NCBI GenBank assembly: GCA_958009085.1
Contig: OY253681.1
Coordinates: forward strand, 124,001-188,000
Reading direction: 5' to 3'
Length of the DNA stretch: 64,000 bases
From: Protoeuglena noctilucae
Lineage: Eukaryota
Shown here: one piece after another, positions 1-64,000 of the stretch
Position numbering within the stretch: the stretch's first letter is position 1
How the letters are laid out: each line of letters begins with the position of its first letter
Notes under the pieces: generated by a model
Database searches by the model: none
Told to the model about the DNA's origin: nothing
The model's input: the letters and a program-made list of their open reading frames with translations, nothing else
Program-made: the position numbers and the translations under genes

Positions 1-214
1 TGCCGTGTTTTTGCACTGGGCGTCGCGGAGCACGATAGCACGATCCTGGCCCGACCGGGCCTTGAGACAATATTAGCTGACCTAGGCGTCACGAGTCAAT
101 GCCTACCGACTGGCGCAAGCGTGGAGTTACCATCATGTCAGTGCCCTTACGTTCGCGAGGGCAGTAGATGCTGCGGTGCAAGGGGTCACGCGCCGGATAC
201 TCGGCTGAGAGAAA

Positions 215-294
215 AGGGAGAGCCTCACAAACGAAGGAGATGCCTCACAAGGGAGACGCCACACAAGGGAGATGGCTCACAAGGGAGATGCCTC
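215..294. repeat. Short degenerate 16-bp tandem repeat (GCCTCACAAGGGAGAT-like, about 4-5 copies)
   Basis: Units at 242 gcctcacaagggagac, 258 gccacacaagggagat and 274 ggctcacaagggagat, with partial copies on both sides. Confidence 0.8.
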
Positions 295-676
295 GAGGCA
301 AACGCGACGAAAGGGGCGCAAGAGAGGCGTAACTGCATGGGACCCTGGGGTCACAAAATGACGCTTTGTGACGCGCGGCAGGGCCACAAGCGCCTCCCTA
401 TCCCCGCCACGCGCACGCGAGGGGCGGGCGTGGCAGAGGGCTGGGTGGACGGACTACGTGCAGGGCATTGCACTGCGCGAACTAGGACGAGGGACGGCGG
501 CGGGCGCAAAGGCTTGCGGAGAGAGAGAGCGGGGCGGAGCGGAGAGCGGAGCGAGGGCTTGGCGGGGTGCCACGGCGCGGCCAGAGGGGTGCGTGCGGAG
601 AGAGAAACGGCGAAAGGGGTGAGGTGAGGTGTGAATGAAACAGCCCCTCTGGCGCAGCCGCTCTGGCACGCCCGCG

Positions 677-3600
677 TCAGGCCTCGACTGCCAGTGCCGA
701 CACCGCGGCTCGCCCCTTGGCGTGGATGCTGCTGGGACGCGGGGGGCGGATGCTCATGGAGGCCCCTGCCGACTCCCTGCACGGGACAGGACAGGGTACG
801 GGGGGCTGTAGGGTGTTTCCAGCAGTAAAGCTGACGTTGTGACCACGCAGGCGAGGTGACAGCGCTGGATGACAAGTGCCGTCAAGGCCAGGGCCAGGTG
901 ACGAGGCTCCTAAAGTACACTTGAGCATCTCGCACACACGCGGCGACTCACGGGTTGTGGGAGGAGCGCCGCAAGCCTCGGCTGGTGCGCGAGGGTGCCG
1001 TGCCCATAGGCTGGGCCTGCCCGGGGGGGTGGACCACCACGCACGCCGTCTCCGCGTGTCCGGGGAAGCGCGCCTGGTCCAGCGGCACCATCAGGCGCAT
1101 CTCCACGACCACGGCGCCCTTGGGAGCTTGAAGGACCACGCGGGGCAGCTGCGGGGGCGGAAGGGTGGGTCGAGGGTTGGAACAGTGGTGTGTGCTGTGG
1201 AGAGGGAGCAAAGCAAAGGCTGGTCGGACTCAAGCCGCGCCGCACTCGCGTCGGCTGAGCGTGGCAGATAAGGCCCAGCTGTAGCCGAGTGACACTCCGG
1301 CTTGTGCGTATCCCACGCACCACATGCCCCCGCCCTCTCGCACGCACCTCGGCCGGCTGCCGCTCGTTCCACGGTCCCGGCAGATTGAGACTCCGCCTCA
1401 CGAACGCCCCGAACCCCGTGGCTATCTTCTTCTCGTCTCCGGGCCCCCGGCCACGGCTCCGCGTCGCCCCCATCCCCATGCCCTTCTCGGTCCCTGGCGC
1501 TGGCGCCATAAGGCCCCCCACCGGCACCGTCTCAGCTTCGGCTGGCAGCCGGGGCGACCCCGGCCGCAGATCCTGGGACAGCTTGGCCCAGGGGTCCCCC
1601 GGCAAAGGCGGCTGAGCCTCCGCCACACGGGGCTTGGCAAAGCACCGCAACAAAAAGCACCCGGGGGGCGCGTCGGCCTTCACCGCGCGGTTCCCCGCAG
1701 GCCGGGCCTCCTTCCGCGGCCCGCCCGTCTCTACGAACGTGGGCGCGGCCTTGCGAGCGTGCATGGCCAAGGGCGAGTGCACGGGCAACGCTCCGGGGTG
1801 GAAAAGGCACCAGCCGGCCCACACCCCGGCCGAGGCGTGGGGCGGACGCATGCGCGCCTCCCAGAGACCCCCGGACAGGGGCACGGGCGTCGGGATGGGG
1901 CTGGCGTCGCCAGAGAAGCGACTCACGATGTGGCTCAGGATGCTCGGCCGCCGCGCGGCCCAGGCGCCGTCGACGGACGCCGACTTGCGCTGCGACCCGG
2001 CGGTCCCCGCGTCCCGGTGCTCTTCGTTCTCGGTGATGCCCTCTATGTCCTGGGATCCCTTGCCACGCGGGGCCCCCCGGTCGCGCGCCGTCCCCGGCAC
2101 CACGCGCGCCGTCGCGGCCGTGGCCATCGTCTCGTTGCTCGACACGGCCGGCATCTGCTGCGGCGGCGCGGGGCGCGGCGGGGGCGGCGAGGCGGCGGCG
2201 TCCGGGGGCGGCGGCGGGGGCAGTGCGGACCCGGTCGCCACGTGCACCATGAGCACCTCGCTGGCGACGCCGGCGGTGGCACCGGACGTGCGGACGCGCC
2301 CGGAGGTCGTCGCGGGCGGGCAGCGGACCTCGGCAGTCGCCACGCCGCCCCCGGGGCTGCTGACGACCGTCACGCGTCGCTGCGTGTGCCGTGCCACGTC
2401 CACCAGCACCTCCATCATGCGGCCCCGAAGCTGCAGCCGCGCGGCCTCCAGATCCGGCGCGGCGCCCGAGGCCTCGCCCCCCGCCGCCATGGGCGGCACG
2501 AAGGTGGCTGCCTCAGCCGCCGCCGACCCGGGCCACGCCCCGTGCTGCGCGTTGTGCACCGACAGCGACGCGCGGCTCGCGCGGCTAGCCCGCCGGTGCC
2601 CCGTCGCGGTTGACTGCGCCGCCGGCGACGGCCACGGCCCCAGCGACCGCCCCTGCAGCACAACCGTGGCATGGTCAACGCCCGTGGGGAGACTACGCAG
2701 CGCCAGCGCCAGCTCGGAAGCCACCGTGTCCGCGTTGGCCATCTGCGAGGTGCGACGTGACGAGGGCTACGTCACATGACGACATGGGACGAGATGCGAA
2801 GCAGTGGATGCCTCGGCAGTGGAGCATTGACAAGGCGAGGCGACCATGAAGGCCATGCAACCTGCCCTGCATCACCCCTCACCCCTGTGCCGGACTCGAC
2901 TGCTAGCCAGTCGAGGTCGACCGTCACGACGCCGTGGCCCGGCCCGAGCTGCACGGGGCGGCAGGATAGCAGGCAGCACGGCTGGAGGGCCGGCAGCACG
3001 CAGGGGATGTCCTCTGTCGCTTTCCTCTCCGGCCCCGGCTCCGTCGGCCCGCTCTGCACCACCCCCGAGTCGGCGCGCCTGTCAGGCAACGAACACGGGG
3101 CTATTGAGTCGCACCACAACAGCTACGTCAGCCCACGCGTCACGCCATCCATTGCCACAGCGGAAGTGTGACCACCCCAACTGACGCTGGCATGTCCAAT
3201 GCAGCCACATCTCATTTCTTTCATTTCTTCCACATGCTGCCGTCCATCCAAAATCTGTTCGCCGTGTTCTCTGTTCGCCGCTCACCGTGAGGCCGTGCCG
3301 ATGTCGCTCCACCGCCGCCCTGGGTTCTCCCCACCGCTCCCCGCCGCCTCCTCCGACACCAGCAGCGTCGGCACCGTCCCGTTCCGCATGGGTTTGTCCA
3401 GCAGCGCTGGCGTGTACATCACCACCTGCCCGAAAGGGAAGGGTAGCTGCTAGGGACGACCAACGAAAGTGGTGGCGACCTCGCACACCCCGTCATGGCC
3501 TAGCAAGCGAGTGGGTGTCGCGCGCGACTGCCGCGCTGCGCTGCGGGCGTCACCTCGACGGTGGTGTGATGCAAGAAGAGGAGGTAGAGGCGCAGGGCCG

Positions 3601-4894
3601 CCCACCGCACAAACGACACCGTCTCCGTGTTGAACAGGTGGGAGGGGATGCCCTGGAGGCCCATCTCGGCCCAGCCCCAGCCGCAGAGGTGGGGAACACT
3701 CGCGAAGAGCTGCCGCCGCTCGCCTCCCTGCGAGCGAGCGGCGCGGGGCAGGGGTCAGGAGGCGATCCCCCGGTCAGAGCACTTGCCCCCGCGCCTGGAG
3801 GCACGCCGCTCACCATCGCCGCCATGTACATGTTGAGAAGAGCAGAGAGCACGGATTTCTGCAGCGCCTCGCCCAGGGGCTCGTCCAGCGCCTCGCGCCC
3901 CTCTGCCACTCTGCGGGCGGATTGAAGGGTGGCACGCGTCGCCCCCGTCCGCGTTCGGCCCCCCCCGCCGCCGCGCCGCCGCCGTTGATACGCGATAAAG
4001 CCGCCCGCGCTCCGCCGCGCGCCGCGCGATCGCCGGGGCGCGCCCACCTGGCCTGGAGTTCGGGGAGGAGGGCGAGCAGGCTGCTCGTGACGACGCCGCC
4101 GTTGCAGACCAGGACGTGGAGCGGCACCGTCTCCCGGACGTACATGATGTCGTTCCAGACGGATCCCGGCCCCGTCCCGTTCGGCTGGCCCCCGTCGTCG
4201 ACCGAGTAGCACCCCCATGTCCAGGGCCGACACGCGGACGGCAGGACGAAGGATCCTTCCAGGAGAGCGGCGCCGCCACCGCACATTTCCGACAGCGATA
4301 TCTGCGAACGGGGGGAGGGCGGCGCGCTCGCGGGCCGGGGGGGTGCGATAGGGAGTATCTGCCGAGACCCCCCCGCCGGAAAGCCGGCCCGCTCGCCGCG
4401 GGCGCGAGCGGCGCGGCGCCGAAGTGGAGCATTTCGATCGTGGATCACGAAGCCGGGCGCCGCGGACCAGAAGCCCCGCGCGCTCGCCTTGTATCCGGCG
4501 ACCTCCTCTTCGTCGGAGAGGGCCATGCGGAGGGGGAACTTCCAAAACCGATGCGGTCCCATGGTATCGAGGAGGATGCCGTAGCTCGTCGTCGGGACGC
4601 CGTCCGCCCGCGTCACCTCCATCTGCGCGCGCGGGCGCGGGGGTTTGCTCTGCAGCTCGGCCCGAGCCGCCCCGAGCTCGAGAGCGCCGGGGGCGGGCGG
4701 CAGGGGGCGCAAAATTTGATGAAATTGTCGAATTGGCGCGGGTGTGGCCCCGGAAGGCGGAATGACCCTGCATGGCCTCGCACCGACGGGCTGCATTCGT
4801 CGTCGGGTAGCGCCGTGACGACCAGGACGGACCCAGTCCAGAAATTAGGAGGGACAAACCGCTCATAACGAAGCAGGGGCCCGATGGCCGCCAT
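677..4894 (-). CDS. Multi-exon PhoD-like phosphatase family protein (fungal/algal PhoD_2 type), catalytically degenerate
   Basis: Spliced product has motifs in the family order: GPLLRY..WTGSVLVVT, RFWKFPL, SFVLP..WTW..S, VWNDI..PLHVLV, FASVPHL, AALRLYLLFLHHTT, VDHATVVL, RRVTVVS, MVHVATGS.LPPPPP. ATG at 4894, stop at 677. Some internal exons (about 2750-3560) are uncertain. Confidence 0.65.
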
Positions 4895-5319
4895 GGACCC
4901 CGGTCGCGTTTGCGAGGGCCCGAAAGGCCGACAGGCCAGCTCCTAGGGCCCGCCGGGCCAAGAAGAAGGTCGATGATGGCTCTACGCAGCGGTGCGACGC
5001 GGGAAGGGTCAAAGGGGCGCACAGGGCGAACGAATGTGCGGGTAGCCGCGCGGGACGATGCCTACTCCGCGCTGGGCTGGCCCACCCGGCGCTTGTTTGG
5101 CAACTAAACGCAACCGCTTGTCATCGGCGCGCACGTCGGCCCCTGCCTTCACTTCCCTGGCGTCAAACCAGGACTGACATCTGTCCCTGACGAGAGCGGC
5201 GTCCCAGGAAGCCAAATGCGCCCCCCGCCAGCGCTGTCGGAGCAAGAGGGTGGATAACACCAGGGCGACTCCTCGGATACCCCTGGAACCCTTCGTCCGA
5301 CCCGGGGGCTCACCGCGAC

Positions 5320-7111
5320 ATGGCGTCCAGCCTCGACACCCGCGCTGCGGGCGACGCCGTTGGCGACGTGGGGACTGACGCGCCGCAGGATGCCCACGAT
5401 CTGTACGGATTCGATGCTGGGGTCGCCGATGCCGGCGTGACCCCGGGGACGCTGGAGCACCTCGACGAACCGGGCGCTGCCCCTGGCGACGCACCGTCTG
5501 CCGCTGCCGAGGACCCGCGGGGACTTCCGGAGGACAGAGTGCCTGAGGCTCCTCATAAAGCGCTCGATAGGATCGACCAGCCCGGGCCCGCACCGCGGGC
5601 GGACGTGCCCTCACAAAACGCCAACACCGAGCCCTCGCCTCCGCCCGCGCGGGAGACGCGCACCGCGGAGGTCCAGACGGACCCGATCGACGATCTCGAC
5701 CGCTACTGCGTGGACTTGGACGCCGAGGCGCAGGCGCCGGGGCCCTCGCAGGTGCGAAAGCAGGGGGCGCGAGCGACAACGCTCCCGCCCCTCTCGGGCG
5801 CCCCGCGGAGGCTTCCTCGAAGAGCCCTACGACCGCCCGCTCTTCCTACCCGCAGAATCCGCGGGATGTCGTGTCGGACAGCATCGCAGACATTGCAGCG
5901 CTGTTGCGGTGCGTGGGGTGGCGTCGTTGACCCCCTCGTTTGACCATCAGAGCATATTTCGGCACTCTCACCGCTGAGCCGGACGCCGCCCTCGCACCCG
6001 CAGAGAGGCCCGCCGCATCGACCTGCAGCTGACGCGCGCCCAGCCCCGGTCCCACCCGTCGCAACGCGGATCCTCGACCGACGAAGCGGCCGAGCGCATC
6101 GCTGCAGAGATGGAGGAGCTCCTGGCCGAGCTCCGCGAGTGCCGCGCTGCCGACGAGACCACCACCGTGGCCACCGCCACTGTCGCGGACGCCACGGCAG
6201 GTGCTGAGGATGGCTCTCCCGACCACAGCCCTTCCCGCACGGGCCCCCTCCCCGCTGCGACAGACGGTGATTCTGACGCGGAGTACGAGGCGGTGCAGGC
6301 GGCGGCGCGGGCGTTGCTGGAGAAGCGGAGGAAGCACGAAAGGCTGGAGGAGATTGAAACGAGGATACGGTGAGGGGCGAGGCAGTGAGGGGTCGGTCGA
6401 TGGAGGCCAGGGAGGGTGCAGTACCGCCGGGTGGATTACCCGATACCCGTGTGGTGGGCCTGCTGGCAGAGATGGGCACTGCGAGGGTATGGGAAGTGTG
6501 CAAAGGCGTGATGCCACAAGTGTCACTGCGACGTGCCCTGATTGCAGGGACTTGGAGGCACAGCAGCGGGAGGTGGGGGCCCTGCGGCTGCAGCAGGAGC
6601 GCCTGGCCATGGCGGGGGTGGACGCGCGTGCCGTACTGCGTGCGCCATCGAGCAAGAGGATCATCACCGCGGCCAGCGCCTACCTCAGCCCCGTCGACAC
6701 GAACCGGGTGAGATGCCTGCCAGGCATTGCTCATAAGAGATTGTGTTTGTGTGTACTTTGTCACGACGTGGCGTGTCGTGCAACCCGAGTGTGACATGGT
6801 GATGACAGGCCGCCCCGTTTTGCGCGGCGCAGCAGCGGCCACTGCCGACGCGCCGCCGGGCCGCCGACGATCGGGGGAGCCCCGCGCCCGAGAGCGCCAA
6901 GGCATCGACCAGCCGGCCGCGGGTGTCCGGGGGAGCGTCGCCTGGGGGAGCGACGTCGCCGGAGCCGGGGAGCGACGCGACAGGCGCTGGGGAGGGGCGG
7001 TTGGCGGCGTCAGCGCGGGAGCCTAGCTACATGCGGCCGACGAAGAGCGTGAGCATGCGGGGGATGAGTGGGAGGGATGCACGGGGAGACGGGGGCACGG
7101 CATGGAAGTGA
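5320..7111 (+). CDS. Hypothetical acidic/coiled-coil protein (5 exons)
   Basis: GT-AG introns join in frame MASSLDTR..GPSQ / NPRDVV..ALLR / ..EMEELLAELREC..EIETRIR / DLEAQQRE..DTNR / AAPF..PSYMRPTKS..AWK*. No recognisable domain. Confidence 0.55.
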
Positions 7112-7807
7112 GGGTGGGACTGCGGACCCGTCTTGAGATCCCGGAGAAGATACACGCGCCGCCCAAGGCCAACGACCCCGTGATCGACGCTTAACTGGGT
7201 AGAGAGTAAGAGAGCGAAGTGAGCGAGCCGTGGCGCGAATCTTCGACGCGGAGCTGTGGCTTCTTGGCTCTGTGGTCGATTCCCGCGCCTTTTATGATCC
7301 TGCGATGGTTGCGATGGGTCCCACGCCGCAGGTTCGTGAAAGTGCACCGTGTGTTGGGGAACTGCAAATGTTCAACGCGCGGAGGGATCCCCGGCGGACT
7401 CTATTCTATCGGGCCTCGCACGGCTATCCCTGCTCTCGCATTCTGGCAATGATGTATAAGCGCATGGCCTAACGTGTCGCCATAGCGACCTACAGATGGA
7501 GAACCAGGGTCAGGCAGCCCAGTGGCGTTATGATATGCAGAACCACGCATCGCAACCACGTCGCAATCGAGCATCCGTCAAGGCAGGTGCCTGCCATGCA
7601 ATCCCCGACGACATGCAAACACGGACCAGTCCCGGCGCAAAAAGACGGCAGTCGCAGCGCGCCGACGGTGGCAGAGCGTCAAGGGTCAAGTGAAGCACAT
7701 TCCCATGATACAGCGGGCGGTCTGACGCTGCCAGTAGCCGAGCAGGGGCAGCGGTGTGGACCGACAGCTGCTCCACGACACCCCACTGCCTGGAGTGCCG
7801 CGCAAGC

Positions 7808-10455
7808 TCAAACGTTGTGCGAGGACCGCTGAGGGTACACGCCCAGACTGTTCTTGTACCCGTGCCCCTTGGCCTGCGTAAGGGGGAGGGGGAAAGGCAC
7901 GTGTCAGTAGCCGCCAGGCACGCCAGTGGCTACAAAGCAGATCAGCGACCAGGGCCGTGTGACTGTCGCACGGCACAACGGGCCATTGATGGTTACAGAG
8001 TCGCAGCCGCAGCCGCAGCCACCCCGGCCCTCGCCTTGGATGCCGAGGTGTAGGAGTGCAGCGTCGCGCCCCCTGCCTGGCTGCCTGCGAACCCTGTCGC
8101 CCCTGCCGCCCGCTTCTGCCGGTGCTTGCCCTGCGCCTGGTACGTGCTGCGCGATTGGAAGCCGTGATGGGCACTCGTGCCCGCCCCCGCCCCCGCCCCG
8201 CCTCCCCCCTTGGCCCGGGCCACAACCCTTGGGCCCGGGATGGACCCACTGGCCCCGCCAATGGGGGGCAAGTTGTGGTCCCCGTCGTGCTCCGTGTCGC
8301 TCGCTTCTGAGGGCACCTTGGAGTTGGCGCGGCTGCGGGTGACGAAGACGCAGGGGAAAGTCAGGTCAGGCCATGCAAAGCCGGGCAAGCACGGCGCTGA
8401 CCACGACACAAGGGGCGACACAAGGGGCGCCAGTCGCTGCGTCAAACCACCCTCTCAGGTCTCCTCAACAGCGAGTGCACGCAGCACAGTAGACCTTACC
8501 ATCTCATCCCACTTCCCAACACCACCCGAGCCATCCATGCTGTCATCTCGCTCACCTGTAGGACGTGCCGTGGACGGGCGGGATGCCGTCGTCCTTCTGC
8601 CGCATCGTGCCGCGCTGGATGCTCGGGAGCGTGTCGGAGCTCTTCTCCGCGTGCAGCTTGCCGCCCGCGGCCCCCGCCCCGGCGCCCGTGCCCGCCGCCG
8701 CGCCCGGCCCCGGACCCGCCTCGCTCTTGCGGCTCCCCGCGTCGCCCCGCCCGCGCCCTTCCGCCCCGTACAGCGACAGGCTGCCCTGACTCAGGCTCAG
8801 CTCCGGCGCCATCATGGCCCGCTGGCGCTTCTCCGCGTCCCGCAGGTCCTTGAAGTACGGATGCCGCAGCGCCTGCCGCGCCGACAGCCGGTCGTCGGGG
8901 TTGTACGCCAGCAGCCTGCGGGCGAGGGGCAGGGATTGAATCAATGCGATGGCTCATGCTCCGTCAATGACAGATATTGACTAGGATGACTAGGGTAGTG
9001 GGATAGCACCGTCAGCGGCCAGCTCTCCGGCTATGGCCGTCATGACGGCTGCCCCGACAAGTCATCGGACCCTTTGCCCCCATTGGCCCGCATCCTCACC
9101 GGTTGATGAGGTCGACGCACTCGGCGGGCACGTGCGGCACGAGCTTGTCGATGCCCATGCCCTGCTGCGGCGGGAAGTTGCAGTCCATGTGGGAGGACAG
9201 GCGCTTGAGCCGCTGCAGGAGCTCCGGGGGTGGCGTGCCCACCACGTTGTGGATCTTCTTGATCTGGTCCAACTCGTTGTTACCGGGGAACTGCGTGGTG
9301 GCCGTGGGGAAGAAAATGAGGATTGAGGCGGGGGTCGGGCGGCGCATTGAAAGCGAGCGGCGTGCCACTGCGCACAAACGGGACGTGTCGTGGGCGTGCG
9401 CATGCGATGCAGGCGCGACTGCATTTCCTCACCAGCGGGAAGAGGGACACGATCTCAAAGAACACGCACCCCACGCCCCACATGTCCATCTTGTAGTTGT
9501 AATAGCCGTCTGTCAAGAGGCACTCGGGCGCCCGGTACCACCGCGTGCTGATGTACTGCGGAGGCGGGTCGCAGGGCCCGTCTCGACATGTCCGGGGTCG
9601 GCTTATGCGAGCACGAGGTGGGCCGCCGCAGCTGCCATCACCTCCGTGAAGGGCTGCTTGGAGTGGATGCCGCGGCAGGACCCGAAGTCCGCGAGTTTGA
9701 GGCTTTCGTCCATGATGAGGATGTTCTCGGGCTTGATGTCGCGGTGGAAGATGCCGTTGCGGTGCATATGGTCCATCGCCTTCATCAGCTGGTACATGTA
9801 ACGCTTGACGCGGTCCTCCGCCACGTAATGGCGGCGCCCGCGGATCAGCTCGTAGATGTTCATGTCCATGAGCTCGAAGACGAGCGCCAGACGGCCCGTC
9901 GGCTGGTCGTAGAGCACCTCGAGGAGCTTGATAATGTTGGGGTGCGGCGACAGGCGCCTGCGGGGGAGGGGCGCGGGCCTCCGTGGGCCCTCGCGAAGGG
10001 GAGCGAAGAAAGGCGCGTGCGCCGAGGGCGACGGAACGCCGGGCGGCCACGCGCGGCGGGCTTCGGGGTGGCATGTTGCGCAGCACTCGCCGCAGAGCCT
10101 GGATCTCCCGGAGGTTGTTGACCTGCTCCAGCGAGTCGAAGTGGTTCTTCATGCACTTAATTGCCACATACTTGCCGTTCTTGATGCACTGCGCCTTCAG
10201 GACCTCGCTGAAGGTGCCCTCGCCCTTCTTGGCCACCAGGCGATACTCTGCTCCCGGAAGGAGGATTGCGCTCGCCCGACCCCACACCCAGACACTCAGA
10301 GTGCCCAGACTTCCCGCTTCGATGGCAAAGGCCGGCAAACAGACCCCAGCGGCCCGGAACGCCCAGCCATGGGGGGCAGCGGCCTGCGCCGCGCCGCGAG
10401 GCGACGACATTCGCGTCCGATAGCCAGGCCCATTGGCCCGCGACTCACTGTGCAT
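7808..10455 (-). CDS. LF4: MOK/RAGE-family MAPK-related kinase, flagellar length regulator LF4
   Basis: MHKYRLVAKKGEGTFSEVLKAQ, VAIKCMK, NNLREIQALRRL, HRDIKPEN, DFG, TEYISTRWYRAPE (TEY activation loop). 8 exons, first coding exon ATGCACA (7 nt), last exon ends ..SSHNV*. Confidence 0.93.
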
Positions 10456-11009
10456 CGCTTCGCCCCCGCTCTACCCCCACGTCCCGTCGGGACCCTGCCT
10501 GCCCTGCCTGCCCTTCCAGGGCTGCCGCGCCTCTCGTCAACAGTCCGCTGAATCGCAGTGAGATGCAGCGGAAGGGGGGACGCTCTCAAGGACGCTCTCG
10601 GGCCCTCGGAAGCGACGAACCGGCCAGCTAGCTATCGCGAGGAGCCACGCAGCGCGAAGGCACCTTAGGTCACTGATATGCCAAGCTACATCTCGAGGCG
10701 ATCCCGAAAGCGCGGACGGCTTCAGAGCAGGGCAACTTCGGTCAGACACAGGTCGTACCCTCTCCTTTTTGCAAGCAAACGCGTCCGCTGGCTCGCCGGA
10801 CAGATCGTTGTGTTCGTCGCGAGTCAGCCTGCGCCTGTTCTCCTCTGGGATCGGGCAGAAACTGTTGGCCTAGGTGCACGCCCCTGAAAACGCGAGACGA
10901 AGCAGCGAAGGCGCGCTGTCCGAGTCCCTGCCTTTGATCCGTCATCTCACCACTTCGCTCAGGGGTGCGAGCGGGTCCCCCCGCCGATCTGCGGGGCGCG
11001 TCCTTTCCC

Positions 11010-13475
11010 ATGGCGCCTCGGGGATTGGGGGCGCTCCTCGCGATCGCCGCGGCGCTTTCAGGGCTGAAGTGCGTGCGCGCCCGATGCAAGTATCCGTCCA
11101 TCATCCATCGGCAACGCAAGTCCGCCCATCGCGCACGTCCTGGCCCCCTCCGCCCCCGCAGCGTGGCGTGGGGAGCGGCGTTCAACGTGACGGACCTCCG
11201 GGAGCGGCGCGAGGCCGGGGACGGCGTGATTTTTATGCTCCTGAGCCAGCTGCAGGACGTGCTGAACGCGCCGGACCGGACGGCCGACGTGGTCGTCCTT
11301 CTCCAGGCGGGGCAGGCCGGCGTGAACACGATGGGCCAGCTCCTCTTCCAGCGCCTCTCCCAGGCCGTCGAAGAGTACAAGCGCACGCACAGCGAGCGGG
11401 CCGCTCAGGAGATCGAGGCGAGGGCTCGATGCCTGCAGTTCGCCGCGTCTCGCGTGACATGCTCTCCATTCCCGACCGCGCCGATCTTGCGCCGTGCCAC
11501 GGGTCCGCCGTCGCCTCTCCGTCCCCAGATGTATCGCCAGGACCTTGAATACCTCAAGCAAGTTCCGCGCGTGATGGAAGAGCAGAGCCGGGAGTTCCGC
11601 GTGGCCGCCCGGTCGTTCCATCGCAGCCTGGCCGAGACGGGCCGGGAGGACGCCATCTTCTTCGTGGAGCTGCCCGAGTCAGACATGACCTTCAAGTGAG
11701 CAATTCTTAGGGGGTGGCTGGACCCCTGGTCAGAGTCGGCGCACATAGCTGGGGCACTGTGGCAGGGTGGGTGAGTGCGAGGGAGGTGGTTGCGGCAGCA
11801 TGTCGTCCCTTCCCGCACTGATTCCCTGCGCGTTTTCGTTCCCAGGACTGCCGCCAAGGAGCTCGGTCTGCAGCAGGCCATCGAGGTGGCCTACTTCCCC
11901 ACCACGGCCAGGTTTGCGCCTGTGGATGACCGGCGCATCGACCTGAAGGAGCACCCCGAGGTGAGAGGGGAGGGCGGTGGGTGAGCGTGGGATGTCAGCA
12001 AAGACGCGGTGACCGGCTTAGCGTACTGCAAGTTAAGAGGGTTGGGGCTTGGTAGCGCTGAACGAAGGACGTGAACCCTTTCAACCCTCGCCCACTCCCC
12101 AGACGCCCTTCACGGCTGAGACCCTGGTGGATTGGGTCGGCAAGCGGTCGGGCCTGCGTGCAGCCGTCCACCGATGGAGTCTCTTCCGCACCTGGTGGTG
12201 GCCCTTCCTGGCAGTCGCGGCACTCCTCGCGCTGCTCTACCTCGGACTCTTCCTCACCCTCTCCGGGCTCGCCGCCAACCCGTGGCTCATCAGCGGCGTG
12301 CTGCTCACGCTCTGGTGGTTCAGGCGAGGCGTGGGTGTATTGTATGCTGTGCCCCTGGCTGGTTCTCGCACCACAGTTCGTCAATCGTCAACGCATCCAT
12401 GCGCACGCTCACCCCACAACACCACCGCTCGCACACTCACCCCACCGCACCCCCGCACGCTCACCCCACGCTCACCTTACGCTCGCCCCCACAGCTCCTC
12501 CGGTGGTCTCTTCAACATCATCAAGCACGTCCCTCTCGTGGCCGTCGCCCCCGCCGGGCCCGGCCGCCCCAGGCAGGTCCACTTCTTCCTGGACCATCCC
12601 CAGATGCAGCTGGGGCTGGAGGGCTACTCCATGGGGGCGTGCATGCTCATCGCGTCCGCACTGCTCCTACTCGTCACCGGTGAGGCGACTCCACTCACAT
12701 TTGTTAAGTTGCCGTCATGCAATATCGCTTGCAATCTGGTGCATCCATTTCCTCATTCCCGCCCCCTCGCCCATCCTCCTCTCCCTCGCACCACCCTTCT
12801 CACTCACCCACTACCCTCTTACCCACCCCTTCACCCATCACCCACACGTGTTACCCCCCCATCATCGACCCTCCCATCCATCCCCAGTGGGCGTCCCCAA
12901 GATGCCCCCCGGCAAACAGCGCATGGCGGGGCTGGTGGTGTCGGTGGTAGCGGCCGCCTGGGCCGTCCTCATCCACGACCTCTTCCACCGCAAGGCGGGG
13001 CTGCACATCCGCCCGTTCGTATCCATGGCCGTCTTCGAGCCGGTGAGAGTGCCTGACTGTTTTGATCGCGATGTCTAATTGTGTCGATACTGGTACACGA
13101 GCCCGTGACAGTAACAAGGCAACTGCGATATTAGTTCCACGCAAGGGTTAAAGAGGGTGCACACTCGCTCCCTTAACATCGCCCCACGCCCCTGTCCCTG
13201 ACCCACAGGTTTTCAGCGCTCTCCGTCTCGACTTTGTCAACGCCATTCCCTTCTTCGTCGCTGCTCTTGTCTTTGTACCCACCGTCTATTTCACCGTCAA
13301 GCTGCTTGACTGGGGTATTGGGGGCAAGCGAGGGAGCGGTGCGACTGGTGTTGCTGAGGGGGTTACGGGGAGTGGTGATGGTGGCGACGGCGGGGTGGCA
13401 GCGGGGGAGGGAGCAAGCGGGGGGGCAGGGGACGGTGGGGAGGGGACACAGAGGGCAGACAAGGCGGCGGAGTGA
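11010..13475 (+). CDS. Oligosaccharyltransferase subunit, OST3/OST6 family
   Basis: Signal peptide MAPRGLGALLAIAAALS, lumenal domain (REFRVAARSF, IFFVEL, TAETLVDWVGKRSG), TM helices, SSGGLFNIIKHVPL and QLGLEGY motifs typical of the family. Confidence 0.8.
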
Positions 13476-13739
13476 ACGACGCGGCTGGGTGCTGTGTTGG
13501 TTGGAGTTGTGTTGGTGCGTGTTTCTGCAAATTCTGTAGACTGTCGTTAGTGTGAAGTCCTCGCGCTTCCATCATTTGAACAACGTGGTCAATGGTAAAT
13601 GGTAACGTTTCAGCAATCAAATTTTATCGATTCATTGTTGGTTTCAATAGGCGGCCCGGCCGGCCCCCCGCGTATGTCACACTTATCACAACCGTCGCAT
13701 CGCCACCCTGCCACCGCCCCTCCCTCTGAACAAACCGCC

Positions 13740-16671
13740 TCACTCGGCGGGCCCGCCCACGGCGACCGTCCCGCGGGGCCCAAGGAACGACGACTGGCGC
13801 CCGGGGCGGTCCACCCGCGACTGCACCACGCGACCCCCCGTGCCCTCGTCGGCCGCGTCTGCCTCCTTCTCCGCAGCCGTCTCCTCCCTGGTCTGCTCGA
13901 AGAACTCCTTCTCCAATGCGAGCATCTCCTGCTCCGTCATCGCGCCCAGCTCCTCGCCCTGACCCTCGTTGGCCTTCTTGCGCGCCCGGGCCTGCGAAGT
14001 GAGGCGGGGGAGTGGCTGACATGATGCACTCGTGATCAACTTGCCAACACGGCATTCAATATAACCAGATGATTGTGAGCTAGCACGCAGGAGCACCGGT
14101 CGTACCGCCAGGCCGTGCCTCATCTTGTCACCCCCCCCACACCCCGCACACCCCCACTCTCTGAGCCACCCCCCTCACCTTGGCCTCCCTGGCCCGCGCC
14201 TCGAGGTTCTTCTCCCTCTTGAACTCCCTCTCGAACAGCTGCTGAATGGCCTGCTTCTCCCCGGCCTGGAGCCCCACCAGGCTCTCGGACAGCTCCAGCA
14301 CGTGCACCGAGCCACGCTCGTCGCCCACCGACACCACGCGGCCCTGGGGCTGGATGTTGAAGGACGTCAGGGCGCGGTCCGACACTTGCAGCGACAGCGT
14401 GGGGGAGCCGCTCTGCGGGGAGGGGGCGGAGGTGCAGTGTGGGAGGTGGTCACGTGCAGTGGGACGTGCGACGTGCGACGAGCCGCGCGACGTTGCTTTG
14501 TAAAGTAACATCAGTGGGCCTTCGCGATGAGCCGCATCCAGCATCGCCGGAACTCAAAAGCACGTCTTGCCTTGTGGTAGAGGTCCCAGACGTCGAACAC
14601 GCCGTCCTGGCGGGTGGTGAAGAACACCCCGGGCCGCGTGGGGGACCAGCCGCCGCCCGTGAGGTAGGTGTTGTAGTAGGGGGTGGTCATGATGGGGGTC
14701 TTGATGTCCTCGGACCACATCATGGCGCACCAGTCGCCCACGGTGAGGAAGTTCTTGGGGTAGAGCGGGTTGCGCTTCAGGGCGTAGACGGGCCCGCGGT
14801 GGCCCGTGCCGCCCGAGCCGTACGAGGCGCCCACGCGGTCCGCGGGGGTCTTGGCCTTGCGGTTGCACGAGATGACGACGCCCTGCTCGGTGCCGATCAT
14901 GAACTTGGTGGCGCCGGCCGCCGCGTCGTACTCGAGGCTGCACGCCCCCAGCACCGCGTTGGGCGTGGCCTTCTCGGCCACCGTGAGCGTCTCCACGGGC
15001 TCCTGCATGCGCCGGACGTCCCAGAAGAACACCTCCCCGTCCGTCGAGCACGTCATGATCTCCACGCCCGTCTTGGACTGGAGCCAAGCGCAGTCGTAGA
15101 TGGGGTCCTTGTGGGAGTTCTCGATCGGGGACATGCCCACGGGGCGACCGCCCTGGCTCACGTCGAACCACACCAGCTGCCCGTTGTACTGCCCCGCGCC
15201 CAGCCAGTTCTCGTTCTTGGGGCTGTAGTTGATGCAGCACAGCTGGGACGCGGGCGTGAGCGTCTCGCGCGGCGTCGTGGGGTTGTTCATGTCCCAGATG
15301 TACGACTGCGGGTCGGGAAGTGAGGTGACAGGGTCAGGAGGTAAGCCGTGGTTGCGCAAGTGCGGCTGCTAGACGACATGAGACGACGGCACATGTGCCG
15401 TGGGCCCTTGCCTGCAGCGGCATGTTGGTGGGCTGGGACTGGAAGCGTAGGATGGAGTAGGCGACTGCGACGCGCGTCCCCGAGTGGTGGTAGGACAGGT
15501 ACGATGCCGACCGGGGCACGGGCGAGGGGTCCCGGAACACGGTCAGAGTCTTGGCCTCCGGGAGCTCATTCGAGTGGTCCACCTCGACGTCCGTGAAGAA
15601 GCTCTCGTAGATGTTGACCGCGTTGTTCTGCTTGATGACCTCCTCAGCCGTCGTGCCCAGGCGCGCCACGGTCGCTGCGGGGTGGGCCGGGTGGGCGGGA
15701 AAGGGGTTTGAATGGTGCCTGGTGGCTGACGGAGACTCGGATGTCGACTGCGGCGGTCGCTCTGGGTTCTGGCCACCGCTGGCATCCCCTACGTTCACCA
15801 ACACCAGCCGCCCCATGTTCATCGTTGCGCATGCCATGCTGACCACGCTTGATCCTTCTCATCCATTCCATAACCAACTCACCGATGTACTCCTCGTCCC
15901 TCTCGACGCGCTTGATGAGCCGCGTCGTCTGCGTGGCCTCTTTCGAGTCCACGTCCTTGGGCCAGCCACCCTCCGTGTGCACCATGCCAATCGTGCGGTA
16001 TGTCTTCTGCTTCGTGTTCACGTAAGCCTCCGAGAACTGCGAAAGAGGACGTCGCGAGACGATTAGATCACAGCAAGGGGCGGAACGCAGAGCTGCTGAG
16101 AGCAGGCACGGCTGGGCTGCGTGAGGCAAGGGTGCAGGAGGGGCGTGGGAGGGGAGCGGGTCTGCGCGTGCGGTTTGCCCTCGCCTGAGGAACGACCTCG
16201 ACGATCGTGGTGCACGGCTTGCGCTGGATCATCTTCTTTTGAAGCTCCTGGTCCGGGCGTTGGTCGTACATCAGCTGCAGGGGCGCGAGGTTGCAGGTTA
16301 ACTCAGAGTCAGCAATCACCGCTTGCTTTGAGCGACAGCAGAGCTTCAGAGCAGCGCGGCGCGAACGCCGGGGCTGCGCGAGGGCAGAGCATGGGCCGTT
16401 CGTACATCCTCGCCCTCTCTGCACGCACCTCGGCCTGGAACTCTCGGAACGTCGGGTGCCGCCCGAAGTCCTTCCGGAGCCGGATATACTCATATGATAT
16501 CTGCGGGGAGAGGTCGAGGCGGCGCGCTGGAACGGACCCAAACTACGTCGCATACATGCACTGCCCCTCCCGAGCGCGGGTCGAGCTGCCGGCCCTGTCC
16601 CGCAGGCTCAGCTGAGAGTTGTTACGGTATACGAGAGCCTGGAGAAGCCGCAAGCTCCCTCTCACCTCCAT
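13740..16671 (-). CDS. DNAI2: Outer-arm dynein intermediate chain 2 (IC2/ODA6, DNAI2 orthologue), WD40
   Basis: ME/ISYEYIRLRKDFGRHP, HTEGGWPKDVD, IKQNNAVNIY, SYIWDMNNP, WLQSKTG, WSPTRPGVFFT, FEREFKREKNLE, matching the recalled Chlamydomonas IC2 sequence. Confidence 0.93.
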
Positions 16672-17348
16672 CTTTCACCGCGGCACTCTGCCGTGCCTGC
16701 AGGCCCAACGCCACCCTGCGCACACGCGGGCTGGGCGAGCGTGAGTGGCGCCCAGGGAAGAGCGACATTGAGATGATGCGCGAGCGTCGCCGTGGAACGC
16801 TGGCGAGCAGAGGCTCGCGAAGAGCTGGGCCACACAGCATGCGTTCCAGCACTGCGTCTCACCCCGCGCCTCCCCCGCTCCCGAGACCGCGGCCCCCGCG
16901 ATTCCTAGCCGCTCAGTGGGTCTCGCTTGCTCGGACGGCGCGTCTTATTTTCGTCACTGCTGCGGATCCCGGCGCCTCTCCACGCATGCATGTGCAGGCT
17001 TCTCGCTGAACCTACCTGCAGCGAGAGAGGGAGAGCACGCGCAGGTGATGTCGGCAAGCCACAACGGGTACAAGGTCACTGTGGGCCCGCAGGTCGGCCG
17101 TCCAGCGGCACAGGCGACAGGAAGCTGAAGCTCTCAGCCGGGATGGCGCGGATAGGAACGTCGAGCTTACGCACAAACCATGCATATCACAAACAAACCA
17201 CACAGCGCTCAAGGAATTCCGTTCCCCCAGTCTCCGACCATCCCTGACCTGGTCACGATCAATGCCCCCACAACGGAGCGTCTTTATCCCACCAGGCTCA
17301 CGCGAACGCTACTAATCGGTACCCGGCAAGCGGAGGGGAGCCTCCTGT

Positions 17349-17460
17349 CATCGGGAAAACCGCGAGTCTGGCGTCAGTCGGATCATCCCCGTGATACCCA
17401 GGAATCGTGGGGATCATCCCGCTGATCCCGGGGTATCAGAGGGATCATCCCAGTGATCTC
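17349..17460 (+). repeat. Left TIR plus subterminal 31-bp-period repeats (GGATCATCCC core)
   Basis: GATCATCCC starts at 17381, 17412 and 17443. 17380-17395 GGATCATCCCCGTGAT is the exact reverse complement of 22816-22831. Confidence 0.88.
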
Positions 17461-18725
17461 ACTGACGACACAGACTGTAATGTAAACCCTCATTGAGCCC
17501 AGTGATTCCAGCCGCGCGCCCGATCTCCCTGGGGAGGCCGTTTTACGCGGCGCGGTTACGGCCACGGCGCACCCGGGATGCGAGAGGCCGCTGGGAGCAG
17601 TTTCGCGGCATTTCGTCGTGGTCGGGGATCGCGGGGAGCGGGGCCCACTCGGGAGCGCAGCGGCGCCGGAAGCGTTAGCCGAGGCTATCCCGCCGCCTAT
17701 CTTCCTTCTCGGCCGCGATCAGACCTATCTTGATCGCGATCGGACGCATCTTTTGGGCACCCGCGCTCCGGGGCCCGCGCGGCCCGGGGGGCTCCGTTCG
17801 GCCCGTAATCGCTCCCTAGCGTAGCTATTGGTATTTCAATCCCTACGCCGAGGTTACATGACCATCCGTGACGCTCTAGGCAACGCACTCATGCACGCAC
17901 ATGCAGCCGGACTCGGGCGGCCGCAGGCGCGACGGGAGCGCGCAGCGACCACCGCCAGAGGCACCGACCGCTTGTTCCGGACGCTGCCGCTCCATCGGGG
18001 AGCGGCGCTCCGGCACTCGGGCCAGGCACTCGGGAGATGGTGGCGTGCGCGACTCCGCCGTGCCGACGGCCGCCCCAGGAGTCGATGACCACCGCTGCGG
18101 GGCGCCGCGGACGCCAGACGACAGACAAGGGGCATGGGTCGGCGGACGAGCCATGGCGGGCCCGGCCAGCACCCGACCAGCGCCGGAACTTGGGACGAGG
18201 TGGCACGTGCGCCTGCGTGCTTGTTAGGCGAAGTTAGAGTCAGTCTCGGGGTGAGAGAGTGCAGGCACGGTGCCAGGTACAGTAAGCAAGTACAGAGATA
18301 CCACGCTGGCGGACCAGCCCTTCGTCCCTCCCAGCCAACCAACCCCCCCTTGCACACCTGACCGTGTCGCAGACCCCACCGGTAGCGCAGCAGACCAACC
18401 GCGCACCTCGGGGACAGCGACAATGTCCGACCTGATCTAGTCATGCGTATGCTGCATCTCACCTCACGGGAGCTGGCCCCTCCCCTCCCCAGCCACGTCA
18501 GCACACCTCGCAGATGGCTCAGCAGCAGGCTGCACTCTCACCCTAGAGAGGGACGATGATCCAGCGCTGTTCGCACCAGCAGCGCCGAGCCTCGCCTGTG
18601 CGCGGTGCTGTCGCTGCAGCCCTGCAATCCACCCCCGCTTGCCTGGAGGACTGACGACCCCTGAGCCTGCCTGACCCACAGAGCGCGCGCTGGACTTTCC
18701 TCACCTCCGCTTCCACGCCCTCACC

Positions 18726-21700
18726 ATGCCCGCCTTGAACCCTGCATCGCAACCTGCGCTGCAGCTCACCATGCTCGAATGCGACGCGTGTGGAACGCAA
18801 TTCGATACCCCGGCCAAGCTCGCCCGGCATCAGCAAAGATGCCCTGCGCTGTGGGGCTGGAGATATGGCGAGGAGAGCCGCCAGGAAGCACCCCGCCCCG
18901 CCGCCCCACACGAACACTATGTCTCTCCGTCTCTGCGAGGCTCGGACGGGCTGGCACGCGACAGCGCCAGCGCGGGACCAGACCAAGAACTGCGGGAGGA
19001 AGACGGGACGGCGGACGTTGCTGCGGGCAGTGATGGCGAGAGCGAAGATGTAGGACTCGCGTGGCTCCACTACGCCGACACGGACGTGGACATGGACGTG
19101 GACATTGACTCGGAGAGGGGTGAACCGCCCGAGAGCGCCGGAGCGCATGATGCGCCCCAAGAGGACGCTCCTGGAGTCTCCTACCTTCCTGCGCCCGGGG
19201 AGTACGAACCGCTGAAGCTGCCGGAGGACCTGGAGGCATGGCGGGCCAGGAGCAGGGACAGTGACGATGAGTACCTGAGCCAACTTGAAGCAGGGGCGCA
19301 GTTCATGGCATCGCTGACGGCAGCGCATTTCGATTGCTTCGTGAAGCTGCGCCCCGACATCCGCGACGACCTTCTCGACCTCGGGCGCTCCCACCGCACG
19401 TTCCACACCTCACTCAACAGCATCCATGGCCAGTACGAGGTGCGTCACGCCGCGGTGCCGCTTGTGTCGAGGGCCTTGGACGCGGCCGAGGGGGCTGACG
19501 CCAACCAGTGCACGCACGGCCTGCAGGTTTTGCAAGAGGAGGGCAGCACAACCATCATCTACCAAACGATAACGGTGCTGAGGGACATGCTGGTGCACGC
19601 GGAGCAGATCAAGCCCAAGACGCTCGTTAAGTTGATGCGAGACTTCAGCGAGGCACGGGAACGGTCACGCCAGGCGCGGGCGAGACCACATGAGACGCAT
19701 CCCAGCATCCACGAGAAGCTCACCTTCTCCCGGGCGAAGGGGTATAGCGACATAGCCGAGGCTGTCGCTGGCAAAGTCCGCCCCGAGCTGCACGCCCGGC
19801 TGCTCCTCGTGCCCGTCGCGTACAGCATCGACGGGGTGGAGATGACCAAGGGCGCATCGACGACGCCCATCCACATGCACCTCCTGTCGCCTTGCAAGGC
19901 CGTGAGGACAGGGACGCCGCGAACCGTGGCCACCGTCGAGTCCATGAAGGCGAGAGGAGGATTGCCGGCGTTGCAGCCCACACGTCCACCACCACGCCGC
20001 GTGTATGAGTTGTCGCTCGAGGCCCCCGCAGGTGTCCGGGATCACTCCGGGGTCACAGGCAGACCTGAACAACAGAGAGGCCATCCAGCGGCGGCTGGCT
20101 GCCGTGGACCGGCAGCTGATTGGCGTGGCGAGGTCCGGTGGGGTGTGGATGACCCTCCCCGACGTCGGGAGAGTCATCGTCTTTCCCGTCTTGGCGGCGC
20201 AGCTGAACGACATGATGGCCAACTCGTCCACGCTGGCCGTCAGGTCGTGCCCGCTGTGCCTCCAGGATGACTGCCGCACGCCTCGCACCGTCGCGCTGCA
20301 TCGCCTCCAGGTGCAGCACATCCTGCGCTTGAGGAGGGACGTGGGGACGGCCAGGGCCAACGAACAAGCCATGGAGAGCAAAATTCATCCTGTGGTTCCT
20401 GCCCTGTCGTACTGGGACGAGTTCGGGTCGGACTTGTATCAGGGCCAAGCACCTGACCCCATGCACACCGTGGAACTGGGAATGTTGGGCAAGACTGTTC
20501 CCTTCTGCATACTGACCGTCCTCTACAACAACGCGGCAGCGGGAGAGTCTGCGACAAAGGCAAACGCCCTCTTGGCTGCGTTCGCATCGATCATTGCGGA
20601 TGCCAAGGTGAGCTGCAGGTCAGGCAATGGCGTGCGTTGCCTGCAGTGGCGCCGCAGCTGCTCGGTATTCACCTGGCATGTCCATCGTCGTGTGGGTGGA
20701 GCGCAGGCCCCGGCATGGATCCACGCCCGTCCGTGGGGCGAGACCTTCCAGATCGTGCTGAGCCTCGTGGACCCGTTTGGGAAGATAAAGGCGTACGAGG
20801 CGAGGTTCTTGATCCAAGCTCTGCCTTTCGCCCTCGTCGAGCTCTTCTCTCGAGGCGAGGCCGACAGTCAGCGCTGCGAGGGCATCGGGAGGAGCTGCGG
20901 GTATCGCGATGCGGGCCGGGGAACCCCGGGAGTGTTTCCCCACCACCACATCCCTTGCAGAGCCTACGGGCAGCAAAGACGTGCACGACGAGAGGGTTGG
21001 GCTCGTGGCCGTAGCCCTGGCATGCCTTCAGCTCTATGCCGAATGGTCCCTGGAGAGCGCCACCATCGCAGGGGCGCAGGCGGCGGACGCGCAGCTGAAT
21101 AAGGTCCTCCACGTGAGGCCTTCTCCAACACCAGCCCCATCGTTCGCTGCCCCTTACTCACTCTGGAAGCCTTGTCGCTGCCGTGTCGCCGCAGGTCGTG
21201 CTCAAGACGCTGCTGCGTGGCCACGAAATCGTCCGCACGGAGAAGCCCCTCTTCAGCAAGATCGAGAACAGCCAGAAGTGCCACGTGCTTTCGCATTTCC
21301 CTGCAGTGGTGGCGAGGAACGGCTCCATCATGTTGGGCAGCATGAACGACGCCGAGCGCATGCACAAGCCCATTGCCAACGCGCGCACGAACGGCAAGGG
21401 CGACGTGCAGGTACAGGCAAGAAGCGCCGCCCAGCGTAGGCGACGCGGGGAAGCCCACGCAGGACGCGTTTCTTGCGACTCACACGTCTCGATGCGGTCG
21501 CACGGCGCTCGACCCGCGTGCCATGCTGAGCCGCGCTGGACTGACCCCCGAGCCCTGTCGCAGGCGAGCACCAGCGTCATCTCTCAGAGGGCGGCCTCCG
21601 TCATCATGAGCCGGGCGAGGGCGGAGCAGCCGGTCCCGTCCCAGCCCGAGGACCAAGTGAAGGGCGTGAAGACCGTCCTGAAGAAGAACGACCTGTGCAG

Positions 21701-22229
21701 CGAGGGACGCGCGGAAGACTTCGTTTCTAAGGCGGACCTCCTGAACGCCCTCAAGGGCGCGGGGCTTCCCTGCCACGTCTTGGGCGAGGTCGCGCTGACC
21801 TCCACGGTCGAGATCGGGACGGCCAGCGGGGACCGGGCCAGGATCGTCGCCACCGACGAGACCCTGTCCTTCGTCGAGTACCTCCCGGACAGGGGCACGC
21901 TGCAGACGGGCAGGGTCGTGTGCGGGGTTGAGGCGAAGACCAGCTCCGGTGCCGGGACCTTCCTCTGCGCCCTGGTGGCCCCGGTGCACAGGGCCCCATG
22001 CGACCTGAGGTACCTGTCCAACCAGTGCTTGTCGTTCTACACCAACCTGGGAGCGCTGCAGCCTCCCCAGCTGTCGCTCCTGGAGCCTGCGGAGGGCGAG
22101 GCTCTGAAGTGCGTGCCCCTCCGCAACCTTCGGCGGCAGCTTCACGCCGTGAAAGTTGCTGGGAAGCTTCTTCACTGCGGCCACGTGCAGCAGGTCTGGG
22201 AGCACCACGCCAGCGGCGGCGAGGAGTAG
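18726..22229 (+). CDS. Plavaka-like DDE transposase with N-terminal zinc finger (about 7 exons)
   Basis: CDACGTQFDTPAKLARHQQRC finger; LVPVAYSIDG (D at 19830); GVWMTLPDVGRVIVFPVLAAQLND (D at 20209); SCPLC; APDPMHTVELG; KCHVLSHF..NGS..DAERMHKP (E at 21354). Exons splice in frame with no stops. Confidence 0.85.
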
Positions 22230-22769
22230 GTGACCCCAGGAGCTCCCCGATGCTCGCGGTGCCAGGTCCCCGACGCCGGCGATGTCATCTGTATCGAGAT
22301 AATTCTCCGAAGCCAGCCCCGCGCCCCCATCCGCAGCGCCATGACGGCGGGGACGGCTCACCTCCCATGCAGCAGCCACCTCCGTGCGGCGTAGCCGGCA
22401 AAGGCGCCGCAGCTAGCGAGATTTAGGTCACCTCAATCCATAGGCCAAGCGCTGCGTGCCCGATCGCGGCCGCGGCGGCGGTAGGCCTGGTCGAGCACGG
22501 GGACCTCCCCGGCGCCCCCGGGGGCCCGGCGAGCCCGCGAGCTCCCGCTCATCGCATAGATATGGACATCTCACGTTGAACAGCGGCGGCGCAGGGGAAG
22601 CGGACCCCGGATGCGTCGACGGCCCCCGTCTGCATGCTGGAGCAAGCTTTAGGACGCGAGAGGGGCCTCCGAGGCAGTCATTAGCACCAACTAGCAAATG
22701 TGCGGTCTCTCCGCCTCCTCTCGAGCCCCCTGAGCAAACGCGGGGGCGCGCACGCGCGTCAGGGCCGCG

Positions 22770-22921
22770 GCCCGGGATCGCTGGGATCACTGCGGCAGTG
22801 GCGGGGATCGCCGGGATCACGGGGATGATCCCGGCGATTCCCGGGGATAACTGGGATGAATCCAGTGATTCCCGCGATCCTTCTGATCCGAGTGACGTCA
22901 AATCGCCGGGTTTTCCCGATG
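22770..22921 (-). repeat. Right subterminal repeats plus TIR
   Basis: Cluster of GGGATC/GATCCC motifs, GGGATGA at 22822 and 22853 (31 apart), terminal GGTTTTCCCGATG. Confidence 0.88.
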
Positions 22922-23625
22922 GTGCCCCAGAGCCAATGACACAGACTCGCTAGCAGGGGTCTCCCCCATTTCGCCAACTCGGTCGCCTCCGCACCATCAT
23001 CGGCGCCCACCGCATTCTAGAGTTTTACTACTGTGGTTTAGGTGGAAGCGTGCTTTGAAGAGGCTCGGGGACAGCGGCAGCGGTAGAGAAGAGGTCAGTG
23101 CCGATTCGTGGCAGGGTTCGGTCGCTGTCCTTCCCAGAGAACTGCATCAAATAAAACTTTTCTGCCCACTCAGCTTGATGCCGTTTCTTGCTTTGGTTGC
23201 TTGTTTCCCACGCAGAGGCAGGCCTAAGCGGTGATTTTTTAACTCATTTTCCGCCATCCTTGTGCCTGGTGTATAGATTAAGGGCTGACGAAGGCAGCGG
23301 TGGGTCTTTCCGTCGCAGGCGCTCGACACGTGCACGGGACATGCTCACATGCTGACGGGCGCGAGTGGAAGCCGGAGGCGCAACTAGAGAGCCGCGGCGC
23401 ATTGATGCTACAGTTGTGACATAGGAGGGAGACCCCAGCCGTGCTTGGGCGGGGATCGGGGTGAGGCGTCGCGCGGCTGGAGGGGACTGCATGCTCGACC
23501 GTCGTGCAGGCTGGCACGCGCGAGCCTGGGGGCGCTTGCCATTCGCCCGCTCGCCGGTGTGACAAGAGCATCGTCGCAGTGGCTCGCTGGGTGCCAACGC
23601 CCCCCTTCGCCCTGCGCGCCTCAGG

Positions 23626-26600
23626 ATGGCGGGCTCTTTTAGCCGAGGGTCTCGGCTCGACCCCCTCCGCGACCCGCCCCACGCGTCCAAGTCCGGGAAT
23701 GGGACGCTCGGGAACGGCTTCGGCTCATTGACGAACGTGGCCGATGCCGCGAGTGGCGCCAAGCGCGGCGCGACCCTCCCGCCCCTGCGAGGCGAGGCCA
23801 AGCGCCAGCGGTCCAAGGTCACGCTCACGTCCTTCACGGCGGTCCCTGCGGGCGCCCTGCCGCTGTACGAGGGCGTGATCGAGGAGGACTTCCACACGGA
23901 CATCCGCACGGGCAACGACGTGATCGAGTACTACGCCCGCTACGGCCACGGGGCGCGCGTAAAAGTGTTCCACTGCAACCGCGCGCTGCCGCCCGGGCAG
24001 GGGTCGCCCTACGAGCTCACGATCGTGCCCCGGCAATGCGTGGACCTGGAGTACTACACCATCACCGCCGCGGGCGTCGTGCACCACCCGGACGGGCCGG
24101 GCGAGCCGGAGTACACGCCCATTGGGGAGTGGCTGCGGGAGCAGAGCATCTACAACCTCATGCGGCAGATGCGCTTCTTCAAGTACTACATCCACCAGCG
24201 GTTCTTCTCCCAGGCAAGCGGGGGCGGGGGTAGGCTCATCAAAAGAGCACGAGTGCGTTGGGGTAGCGTGCATGATTGGCCGGCGCTTGCTCCGGTCTCC
24301 CGCAGTGGCGCAACATCTCCCATCGCCTGCGCTTCGACAAGATGCGCAAGCGCGTCATGGACCGGGCCTTCATGGCCAAGCCGGCCCTGTGCGACGCCAT
24401 CCTCAGCATCCGCACCCTCGTCACCCAACTCGGGTCCACCAGCGCCGTCAGGTGAGCGCGCCGTCGCAGCTAGACTTTCATCGCTCTCATACCTCTTTGT
24501 CTACGTCGGCCAGGCTGGCATGGGCGGCTGGCGTATGCCCAACCGAACGTGCCAACCCGGATCGGCATTTTCAAACTAAACCTCCTCCCTGCGCCCCGCT
24601 GCAGCCTGGAGGAGGGCAAGGTGTACACGCTGGAGGAGTTCCAGGCCGCACAGCGCGAGCACCGGCAGCAGAAGGCGTCCCATCAGCTCGAGAGCATCAT
24701 GGACCACGTCAAGGCATCTTTGCAGCGCGTCATGCAGTCGATCCTCAAGCAGGAGGAGAGCGTGCGGAAGGAGATGATCGAGTTCGAGTCGGACCCGTCC
24801 CGGGGAGCCGCGCAGGGCAAGTCGACGGTCAAGGTGCAGGTCGAGGTGAGCGGGCGAGGGGGGATACGACAGTGTTGCACCCTGCGAGCGAGGGAGTGGC
24901 TGCAGGTCGGCAGACACGGCGTGGGTGATTATAGAGCTAGAAGAGCTTAACAGTCACTTGGCGGCTGCCGTCAAGGAGATAAGGAGCCATCGTTTCCTAC
25001 TGCTGAGCCCATCCCTCCCTCCCCACTCCGCAGTACATGCAAAAGTCTAAGATGCACCGGACTCTGAAGCAGGAGGTGGAGTTGCTGCCCAACCTGGTCC
25101 GCATGGTGGACCTGATGATCGTGGGCGCCCTGTGCGACGTGGTCACGAACGGCGTGGCTGCGCTGCAAGAGGCGTTCGAGCGGTCCGGCGTGCTCCTCAC
25201 GTCCGTCACGTTCGCCGACGAGGGCCGCACGTTCGATCCCGCGCTGCGCGACATCCACGCGGAGTTCTCGGAGCACTTCGTGGACCAGCTGCTGCGCCTG
25301 GTGGCGGGCGTTCCCCGCGTGCTGCACCACCAGCACTTCCTGCCGCTCTTCCAGAAGCAGCTGGGCCGCAAGGCGCTGGGCCCGGACCTGGCGAGCGTGG
25401 TGCTGACGAGCAAGCACATCAGCCGGGCGCACATGACCCTCGAGCGCACCATCGCCAAGTCGTTTGCCGAGGCCGATACCCGCACCAAGCATCTGGAGGA
25501 GCTCCGGGCCATCGTGGAGTTCGGGCGCGTGTGGGACGCCGAGGAGTACACGGCCAAGGAGAGGGACCTGGCGCAGTTCCGAAAGGACATGACGCTCATG
25601 CGGGCGTGGGGGCAGCAGGCGAGGAAGGGGCGGGGTAGCTGTGGGCGGGATGACTGCAGCGGTATTGGGCCGCGTGCAGGGTGGCACCGTGCACCTGCGC
25701 CTGCCAGTCGACCGCTGCTTAGTACTATTGCCACCGCTGTTGCCCACCGCAGGTGTCGGCGCTTGGGGAGACGTTCAGCGCGGGAATGCTGGTGGTCAGC
25801 ATGAACCAGCTGCAGGCCCAGCTGTCTCTGGTGGTCAACGCGGCGCTGGAGACGATGCGGGCGATGCTCATCGTGGCCGCACGGTCCGAGTGCGCGCGCG
25901 TGCTGGCTCACTTCCAGGACCACGCCCGGATCATGTCGGAGCGTCCCACGGACCTGCACGGCTTCGCGGGGTTCCTGGAGAACGTGATGGAGCTCCAGAC
26001 GGACCGGGAGGCCTTCATGGGAGAGGCCAAGCTGGTCGACGACATGTACAACATGCTGGTCCAGTACGAGGCGAAGGTGCCGGAGAACGACCGGCTGGTC
26101 GTCGACGACCTCAAGGACATCATTGTGACGTTCAACAAGGCGAGGGGATGGTGGCGGAAAGGGTCGGGAGAGGCGCAGCGGATGTCACTAGCGTGGCGGC
26201 GCACGCGATTTGATGAATAAGCACTGTCACTGCTTGCTCTGCCCGCCCACTCTCATCAGTAGCCATTGCCCTCTCTGCCATCCGCCTCTGTGCCATCCAC
26301 ACTTGCTATTCCTGGTCCAATACAATAAACAGCGTTGCCCCGACCCCCACAGGTGTTTGAGGAGTCCGGGACGTTCGTGGAGGAGAACAAGGAGAGCATG
26401 ATTGCGTCCCTCGAGTCCAGCATCGGCTCTCTGTTCGAGGACCTGCAGACGGTGGTGTCGGACCTTCGGTCGGGCACCTACGATCGCAAGGAAAACGACG
26501 CCGCGGAGATGGTCGCGTCGCTGGGGGCCCTGGCCGACAAGTACGAGTCGATGAAGGCGAGTGGACGGTGGAGAGTTGATCAGTGGGAGTCAGTGCGGTG

Positions 26601-29600
26601 TTGACTGGAAGTTGATTGCAAGGCGATGAATGCGAGTATATGAGTGGCAATCCATGCTGTGTTGACTGGAAGTCGATGGTGGCTAGCAGATGCTGCTGAC
26701 TGAGAGTTTGAGACGAGGCGATGAAGGCGACGCGATACTGCCGAGTGATGCTGGTCACATCAAACCATTGACCCATCACGCTCTGCGTCACCGCGCCTGC
26801 AGGACCTGAGCGGCAAGTTTGCGCACTACCAGGAGCTGATGCAGCTGGGCCAGACGGACTACACGACGGTGCAGATGGCCGGTCGGGAGCTGAAGTGGCA
26901 GCAGGACAAGTGGGGCATGCTAGCGGAGTTTGAGGGCCTGAGCCGCGGGTGGCTGACGGACCGTGCGTCGACGCTGGACCCCGAGGCGATCCAGACGAAG
27001 GTCGACGAGATGAGCAAGGCCAACTACAAGATGATCAAGGCCCGGAAGGATGACCCGGTGTGCGCGCGCCTCAAGTCGCAGATCGACGGCTTCAAGGAGT
27101 GCATCCCGATGCTCACGCTGGTGGCCGACGAAGCTCTCAAAGACCGCCACTGGGCCGAGATTTACGCGCTGATGGGCCAGGAGTATGTGGCGGGAGAGAC
27201 CGTGCCCAGCGTGCAGGGCCTGCTGGACGGCGGCCTGCCGCGCCACTTCGACGCTTTGGAGGCGATCGTGGGCAACGCGGTCAAGGAGAACAACCTGCTG
27301 AAGAACCTGGACAAGATGGAGCGCGAGTGGAAGGCGCAGGAGTTCCGCGTTGTGCCCTACAAGAGCGACTACATCGTCGGCGGCGTCGATGACATCCAGA
27401 CGATACTGGACGACCAGATCGTCAAGATCCAGGCCATGAACGGGCAGCCGTACATCAAGCCCTTCGAGGAGCGCTCGAAGCTGTGGGAGGCCACGCTCAC
27501 GCGTCTGCAAGAGATCCTCGACGCCTGGCTCAAGGTGCAGTCCACCTGGATGTACCTCGAGCCCATCTTCTCCAGCGACGACATCGTGAAGCAGATGCCC
27601 GAGGAAGGGGCCAAGTTCAGCCAGGTCGACGCCAACTGGAAGACGCTTATGAAAAACACCAAGGACGCCCCCTCCGTCATCCCCATCGCCCAGAGGCCCG
27701 AGGTGCTCGAGGTGCTGCTGAAGATCGACGGGCTGCTCGAAGAAATCCAGGCGAGAGGGGGGGTGACGTGGGGGAGAGGCTGGGTGGCATGCGCGGTAGC
27801 GGTCGCGTGGGTGTGGCGCGGTGGGGGCGTGCGGGGTGGGCTCGGGGGTGGTAGTCGAGGTGAGCTATAGTGCAGCTGTAAAGGGCCGTGCCACTCTCGC
27901 TGCACCTGCATGCCAACCCCTCGCACCCCACCCCACATGCCAACACCCTGCACCCCACCCCCCTCCCCCGCAGAAGGGCCTCTCGGCTTACCTGGAGAAG
28001 AAGCGTCTCTTTTTCCCTCGTTTCTTCTTCCTCTCCAACGACGACATGCTGGAGATCCTGTCAGAGACCAAGGACCCCACGCGGGTGCAGCCGCACCTGC
28101 ACAAGTGTTTCGAGGCCATCGACCGCCTCACCTTCGAAGACACGCTCAAGATCCGGCAGATGGTGTCGGTGAGGGCGAGGCGGTGGACTTCGTCGACCCG
28201 GTCGACACGGTGCGGGCCAGGGGCGCGGTCGAGAAGTGGCTGGTCGAGGTGGAGGACGCCATGGTGCGTTCCGTGCACGACGTCATCCGGCGCGGCATGG
28301 AGAAGTACCCGGGGCAGCTGCGCAAGGAGTGGGTGCTGGACTGGCCGGGTGCGGTGGTGCTGGTCGTGACGGCCATGTTCTGGACCAAGGGGGCTATGGA
28401 CGCCCTGGGAGCCGTGCAGGGCGGGCGGGAGGGTGCGCTGGGTGACTACGAGAAGCAGTGCACGCGGGAGCTGCTGGAGATCGTGGACTTGGTGCGGGGG
28501 GAGCTGACCGCGCTGCAGCGGGCAACGCTGGGGGCGTTGGTGGTGATGGACGTGCATGCGCGGGACGTGGTGACGGCCATGGTGGCCAAGGGGGTGGATT
28601 CCGACCAGGACTTCGAGTGGCAGGCGCAGCTGAGGACGTACTGGCAGGACGACACCAAGGGGGACAAGGGCATGACCGTCATGATGCAGATGATGTCGGC
28701 GGAGGTGAGGGGTGGTTGGGTTGGGGTGGGGGAGTGGTGGAGGCGGAGCGAGGGTAGCGGGGTTAATGATGCAAATGATGTTTGCTGAGGTGAAGGGCAG
28801 AGGCGGGGGTAGCGGTGGCGGCAGGGCTTATGTGGGGGTGTGGTGGTAGCGTCGGGATGCAGAGTGGGGTAGCGGTAGAGGCAGGGGCGGAGCGAGGGTA
28901 GCGGTGGTGGCAGGGCTGACGTGGGGGTGCGGAGGTAGCGTCGGGATAAGGGTGGGGTAGTGGTAGATGTGGTAGCGGAAGTGGCGGTGGTAGCAGCAGG
29001 GGCAGCAGCGCTGTGCAAGCCGTCACCCCTACTGATCCCCACCCCGCGCCCCTCGTCCTCCACAGGTGGAGTACGGCTACGAGTACCTTGGCAACTCCTC
29101 TCGCCTTGTCATCACCCCTCTGACCGACCGGTGCTACCGTACGCTCATGGGCGCCATCCACTTGACTTTGGGTGGTGCCCCAGAAGGCCCCGCGGGCACC
29201 GGCAAGACCGAGACGACCAAGGACTTGGCCAAGGCCATGGCTCGCCAGTGCGTGGTGTTCAACTGCAGCGAGCAGCTCGACTACTTGGCCATGGGGAAGT
29301 TCTTCAAGGGGCTGGCGTCGTCGGGGGCGTGGGCGTGCTTCGACGAGTTCAACCGCATCAACCTGGAGGTGAGAGCGAGTCTGAGAGGGGGGCATCCGAT
29401 GAGCTGAGGCGTGTCATCCTCGAGATGTGAGAGTGAGCCGCTAGTCACTGGAGTGGATATGGGTGACCGACTCCATCGCTTGTGCACCCTCACACTCTCC
29501 CTTACTCCACCCACACCCACACCCGCGCCCACACCCACACTGCTACCCACATTCCCACCCACACCCCCACCCACACCCACACTGCAACCCAATCCACACC

Positions 29601-32600
29601 CACACTGCTACCCACACCCACACCCGCACCCACACCCGTACCCACACACCCACCCACACACCCACCCCCCTCGTTACCCCCCAGGTGCTGTCCGTGGTGG
29701 CCCAGCAGGTGCTCGACATCCAGCGCGCCATCAACGCCCGCCTTCGTGAGTTCGTCTTCGAGGGCACTGAGCTGCGACTCAAGTGGACGGCGTGGTGTGC
29801 CATTACCATGAACCCCGGGTATGCGGGGCGGTCGGAGCTGCCCGACAACCTCAAGGCGCTGTTCCGGACGGTGGCCATGATGGTGCCCGACTACGCCATG
29901 GTGAGTGAAGAGATGGTCACGTATGGCTACTGATGCTGGTTGTGATTGATGACAGCGTTTGTTTTGGTCGTCTTTGCCATCTCGAACACAACCCTGCGCC
30001 TTCTCACATTTCCACTGTAACAATTAGTAGCTACCCACTCCCGTCCGCAAAACCCAACCCTGTTCATATCGCTCCCCCCGCAGATTGCCGAGATCATCCT
30101 GTTCTCGTACGGCTACCTCCAGGCGCGCGAGTGCGCCAAGAAGATCGTGCAGTGCTACAAGCTCTGCTCCGAGCAGCTCTCCAGCCAGGACCACTATGAC
30201 TACGGCATAAGGGCCGTCATCGCCGTGCTCCGCGCCGCCGGCAACCTCAAGCGCCGCTACCCCGACCAGGACGAGTACGTCCTGATGCTTCGCTCCATCA
30301 CGGACGTCAACCTGTGCAAGTTTCTGTCGGAGGACGTTCCGCTATTCCAGGGCATCATCAGCGACCTGTTCCCGGGGGTCAAGCTGCCAGCACCCGACTA
30401 CGAGCACATGGAGGCAGCGATGCGGGAAGCGTGCGCGGAGATGAACCTGCAGGCCACGGACTACTTCCTGCTTAAGTGCACCCAGCTGTACGAGATGGTG
30501 GTGGTGCGGCACGGGCTCATGATCGTGGGGTTGCCCTTCTCTGGCAAGACGCGGTCGTACCAGGTGCTGGGGCGCGCGCTGACCAAGATGCACGCGCTGG
30601 GGCAGGACGGGCAGGACGAGGTGGAGACGTACGTCATCAATCCCAAGTCGGTGACCATGGGGCAGCTGTACGGCCAGAACGACCCGGCGACGCACGAGTG
30701 GACCGACGGCGTGCTCGCCGTCACCTTCCGCGCCTGCGCCGGCGACCGCTCCTCGCGGCGCAAATGGCTGGTGCTCGACGGCCCGGTCGACGCCCTGTGG
30801 ATCGAGAACATGAACACGGTTCTCGACGACAACAAGAAGCTCTGCCTCAACTCGGGCGAGATCATCCAAATGTCCACCAACCACTCCATGATTTTCGAGG
30901 TCATGGACCTCGCCGTCGCGTCCCCCGCCACCGTCTCCCGATGCGGGATGGTCTATTTGGAGCCCCACCAGCTGGGGTGGCGGCCGCTGGTGCGGTCGTG
31001 GATGGCCACGCTGCCCCCCCACTTCGAGGCGCCGCTGCGGGACGCGCTCACGGCGCTGTTCGAGTGGCTCGTGCCCGTCACGCTGCGCTTCCTGCGACGG
31101 GAGGTCCGCGAGGTGTCGCCCACGCTCGACGCCAACCTGGTCGTCACGCTCATGCGCAACGTGGCCGCCATGCTCGACCATGTGGGCGCGCAGGTGAAGG
31201 GGGAGGACGGGGAGCTCGCCTGGGACCGCGGGCGCTACGACGCGCTGGGCGAGGGCGGCTGCCGCACGCACGCCGAGGGGGCCTTCCTGTTCGGCCTGGT
31301 CTGGTCGTTAGGATGCACGGGCGCCACCCACGACGCGCGGGTCGAGTTCGACCGTTTCCTGCGCCTCGCGGTCGCCGGGCGCCTGTCCGAGTACACCAGC
31401 CCCTCGGGGGAGAGGTACGGGACGGCGGACGACGTCCCCGCGTCCCCGCCCGCGCTGTCGGTGCCGATGATTCCGGAGGAGGGCGGCGCGACGGTCTTCG
31501 ACTATTTCTTCGACCGGGACGCGGGGTCCTGGCGGCGCTGGACGGACATCATGGACGCGTCGCCCATCCCGCCCGACGCCCAGTTCCGCAAGATCATCGT
31601 ACCGACCACCGACACGGTGCGCTACACCTTCCTGATGGGCCTGAACGCCCGGCAGCGCTCGCCCATGCTGGTGGTCGGCGAGACGGGCACGGGCAAATCC
31701 GTGTACGTGCAGCAGTTCCTGCGCACGCTGCCCGCGGACGAGTTCGCCCCGCCGGTCCTCATCAACTTCTCCGCCCGCACCACGGCCAACATCACGCAGT
31801 ACATGATCGACGGGCGCCTCGACCGCCGCCCGCCCAAGCGACTTGGCATCTACGGGCCCCCGGGCAACAAGCGGGCCGTCATCTTCGTCGACGACCTCAA
31901 CATGCCCAACAAGGAGGAGTTCGGGGCGCAGCCACCCATCGAGCTCCTGCGCCAGTGGATGGACCACAGCGGGTGGTACGACCGGGAGAACGCCTTCCGC
32001 ACGATCAAGGACGTGCAGTTTATGTGCGCGATGGGCCCGCCCGGTGGCGGCCGCACGTACGTCACGCCCCGGTACACGCGGCACTTCAACACGGTGGTGA
32101 TCACCGAGTTCGATCGGCCCACGCTCGAGCACATCTTCACGACGATCCTCGACTGGCACATGGCCCGGGAGAGGCTGCCCGAGGAGCTGGGGCCCACCAA
32201 GCCGCAGTGCATCGCGGCCACGCTCGACGTCTACTCCAAGGTCACGCTGACGCTCCTGCCCACGCCCGCCAAGTCCCACTACACCTTCAACCTCCGCGAC
32301 ATCAGCCGCGTCATGCAGGGCGTGCTGCTGGGCAGGCGGGCCATCTTCAAGGACGCGGGCGCGGCGCGCGACAAGATGATCCGGCTGTGGTTCCACGAGA
32401 CGCTGCGGGTCTTCTACGATCGCCTCGTCGACGAGAAGGACCGGTCGTGGTTCCTCGACTACCTCAAGGACGTCGTGCAGCGGCACTTCCGACGTCATGT
32501 TCGAAAAGGTGTTCGCCAAGATGGTCGGCCGCGAGGGGCTCACGCAGGACACGGCGCGCAAGTGCTTCTTCGGCGATTTCATGGACACGGCCGCGGACGA

Positions 32601-35600
32601 GCCCCGCGACCGCGTCTACGACGAGCTGACGGACCCCCGGGCCATCATCGAGCGCGTGGAGGAGTGCCTGGCGGACCACAACGCCATGTCCAAGCGGCCG
32701 ATGAACCTCGCCGTGTTCCTCTACGCCTGCGAGCACGTCTCGCGCATCTGCCGCGCGCTCCGGCAGCCCGGCACGCACATCCTCAACGTCGGGCTGGGCG
32801 GCTCGGGCCGCCAGAGCCTCTCGCGGCTGGCCGCGCACATCATGGGCATGGAGGTCTTCCAGATCGAGATTTCCAAGTCGTACGCGGTGCAGGACTGGCG
32901 CGAGGACCTCAAGCGCTTCACGCGCCGCGCCGGCGCCGACGGCGTTCCCTGCGTGTTCCTGTTCAGCGACACGCAGATCAAGCTGGAGTCCTTCGTCGAG
33001 GACATCAACAACCTCCTCAACGCCGGCGAGGTGCCCAACATGTTCCCGTACGACGAGCGCACGGCGATCCGCGAGACGTGCCGCGCCACGGCGCGCAAGC
33101 AGGGCGTGGTTCTGGACAGCGAGGAGGACCAGTGGGGCTGGTTCGTGGACAAGACGAAGGAGAACCTGCACGTGGTGCTGTGCATGAGCCCCGTGGGCGA
33201 GGCCTTCCGCGAGCGGCTGCGCCAGTTCCCGTCGTTAGTCAACTGCTGCACCATCAACTGGTACCAGCAGTGGCCGGACGACGCGCTGGAGGCCGTGGCG
33301 GCCAAGTTCTTGGCGGACGTCGACGTGACGGACAAGGTGCGGGCGGACGTGACGGCCATGTGCAAGACGTTCCACAAGGACGTCCGTGCTTTGTCCGACG
33401 AGTTCAGGGACCGCATGGGGCGGTACAACTACGTGACGCCCACCTCCTACCTCGAGCTCATCTCCATGTTCAAGTCGGTGCTGGGCGTGCAGCGCGACCG
33501 GGTGACCAAGGCTAAGCGGCGGTACGAGACGGGGCTGCAGAAGCTGTCTTTCACGGCCGAACAGGTGGCGGCCATGCAGAAAGAGCTGGAGGATCTGATC
33601 CCGCAGCTGACGGTGACGGTGGCGCAGGTGGAGACGCTGATGGGGCAGGTGAACAAGGAGAAGACGGAGGTGGTGGAGCCCAAGAAGGCGATGGTCGACG
33701 CCGAGGTGACCAAGGCGTCCGAGGCAGCCGCGGTGGCGAATGGGATTAAAGAAGAGTGCGAGACGGCGCTGGCCGAGGCGCTGCCGGCGCTGGAGGCCGC
33801 GGAGCAGGCGCTGCTGACCATCAAGGGCCCGGACATCAAGCTGGTGCAGACGTTCACGAACCCGCCCGAGACGGTCAAGCAGGTCATGGAGGCCGTGTGC
33901 GTGATGCTGGGGGAGCAGCCGGTCAAGGTGACCGACCCGGCTACCGGGAAGAAGAACACGGAGTACTGGCCGACCAGCAAGCGCATCCTGGGTGACCCCA
34001 AGTTCATGACTAGGCTGCTGGGGTACGACAAGGACAACATCGACCCGAAGGTGATCGACCGTATACGCACGGGGTACCTGGCGAAGGAGGAGTTCACGGT
34101 CGCCAACGCCACCAAGGCGTCCACGGCAGCCGCGGGCATGTGCAAGTGGATCTACGCCATGAGCGACTACGACCGGGTCGCGAAGGTCGTGGCACCCAAG
34201 AGGTGAGGAAACTCCACTCCTTGGGGAGGCATGTTAGGTGGTGACTGCTGAGGAGGGGTGGATGGGGGTTGAGGATGTGGCTGGGAGATGGCTGTGGTTG
34301 CAGCTGTGGCTGTGGCGGTGGCTGCGGCCGTGTCAGCACCGGTTGTCGCAAGCGTGTCCCAGCCCCGTGACCCCAACCCCTCACCTTCTCGCCAACCCCC
34401 TTTCCTCGCAGGGAGCAGCTGGCGGTGGCGGAGGAGAAGTATCGGGAGGTCAAGTCTGCATTGGAGGCCAAGCAGGCTGAGCTGAAGGAGGTGATGGACA
34501 AGCTGGCGGTGCTGGAAGAGCAACTGGACGCCAGTCAGAAGAAGAAGACGACGCTCCAGGAGGAGGTGGACCTGTGCAAGACCAAGCTGGGGAGGGCGGA
34601 GAAGCTCATCCAGGGGCTGGGGGGAGAGAAGACCAGGTGGACGGAGGTGAGGGGGGGGGGGAAGGGAGGGGCGCGGTGCGGGTGGGTGAGGGGTGATGAA
34701 TACCTAGGCTAACGATGCTTGGGGTTCGCTGGCTCAGCGGCAGTTTCGACCTAGCAGTCACGTCACCGTCGCCGTGCATGTGAGGGTGGCTATGTGACAT
34801 GTGACTGAGCCAGCATTGCAATCTCAGTCGCTGCCACCATTGGTCCCCCACCGCAGGCGGCGGAGAAACTGGGCGTCAAGTACATCAACCTGACGGGCGA
34901 CATGCTCATCAGCGCGGGGGTCATGGGGTACCTGGGGGCCTTCACGATGGCCTTCCGGGACAAGGTGGTGTCCCAGTGGATCAGCCTCTGCAAAAAGATG
35001 GGCATACCCGCGAGCGCCAAGTTCTCTTTGACCGAGGCGTTGGGCGACCCCGTCAAGATTCGATCCTGGACCATCGCGGGCCTGCCGAACGACACGTTCA
35101 GCATCGACAACGCGATCATCCTCTCCAACGCCCGCCGGTGGCCCCTGCTCATCGACCCCCAGGGCCAGGCCAACAAGTGGGTCAAGGAGATGGAGAAGGG
35201 CGAGCTCCGCGTCATCAAGCTGTCCGACCACGACTTCTTGCGCACGCTGGAAAACGCAATCCAGTTCGGCCTACCGGTGTTATTGGAGAACGTGGGGGAG
35301 GAGCTGGACCCGTCCCTGGAGCCCCTCTTGCTCAAGAACATCTTCAAGTCGGGCGGCATGAACTACATCCAGCTGGGAGACACGCAGGTGAGAGGAAGGG
35401 CGGGGGTGCAGGGTGGAGGTGGGGTGCAGCTGCGAGGGGCGTGGGGGTGCGGCGGGGGTAGCCAACTGGCAGAGGAGGTGGGCAGTGCGACGTGTAGGGA
35501 TGGGGACTTGACTGAGCTACTTACATAAGGCAGCTCGGCTACGCTTGCGTAGAACCGCTGCCATGTGTTGTCGTGCTACCTCGACATGCCCTCGTGACCC

Positions 35601-38600
35601 TGCCCCTCATCTGCGTTGCTGCAGGTGGAGTACTCGGACGGCTTCCGCTTCTACATCACGACGGCGCTGCGCAACCCTCACTACCTGCCCGAGGTCGCGG
35701 TCAAGGTCACGCTGCTGAACTTCATGATCACCCAGGACGGCCTCAGCGACCAGCTGCTGGGCGTGGTGGTGGCCGAGGAGCGGCCGGACCTGGAGGAGCA
35801 GCGGTCGGAGCTCGTGGTGCAATCGGCGAGCAACAAGAAGCGGCTGAAGGAGATCGAGGACGAGATCCTGCACGTGCTCAGCAGCTCCCAGGGCAACATC
35901 CTCGAGGACGAGGGGGCCATCCGCGTGCTCTCCGAGGCCAAGGCGGTGTCGAACGACATCGAGGATAAGCAGAGAATCGCGGACGAGACGCAGGCGGAGA
36001 TCGACGAGGCGCGGAGGGGCTACGCGCCGTGCGGGGCGTTCAACAGCGTGCTGTTCTTCTGCATCGCGGACCTCGCCGGGATCGACCCGATGTACCAGTA
36101 CTCGCTCGCGTGGTTCATCCACCTCTTCGTGCGCAGCATCCGCGCGTCGGACAAGGCGGACGACGTCGCGAAGAGGCTCGACCTCATCAACGACCACTTC
36201 ACCTACTCCCTCTACCGCAACGTCTGCCGCTCGCTGTTCGAGAAGAACAAGCTCCTTTTCGCCTTCCTCCTGGACTTCCGCATCATGCTCGCGAAGAAGG
36301 CGCTGTTCCCTGGAGAGTACTCGTTTTTCCTGACGGGCGGCGTCGGGGTCGAGGCCATCGCGGAGGAGCGCCCCGCGGCCCTCTGGGTCTCGGACAAGAT
36401 GTGGGGAGAGCTCACGCGCGCGGCTGCGGCCGTCCCGGAGCTCCGCGGCGTCCCCGCGCACCTCAAGGCCAACCTCGAGGACTGGCGCCTTCTCTACGAC
36501 TCCACGGACCCCCACTGCGCCCCGCTGCCCGGAGACCTCGGCAAGACCCTCATGCCTTTCCAGAAGCTCATATTGCTCCGGTGCCTGCGCCCCGACAAGC
36601 TCGTCCCGGCCATCGCCGACTTCGTCTGCACCTCCATGGGCCCGAAGTACATCGACCCTCCCCCCTTCGACCTCAGCGGCTCCTTCGCCGAAAGCTCCTG
36701 CACCGTCCCGCTCCTCTTCGTCCTCTCCACGGGATCCGACCCCACCGCGTCCCTGGTGAGAGCCCCGCCGTGCCAGAAAGGGGAGATCCAAACGTGCTGT
36801 GCTGACGACGGCGGTGGGGCCGCCACTCGCACTCCCCTCCGCCCCCACCCCTGCCGTCCGCCACCCACGCCACTTTGCTTTCAACCACTTATATCCATTC
36901 TCCGCTTATCTCGTCTCCGCAGCTCAAGTTTGCCGAGGACCGTGGCTTCGGTGCCAAGATTGACATCATCTCTATGGGCCAGGGCCAGGGCGGCAAGGCG
37001 GCCAAGCTAATCCAGGAAGCGAGGACCACCGGTCGATGGGTCCTGCTGCAGAACTGCCACCTGGCGCCCTCGTGGATGCCCGAGGTGAGGGGCGGTGTTG
37101 TTGCAAAACTGTGACGACGTTGTCGACGCAACTGGCTGCGGCGAGCCGGCATGCCAGCTGAGTTACTTTGCGATCCAAAAAACTTACAACCTCATCTGGG
37201 CTGGCTTGGTGCATTGCCAAGCCCATTGGTGGTATCACCAGTCGCACACGATGTGCGCCTCTGGATAGCGATATCTGACAACCCACCCTTTGCCTCGCTT
37301 GCTCTGCAGTTGGAGCGCATTTCCGAGCACATCACCGAGGACGACACCGACCCGGACTTCCGACTGTGGATGATGTCCATGCCGTCGCCGTCCTTCCCCG
37401 TCGCCATCCTCCAGGTGACCTGAGGGCGACAATTGGCGTTCGTGTTCATGTGCACATCCATTTCAAACAGTGGCGTGGCTGCCGGTGCTTGATAAAAGAT
37501 ATTGCAGCCTTGCAACAGCCTGTGCTAACAACACCCTTGCTCCCCAACCTTGGTCGTAGAATGGAGTGAAGATGACCATGGAGCCACCCGCGGGCCTGAA
37601 GGCCAACATGCGGCGGTCGTTGCAGCTCGACCCCATCAGCAGCGACGCCTTCTACGACGGGGCCAAGAAGCCCGAGGAGCTCAAGCGACTGCTGTTCGGG
37701 CTCGTATTCGTCCACGCCTTCGGTGAGTGGCGAATTGCACCTTGGCACGTTCCACACTCAGCGCGACAGCTGCCGAACCCACCGCGGCAGTCGCTGCGGC
37801 GGCTTGCTTTAGTACAAGTGCCCCTTGTCTCTAACTCCAACCCACCCGGGAGTGCATGGCTACCCTCCCCGCCCCCGTCTCGCCCCGCAGTGCAAGAGCG
37901 CCGCAAGTACGGTCCCATCGGGTGGAACATCGCTTATGGCTTCGACGACGGCGACCTGCGCATCTCGGCTAGGCAGCTGCGCATGTACCTCGACGAGAAC
38001 GACAAGGCGAGGAGTCGGGGGGAACATGGTTGCATTCTAATTGCCACAGAGACAGGGGCATGCGCTGTGGCATAGCCGTTGTGCCCGTTGCCTTGCCCAG
38101 CGCGCGTGGAGGTAGTCGCATCGCGATTGATACAGACGAGATAACTCATGTCACCCTCGCTCCTCGCAGATCCCCTTCGACGCGCTCAAGTACGCCATTG
38201 GCGAGTGCAACTACGGGGGCCGCGTGACGGACGACAAGGACAGGCGCCTTCTCACCACGGTGCTGGAGCGTGTCTATCGACCGGAGATCATGGAAGAGGA
38301 CTTCTCGCTCTCGGCGTCGGGCACCTACCGCATCCCGGGGGCCGAGGGCCTGGAGGACATGAGGAACTACGTGGCGCAGCTTCCGTTGATGGCGGCGCCC
38401 GAGGCTTTCGGACTGCATGAGAACGCGGACATCACCAAGGACCTGCAGATGACGGATCTCATGCTGCAGACGCTCCTGGACGCGGGCGGGGGAGCGGGAG
38501 GGGGCGAGGGCGGCAAGGGCGGACAGGTGGGTGCTTGCGAGGGCGCCAGGGACGCAGCGGGCGCTTGTTGGCAGTCGCCTCAGCGACTGGCGACCTGTAT

Positions 38601-39783
38601 ATCCACCCACTGTCGCTTTCCATGCCTTCCTGTCGCCTTGGCTACCCTCTCTGCGCCCTTCTACCCAGCGCTCCAGTTCTCACACATATGCGCACATATG
38701 CGCACATGTCAACTGGCCCCGTCATCGCCCCCGCCCTTTGCAGGAGGAGACGGTGGGTCGCATGGTCCGCGAGATCCTGAGCCGCCTGCCGCCCAACTTT
38801 GACGTCGAGAAGGCCCAGCACAAGTACCCCGTGCTGTACGAGGAATCAATGAACCAGGTCCTTTGCCAGGAAATGCTCAGGTACAACCGGCTCACCTCCG
38901 TCATCCGCAACTCCCTCAAGAACCTCGACAAGGCCCTGCAGGGGTTCCAGGTGCGGATTGAGACGCAGGGCAGACATGGCCAGTGCATGGTCATGTGCGA
39001 ATGGACTGCAAGCAGCTGGCTGGGTTTATGCACTTGTCGCTGGCATGCCCCTTGCACCTCGCCGTCGCCCCGTCGCCCGCGCTCGCATATCCGTGCTCTT
39101 GATCCCACCCTCTAACTCTCCTCGCTCTGACCCTGACTCTCCCAGGTCATGTCGGCGGAGCTGGACGGCATTTTCCGTGCCATGGCGGTGGGGGCCGTGC
39201 CCGGCCTCTGGAAGAAGCAGTCCTTCCCCTCGCTCAAGCCCCTGGCGAGCTACGTCGAGGACCTGCTCGCCCGCCTCCGCATGCTGCAGCGGTGGTACGA
39301 GGAGGGACAGCCCGCGTGCTTCTGGGTGTCGGGATTCTTCTTCACGCCCGCCTTCACGACCGCGGCGCTGCAGAACTTCGCGCGCAAGCTCCGCCTGCCC
39401 ATCGACACGGTGGGGTTCGAATTCGAGATGCAAGGGAGTCGCCCGAGAGCATCCGGGAGGGCCCGGGGGATGGCGTGTACATCCATGGTCTGTTCCTGGA
39501 GGGCTGCGCGTGGGACGCCGACCGGCAGGTCCTGTGCGAGTCGCCGCCCAAGCAGCTCTTCTGCCCCGCGCCGGTCATCTGGCTGCGGCCCGCGGAGATC
39601 GCGGCGTCCAAAGGCGCGCCCAGCTACGCATGCCCGGTGTACCGCACGGCCGAGCGCCGGGGCACGCTGGCCACCACGGGCCACTCGACCAACTTCCTGA
39701 TGATGATCAAGATGCCGTCGGACATGCCCGAGCACCACTGGATCATGCGCGGCGTCTGCATGCTCTGCAGCCTCAGCGACTGA
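23626..39783 (+). CDS. Axonemal dynein heavy chain, single-headed inner-arm type (about 21 exons); three apparent 1-nt frameshifts
   Basis: Linker motifs WMYLEPIF and [18 protein letters not shown]-loops [42 protein letters not shown]; coiled-coil stalk; [24 protein letters not shown]-terminus [15 protein letters not shown]. Short N-terminal tail without the long dimerisation region. Confidence 0.95.
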
Positions 39784-40163
39784 AGCCAGTGAACGCAGCC
39801 TGTGATGGATTGTTAGCAAGTCTGTTGTCGTTCCCACGCTTCGCCCACGCTCGGCCCGCGCTCGGCAGAGAGGCTCAGCGCCCGTGCCGCGTGCATAGCC
39901 GCACCTTTCCATTCCGCGCATCCCGTCCCGAGTGTGATAGCCACCCTAGTGCCCAGCATGCATGCCACACGACGCTCGTGACCCGACCGATGCTTGAATT
40001 CAAACAAGCAGCCAAACAAAGGCAGCTACGATGATGATGGGACTCATGCCTAGCACACCCTAACAGATGAACCGGATACGTGACAGTCACCTCACTCCGC
40101 AAGCACAAGCACCCTCACAGGCGCCTCACAGGCACCCTCACAGGCACCCTCACCGCCCCCCTC

Positions 40164-43100
40164 TCACCGCCACATGGCCACCCGCAGCACCCGCACCACG
40201 CACCCCGGCGCGTGCATCTCCGGCCCCAGCTCATGCGCCGCGCCTCTGGGGACGAGGTACAGGTCCTTCTTCGCCCCGCCCACCACGCCCTGGGACACCT
40301 GGAACTCCAGCGCCGCATCTAAGTCGGTCCGGTCCACGTGTTCTTGCAGTTTACGTGCCAGAACCTCCTCCGTGACCTGGCCGGACGCCACCTCCGCCAG
40401 CACCTGGCTCGTGTCCTGCGATAAGAGGGTCGAGAGGAGCGGCTGAGCGTGCAGAGGGCGTGCAGTCTCGGCAGGGCGCAGGGGCGAAAGTCGCTGTAAA
40501 GACGATGTCCCTGCTCGTCAATCACACAAGACACGGCTTCTATCTCAAATGAGACGCAACAGCTTAGCTTCTCGAAGCACTCACCGGGTCGCTCCGTGTC
40601 CGCTTTCCCGGCCGCCCATGCCTGCTTGATGCACCCGCCCCATCCGTACCCCCGTCCTCGCCCCCCCGGTCAGCCACAGCGCTGAGCACCGTGAAGACGG
40701 CCGCGGCCACGCTGGGGATGTACTTGGCGAGGTTCCGCTTCCTCATCTTCTGCTCCCTCAGCGCCTGCTGACGCATCAGCTTGGATTTCAACTGAGCGCA
40801 GCAGGACTGCAAAAGAGAGGTGCGGGTGGATGGGGTGGGTTAGGGCGGTTGCTTGTTTACACAGCAACCTGCGCTGTCGATGCCCTCCCCTGCCCTGCTC
40901 TCACTATGCGTAGTCGCTACAGGCACTGCCCACCCCGGCCTCGCCTGTATGGCCGCCCTGACGGCGTTCCTCAGGACCTCCACGTCGTCCGCAATGTACT
41001 CCTTCCCGGCCCCCTTGAAGGGAATCTTGCTGCTCACGATGCTCACGAACACGCCTACCCTATCAGTCGCCTGGTTGATCTTGTACGCCGACCAATTGAT
41101 GCGATTGAGGGCCGTCTGGCTAATGACATCCGAACCGCCCTCGAACAGCAGCGGGATGCGGTTGGCGAATCGGAAGACGTTCAAACCGGGGCGCACGTCG
41201 CGGCCGCCGAGGCTCACGGCCGCCTCGACCAGGAAGGCGTGACCCTCGTGGGCGCCCACGCTCCCCGCGCACGTCGCCACCATGTCGGGCCTGTTAATGG
41301 GGAGGAGGGTTAGTGTTGAGACAGGTTAACAGTGGGCGGCAGACGTGTAATGTGAAGTAGATGCGGTATGGTACATTGCAACGTAGCAGTTGCGTTGGGA
41401 AGGTGTGGTCTGCTGTGCCGCACACTTGCCTCGCTCCCCACGATACTGGTACAGACACACGCAGCCACGACGCCACCCCTCACCTCAGCTCCTTCATGAC
41501 TCCCAGTCTCAGATTGTATTCCCCCGCAGGCGACAGGTGCTCCCCCGTGGGGTCCGGGAACCGCACCTCGTGCAGCAGCTGGTGCAAGCGAGCGATCTGC
41601 TCGGACGTCAACTCCCTGGGGTCTGCGTGGATGAGGAAGGAGGTGTGGAAATTGAGTAATCACTGCTCTCAAGCATTGACGGTCTTATCTCTTACTACCT
41701 CATCTCTGCAGCCTCATCTCTATAGATCGCAAGGGCAGCCTTGCATGTGTTGCAAGCACCCAGCTGGGCCACCTGTTTCATTCCACGCCCCTCCTGCATC
41801 ACCCCTCTCACCCGTCCCTGAATCACAGTCCCTCTTCTCTCACTCCTGTTCCACCCACTCACCCGTCCCCGGGTCGATCCCTCCCTGCGACTCCAGGCAA
41901 ATTCTCTGGGCCAGGTCCCGCGATACGCAGTCGAAGTCCTTGTGGAGCATTGTCAACAGCTTGCGGTGCTCCGTGGCTGCCACGATGCGGCGGAGGGTCT
42001 CCAGGTCCACGGCGGCGGGGTGGTGCTGCGGGGGAGGGCGGTGGAGAGGGTGGGTCGGTGAACGATGAAGGATGGTGCTGCGGAGAGGGTGGCGGAGGGG
42101 TTGGGTCGGCAGCTGCAGAAGGGTGGTGCTGCGGGTACACAAAGAGCGGTGCAGAAGGAGTGGAGATGCAGACGCACGAGCCGGCAATCCTTTGGCACAT
42201 CAGCCGTCGTCGCGCTAGTGGCACTACCAACAAGCGCCAACGGTGTAATGTCCAGCCATTGTCAAACCCCTTCGCTGCTTCGCATACGCACCCTGGTCTC
42301 CTTGGGCGCGCGCGGCATCTTGTCCGTGCGTCGCGCGAAGGCCAAGGAAAGGTCCCCGCGGCCATCGGCCCCACGAAACGTCAGCCGAAACTGAGCGTAG
42401 GGGGTGATGACCGCGATCTGGCGGAGATACTGCACGATCTTGGCTCGGTGCTTGGCCCAGCTGCCCTCGATGACCACGGCGACCTCGCTGCCCCGCCACG
42501 AGGCGTCGTTGGGGTCGAGCGATGACGACAGCACGTTCGGCTCGTTGCGGTGGATGTCGATGTCCAGTCGGTAGCGGGAGACGCGTCCGGACGTGGAACG
42601 CGCGCTGCGGATCTCGAAGGGCATCCCCGTGCTCATCTTGGACCATATGAGAGCCATCTTGGCGCCCAGGCCGAACTTGCCCCGCGTCTGCTTGACGCCG
42701 TACTTTGTGCCGGACAGCACCCGGCCCAGCATGACCGGGATGTCGTCGTGCGCCATCCCCGCGCCGTTGTCGCGGACCGTCACGCGGAAGTACTCACGGC
42801 GACCCTGGCGCTCTCGGTTGTCCGCCAGGCGACGCGCCTCCTTGGCAGCCGCCGCGTCGCCCTTCTTCGCTCGCACCTCCTCCACGCGCTTGCGCTCGCG
42901 CTCCTCCCGCTGCTCGCGCTTCTTCCGGTCGGCCTGCGGGGTCGCGAGGCGCGGCATCAGGGCTCGCGCCCGCCTTCCAGCCTCCCTGCACCCGTCAAGG
43001 CTAGATGGCGCGCTGCGAAGCCTCACCTCGGTCTCAAAGTCCTTGAACATCTCCTCGTCGATCCTAGAGACGTTCTGCGGGCATTATGAGAGCCCCTGGT

Positions 43101-43491
43101 GGGATCCCAGCGACCGCAGCAAGGCATCGCCCGCATTGGCCACCCTGCACCTGGATCCCCCGCAGCGAGTTCAGCGCCTCCTGCGTAATCTCCTCGATCA
43201 CAATCTCCACATCAGGGAGCACGCTGATCGATTCGGCGGCATCAAGAGAGTTTTCCACCAGTTCGCGGATGGTCGTGTACAGCGACTTCCCCGGGGAGTC
43301 AAAGCCCGCGATGTTCCTGCAGGGGTGATGAGGAAGAGACTATCAATGCAGGTGACCGCAGAAGACGCGGCCAGCTTCGCCTTTTGGCATTGAAAACGAC
43401 CGTGCAACTCCAAAACCCACCTGTTCTCGGCAAAGAACTCTGCCGGGCTCTTCTGCGTAAGCGCCCCCTCCTTGTTGCCTCTCGGCGGCAT
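40164..43491 (-). CDS. TOP6B: DNA topoisomerase VI subunit B (plant/algal type)
   Basis: [42 protein letters not shown]; GHKL motifs VRDNGAGM and GTKYGVKQTRGKFGLGAK; FRFANRIPLLFEGGSD; IPFKGAGKEYI. Confidence 0.95.
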
Positions 43492-43936
43492 CGAGATGCG
43501 GCTGCCCGCGCCAGAGGCGGGGCATCAGCGTGCACGCTCCGTCGCTGCGTGCCCCAGCTCGCTCTGTGTCTCTGGTTGGGCTGCTACGCGGATGAGGGAA
43601 GTCAGGCTGCGTTCTCATCCGATGTCAGCAGCTGAGATGAGCATCACGATAGCCATGAGGGAGAGAGCCGACGCCGGGCCAAGCAGACTGGCGTGGGCAG
43701 CGCCAGAGCCTGCGCGTGAAATCCAGAGCAATGCTTCCGCCATTCGACTCTCCACTTGCTTGACAACGCGGCACCTGGAAGGAATTGCCTTGCCGCCCTC
43801 TCATCCTGCCCTGTCGACACGTCTTCCTCCACGTAGCACGCCTTGCGTCTCGGCTCTCACTTTCTGCCCCTAGCCAGCACCAGCCTGTTCCAGAGTCGTG
43901 ACGTAGGCGGCCGCACGGGTCGCCCGGAAGGTCACC

Positions 43937-46900
43937 ATGGCGGAAATCACGCCTGTGTTCCTAAAGCAGCTGTGCAAAGAGCGCAAGTACTACTGGAGCA
44001 AGCCCGAGCTCAATGACGTGAGTGGCAGCGATGCCTGGGGCCGAGTCGTGCGCCCGTCGCGGCCCGGGCCTGCCGTCTGCAAAACTTTTTTGGACGCGTC
44101 TCGTGTGGGGCCACTCGTGGCCGCAACTCGCGCCTCGATGCTCCTTTGGGAGTCAAGCATTCGTGTCGATCGCCGCACGCGACCCCAATCGCGCGCAGGT
44201 GCTGCACCTGACCAACAAGGGCTTGCTGCGCATCCAAAACCTCGATGCGTTCACGGGCCTCAAATGCCTGTACCTGGAGGGCAACGCCTTCGACGACGTC
44301 ACTGGACTGGACAACCTGAAGGAGCTGCGGAGCCTGTATCTGGCCAAGAATGCGCTCAGCCGGATCTCGACCGGGTGAGCATGCAGCACCCGCGAGAGGC
44401 TTCGCCGTCATCCGGCGTGGCGCTCACCCATCGCGACGCGCTGTTTATGGATCTTCCTGCGACTTGCAATGCACGGCCGCGCATTCGGACCGCCGCAGGC
44501 TGCTGCATTTGGACCGGCTCGTCACTCTTGACCTCTCGTACAACTTCATCCGGAAGCTCGAGAACCTGGCGCCGCTGCCCGCCCTGGAGAACCTCGTCTG
44601 CGCCGGCAACGCGCTCTCCGACACCGCGGACGTCGAGGAGCTCCGGGGATGCCGCGCGCTCGTGTCCCTCGACCTTTCGGACAACAAGCTCTCCGAACCC
44701 GGAGGCGAGAGCCGCGGGGGCTGCACATTGCTGTCGTGCCTTATCTTTGTTATTCGGAGGTCCTGCTAGAAGTCGGCGCCTCATCTGCTTCGTCCTCGCC
44801 GGCACGCAGTGGTCGACTTGGTCGAGGCGCTCCCTCTCAAGTACTTGCGCCTGGCCGGCAACCCTGTGGTCTCCAAGACTCCGCATTACCGCAAGCGTCT
44901 TCTGGCCAACATGCCCGCCCTCAACTTCCTCGACGACGCCCCGGCTTTCGACAAGGACGTCCGCATGGCCAAGGCAAGGGGCGACACTGTCGCAATTCTG
45001 CATGCCAGCCCCACGCTGCCGGCACACCGTATGGCGGCCTCAAGCATCGATACCATCAGAGCAGCCTTGTACGTGCTTTTCACGACCAACCACACCCCGC
45101 CTATGTGCGTCATATCATGGGTGTCATGATCATGATCATGGGTGTCATGCGTGTGCGAGACTGCGTCCTCCTCCCATTGTCACGCAGGCCTTCATGTCTG
45201 GCGGGTTCGAGGCCGAGCGAGCCGAGCGACAGGCGATCAAGGACGAGGCCGAGGAGACGCGGCGGAGGCACCGGGAGAGGTTTGATGAAATCCTCGAAGA
45301 GGCGAAGGTGCGTGCGTGTGCAATGGTTGACAGGGTGTGCGTCAACTCACAGGGTTCCTGTCAGTGAAGAGCACAGCTGGGTGGCTGGAATTGTGTACTG
45401 TGTATCGAATGCACGGCAGGAGGAGGGTTGGCGTGGCTGCGTGGGCACTGAACCACCTCCTGCAAAGTCACGCGCTCCTCCCCATGCTCGCAGCGCAAGT
45501 ACGCGTCTAATCCGCCCGAGCCGCGTGATCCCATGCGATTCCGGGCCGTCCCGCCGGGCGAGAGCGAGTCCGAGGACGACTCGGACCTGCCCCCCTCGTG
45601 CCGCATCTCACGCAAGGGGCTCGCACAGGCCAAGGCGGCCTCGGCGGCAGCGGGCGGAAGCGCAACCGAGCTAGGTAGGTGTTGATTAATGGCTCGCTGC
45701 CCAGTGCCGTCTCTTGTTGCTGCAACCCCAAGAGCGCATGCACATTTGTGACGCACCCACGCAGGTGGTGGTGATGTCGAGGACCCTGACGCTGACGAGG
45801 ACGCCAAGCCTCGCGTTTCCAATGATGGACGTGCTCGGGACCCCTCGAGCGGCACCGAGGCGACGGACGACGGTGCAGTGGGCGCAGTGGAGCAGGGGCC
45901 AAGCACACTGGCATCCACGGAGGGCGGGGTGGCCCAGGAGGGCGCTGGAGCTGGCGAGAGGGAGGGCGCGGATGCCGAGGAGTCGCTGTCGCACTCAGAC
46001 GGTGCCCAGCCACAGCAGACGGCAACAGCTCAGGCCGAGGCGGGCGCCGTCAACCAAGCGCGTGCCCCGCCCATCGCGCCGCCCCTCCCTCGCGCGCCGG
46101 CTGCCGCACCCGGCGTCGGCGGCCTGTCTGCCTCCAAGCTCTCTGGCATTGAGCGCGCGCTCATGGCCAACCTGGCAATGGCCGGGGGGGCGGCTGCGGG
46201 GGTGGCGCGAGTGGACGCCCCGCCCCGTGCGCCTGTGACGATGCCGGAGCTGACCGAGGAAGAGAAGGAGGCGCTGCGGCACCTCCGCGAAGAGGTCTTT
46301 GAGAGGTGAGTGCGGCTGGCGGGGGTTGGGGGGATGACTGTCAGTGGTGGGGTCGGTGATGGGTCGGTAGCCGGTATGGAACACTGGGGCTACGGAGCAC
46401 CTCCTGGGTGTATCAGAACTTGCAGCGGGGCTTGCATGAGCGTGGCTATGATCAATATTCGTATGTCGCTCCTCTTACGCAGGGAGATGCAGCACAGGCA
46501 GGAGTTGCGGGAGAAGGTGTTGGCGAGGGCGGCCGCGCGAGCGGAGGCCACGTCGCGGCGCTTCACCGCGCGGGGCGCCAGCGGAAGCATCGCGAGCGCA
46601 GGCGCGGGGCGCGAGGGGGAGGACGAGGAGGTTGGGGTGCAGCTGGGTGCGCAGGGGTCGTCGTACCGACGGCCCGTGGTGTACGGTACGCAACGCTACC
46701 ATCAGTTGTGGGAGATGGCAAAGGAGGTCCCCGAGCGACCTGAGGCGGAGGATGGTGCGGTGGCGCAGGGGGAGCTGGAGGGAGAGGCCTCGGACGCTGC
46801 ATGGGGTGCGACGGCTGTCAGTGAGGAGCGGCGGGGCGTGGTGCGGGGCGGGGTGCGGCGCAGGGGCACTGGCACGGGGTTACAGGAGGAGGACAGCGTG

Positions 46901-46960
46901 CGGAGTGTCCCGGTGCACGCGATGGCGGGGGAGGGCGACGAGCTGGACGGCCTGGATTAG
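43937..46960 (+). CDS. Leucine-rich-repeat dynein assembly factor, DNAAF1/ODA7-like
   Basis: LKQLCKE..PELNDVLHLTNKG..IQNL..FTGLKCLYLEGN, SDS22-type LRRs, LRR cap GNPVVSKTPHYRKRLLANMPALNFLDD, GGFEAERAER, acidic tail ending ELDGLD*. Confidence 0.8.
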
Positions 46961-47288
46961 AATTAGCAAGCGGGGGTGGGGTGGTGGAGGGTGGGGAGGT
47001 TGTGTGAGAGGTCAGAGCCTGGGGCTGCATGTGTGGGGATATGTGGTGTGATTGGCGCCTTTGGCAGCCAAGAGTGTGGCGAGTGGATACATCAGTTCAT
47101 TGATCCAATATCATTGGAGGAGACGATTTGAACGGGGTCTGTACTAGCAGCAGCACATGATGAGCCATGAAGTTAATGTCAGAGCCACATGAAAAGGTCG
47201 CAAGGTCGAAACGGGAATAAGGCGACGACAGACTACGCCTCGCTGACAGAAATCCCCGACCGAGCGGGAACGATAGGTCTCACAAGGT

Positions 47289-49482
47289 TCAGCTAAAGTC
47301 GCGGTCGGGAAAGACCCACGGCGCGACGAGGCTCCAGGTGTACAGCGCAGCCGTGAACCACAGCGCCCCGAACTTGACCCACACGGACGCCCACCCGACG
47401 TCCATGACGTCCTTCTCCTGATCTGCCGCGCCCCACCCCGTCATGAGCATGGCGATGTACATGGAAGCGAGCGCTAACACGATGTGGAAGAAGCAGTAGT
47501 TGTAGGGAACCGTCTCGAACTCTCGAATGGCCTCCGCCTCCTCGTCTCCCGCCCCGCTCGCGCCCTGGGACCCGGACGGCTGTGCCTCCCCGTCCAAGCC
47601 TGGGGGCATCGCAAGGGCAAGGGTTGCTAGGGTGAGTCGCAGATGCTGGCCGTCGTGCACCCTGACCCAAAGCAAGCAAGCACATACCGAAAAGCTCTTA
47701 CTACTGGTGTGATTCCGCACCAATAGCCACCATATTGGTAACACCAGATGTCTCCTTGCCCCCGTCCCTGCACTCGCACACCCTCACCTGCCAACGTGCA
47801 CTCTCTCTCCCCACCATCCACATCCTCTCACCTGCCGAGGTCAGCTCCTTCTCCGTCCGCTTCAGCAGCGCCTGCCCCGACGACTCCTCCTTGCTCCTCT
47901 CCTCCCCAAAGAACGCCTGGGTGTTGGACCCCGCGCGCAGAGCAGCGTAGACGACGGACGCCATCGTGACGACCATGGACACCGCGAGGGTCGACTCGGA
48001 GGTGGCCCTAGCTTGGCGCGAGAGGCCGTTGCATGCGTAGTCGTGGGGCTCGGAGGACATGGCCGAAAGGGCGAGGTAGGTGGCGTAGAGGGAGATGACG
48101 GCCGAGGGGAAGAGGGAGCCGGAGGGGACGGCAGGGTGCACGCTGGGTGGGTGAGGTGGGGTGCGAGGGTGGGTGAGGGGTGTGGGTGTGGGCAGAGGAC
48201 AGATGTCATCTCTACATGCCAATGACGCTGGGGGGCCGGGTGCGAGGGTGGGTGGGTGAGCGTGGGCAGAGGGCAGTCTACTCTGCATGTCAGCATAACT
48301 CAGGTATGCTTGCACTAGAGGGAGAGTGGATTACCTGAGGAAGGAGAAGCCGCAGATGGCGAGGAGGGAGACAAGGAGGAGGGCGAGGTTGAGGCCGCAT
48401 GCGGTGCCCGACGGCACGAACCACGCAAACATGAAGCTGGCCAGGACGATGACGCCCACGTAGCACGCGGCCGTGGTGCCGAGCAGGAGGTAGAGGTACC
48501 GCCGGTCCTCATCCTCTGCGGACATGGATGGGGCAGAGATGGCCAAGCAATGGACCAGTGTTTGCAGCAAGCATGGTGCATCTGCGGGGATGGATGTCGT
48601 GCGCTGGGCTACGTGCGGGGACTCGCCTGACGCCCACGAGTCGTTGAGGGTGTGGGTGAAGTCGAGCATGATGATCATCTGGAGGACCAGGAAGCAACCT
48701 GACCCCACACGGGCGACCCACGAGAAGGCGTGCATGGCCCAGTTGGGCATGAAGAACGGCAGAACGACTGCGGCGGCGAGGGAGCCGGTCGTTGAAAGGA
48801 GTCTCGCGTGCCACTGCCCCCCTTGCAGGCCACGCGCGCCAGCCCCTCACGCAGCACGAGCCACGCGAAGGTCTTGACCGCCCAGCTGCCGTTGTGAATG
48901 TACTTATGGCGATAGTCGCTCGTGAAGCGGACGTTGTAGAGCATGGCGGCCATGGCCAGGAAGAAGACCGTGTTGCCAAACGACACACGGAGGACCGCCT
49001 GCTCTCCGTACCATGCGTCGCCCAGCGAGTCCACCGCCTGCGACGTGGGGCCACGCAGCAGCGAGAGTTTGCATAAAAGGCTCGACACTTGCGACGTACA
49101 GGACGCGGGAGCAGCGGGTTCGCCCCTTGCTCCTCGCCTTCCCGCGCATGATCCAGGGGATGCGCTGGATGAGTCCCTTGGCGTAGTCCCGCAGCACCCA
49201 GGAGGCCATGAGCGAAAGCAGGAACTGGGCCGTATAGAATGCCCGGGCGAACTGCGCAACAAGCGGAGAGACGGGTTCAAGCTTAGTTCACACCGGCTAA
49301 TGGACGTTCACGGGCGACCTCGGCGAGCGTGCCATCGGTACGCAGCGCAGAACAAAGCAGGTTCAGCTCGCGAGGTGAGCGCACGACTCGCACACCTTGG
49401 AGAGCTGCGAGAACACGGACTTGAGACCAGCGCAGCAGGCGAAGCCCGCGCAGCTCCCCAGTCCGGAGGCCAGCCACATCAT
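47289..49482 (-). CDS. Serine incorporator (Serinc/TMS) membrane protein
   Basis: Cys-rich N-terminus (GSCAGFACC), YGEQAVLRVSFG, HNGSWAVK, GSLFPSAVISLYATYL, YNYCFFHIVLALASMYIAMLMTGW, WSLVAPWVFPDRDFS*. Confidence 0.93.
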
Positions 49483-49838
49483 GGCTGCCCCCAGGCTCTT
49501 GAAAAGCCAACCAGGCGCTGGAGAGGCCCCGGGTCGCTCGAAGGGCCCGGAGGTGGTCGCAGAAAAAGTTGACCTAGGGCGCGGAGGGTCGCGACCGCGA
49601 TATCCAGCGCCGTGACGAGGGCGACTTCGACTTACGAATTGATACTCTGGAAGTCGAGGCGAGGCGGAAACCCTCTCGCTTGTGTCAGAAAAAGCGTTTC
49701 AAGCTAACCGCGGAAACCCAGAGGCCGCCGACCTTCCCCGCCCTTTGTCGCGATCCCCGCTGCACTCGCCGCCCTCCTCGCACCCAGCCGGTCGCCGAAG
49801 TTTCGCCTCCGAGCTCGAAAGGGACAGCCGGGACGAGC

Positions 49839-52063
49839 ATGTCCTTCTCTGTGATCGCTTCCCGCGCCCTGGGCTCCCTGCTCGGCTGCCGGCCGGTGGC
49901 GAGGTCGTCCCTGCAGCGCGGTGAGCCCCGGAGGGCGAGGAGGGCGCGGAAGGGGGCGCGCTGCTTTCCTGCACCTTCATTATCGCCGATTTCGACGGCC
50001 TGAATGCTCCCGCCATCGCATCTCTGCGCGGCCTGGGCGAAATGCGCCGGTGAACTCGTCGGTCCGCTCGATGGGGAACTGCGGGCCCTGGCTGCGGGTT
50101 TTCAGCATCCGCGGCGACGAGATGTCGAGAATGTATTGCGCACGCGTGCCCGCGTTTCCTGGGCGTGCCGATCCCCGCCGGCAGACGCGCGGGACCTGGG
50201 GTCCAGGAAGCAGCGGAGTTTGCGGCCCCGCGCCGGGCGGCGAGTCGGGCGCCCAGGCGAGCGCGGTCTCCGCCCTCCCCGCAGTGTGCTCGTGCGTCGC
50301 GTCCGCCCCCCTGCGCCCCGCGATGGCCGCGCCGGCCCAGCGGATGGTGGCGACCCGCGCCGCCGCCGCCGCCGTCGCCCAGCGGACTGCCGAGGGCCTC
50401 CAGGTGCCGCACGGCGGCAAGCTCGTGAACCTGATGGTCGACGAGTCCAAGGCCGCCGCCCTCAAGGCCGGCTGCAACCGCACGCTCGAGTGCTCGGACC
50501 GCAACGCCTGTGACGTCGAGCTCCTCGTGGTCGGCGGCTTCTCCCCCCTGGATGGCTTCATGTCCCAGGCCGACTACGAGTCGGTCGTGAAGAACATGCG
50601 CCTCTCCAACGGCCTCCTCTTCGGCCTCCCTATCGTGATGGACACCCGCGATGACTCCGTCCAGGCAAGAACCACGCCGAGTGTGTTGTGACGACCAGTA
50701 AGGGTGTCGTGGGGCACGCCGGGCGTCTGGATGAAGTCACACAGACATGAACAAGCCAGATCTCGCTTACTTCTCTTACACTGTGCCACATGGGCGCCCT
50801 CAGCTGCCAGGCTGACCCCGCCTGCGCGTTGCGTGCGCCTCAGGTCGGGGACAAGGTGCTGCTGACGTACAAGGGCGAGGAGCTGGCGGTGATGACGGTC
50901 GAGTCCAAGTACATGCCGAACAAGGTCGAGGAGGCCAAGCACTGCTACGGCACCACGTCCATCGAGCACCCCGCCGTGCGCATGATCACGATGGAGCGTG
51001 GGCCCATCTACCTGGGCGGCAAGGTCCAGGGCCTCAAGCTCCCCACCAGGATATTCAGCGCTTGCTGCCTCAGCGAGGGTCGATGACACGGCTGCAGGGT
51101 GGGGTGCTCTGCCATGGCGTCACCCTCACCGCTTGCACCACGTCTCCATCGCAGGGAGTACCAGGCGCAGACGCCGGCGCAGGTCCGCGCCACGCTCCCG
51201 GCCAACAAGGACGCTGTGGCCTTCCAGTGCCGCAACCCCATCCACCGCGCCCACTACGAGCTGTTCGTTCGCGCTCTCGACGCCCCCAATGTCGGCGAGG
51301 GCGCCGTGGTGCTCGTGCACCCCACCATGGGCCCCACGCAGGAGGACGACATTTCTGGCCTCATCCGCTACCGCACCTACGAGGTGCTGAAGGAGGAGAC
51401 CAACAACCCCGCCATCCGCTGGGCGTACCTGCCCTACTCCATGCACATGGCCGGGCCCCGCGAGGCCATCCAGCACATGATCATCCGCAAGAACTACGGC
51501 TGCACGCACTTCATCATCGGCCGCGACATGGCCGGGTGCAAGGCGAGAGGCGCTGATGTTGCTTGGGGGCGGCTGGGTGGGGTACGGGGGCGCAGGCGGG
51601 GCAGTGAGTGGGATGCGTGGTGGTGCTTGGTCGATGGCTGGGCTGGGGCATTCCGCTGCGTCACAACCTCGGCCGGCACGGCACTGCCCAGCCCTGGTGT
51701 GGCACCCTGAGAGCAGGGAAGCAACCACCGGGCATAACACACTGCACCCCGCCCCATCTCCCGCAGTCTTCGCTGACCGGGGATGACTTCTACGGCGCAT
51801 TCGACGCTCAGGATACGGCCAACAAGCACGCGGCGGAGCTGGGCATGCAGACGGTGCCGTCTCGCATGGTGGTGTACACGGAGGAGCATGGGTACGTCTA
51901 TGCCGAGGAGGCCAAGGAGCAGGGCCTGAACGTGCTGAAGCTGTCCGGGACGCAGTTCCGCAAGATGCTGCGCGGGGGCGAGGACATCCCCGAGTGGTTC
52001 GCGTTCAAGTCGGTCGTGTCGGTGCTTCGCGAGGCGGTGGCGGCCGAGAGCGACAGCGAGTGA
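49839..52063 (+). CDS. ATP sulfurylase (sulfate adenylyltransferase), probably plastid-targeted
   Basis: Ser/Arg/Ala-rich transit-like leader; PHGGKLVNL, GGFSPLDGFM, AFQCRNPIHRAHYE, MHMAGPREAIQHMIIRKNYGCTHFIIGRD, LSGTQFRKMLRGGEDIPEWF. Confidence 0.95.
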
Positions 52064-52609
52064 GGCGGGGGCGCGAGGGTGCGGGCGGGGAGGTGGAGTG
52101 TGACAGGGACGGGGCTGGGTGGGGCAGGGGGTGGGTGGTGACGATGCAGGTGCGGGTGCGGGTGCGGGTGCGATAGAGGCCGCGGCACGTGTCTGCCCCA
52201 GTGATGCGGCCCGCTGCCCGTCGTGACATCATCGGCGAGTGAGGCCATAGAACGGGTTCAATACCCTGTAGTAAGTTCTTGTTCATCTTGCTTCCCATAA
52301 GACTGACTCGAGGCACTGTGGCTGCTGCTTGAACGGCGCAGCGAGTGATGTGGTGTAGATTGTGGCGAATGCGCCATGGACAAACTGCTGCGACAGAGCA
52401 GCGTTACAACTCAGACGACAGCCGCGACGCAATAATGCCTGTTAGAAGGTCCCGCGCCTCGCGAATAGACACCGGGTCGAGTGCTGATGGCAGCTTGGGG
52501 ATGGCGTGGTCTGCAACGCACGAGATCCAAAGTCTATCAACCGAAGCCTTTATTCACGCCAAGGAATTTCCACCACAAGGCCCCATCGCATCGTCTCAGA
52601 AACAACCCT

Positions 52610-53989
52610 CTAAGAGAGAGGACCGCTGCCCGCGTGTGCCCGCGAGTGCAGGCGGCTGCGTCGCGCACCTGGGATCCCCATTGCCCTGGCCTCGTCCGCC
52701 AACGCCGCGTAAGCCCTGGCCCATCGCTCGAGCGTCCCGGCAGACACCCGCGCCCCGCTCTCGTCCCGCAGCTCCATCTCCCCAAGAACCACGTTCGCTG
52801 CACCGCCAACGCCATGCAGAGGCCCCCGCGACCCCGCCGCCCGCCGCGCCGCGCCCCGCGCCGCCGCGTCCCCCGCTGCCCGGCACCGCCCCACGACCGC
52901 CACGAATGGGTCACCACCCGCAGTGGACGTGGACGCGTCGTCCGCCCCTCGCAGGCCAGGGCCACCCACTCGGTCCCCGGCGCCATCGCACGCCACGTCA
53001 CCCACTACCTCCGCCTCCGCAAACCCCGCGCTGATCAGGTAGTCCGACACGAGCTCCGCCCGCTGGGGCATGTCCCTGTCGATCCACCCCACCACGGCCT
53101 TTTCGGGGTAGTAGTGCGAGGAGAACGAAACCACCATGACGCCGTCGTCGCGGAGGATGCGGCGGCACTCACGCATGACCTGCGCAGAGGCAGACAGCTG
53201 GTAGTCATGGCCTGACCGAGGGGGCGTGGCAGGTGTGTGAGCAGGCAAGCCACTCGCCTCCAGTGGGCGCGTGAGGAAGGCGAACCCGCTGCAGCAGAGG
53301 ACGGCGTCGATGGAGCGGTCCGGGACGGGGATACCGCTTCGGGAGCCGTTGAGGTCGGTGATGACAAACGTCGACAGCGCCGGGTTGGCCCGCAGCTCCT
53401 CCTGCGGGCCACGGAAGTGTTGCAGAGCTTCGATTCACAGCACTCCTCCATGATTGAATTGTGAATCATCGTTGGAAAGCGGTGCGTCGCGTGCTCGCCT
53501 CGTTCGCGCCGACACCGATGCAGGACGACAGGCGCAGGTCGTCGGGGAGGTGACTGGAGAAGCTGGAGCACAGGTCGAGGACGTGCGCACCCTCCTGAAG
53601 AGTGTCCGCGTATAGCGCCGACAGCCGCGCGCGGAAAGCGTCGTCTGAGCGCAGAGAAAGGTCCCAGACGATGCTAGGGTTGCAGACCGTAGTGGCGCGA
53701 GGTCGACACGGCGCGGGAGGCTCTCACCGGTGTGGTGAACGAAACAGGGACGGGCGTAGAAGAGCATGTCGGACGTATCGAGCCGTGCGAGCTCGTGGCC
53801 CTTCAAGAGGCGATCCGTGGGGACAAGCTGGAGTGGCTCAATCCGGAGGACATGACGCCAAACGTCACGGCCCCCAGGACGATCCCTTGGGTCAGTGCAA
53901 GCTCGGGCGAGCAGTCCACGCTCCGCGGAGCGCCGCACTGACCCAGGCGCCCCCCGAAGCGCTGGGGGGGTCAGGGATGCGCTGCTCAT
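52610..53989 (-). CDS. Class I SAM-dependent methyltransferase (type 11-like)
   Basis: D..FYARPCFVHHTDDAF, HVLDLCSSFSSHLP, GANEEELRANPAL, DLN, DAVLC, EVMRECRRILRDDG..VSFS..YPEKAVVGW. Start codon uncertain. Confidence 0.85.
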
Positions 53990-54201
53990 GGTCAACCAAC
54001 CCTTGATCGAAGGTAGTCCCGAATCGGCCAAGAAATCGCTTTTTTCCCATCAAAACAAGGAGCTGGGGCAAGGAATACCCCACAGCAAGAAAACGTATGT
54101 TTTCCATCCGGTTTTCAAAGCCTTCCGAGTCCTCTTTGACTTCCCTCGACTCCGACTTCCCAATTTGAGGGGCCCCACGCTCGTGGGATCTCCGAGCTGT
54201 C

Positions 54202-56140
54202 ATGGCAGCTTCCAGGTTTTGGTGCGGGCCTGATGACGACGAAACGAGCGACGGCGAGGATGCCGGCCCCAGCCCCGGTGGCGTGCGAGCGCTCAGCGTT
54301 CCCGAGTTGACTGCGAGCAGGTGCGTGATGCGCGCAGCCCCGCATAGGCGGCGCACAAAGCCAGCGACTGCGAACGACATCCAGCATTCGCGCAGCAGGA
54401 TTGCCGATGCCCTTTTCGCGGACGAGCGAGATGCAACGTGGCACGTGCATCATCGGCGTGCCACGCTCGACCTGGCGCTCGTCGTCGCGCAGCTATATCC
54501 TGGCTTGGACAAGAGGGCGCAGGCACTGGTGGAAGAATGGTGCAATCAAGCGCTCGTGACGTGTCCGCCGCTGGAGGGCAACGTGTCAGCGTGCACCAGG
54601 CTGATGCAGGCGGCCGAGCGGGCGGGGATGCCGGCCAAGCGCCTGGCCGCGCGGCAGCGGGCGTGGCGGCAGCGACAGATCGAGATTGCCCGCGCGACGG
54701 AGCCGCCGGTGGCCGAGGAGGAGCCCGACGGCGTGGCGGGGGTGCAGGCGAGCAGCACGCGATACAAAGGGTTAGCATGCCCACAAGTGCCTGAACACAG
54801 GCGCCCCAGCCCTAGCAGTGAGGGCTGCTGATTGTATCAGAGAGCCCCCCAACGTTTGGCCTCCCCAGGACCTGCCCGATGACGTCCTCCGCATGGTACT
54901 GTCGGCCCTCGCGCCGCGGGACTTGGCGCGGTGCATGTGCGTGAGCCGGTCGTGGCGCCGCGTGGCCAGCGACGGCGAGTGGTGGCGTCGCATCACGCAG
55001 GCCGTGGCGCCTTATCTCTCCGCTGCTGCCACGATCCCTTCAGGCGCCGCCATTGCCAACCCCTTGCCCCGCAACCCAGGTGAGCCCGACTGACGGCACC
55101 CGCCGCGTGCCTGGCTTGCACGGAGACACGTGAACACAAATGCAAATACAAACGGCATTCTCGCTCGCTCCCACGCAGGCCCCTGGCACGCGTGCCTGTC
55201 TACTGAGGTGCGGCGCATGGGGCCCACGGCAGCTGCGATGCTGGAGGCAGGGGTGCCAGTGCAATGGGGCCCGATGGCGGGACGGGCGGCGACGGGCGCA
55301 GGGGTCACTGACGCACCTGGTGTGGCAGAGGGCGATCGGGGCAGCGACCAGGGTGGCGATGGACCACGGGAGCCCTCACCCTCGCCATCACCCTCGCCAC
55401 CGCCACCGCCGCCCACGGCTGAGCCGCTGTGGACGGTGCTGCTTCGCGGGGACGCCCGGCCGGCCCAGGTCTCGCAGGCGCTTTGGTGGGAGCTATCGGC
55501 CTCTTGGCTGGCCGTGACTGCCAACTTGTCTCGATCGGGGCACGTGGCGAGGGAGGCCCTGGTCGCGAGGGCCCCGTCCACGATCGACGTCATGCTGCCG
55601 TGGGGGCGGGCGCTCAGACAGGAGGGCCAGGGCGCGTGCGGGGGTGGCGGCGGCGGTTTTGGAGACGGGGAGTTACCCACGGTAACACCGGGGCAGCTGG
55701 GTAGGTCAGAGATGGGCGGGGCGTCTGGGCTGCCCCGTGACACCCACCGCCCTGGGACTGGCCCAACGGCAGCAAGAGGAGGTGTTGCTGTAAGTGACCC
55801 TTCCAGTAGCAGGTGCCACGGGCTGCCGTTGGCGGGTGCGCGGATGGTGTATCCTTGCACGAGAGCGCTGCCCCTGCAGCGGCCTCGACACCGCCCCACG
55901 CCCGTGGCGGCTCTGCCTGTGGTGACTGCGTGGGTGCAGGGAGAGAGTGGGGGTGCTAGCGGGGGTGCGGGGAGGGGTGGGGTGGGTGGGGAAGCGTGCT
56001 TAATAGGTGCGGGGGGGCACGAGAGGGAGGGCAGGGCTGGGGTGGTTGCGAGCGATGGGAAGGGGGGCGTGGGTGGCAAGGGGAGGGGCGCGTTTGCGGG
56101 GTTGTTGGCGGAGGTGGACGGAGCGGATTTGGAAACATAA
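54202..56140 (+). CDS. F-box domain protein
   Basis: Exon at about 54870-55079 encodes DLPDDVLRMVLSALAPRDLARCMCVSRSWRRVASDGEWWRR; flanking exons splice in frame. Confidence 0.8.
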
Positions 56141-56487
56141 GGCGGGCAGTGCCTGTCATCGAGCTACTGAGCCACTTCTTAACCTAGATGCTGGACCAGA
56201 AGGATTTGAGCCTTGAAAGGAGTCTTGAGCAAAGCAGCAGTCCACAAGGGGAGTGCTAGAGAACGAGGGCGAGCACGCGCAGCCTAGCTGATGAGTGGTT
56301 TACCCAATTAGCGTAGCCTTTCTGACGCCCGCACAGCGGAAGGCGACATCCACGCCTGTTGCTAGTCGCCAGATACCAAACCCCCTACTCCAAGCTACGC
56401 CAGGGGCCTATCCAAGAAGGCCTCTCTTCGCGCCCCGAGGAACCAGACCTGAGCCAGGCCTGTTTTCAGGCACCCTGCCTTTGGCGT

Positions 56488-59400
56488 TCAGTGCTTGCGG
56501 GCCATGAGCATCTCGCGCATGGCGTTGAGCGCTGAGCCCGCCTTGAACCAGGTGAGTTGGTTGTCGTTGAAGGTGTGGTTGACCTGGAACTCGTACGTGG
56601 AGTTGTCGGCACGCTTGCCCACAACCTTGAGGGGGACGCCCTCCTTGGGAGGGAGGCCCACGATGGAGAGGCGGTCCGAGGGGGCGATCTGGGGGGGGTG
56701 AGGGTGAGTGGGGGTAGCAGTGAGGGTGGGAATGAGGGTGGGGGTGGCAGTGAGGGTGAGGGTGGGGGTGTTGGCGGGGGAGGGGGTGGCAGGAGGGCGG
56801 GGTTGGTAACGCAGCTGATGGTGCGTTCCCTCGCAAGCAAGTGCGCACATACACACGAGCGTAATCATGCAAGTGCATGCCACTCCGTGTCCCTCTCTTC
56901 TCGCCTTGTCGTAGTCGGCGGGGTTGGCGAAGGTGAGCGGGAGCATGCCCTGCTTCTTCAGGTTGGTCTCGTGGATGCGCGCGAAACTCTTCACGATGAC
57001 CGCCACGCCGCCCAGGTGGCGGGGCTCCAGGGCCGCGTGCTCGCGGGAAGAGCCCTCGCCTGGGGGTAGCAGTGGGGGTGAGGGTGAGGGTGTCAATGAG
57101 GGTGAGGGTGCGAGTGAGAGTGCGAGTGAGAGTGAGGGTGTGAATGGGCAAGGGTGATGGCAGGGGTAGCTGTGGTGCCAATGCCTTTCATCTCTAGCTC
57201 CTACCCCTCATCTCTCACCGTAGTTCTCGTCGCCCACCACCACCCACGGCAGCCCGGCCTTCTTGTACGCCCTCGCCGTGTCTGGCACCGCCCCCAGCTG
57301 CCCCGTCAGCACGTTCCGCACGCTGTTGATCGCGTCGTTGTCCGCGTTCACCGCCCCGATCAGGAGGTTGTTGGAGATGTTGTCGAGGTGGCCGCGGTTC
57401 TTGAGCCAGGGGCCGGCCATCGAGATGTGGTCGGTCGTGCACTTGCCCTTGGCCTTGATCAGGATGGCCGCGTCCTGGGGAGGGGGGCGGGGGGAGGGGG
57501 GGTTGTTAGGTGGGGTGAAGGGGTGGTAGAGTGGGTGAGGGGTGGTGACAAGGGAGGGGTGGTGGGGCGGGAGTGCAGGGGTGCTGACGGGAGAGGTGAC
57601 GGAAAGTTAATATATAGTTGGGTGCAGGTGTCACTCATCACATCGATCGTCGAGTATGATCACCTGGACGTCCTTGCCGTCCCACTTGTTGAAGGGCTGC
57701 AGGAGCTGCAGGCGCTGGGAGCTGGGGTCCACCACCACGCTGATGCCGTCGCGCTGGGCCTTGTCGGTGGGGGGAGCCTGGAACGTGTCCTTGCCAAGGT
57801 CGAAGCCCTGAGGGGGGTTGAGAGTGGTGGTGATGGACGAGTGAAATGCATGGGAGGTGTGGTTGCCCATCGCACGCTAGGACGCTGTCAGCCCACCCCC
57901 ATCCCCCCTGCTGCTCTGCCACTCACCTTCTTGGGCAGCTCGTCCCCCAACTGCTCACCCACCCCACCGCTCTACCATCATAACCCCCACCTCCCCCACC
58001 ACTCGCCTTCTTGGGCAGCTCGTCCCCCTCCGGCGGCGCCAGTGACACCTCCGTCCCGTCCGCGGCCACCAGCTTGTCCGTCTCGGGGTTGAAGGTGAGG
58101 TCGCCCGCGATGGCGAACGCCGTCACCACCTCGGGGGACGTCACGAAGGCGTGCGTGCCAGGGTTGCCGTCGTTGCGGCCCGTAAAGCTGCAAGGAGGGT
58201 GGGGTGGGGTGGGGTGGGGTGAGGTGAGGTGAGTGAGGCAGCTTGGGGTGAGGTGGTGAGGAGGTGAGGAGGTAAGGTGAGGCGTGTGCGGGGCGGGGAA
58301 GCGGGGCGAGCGTCACATGGCGATGGGCTGTGGAACGTGCCACAATCCACATCCCCTCTCCCATCTGCCAAAGTAACAGTGACTCACTTGCGGTTGTAGG
58401 AGGTGACGATAGAGTTCTTCTCCCCCTTCTTGACGTCCGTCCGCTTCCACTGCCCGATGCAGGGGCCGCACGCGTTGGCCAGCACCGTGCCCCCCACCTT
58501 CTCAAACACCTCCAGCAGGCCGTCGCGCTCGATCGTCGCGCGGATCTGCTCGGAACCGGGCGTGATCATGAACGGGACCTGGAGGGAGAGGGGGGACATC
58601 GTAAGGATATGGGCGATGGCGTCACGCCCGTTGATGCCCCACGCAGCAACCTCAATCTGTAGTACCCGCCCCTCAACGCATGGCCTTACTGCACCCCCGC
58701 ACGTTGCACACAATCTTCGTTTTACTGCTCCTAAACTAACACCCTCCCACCCACTTTCGCACACCCCAGAGCCTCCCCACGCACACCCCACGCCCCTCAC
58801 CTGCGCCTTGATCCCGGCCTTGAGCGCCTGCCTGGCCACGGCCGCCGCCCGCGCCATGTCCTCATACGAAGAGTTGGTGCAGCTGCCGATGAGGGCGGCC
58901 TTGAGCTCCGCGGGCCAGCCGTTGGCGCGCACGGCCTCGCCCAGCTTGGAGATGGGCGTGGCGAGGTCGGGCGTGAAGGGCCCGTTCACGTGGGGTTCCA
59001 GGGCGCTCAAGTCGATCTCGATGAGCTGGTCGTACGAGGCACCCTCGTCGGGGCGCAGGTACTCCTTGAACGAATCGGCGAGGCTGGCGGCGGGCTCGCG
59101 GCCCGTGGCAGCCAGGTAGTCGTACATGCGGCGGTTGAAGGGGAAGAGGGAGGTCGTGGCGCCGATCTCGGCGCCCATGTTGCAGATCGTGCCCATGCCC
59201 GTGCAGGAGATGTTGTCCACCCCCGGGCCGTGGTACTCGACGATCGCCCCCGTGCCGCCCTTGACGGTCAGGATGCCCGCCAGCTTGCAGATGACGTCCT
59301 TGGGGGAGGTCCACCGGGACATCTTGCCCGTCAGGCGCACACCGATCACCTGGGGGGAGAGGGGGCGGGTGAGTGTGAGTGTGCTTGCGCATTGCGAGTG

Positions 59401-61134
59401 GCAGCAGCGTCACATGTCCAACGCACGTGACGTGAAAAACGCAGCATGCACCATCTGTCAACGAGTGCCAAGCCCCACACACACTCCAACATGCAACAAC
59501 CCCCCTCCCTCTAACCTTAGGGCACTTGAGCTCCCAGGGCATCCCCGCCATGACGTCGACCGCGTCCGCACCCCCCACGCCCACCGCCACCATGCCCAGC
59601 CCACCCGCGTTGGGCGTGTGCGAGTCCGTGCCGATCATGAGACCCCCGGGGAAGGCGTAGTTCTCCAGGATAATCTGGTGGATGATGCCAGAACCGGGGC
59701 GCCAGAAACCGATGCCAAACTTGGCGCCGGCGGAGGAGAGGAAGTTGAAGACCTGGGCGGGGAGAGGGAGAGGGAGAGGGGGGTGGGGAGAGCGAGGGAG
59801 TGTGTCGACATGACATAGATGCACGGTACTCATGCATTGCATCCGGGGGTAACGCGTGGACCCATCCATCCCCATTCATCAAACAAGAGACGACCCGTGA
59901 GACAGACATTGTATATTTGTATCCACAAGACAGGCACTGCACACTCTGCATCCCCCTTCTCACCTCCTGGTTGTTCTTGAGGGCGTACTTCATGTCGGCC
60001 ACGGCGCCGAACTTGCCCTCTCGGTCCTCCTGGGGGGACGTGGTGCCCTCGATCAGGTGGTCGCAGTGGATGGTGGTAGGGACTGCGAGTGAAGCGAGGG
60101 GGGGGGTTGATGTCAGAGATCAACAGGGTCACAGACAATGGTGGTCGGGGACGGGCGCGTTGGGAGCTGAGATGCTAAAACGAAAGATTGGGTGCGCTGT
60201 GCGAGGGGAGCAGTGGCGGTCCGGTCGGATTGTCTTGTTCGCGACGAAGAGCGGCGGGAAGGGGGTAGCGGTATGCACGACAGTCGCGGCGCGGGAAGCG
60301 CTTGCTGGCCCAACCAAGCCCGGCGCGCACCGGCGGTGGTGGGGAGACCCGAGGAGATGAACTGCAGCACGGCCATCTGCGCCGTGGCGTCCTGCATCGC
60401 CACGCGATCGGGGCGGAGGCGGAGGTAGGACTTGCCGCGCACGATCTCCTGAGCCGAGGGGTCGTCGAGGTGCCCGTAGACCACCTTCTCCGCCAGCGTC
60501 AGCGGCTGCAGAGGAAAAGGAAACGACGCAGGGGTCATCGCGGGCGAGGGGCGGCCGGAGATCTCCGCAGGCGGGCACCTTGCCCTCCGCCCGCAGCGAG
60601 GGCCGCACCCGGTTCAGGCGCTTCCGGACGATCGACAGGTTGTCCTCAATCTTCTTGTACCGGTCATTGATCAGCTCGGAGTGCTCGTAGCGCGACATGG
60701 GGGCCTTGGCGGCGCCCGCGAGCACGCTCATGGCGCGGCGTAAGATGGCGGGCGTCTGGTGGCCATCGGCCACCGCCCTGGAGCCCTGCGGGAGGTGAAG
60801 TGCGAGCGATTGACACCAGCGACACGCCGGCATCCGCACGTCGCCGCTTGCGCGTCGCGGTCAGCCGCGGAGGGGGGGGGCTGGCACCGTTGGGGCGGTT
60901 CCGGGCGCGGGTGGCGCCGGGGAGGGTTACAAAGGCATACGGGAGCATCGACCGAGAAATCAACGCATCGGGAGGGATGGGGAGGGTCCGGCCGCAGCAG
61001 CGAGGCCATCCGACGGGCCGGGGCGGGTGAGGCGGGCGCGGGCGACAATGGGGTGGTCATCAGGGCCGCGCGGCGCATTCCGATGAAACTTCGGCAAATG
61101 ACTCACGCACGGGCGTCAGCAGACGCCGTGCCAT
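56488..61134 (-). CDS. Aconitate hydratase, mitochondrial ACO2 type
   Basis: [112 protein letters not shown]. First exon (MARRLLTP at 61134) is tentative. Confidence 0.95.
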
Positions 61135-61664
61135 GCGCTCCAGCGGGCGGAAACCGCGAGCATGGACCCCGGGCAAGGCTGCCGCTCCCCCCTCGCGGGC
61201 GACCCTTATTCCGCTAAGATCCTTGAACGCGGGTAGAGTATGCATCAAAATCGACCCGACGAGCCTCCCAACGGCGCAGGCAGGTGTGCAAGCGCGCCGC
61301 GGGAAGGCTTCTGCGCTCACCTTCAGGGCCGAGTACCTCCAGCGATTCATCTTGCACCGTGGGTGCGAAGGTGTGGGGAAACGGCCCACGAACCGGCGCA
61401 GATGAAGCGGGCGGGCAGGGATTGTTGCGCTGACACTTGGCTGACCGCAGTTCTTCAGGGAGACGGCCGATGGAGCCCGCGAGTCCACTGCCGCCATCAG
61501 AAGCCGCCTCTCCCCCCCGCCGTCGCCGCCCTATCCGCAAGCAGCGAGCGCAGAGGTCACTTGCGTCGCCGTGTTGACTCTTCGACATCGCTGCGCCTAG
61601 GCTCGTCCTCAGGGCTCTGGAACCGAACGGCTGGGGAGCCCCGTCGGTGCGGACGGTGGCAGCG

Positions 61665-62923
61665 ATGAGCCAGCTCAGCCTCCTCGTCAATCGGCTCCTT
61701 GGCATCCACGGTGCGTCTCGAGAGTGGGCTCTCGCAGCACCCTCGCCATCTCCCCGCATCTACACTCATTTGTCCTAGCCAGTGGATGCCGCTCTGGGGA
61801 CCCTCGAGCGCCCTCCGCCACAGCAGCGCGGCCCAAAATGGTCACCGAGTGCGCCCTGACCAGGCCGAGAGAGACCGCGGCCCCTCGCATTTGAGCCCGT
61901 CGCACTCTATGTCGCTTCCCAAGCTCGGTCGTGAAGGCCTTCGCCGTGCCCCGCCGCAGGAGACAGCCCGTGGCCCACGCTCCTGCTGCTCACGTTGGCG
62001 CTGGCCATCCTGAGCCATCTCTTGTCCGTCTTTTCCCCGGGGGGCAACAGGGCCGCTCGACAGGCACGGCGGGCGCCCGCCAGCAAGCGCCCGCCGCCCG
62101 CCACGCTGCCCGAGCCGGGGTCGCTGGGAGAGCAGGCGAGGCAGCGGCATCGTCACTCGCATCCCGGCGTGAATCGCAACAGCGCCGCGAGGGTCTTGCA
62201 ACCGGTCTGCCGCGTCACTGCCCCAGGTGTATCGCAAGGGCCGGCTTCTGTCGCGCGTCACGCTGTCCTTGCCCGGGACCGTGCTGACCCAGAGCACCCC
62301 AGCCGAGCTCAGCCGGGGGGCGTCGCTGGTGCCGTCGGGGGCGGAGATCGTGCGATGGCTGTGCGCCGCGACGGACTTGTATTTGATGGCTGAAGTGGGG
62401 GACGACGCTGCAGAGGCGCACGTGCGGGGGTGCTTGGAGGCCGCGGGGTGAGGGCAGAGGCGACCATCGGCGCTGCGGGACGCGAGGGATTGTTAACGAA
62501 TGTTTGTTTCTCGTTCTCTTACCTCTCAGGGTCGTGGGGGACAAGGCGGGGCAGGTGCCTCGCCACCGGGTCGTCTTTTGCGGGACGGAGGTGGGCAAGA
62601 CAAGCATCGTGCGGCAGCTGGAGCCGGAGCTCCACGTGGACGCATCGCGAGACACCGTCTCGGCGCTCCAGTGAGTAGGAATGCGTTGGTGTGCGGCTGG
62701 CGGCATCACCTCAGAGATTGCCTGGCTCCGTCATCGGATACTTGGTTGCTTAAGTGAAGCTTGTTGGGTCCTCGTCAAGCCCTAAGCACGTTTCCTGCAT
62801 CTCTCTCGCAGGCGCTTCCTACCCCAGTTGCTGCTGGTGGTTTCTAAGGATGAGGGCGGGCCCGCAACAGTGGCACCGAACATCGGCAGGGCCACGTCTC
62901 TCGTGGACTACTTCAGGCACTGA
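61665..62923 (+). CDS. PEX22: Peroxisome biogenesis protein 22 (plant type)
   Basis: N-terminal TM (PTLLLLTLALAILSHLL), RVTLSLPGTVL..STPAEL, DLYLMAEVGDD..E, VVFCGTEVGKTSIVRQLEPELHVD, QRFLPQLL, SLVDYF; colinear with the recalled Arabidopsis PEX22 sequence; 5 exons in frame. Confidence 0.85.
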
Positions 62924-63222
62924 CTCAGGGAGTTTGCTATTACAGGGTGGGTAGCGCGTGGTGCGGCAGGGCCTTTGTCGTGGGACTGCGGACTGGGGCA
63001 CTGCAAGGGGATGCGTGATGGCTGGGGGCATTGTTTGCCGTCGTTGTGGCATGAGGCGCGAGGCTGGGCTGCGATTTGACATGCCCAGTGAGGGGTCGAC
63101 GTAGGCTGCGTCCCCGCTGTGCCCGTGAGTCTCGACGGCGCTTTCAAACACGCAACGCCACGCAAGTCACAGTCGCAGTCACATGGTCTCCGCCCGTGCC
63201 AGACCCCCGTGCCAATGCGCCG

Positions 63223-63630
63223 TCAGAAACGCAGCGCCGCGATGGCCGCGTCCAGGCCAGGGTCGTTTTTCACGGTCGCAGGCTCGCCCTTGGCCCCAGC
63301 CCTGACAGCACCATCGCCCTTGCCGACCCCCTGCATATGTGACCCCACTTCCTCCGCACCTGGCCGCTGCGCCCACCCCGCCACGCCTCCCGACGCGGGG
63401 CCCACCCCGCCGCCAACCTGGGCCGGGACTGCGGCCGGGACATCCCCAAACAGGAACCGCCCCGGCGGCACCAGCGGAGTCGATGAGGCGAGGGCGGCCT
63501 GGCTGGGCTCTGCTCTCCAGGCATCGGATGAGGGCCGGGGGCGCTTGGCCTGGGGAGCCTGCCCCGAGGCGTCCGTGTCGCGGGTGCGCGGCAGCAGGGG
63601 ATTGGGCGTCTGGGGTCCCTGCGAGGGAGG
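63223..63630 (-). CDS. Possible terminal exon of a gene entering from beyond the window
   Basis: Open frame ending ..AKRPRP..VKNDPGLDAAIAALRF* after a cctcgcag acceptor-like site; no recognisable domain. Confidence 0.3.
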   Translation of the reverse strand, partial: PPSQGPQTPNPLLPRTRDTDASGQAPQAKRPRPSSDAWRAEPSQAALASSTPLVPPGRFLFGDVPAAVPAQVGGGVGPASGGVAGWAQRPGAEEVGSHMQGVGKGDGAVRAGAKGEPATVKNDPGLDAAIAALRF

Positions 63631-64000
63631 TGCACGCGCGGGCGATGCCCGGTGTGCTCTCGTAGGCACGGTGTGTAACGGCAATCGCAAGGAGGGCGTG
63701 GCTCGGGGTGAGGGTGCAAGCAATGGTAGCGCAACTGCACGTGCCATGGGCAGAGAACAGGGCAGCGGCGGCTTTGTGTGACTGGATGGCAGTGGCTGGC
63801 GCTCACGCTGGCGGTGGCCTGGGACGGCCGGGGCGTGCCCCCAATGACGCGGAATCCCCGGCTCGCGTTGGTTTCCGACAGCGAAAAGGCCCCGCCCTGG
63901 CCCACCCTGCGGCAGAGGGAGCGCCAAGCTACTAGCACCACGCTACTAGCACGAGACGCACACTCGCGTCACACTGCCAACATGACAGGTGTCAATGCTG

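Follow-up and report, generated by a model that had tools for sequence, protein, structure and literature searches.

Frequent GC-AG introns in a 64-kb window of the Protoeuglena noctilucae genome

Introns that begin with GC rather than GT usually make up roughly 1% of the total in eukaryotes. A 64-kb stretch of DNA from Protoeuglena noctilucae, a GC-rich marine green alga, referred to here as the window and analyzed over its whole length, raises the question of whether GC donors can be used at a very high frequency, as a first-pass annotation had claimed, and of what would allow this. Gene models were rebuilt across the window and introns were curated by means of homologous proteins, the coordinates of Pfam and NCBIfam profile matches, and a single RNA contig, which yielded 77 introns in 13 genes. 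GC-AG introns account for 26 of the 77 (34%) and GT-AG introns for the other 51, although this share is drawn from one 64-kb window and the genome-wide share cannot be read from it. Among junctions verified by protein homology or the RNA contig, 16 of 47 (34%) are GC-AG. These counts confirm that the high frequency in the window is real. The annotation had estimated about 25-30 GC introns among roughly 100; its numerator stands, whereas the denominator is about 77, so that the share is around 34%.

GC introns occur in nearly all multi-intron genes of the window. Expressed as GC and GT introns, respectively, the genes contain 6 and 14 (axonemal dynein heavy chain, DHC), 3 and 3 (dynein intermediate chain IC2), 2 and 7 (mitochondrial aconitase), 3 and 0 (ATP sulfurylase), 2 and 4 (LF4-like kinase), 2 and 3 (OST3), 1 and 7 (topoisomerase VI B, TOP6B), 2 and 3 (LRR protein), 2 and 4 (Serinc), 1 and 3 (an unnamed gene, the "methyltransferase"), 1 and 0 (F-box protein), and 1 and 3 (two further unnamed genes together). 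Intron lengths are broad, at 76-409 nt, and the density is about 1.3 per kb. The window is 63-70% G+C, rising to 85-95% at third codon positions. Each of the 26 curated GC introns has GC as its first two letters and AG as its last two; all are listed below, with exon letters in lower case and a slash at the splice site.

4302..4487, minus strand: "methyltransferase" gene, aag/GCGAGC, 186 nt; ab initio only, and no in-phase GT scores comparably as a donor.
7874..8034, minus strand: LF4-like kinase, aag/GCGAGG, 161 nt; ab initio only.
9958..10090, minus strand: LF4-like kinase, gcg/GCGAGT, 133 nt; Pfam Pkinase covers 2-51 before the intron and 56-154 after it, with 4 residues for the 4 profile positions between.
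11418..11528, plus strand: OST3/OST6, gag/GCGAGG, 111 nt; ab initio only.
12324..12494, plus strand: OST3/OST6, cag/GCGAGG, 171 nt; ab initio plus weak Pfam OST3_OST6, 125-188 (E 0.26) followed by 197-250, the 8 profile positions between them being matched by 8 residues.
14413..14570, minus strand: IC2, aag/GCAAGA, 158 nt; top of 17 GY-AG alternatives against 12 homologs (111.1; best GT 96.4).
15306..15411, minus strand: IC2, cag/GCAAGG, 106 nt; top of 32 alternatives (102.8; best GT 86.3).
16037..16184, minus strand: IC2, cag/GCGAGG, 148 nt; top of 47 alternatives (95.7 versus 75.2).
24214..24305, plus strand: DHC, cag/GCAAGC, 92 nt; tblastn P0082 residues 291/293 at the junction, rank 0 of 12 alternatives with 3 homologs.
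25619..25752, plus strand: DHC, cag/GCGAGG, 134 nt; the donor has the best GC-AG score but with another acceptor, best GT 20 lower; conservation is weak and this junction ranks 3.
26140..26352, plus strand: DHC, aag/GCGAGG, 213 nt; rank 0 of 53 alternatives, best GT 14 lower.
26557..26802, plus strand: DHC, aag/GCGAGT, 246 nt; ab initio, weakly resolved by homology (rank 6 of 63, 2 homologs), no consensus in-phase GT.
27751..27973, plus strand: DHC, cag/GCGAGA, 223 nt; Pfam DHC_N2 298 is the last residue of the exon and 299 the first of the next, rank 0 of 60.
38007..38169, plus strand: DHC, aag/GCGAGG, 163 nt; rank 0 of 30 (105.5; best GT 89.6), Pfam AAA_lid_11 passing from 52 to 55.
40807..40944, minus strand: TOP6B, cag/GCGAGG, 138 nt; ab initio, NF003218 337-450 stopping at the last residue of the exon, no match in the next exon.
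44705..44809, plus strand: LRR protein, gag/GCGAGA, 105 nt; ab initio only.
44974..45187, plus strand: LRR protein, aag/GCAAGG, 214 nt; ab initio only.
48516..48626, minus strand: Serinc, cag/GCGAGT, 111 nt; Pfam Serinc 125-169 followed by 174-230, the 4 profile positions between them being spanned by 5 residues.
49038..49137, minus strand: Serinc, aag/GCGAGG, 100 nt; ab initio only.
50665..50843, plus strand: ATP sulfurylase, cag/GCAAGA, 179 nt; NCBIfam matches on the read-through ORF stop at residues 113-115 (exon end 114), NF003166 94/95 at the junction, within 3 residues.
51060..51158, plus strand: ATP sulfurylase, non-consensus ends, agc/GCTTGC ... GGGAG/, 99 nt; the last nucleotide of TIGR00339 position 164 is 51056 and the first of position 165 is 51162, and only GC donors fit the frame, as read from the sequence.
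51543..51766, plus strand: ATP sulfurylase, aag/GCGAGA, 224 nt; TIGR00339 293/294 at the exon end, 294 being the first residue of the next exon.
54748..54868, plus strand: F-box protein, cag/GCGAGC, 121 nt; ab initio, F-box-like profile position 3 being residue 1 of the next exon.
56689..56904, minus strand: mitochondrial aconitase, aag/GCGAGA, 216 nt; rank 0 of 22 alternatives against 12 homologs (116.2 versus 99.2), P0230 residue 737 on both sides of the junction.
57808..58006, minus strand: mitochondrial aconitase, aag/GCGAGT, 199 nt; TIGR01340 502/503 at the junction, rank 0 of 40 (81.5 versus 58.9).
62136..62226, plus strand: unnamed gene, possible GC-AG intron, cag/GCGAGG, 91 nt; low-confidence ab initio model, in which coding scores are weak.

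Removal of the GC intron leaves a conserved frame continuous in 16 of the 26 cases, as judged by profile coordinates or homolog alignments, and coding potential alone lies behind the other 10 calls (nine ab initio and one low-confidence). When all GY-AG alternatives are compared, the GC-AG pair comes out on top at 3/3 junctions in IC2, 2/2 in aconitase, and 4/6 in DHC. The sites named by the first-pass annotation largely survive this curation. All 12 of its plus-strand positions read AG/GC(A/G)AG and were called as donors by a neutral gene finder, in which GT and GC donors are given equal score; 11 are kept and one, 19950, is dropped, as it lies inside a high-copy element (DNA depth about 17-fold that of the sequence around it) that RNA contigs cross unspliced. 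Its minus-strand counts are reproduced for LF4 (2), IC2 (3), Serinc (2), aconitase (2), and TOP6B (1), whereas one of its two GC introns in the "methyltransferase" is accepted and the other is not.

The neutral gene finder predicted 79 introns, of which 60 have good coding on both sides, 38 with GT and 22 with GC donors. Relative to a model restricted to GT, the gene-model score rises by 289 units when GC donors are allowed and by 53-127 units with seven decoy dinucleotides. The motif AGGCRAG occurs 47 times in the window against 24.6 ± 4.8 in shuffled sequence, with none of 100 shuffles reaching 47, and AGGTRAG occurs 45 times against 11.2; the control AGGGRAG, at 18 occurrences against 20.6, is at expectation. 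The AGGCRAG excess of about 22 agrees with the 23 such sites at predicted donors, and chance is excluded as the origin of the GC donor motif sites. For 24 of the 26 kept GC donors there is no in-phase GT of comparable donor score within 90 nt: the GC sites score 3.7-7.6 and the GT alternatives at most 1.8, with the kept non-consensus donor at 51060 and the dropped one at 48826 as exceptions. Predictor calls at 28180, 48826, 51038, 19950, and 21417, among others, were removed as false by homology or RNA; some of these false GC introns had patched frameshifts or taken the wrong site. An AT-AC reading at 51051-51161, in the ATP sulfurylase gene, was rejected because of protein length and a missing branch motif.

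In terms of class, the GC and GT introns have a U2-type 3' end in common, with a pyrimidine tract and YAG. The pyrimidine share at -20 to -4 is 0.75 in GC and 0.76 in GT introns, CGCAG is the commonest acceptor in both, and YTRAY is found in 8/27 GC and 17/50 GT introns, as counted on the list before one correction. The U12-type signature, a /RTATCCTT donor with a TCCTTAAC branch site, was not found among the GC introns, 25 of 26 of which have a GC[GA]AG donor. It is at the 5' end that the two sets part. The annotation had held that almost all GC donors follow exonic AG while GT donors tolerate other contexts, and this is borne out: AG/GC[GA]AG is found in 24/26 GC donors, whereas the full AG/G.RAG context is found in only 17/51 GT donors. 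Among verified junctions the full context is present in 14/16 GC and 13/31 GT donors (p=0.004), and A occupies +3 in 5/26 and 1/51, respectively. The data thus support GC donors being much more constrained than GT donors. Such constraint is what one would predict were other positions of the 5' splice site to compensate for the U1 pair lost at +2, and the compensation by U1 and U5 pairing that had been proposed appears to fit this pattern.

We consider it probable that these are ordinary U2-type spliceosomal introns, with C in place of T at +2, that result from GC pressure and donor compensation with a standard spliceosome. In such a scheme the very high G+C of the genome would cause T-to-C changes at +2 to arise or become fixed often, and a C would be permitted only in donors whose remaining positions (A at -2, G at -1, G at +1, R at +3, A at +4, and G at +5) still pair sufficiently with U1 and U6, which would explain why GC donors nearly always read AG/GC[GA]AG while GT donors are varied. 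Both this cause and its extension to the whole genome are what we infer from the window. GC content alone leaves the GC-AG share unexplained, because Micromonas RCC299 is reported to have only 2.7% GC-AG introns at 64% G+C (PMC3033335) and the closest relative found here, at 65% G+C, has 3 predicted introns that are all GT.

The possibility that the GC donors are an artefact of mis-called exon ends, base-call errors, or decayed pseudogene splice sites draws on the false GC introns made by the predictor, on the DHC gene, which may be decaying because it has three apparent frameshifts, and on the RNA. Among the 31 of 2,897 contig pieces listed, no spliced RNA contig covers a GC intron, so no GC junction is RNA-confirmed; the one spliced contig there covers the GT intron 35388-35624, and among the 15 of 44 joints listed none coincides with a predicted intron. 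RNA depth is about 0-4 across 23.5-29 kb, where a low-depth X2 contig (24147-24432) passes unspliced through the GC intron at 24214-24305; X2 carries genomic or unspliced material, since it also has a piece (28699-28994) almost wholly within a GT intron. An artefact is nevertheless largely refuted and highly improbable, as the 16 junctions fixed by homology include those of intact-frame housekeeping genes (aconitase, ATP sulfurylase, and IC2), the motif is in excess by as many copies as there are called sites, X5 contigs over the six DHC GC donors have zero letters that differ from the window in a DNA check, and the GC share in DHC, 6/20, is no higher than the 20/57 of the other genes.

Two further explanations accept the introns as genuine. 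Altered splicing machinery, whether a U1 snRNA variant able to pair with a C at +2 or a change in U1C, Prp8, or U6 proofreading, could make GC nearly equivalent to GT; a share of 34%, far above the usual 1%, would suit this, as would the poor predictive value of GC content seen in RCC299, and base modification or U1 snRNP proteins have been suggested as possible causes (PMC3033335). GC is not, however, equivalent to GT in the window, and the fuller consensus that it needs argues that U1 pairs in its standard register and that +2 carries a penalty. The same source describes U1 5' ends as unchanged in two algae with high GC-AG shares (PMC3033335). A search of the 64-kb window for an snRNA gene found none. 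We regard altered machinery as rather unlikely. Descent from a mobile introner family with a GC or GY consensus donor, so that the share reflects recent invasion and not tolerance at +2, is in our judgment unlikely. It has a precedent in Micromonas pusilla CCMP1545, where IE-A1 introners, with a GC donor in 53% of cases, are reported to account for the excess of GC donors (PMC3879977). In addition, the organism, which groups with the Pedinophyceae in a one-gene (IC2) tree, is far richer in introns than its closest relative, L003, with 6 IC2 introns compared with 2, and four of the six IC2 positions (aa 105, 193, 438, and 516, two of them GC) are absent from all 47 related loci while two are shared, in a comparison of one gene among intron-poor relatives. 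Against this, no direct-repeat family was found among the introns of the window, and all-against-all blastn of the 77 introns gave one simple CCCACA-type repeat common to 3 and otherwise the level of shuffled introns. The broad lengths also speak against introners, as do a donor that reads GC[GA]AG rather than the GYGCGT of IE-A1 and the old position, common to relatives, of the GC intron at 16037..16184, where L003 has cag/GTGAGTT at about the same protein position.

It is possible, though only tentatively proposed, that about a third of introns throughout the genome of this Pedinophyceae-like alga are GC-AG, without introner ancestry. If true, this would be the highest GC-AG share reported for a green alga, in a set that mixes an old position, GT in the nearest relative, with lineage-specific ones. 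It would suggest that the 5' splice-site code is still shifting across the genome under GC pressure, or that the spliceosome checks +2 less strictly, in a lineage with GT-using, intron-poor close relatives.

The GC-AG introns of animals and plants are, like those described here, U2-type with the same acceptor, but they represent around 1% of introns compared with about 34% in the window. In older splice-site surveys they have a stronger consensus than GT introns at the other donor positions, and such a stronger flanking consensus is a general property of GC-AG introns that is not particular to one lineage. A high GC-AG share in GC-rich algae is already known, and the window matches the pattern described. 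The first-pass annotation had placed high rates mainly in haptophytes and dinoflagellates, which does not hold: GC-AG introns are reported as extraordinarily abundant in some high-G+C species, in relation to genomic G+C, with values of 22.2% for Micromonas pusilla CCMP1545, 39.6% for Aureococcus anophagefferens, and 7.7% for Chlorella sp. NC64A (PMC3033335). Chlorella sp. NC64A also belongs to the core chlorophytes and combines high G+C with an elevated GC-AG share, although four- to five-fold below that of the window. Aureococcus anophagefferens and Pelagomonas calceolata, with about 14-17% GC-AG introns reported for GC-rich pelagophytes, resemble the present case in a very high share, ascribed to GC content, in very GC-rich picoplankton genomes (PMC3033335; 10.1101/2024.10.30.620910); they differ in being stramenopiles with few introns per gene, and introners are known in Aureococcus. 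Micromonas pusilla CCMP1545 is likewise a marine green alga, of about 65% G+C, in which GC-AG introns are tens of times more frequent than usual and exonic AG is favored ahead of the donor (PMC3033335, PMC3879977). Its GC donors, however, belong to the repeated IE-A1 family with AG/GYGCGT (PMC3879977), whereas those described here read AG/GC[GA]AG among 77 introns without such a family, at a much higher intron density, and in an alga that is Pedinophyceae-like by the IC2 tree rather than a member of the Mamiellophyceae.

The 64-kb window has a G+C content of 63-70% and contains no N, and third-position G+C in its coding frames lies at 0.85-0.95. Genes were identified by searching the translated exons for Pfam and NCBIfam matches.

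Genes identified in the window with Pfam and NCBIfam (coordinates, strand, product)
10250-7808, minus strand, LF4-like kinase
11162-13042, plus strand, OST3/OST6
16500-13740, minus strand, outer-arm dynein intermediate chain IC2
23626-39783, plus strand, axonemal dynein heavy chain (DHC)
43491-40164, minus strand, topoisomerase VI B
43937-46960, plus strand, LRR protein
49482-47289, minus strand, Serinc
50285-52063, plus strand, ATP sulfurylase
from 54604, plus strand, F-box protein
60785-56488, minus strand, mitochondrial aconitase

Judged from one gene and a quick tree, the organism probably belongs to the pedinophytes or stands close to them. This maximum-likelihood tree of IC2 sets the window beside 22 named and 25 unnamed proteins picked from 120 listed (48 rows in all), and in it the window clusters with three unnamed metagenome proteins and Pedinophyceae sp. 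YPF-701, with an SH-aLRT of 100. Near-identical sequence is present in marine metatranscriptomes, and the organism is therefore marine.

Introns were predicted with our own Viterbi gene finder, in which codon log-odds are trained on the window and the donor and acceptor matrices leave +1 and +2 of the donor unscored, so that GT and GC are treated on equal terms. The model predicts 79 introns, 60 of which are flanked by good coding sequence on both sides (38 GT and 22 GC). The curated list comprises 77 predicted introns in 13 genes, of which 26 (34%) are GC-AG and 51 GT-AG. Homology or RNA backs 47 of these (16 GC, 31 GT), a further 27 are purely ab initio (9 GC, 18 GT) and three are of low confidence (1 GC, 2 GT). 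GC introns are found in 12 of the 13 genes, and all three introns of the ATP sulfurylase gene are GC-AG. The very high frequency of GC-AG introns claimed by the first-pass annotation is thus confirmed. Its count of 25-30 in about 100 introns was right in the numerator (26), the denominator being nearer to 77. All 12 of the plus-strand donors that it named read AG/GC(A/G)AG, the first slash marking the exon-intron boundary, and were recovered by the gene finder, but one of them, 19950, has been dropped.

The same signal is visible independently of any gene model. On both strands, AGGCRAG occurs 47 times against 24.6 ± 4.8 expected from 100 dinucleotide-preserving shuffles, none of which reached 47; AGGTRAG occurs 45 times against 11.2 ± 3.4, and the control motif AGGGRAG 18 times against 20.6. 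Since 23 of the 47 AGGCRAG sites sit at predicted donors, the excess is accounted for. The total model score rises from 2755 with GT only to 3044 when GC is also allowed, whereas seven decoy dinucleotides reach only 2809-2883. The decoys still yield 10-17 "good" introns, which are suspected to lie within a few bases of true GC sites, so that only the total score tells GC from decoys.

Protein homology backs 16 of the GC junctions. Exons were translated and scanned singly, and profile coordinates were compared over every junction. At 27751, position 298 of DHC_N2 is the last residue of the exon and 299 the first of the following exon; TIGR01340 is continuous from 502 to 503 at 58006, and TIGR00339 from 293/294 to 294 at 51543. 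Continuity is near-exact at 10090 (Pkinase 51 to 56, four residues in between), 48626 (Serinc 169 to 174, five residues in between), 38007 (AAA_lid_11 52 to 55), 50665 (profile matches on the read-through ORF end where the exon ends) and, from a weak match, 12324. GT junctions, taken as controls, show the same continuity (AAA_6, 99 to 100 and 171 to 172). All frame-preserving GT-AG and GC-AG pairs within 60 nt of a predicted junction were also scored against homologous proteins. The GC pair came top at all three GC junctions of IC2 (15-20 above the best GT), at both of those in aconitase (17-23 above the best GT) and at four of six in DHC. As to DHC junctions, the best GC-AG score at 25619 uses the same donor with a different acceptor, and at 26557, in a poorly conserved tail, the pair test does not discriminate; the DHC homolog search among "longer" proteins reached only proteins of 2000 residues, at 39-43% identity. 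Of the 26 GC donors in the curated list, 24 have no in-phase GT of comparable donor score within 90 nt.

The stretch 19501-39500 was compared with three metatranscriptome runs, all of marine origin, and with the DNA run X5. RNA depth over the five N-terminal GC introns of DHC is about 0-4, too low to test GC splicing, and among the listed contig pieces (31 of 2,897) and joints (15 of 44) none is spliced across a GC intron. Long skips of the DNA run dominate the joints, and no joint among the 15 listed matches a predicted intron. The GT intron 35388-35624 is confirmed by a contig of RNA run X1 that joins 35383 to 35621, with a 4-nt ambiguity, and several contig pieces start or end within a few bases of the exon ends 34200, 36754 and 39142. 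A contig of RNA run X2, at depth 4, spans 24147-24432 unspliced, across the GC intron at 24214. Another X2 piece, 28699-28994, sits almost wholly within a GT intron, and this run therefore contains unspliced or genomic material. Six GC donors of DHC are covered by X5 DNA contigs with zero differing letters, and X5 may be the source data of the window assembly.

The gene finder also made false GC calls, which were removed after comparison with homologs or RNA. In DHC, the 41-nt GC "intron" at 28180 patches a frame change over which the protein alignment is ungapped, and the GT "introns" at 32499 and 39410 are likewise mere patches. In Serinc, the 59-nt GC call at 48826 was replaced by GT 48850, the point at which the Pfam match stops. 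GC calls at 59335, 11570, 52952 and 3344 were discarded, being either antisense or very long and poorly flanked. GT calls at 61320, 20608, 12680-13876 and 34889 and the 831-nt call at 45308 were left out of the tally, and GT 60578 was dropped, the 5' end of aconitase not being settled. The GT intron 37415-37559, overlooked by the gene finder, was added from homology. Intron 2 of ATP sulfurylase was relocated on homology from 51038-51154 to 51060-51158, a position set to within two residues. Its ends are non-consensus (agc/GCTTGC ... GGGAG/), unlike those of all other GC introns in the window; inspection of the printed sequence shows that the frame fits GC donors only, at 51060 or 51038, and an AT-AC (U12-like) reading was rejected.

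The donor at 19950 lies in a stretch of high depth, and RNA contigs of two runs span 19950-20031 ungapped; GC calls at 20800 and 21417 were dropped along with it. This stretch, at about 17.4-22.9 kb, is covered in X5 DNA to a depth of about 4144, some 17 times the roughly 237 seen elsewhere, is deep in three metatranscriptomes and carries the same four base differences in every run, and its ORFs of at least 70 residues have no Pfam match. RNA contig ends at 19723 and 21162 adjoin minus-strand GTGAG donors, and coding potential prefers the plus strand. Within DHC, the frame changes three times (28160-28175, 32485-32500 and 39430-39465); homolog alignment is ungapped, conserved residues continue in another frame and X5 DNA contigs agree with the window at all three. 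Either the gene was broken recently, or the consensus carries errors in common with X5.

GC and GT introns differ at their donors. Exonic AG at -2,-1 precedes 24 of 26 GC donors and 31 of 51 GT donors (p=0.0035; not significant among verified junctions, those backed by protein homology or an RNA contig), in line with the first-pass description of GC donors as following exonic AG and GT donors as more tolerant. RAG at +3 to +5 is present in 25/26 against 33/51 (p=0.0019; verified only, not significant). The two together occur in 24/26 against 17/51 (p<0.0001; verified 14/16 against 13/31, p=0.004), and A at +3 in 5/26 against 1/51 (p=0.015; verified 4/16 against 1/31, p=0.04). The all-intron counts are partly biased, because ab initio GC sites were selected with the donor matrix; counts at verified junctions are less touched by this. 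The 3' ends are alike, with pyrimidine shares of 0.75 (GC) and 0.76 (GT), CGCAG as the commonest acceptor in both classes and YTRAY motifs at equal frequency, their median distance to the 3' end being 34 nt. In length, GC introns average 155 nt and GT introns 186 nt, a slight difference (p=0.06).

In older surveys, GC-AG introns generally have a stronger flanking consensus. Ordinary U2-type splicing of GC-AG introns is the best-supported and most likely reading here. Strong GC pressure would cause frequent origin or fixation of T-to-C at +2, and the C would survive only where the other donor positions still pair with U1 and U6. The near-obligatory AG/GC[GA]AG context fits such preserved pairing, as does the surplus of A at +3. 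The proposal agrees with the compensation idea of the first-pass annotation, in which exonic U1/U5 pairing offsets relaxed recognition of +2, and that interpretation is partly supported. GC content is not the whole story, since Micromonas RCC299 has 2.7% GC-AG introns at 64% G+C (PMC3033335) and L003, a metagenome contig of the closest relative, shows GT donors at 65%. Altered splicing machinery in this organism may be an alternative to GC pressure with compensation; an Rfam search of the window, snRNA genes included, gave no match. Iwata and Gotoh described an unchanged U1 5' end in M. pusilla and Aureococcus alongside GC-AG shares tied to G+C content (PMC3033335).

Repeat introns offer a further comparison. 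In M. pusilla CCMP1545, the 22% GC-AG share is reported to be due to a family of repeat introns, IE-A1, whose donor reads AG/GYGCGT and is GC in 53% (PMC3879977), whereas a family of this type is absent from the window. All-against-all blastn of the 77 introns found a single shared element, a CCCACA-type simple repeat, and the remaining scores are near the level of shuffled introns. This 6/12-nt tandem repeat lies in the DHC intron 29369-29684 and the aconitase introns 56904-56689 and 57218-57060, spanning 29487-29686, 56679-56800 and 57031-57164, and in each of them its transcribed strand is the C-rich one.

A metagenome scan with a 245-residue IC2 exon returned 47 loci, the closest being on three near-identical contigs (L001-L003; 77% identity in IC2, 65% G+C). 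Their IC2 has introns near residues 24 and 54 only, followed by one 1.6-kb exon, whereas the window gene has introns at residues 24, 54, 105, 193, 438 and 516. Near residue 54, the relative reads cag/GTGAGTT and the window cag/GCGAGGG. Introns at 105, 193, 438 and 516 (two GC, two GT) are found at none of the 47 loci, intron-rich ones included. On the 20.7-kb L003, the gene finder predicts three introns, all GT. In this comparison, of small numbers and one gene, the nearest sampled relative thus has neither high intron density nor GC donors. Intron density contrasts sharply between these close relatives: at L003:9200-11227, and also on L001 and L002, IC2 is almost intronless and adjoins a 7.8-kb single-exon gene.

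The GC-AG introns of the window bring no new type of splicing to light, and a high GC-AG share is known in kind from Aureococcus, M. pusilla, Chlorella and Pelagomonas. Iwata and Gotoh, in the first survey, gave 39.6% for Aureococcus, 22.2% for M. pusilla and 7.7% for Chlorella sp., and called the origin of high shares an enigma (PMC3033335); a 2024 preprint gives about 14-17% in Aureococcus strains and about 14% in Pelagomonas (10.1101/2024.10.30.620910). The only match of a full-text literature search for GC-AG and pedinophytes concerns a chlorarachniophyte nucleomorph. In the main text of the YPF701 genome preprint, a term search found nothing on splice sites, with "splice" occurring zero times and "intron" once, for chloroplast genomes. 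A GC-AG share of about one-third, without visible introners and in a pedinophyte-like lineage, thus seems to be unreported in the literature searched. Gene prediction here would fail badly unless GC donors were permitted. Alongside the known systems, this lineage, introner-free in appearance and with an intron-poor, GT-using relative, provides an independent instance for the question of why GC donors build up in certain GC-rich genomes but not in others of the same G+C.

Follow-up and report, generated by a model that had tools for sequence, protein, structure and literature searches.

Positions 17349-22921 of the window (the complete 64-kb stretch of DNA analysed) very probably hold a single copy of a cut-and-paste transposon that is young, present in many copies and of the Plavaka lineage, nearest to PlavakaB and belonging to the EnSpm/Mirage/Chapaev/Transib ("CMCT") clade, in a chlorophyte host; we assign this reading a probability of about 0.8. 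The element (5.6 kb; 5573 bases) begins and ends with perfect inverted repeats of 13 bp and has GT on either side, GGTTTTCCCGATG being the exact reverse complement of CATCGGGAAAACC. Its ends and repeats are laid out as follows:

17347..17348: left copy of the target-site duplication (TSD), GT, the same dinucleotide as after the right end
17349..17361, plus strand: left terminal inverted repeat CATCGGGAAAACC, continuing imperfectly to about 17385; at 17348/17349, contigs from other copies part from the window sequence
17380..17458: left subterminal repeats with a 31-nt period and GGGAT[CG]A / T[CG]ATCCC motifs (2.5 copies, 77% matches)
22772..22874: right subterminal repeats with 9- and 31-nt periods and a GGGATCA-type motif as on the left
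22909..22921, minus strand: right terminal inverted repeat (GGTTTTCCCGATG on the plus strand); at 22921/22923, contigs from other copies part from the window sequence
22922..22923: right copy of the TSD, GT

The termini and the GT duplicated on both flanks (17347-17348 and 22922-22923) had been claimed in the initial annotation and were recovered exactly; the extension of the left inverted repeat spans 33 nt with 73% complementarity. In the window copy, a TSD of 1, 3 or 4 bp is ruled out by the mismatches T/G, TGT/GTG and CTGT/GTGC. Taken alone, the inverted pair is not beyond chance by a shuffle test: with up to two mismatches allowed, 1.22 13-mer matches are expected and two occur, a count equalled or exceeded in 33 of 100 shuffles. 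The boundaries are nevertheless proven, because contigs of other copies leave the window sequence exactly at both ends. These contigs, from three other sequencing runs, pass into unrelated flanks, at least three on the left and at least three on the right. Three alternative left flanks end in ..CACCA/T, ..GCTTTA/T and ..GTCCAG/, and alternative right flanks start with TTGTAAC in run X9 and with GT followed by CGTCGGG in run X3. Only one copy shows the 2-bp TSD in full; for the others, the flanks on the two sides could not be matched up. The sole contig spanning the whole element, from X9, flanks it with T on the left and TT on the right, which fits a 2-bp TSD and excludes a 3-bp one. The initial annotation had suggested looking to other copies for the boundaries, and these break where the window copy ends, the X9 copy also being compatible with a 2-bp TSD.

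In run X3, which represents one cultured organism, the flanks have depths of 45.2 and 76.7, while most of the element lies at ~1245-1330, about 17-29 times higher. The region could in principle be a segmentally duplicated piece of host DNA or an assembly artefact with chance inverted ends, given the non-significant shuffle test with two mismatches allowed and the fact that no second copy was found within the 64-kb window. We give this explanation hardly any weight, as contigs of three runs leave the element precisely at its ends for six or more different flanks, the depth inside far exceeds that of the flanks, and the region carries subterminal repeats, transposase motifs and Plavaka-type termini.

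The many copies of the transposon, which lie at different sites, are near-identical. All four runs showed the same eight differences from the window copy (8/5573 bases). Four differences between the window copy and the majority sequence are coding, all of them changing an amino acid, which fits neutral decay of the window copy. Deletion derivatives are also present: one contig joins 18542 to 21802, with 3259 nt lost, at single-copy depth (48.1), and protein-level variants carry internal deletions of ~123 and ~288 nt. Neither an empty site nor an excision footprint was seen among the run contigs. The element was found in marine sequencing runs of several studies. The near-identical copies, the deletion derivatives and this presence in marine runs suggest that a Plavaka-type family is still moving in a marine green alga; the family is therefore a candidate for transposition studies or for a tagging tool in such an organism.

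The subterminal motif occurs six times in the left 200 bp and five times in the right 200 bp of the element, compared with 11 times in the 58.4 kb outside it. By analogy with related elements, these repeats are probably transposase binding sites; En/Spm likewise carries subterminal repeat arrays.

Between the repeats, a single gene with four introns is predicted:

18726..19901, plus strand: exon 1 (392 aa), with the start ATG, a zinc finger from 18771, an acidic region, the first catalytic Asp candidate at 19830 and codon-position GC periodicity
19902..20031, plus strand: predicted intron 1 (130 nt, GTGAGG..GCAG), which changes the frame
20032..20607, plus strand: exon 2 (192 aa), with the second Asp at 20209, CPLC at 20248 and DPMH at 20455; the sole part matching Pfam Plavaka
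20608..20751, plus strand: predicted intron 2 (144 nt, GTGAGC..TTCCAG), in frame and stop-free
20752..20854, plus strand: exon 3, ending at 20854 (GC donor GCGAGG) or 20866 (GT donor GTCAGC), the frame being kept either way
20855..20960, plus strand: predicted intron 3 (106 or 94 nt), ending in CCCTTGCAG and required for an open frame
20961..21112, plus strand: exon 4
21113..21194, plus strand: predicted intron 4 (82 nt, GTGAGG..CGCAG)
21195..22229, plus strand: exon 5, with HVLSH at 21282-21296, the catalytic Glu candidate at 21354 and the C-terminal region; stop at 22227-22229

The motif coordinates given in the initial annotation for the finger, the two Asp residues, CxxC, DxxH, KxH and the Glu are all correct. 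The CxxC...H...C finger gives a weak zf-C2H2 match (E 0.061), and the Asp residues lie in YSIDG and NDMMA and the Glu in ERMH. The "KxH" motif exists as KCH at 21276 but is better read as the first half of an H(3)H motif, HVLSH. In the predicted spliced numbering, a motif-level reading places the residues at D369, D452, C465-x2-C468, H699-x3-H703 and E723, so that C(2)C lies 13 residues after the second Asp and H(3)H 20 residues before the Glu. Predicted intron 1 divides the putative catalytic fold between two exons. A single-sequence AlphaFold2 model of exon 2 had a mean pLDDT of 37.3.

Once the four predicted introns are removed, the frame would be open for 1013 or 1017 codons. Whether the gene works is a separate matter from whether the family is real: the frame changes might be damage or the introns unused, with the copies spread by another element or immobile. 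We consider a non-working gene unlikely, at odds well short of even. It would account for the RNA-library contigs, which cover the element unspliced (in run X10 as one contig of 5527 nt), none being listed as joined across a predicted intron; contigs, however, cannot reveal rare spliced forms, and RNA libraries may contain DNA. It would also agree with the dependence of intron 3 on a GC donor or the weak GTCAGC, with the lack of a full-length gene model of the transposase in the protein collections searched, and with the missing family signal on the exon that carries the first Asp. Against it, each of the four frame changes falls on a GT/GC..AG pair enclosing 82-144 nt, comparable to the host introns of 63-235 nt, and the intron ends resemble those of the host aconitase gene, GCGAG donors included. 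Moreover, in each of the five exons the proposed frame has the highest third-position GC of the three (0.78-0.87), the periodicity is flat in the first 1.4 kb and the last 0.7 kb of the element, and the majority sequence of the four runs has the structure of the window copy with no coding indel listed. The "spliced uninterrupted transposase" of the initial annotation thus holds as an open frame after removal of predicted introns, while the RNA-library contigs show it unspliced; the introns, and hence an intact frame of 1013-1017 aa, are predictions of the gene model.

In the mechanism that we propose, the predicted five-exon gene would produce a transposase of ~1013 aa with an N-terminal zinc finger and a putative DDE catalytic core (D369, D452, E723). 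By analogy with the CMCT clade, this protein would bind the GGGATCA-type subterminal repeats and the CATCG..CGATG termini and then excise the element, and reinsertion at a 2-bp staggered cut would create the 2-bp TSD. That the element is "possibly active" and "autonomous", as first annotated, is plausible in view of the numerous near-identical copies and the deletion derivatives, but presupposes predicted introns that do not appear in the RNA contigs.

Placement in Plavaka, specifically PlavakaB, is weakly indicated by three independent lines of sequence comparison: a Pfam profile, language-model neighbours and the termini. Exon 2 matched a single Pfam family, PF18759 (Plavaka), at E 0.011 and 15.4 bits, below the 26.3-bit gathering cut-off; the alignment pairs residues 33-152 of the exon with positions 198-317 of the 325-position profile and spans the second Asp, CxxC and DxxH. 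With a longer frame containing exon 2 as the query, PF18759 gave no match at E up to 1. A Pfam scan of the first-Asp exon returned no family, and its best Atlas score, 0.80, was at chance level. Plavaka clusters made up 22 of the 30 Atlas language-model neighbours (best score 0.95, with 174 of 256 features shared), and one of the 30 was a Transposase_21 (EnSpm) cluster. When the core was searched with phmmer against 1.84 billion representative proteins, the only matches were fragments of the element itself and one repetitive junk protein. Word-based protein searches gave nothing beyond such fragments, and none of the solved structures matched in sequence. For genome annotation, this means that the family would escape standard protein searches and Pfam thresholds.

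The termini provide the closest comparison. PlavakaB elements of Agaricomycotina fungi have termini 5'-CATCA..TGATG-3' and TSDs of 2 or 3 bp (Kojima 2025, PMC12730594). Among the entries listed in the supplement of that paper, CATC opens every one of the 29 PlavakaB consensus sequences numbered 1-4/N1, and one of them, AuCo, reads CATCG; 22 entries numbered 101-110, presumably partial consensus sequences, do not start with CATC. The text of its Figure S2 gives fungal copies with 2-bp TSDs (AT, GG). The initial annotation had treated CATC as a departure from type, which is not borne out, as CATC is the PlavakaB hallmark in that source. The algal element shares the CATC[A/G]G.AAAAC.. start, agreeing with the listed PlavakaB-1_RuGr at 13 of the first 14 positions, and also the 2-bp TSD, the C(2)C and H(3)H motifs placed after the second Asp and before the Glu, and PF18759 as the sole Pfam signal. 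It differs in its marine chlorophyte host, in a fifth base G where PlavakaB has A (AuCo, as listed, also has G), and in a transposase so divergent that PF18759 stays below threshold and phmmer finds no relatives. At 5.6 kb, it carries no TET/JBP or other accessory gene.

Some of these features are common to a broader group. According to Kojima 2025 (PMC12730594), C(2)C and H(3-4)H motifs are common to the Plavaka/EnSpm/Transib clade, as are CA..TG ends with TSDs of 2-5 bp. A cut-and-paste transposon of another lineage of this clade (EnSpm/CACTA, Mirage, Chapaev, ESTA, Lanisha or a separate algal one) with a superficial Plavaka resemblance would therefore share them, and the sub-threshold Pfam match and the single EnSpm cluster among the Atlas neighbours could be read in the same way. 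We regard such an origin as improbable, since no other transposase family was matched even at E up to 10, the termini are CATCG and not CAC..GTG, the TSD is 2 bp where EnSpm is described with 3 bp, and GT where ESTA is described with TA, the first 13-14 bases match listed fungal PlavakaB consensus starts, and Plavaka dominates the Atlas neighbours. EnSpm/CACTA elements, as described, resemble the algal element in a DDE core with C(2)C and H(3-4)H, CA..TG-type ends and short TSDs, but have CAC(TA) termini and a 3-bp TSD, in contrast to CATCG and the 2-bp GT found here; the algal element also has no second (TnpA-like) gene. Identity with EnSpm/CACTA was rejected, PF02992 and DUF4218 being unmatched on any exon at E up to 10 and the termini and TSD differing. 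Kyakuja-Dileera-Zisupton (KDZ) was likewise ruled out by the 2-bp TSD and the lack of a KDZ Pfam match; Zisupton is described with an 8-bp TSD, and Plavaka as without similarity to KDZ (Kojima 2025, PMC12730594). The Plavaka-like, CMC-related assignment of the initial annotation is thus supported by the sub-threshold PF18759 match, the Atlas neighbours, the clade motifs and the PlavakaB-type termini with a 2-bp TSD.

Plavaka is no longer a group "mainly" of basidiomycetes, as first annotated. The Spirogyra genome paper (PMC13519894) reports it in Archaeplastida, namely in chlorophytes, streptophyte algae, moss and red algae; "EnSpm-Plavaka" families with polymorphic insertions are described in Auxenochlorella as potentially active (bioRxiv 10.1101/2025.02.07.637104), and giant Plavaka elements of the red alga Bostrychia as 17-19 kb long with three accessory genes (bioRxiv 10.1101/2025.02.11.637652), unlike the compact single-gene element here. 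Plavaka-type transposases are thus common to green and red lineages, a likeness drawn from the descriptions in these sources. The "undescribed algal family" stands in so far as this family looks unreported, but not as a first for chlorophytes, where Plavaka was reported in 2025-2026. The published algal reports consulted offer classifications more than anatomy, and the present copy gives a complete non-fungal Plavaka-type example, with both ends, a TSD, subterminal repeats and a plausible intact gene.

More tentatively, and at somewhat less than even odds, the element may be a PlavakaB-type transposon that is autonomous and still active in its marine chlorophyte host, and whose transposase lies beyond ordinary detection while its terminal 13-14 bases remain close to those listed for basidiomycete PlavakaB. 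If so, either end recognition would have stayed nearly fixed since fungi and green algae split (compare the conserved RAG/Transib heptamer), or the lineage would have crossed kingdoms, and the element would offer a natural, compact single-gene vehicle for insertional tagging in marine green algae. That the transposase is very divergent while the terminal bases have hardly changed indicates which part of the system is most strongly constrained. Transib and RAG1 belong to the same clade (Kojima 2025, PMC12730594). In the algal transposase, the second His precedes the Glu by 20 residues. RAG1 has the same spacing between H942 and E962, and Transib makes a 5-bp TSD.

The element at window positions 17349–22921 is, with near certainty, a real DNA transposon bounded exactly by these coordinates. 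The following features mark its ends:

17349–17361: left terminal inverted repeat, CATCGGGAAAACC, with its exact reverse complement at 22909–22921
17380–17458: left subterminal short-repeat array with a 31-nt period, just inside the left end
22813–22874: right subterminal short-repeat array with a 31-nt period, just inside the right end

Inverted similarity of the ends extends over about 33 nt, although imperfectly (73%), and the 13-mer inverted pair alone lies within chance, two matches having been obtained in 33 of 100 shuffles with two mismatches allowed. Copies of the motif GGGAT[CG]A, counted on either strand, number six in the leftmost and five in the rightmost 200 bp of the element, with one in the intervening 5.2 kb and 11 in the 58.4 kb beyond its ends. 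A GT dinucleotide stands directly before the left end and directly after the right end; in the window copy, a duplication length of 1, 3 or 4 bp is incompatible with the flanks. The ends and the 2-bp GT duplication proposed in the initial annotation are confirmed in the window sequence, and contigs of other copies diverge at the same ends.

We assign the element to Plavaka, and within it to a PlavakaB-like lineage, with a probability of about 0.8. According to Kojima 2025 (PMC12730594), PlavakaB elements have the termini 5'-CATCA..TGATG-3' with 2- or 3-bp duplications, while PlavakaA elements have the termini TGT..ACA with 2-bp duplications; the text to Figure S2 also describes fungal copies with AT and GG duplications. 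The CATC ends had initially been regarded as a departure from the expected termini. This view is reversed by the accessible portion of the supplement of the same paper, in which all 29 PlavakaB consensus entries numbered 1–4 or N1 start with CATC, mostly as CATCAG[C/G]AAAA; one PlavakaB consensus, AuCo, starts with CATCGGG, and the first 14 bases of PlavakaB-1_RuGr agree with our element at 13 positions. A further 22 entries, numbered 101–110, start otherwise and are presumably partial consensus sequences that lack the termini. The CATC ends are the strongest single argument for a probable PlavakaB affinity. EnSpm proper is disfavored, as there is no PF02992 or DUF4218 match, the ends are not CAC and the duplication is not 3 bp long; the 2-bp duplication rules out KDZ/Zisupton.

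At the protein level, the signal comes from exon 2 (20032–20607), the core exon of the predicted five-exon transposase gene. In Pfam, the exact exon matched a single family, PF18759 (Plavaka), with an E-value of 0.011 and 15.4 bits, under the cut-off of 26.3. Residues 33–152 of the exon are colinear with positions 198–317 of the 325 positions of the PF18759 profile, a stretch that includes the second Asp, CPLC and DPMH; a longer frame including exon 2 gave nothing at E-values up to 1. Of 30 matches to exon 2 in a feature search of the ESM Atlas, 22 were Plavaka clusters and one was a Transposase_21 cluster, and the top match shared 174 of 256 features at a score of 0.95, a value that shuffled proteins reach about once in 100 cases. 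The last 200 residues of exon 1 (18726–19901) scored 0.80 at best, which is chance level, and this exon, which carries the first Asp, is without any family signal in Pfam or the Atlas. In the predicted protein, C465-x2-C468 lies 13 residues past D452, and H699-x3-H703 lies 20 residues before E723; this predicted C(2)C/H(3)H pattern fits Plavaka.

Sequence-based homology searches yielded no relative. Word-based searches with exon 2 returned nothing among longer proteins and, among proteins of similar length at E-values up to 10, only P0001, a fragment of the element itself. The same fragment was found by phmmer among 1.84 billion protein representatives, the only other match being P0002, a 1780-aa tandem-repeat protein that we rejected as an artefact, since its 22 matching stretches align with the in-frame intron part of the query. 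When exon 2 and the beginning of exon 5 were searched against solved structures, only weak, irrelevant matches came up, and a single-sequence AlphaFold2 model of exon 2 was unusable (pLDDT 37.3).

The first description of Plavaka elements came from basidiomycetes (Iyer et al. 2014, as cited). The Spirogyra genome paper lists them in red algae, chlorophytes, streptophyte algae and moss (PMC13519894), a preprint on Auxenochlorella reports potentially active "EnSpm-Plavaka" families (bioRxiv 10.1101/2025.02.07.637104), and one on the red alga Bostrychia describes giant Plavaka elements (bioRxiv 10.1101/2025.02.11.637652). Given these earlier algal reports, the present element is an added example and not a new type. 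A marine chlorophyte element with these ends was not found among the listed full-text papers on "Plavaka", the supplements of which may hold related families. It stands out as a complete and young element whose protein is very divergent and whose termini are conserved.

The element, whole or in part, is present in 19 sequencing runs from 9 studies, several of them labeled as marine metagenome or metatranscriptome and some as single organisms. We compared the contigs of four runs (X3, from the cultured organism A, as well as X9, X10 and X13) with window positions 16900–23400. Loose contig ends were found on the left before 17348 (X13, X3) and 17349 (X3), where three distinct flanks occur, and on the right, among those listed, behind 22921 (X9) and 22923 (X3), again with differing flanks. 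One X9 contig of 5647 nt runs through the element from end to end, preceded by T and followed by TTGTAAC, which is compatible with a 2-bp duplication but not with a 3-bp one. Two X3 contigs continue past the right end into the window's flank for 7 or 12 bases (GTGCCCC and GTGCCCCAGAGC, within 22922–22933) before diverging at 22928 and 22933, respectively; flank polymorphism, a repeated flank or target preference could underlie this pattern. A joint of 17348 to 22922, corresponding to an empty site, was absent among the joints listed for the contigs of the four runs, and the 64-kb window contains no further copy or relative of the element.

In X3, the window's own flanks have depths of 45.2 and 76.7 and most of the element has a depth of 1245–1330, a ratio of about 17–29; as summed contig depth is not copy number, this translates only into some tens of copies. 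Of 99 X3 contigs, 73 are at least 99% identical to the window, 25 are 95–99% identical and one is 90–95% identical. An internally deleted copy is seen in one X3 contig, in which 18542 is followed directly by 21802 (3259 nt missing, depth 48.1). At 8 of 5573 bases, the four runs agree with one another against the window copy:

17379, 17459, 17761, 19477, 20372, 21286, 21607, 22849: positions at which the window copy differs from the four-run sequence

The family is therefore very homogeneous, with the window copy slightly off the majority. At five of the eight sites, the window copy has a T where the majority has another base. Coverage in X9, X10 and X13 includes the element but not the window's flanks and says nothing on strain, transfer or expression.

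The only proteins in public collections that match the element are P0001, P0003 and P0004, unnamed entries from contigs of 3084 and 4273 nt, which differ from the window by internal deletions of about 123 nt and 288 nt, neither of them bounded by GT..AG. When metagenome contigs were scanned for the ends with a degenerate pattern of 18 bases, at least 119 loci came up, swamped by chance matches; none of the 119 listed resembles the element beyond the pattern itself. In genome and viral contigs, a longer, gapped pattern of the ends had no match, and the four pattern matches from a protein-guided scan of viral contigs included no relative of the element.

The window derives from the nuclear genome of a flagellate eukaryote; its G+C content is 65.6%, it has no matches to Rfam families, and the element lies between a WD40 gene and a dynein gene:

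14.5–15.4 kb, minus strand: WD40 gene
about 25700 to beyond 37 kb, plus strand: axonemal dynein heavy chain gene (Pfam span to 37010; order DYH2-5-8_CC (weak), DHC_N2, AAA_6, AAA_7, AAA_8, MT stalk, AAA_9)
56500–60800, minus strand: aconitase gene of mitochondrial type, about nine introns (63–235 nt)
also within the window: kinase and OST3 genes

The dynein gene begins a few kb downstream of the element and has unusually long exons, one open frame comprising 1164 aa. The first 14 organism-named matches of an aconitase fragment are all chlorophyte green algae, at no more than 83% identity, and a non-green name appears only after these, supporting the green algal host that had been assumed; the species itself is absent from the named collections in this search.

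The transposase motifs had all been placed correctly, on long plus-strand frames. The gene is predicted to be spliced, with four introns on the plus strand:

19902–20031: predicted intron 1, GTGAGG..GCAG
20608–20751: predicted intron 2, GTGAGC..CCAG, 144 nt
20855–20960 (GCGAGG..TTGCAG) or 20867–20960 (GTCAGC donor): predicted intron 3
21113–21194: predicted intron 4, GTGAGG..CGCAG

With these removed, the reading frame stays open for 1013 or 1017 codons. The initial annotation of an uninterrupted, spliced transposase holds for this predicted spliced frame, but the contigs from both RNA libraries (one of 5527 nt in X10, seven in X13) are unspliced, and no joint at any predicted intron is among those listed for the four runs; contigs miss rare forms, and DNA can be present in RNA libraries of this kind. 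Mapped with a Bryopsis protein, the host aconitase introns (63–235 nt) have GTGAG or GTGCG donors, GCGAG twice, and end in a C-rich tract and CAG; judging by these signals, the element's predicted introns look the same. The aconitase gene, with GC donors in two introns (AAG/GCGAG) and long C-rich tracts before all acceptors, provides a splice-signal reference for this genome.

In all five exons, third-position GC is higher in the proposed frame (0.78–0.87) than in the other two. Across 17349–18700 and 22300–22921, three-base periodicity is flat, giving no sign of a second gene at either end. Four of the differences from the majority are coding, all of them non-synonymous (L251S, M506R, V700A and M807K). 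That the element is autonomous and still active has about even odds. Predicted intron 2 is in frame and stop-free, such that its retention in a transcript would still give the full-length protein, lengthened by 48 inserted residues.
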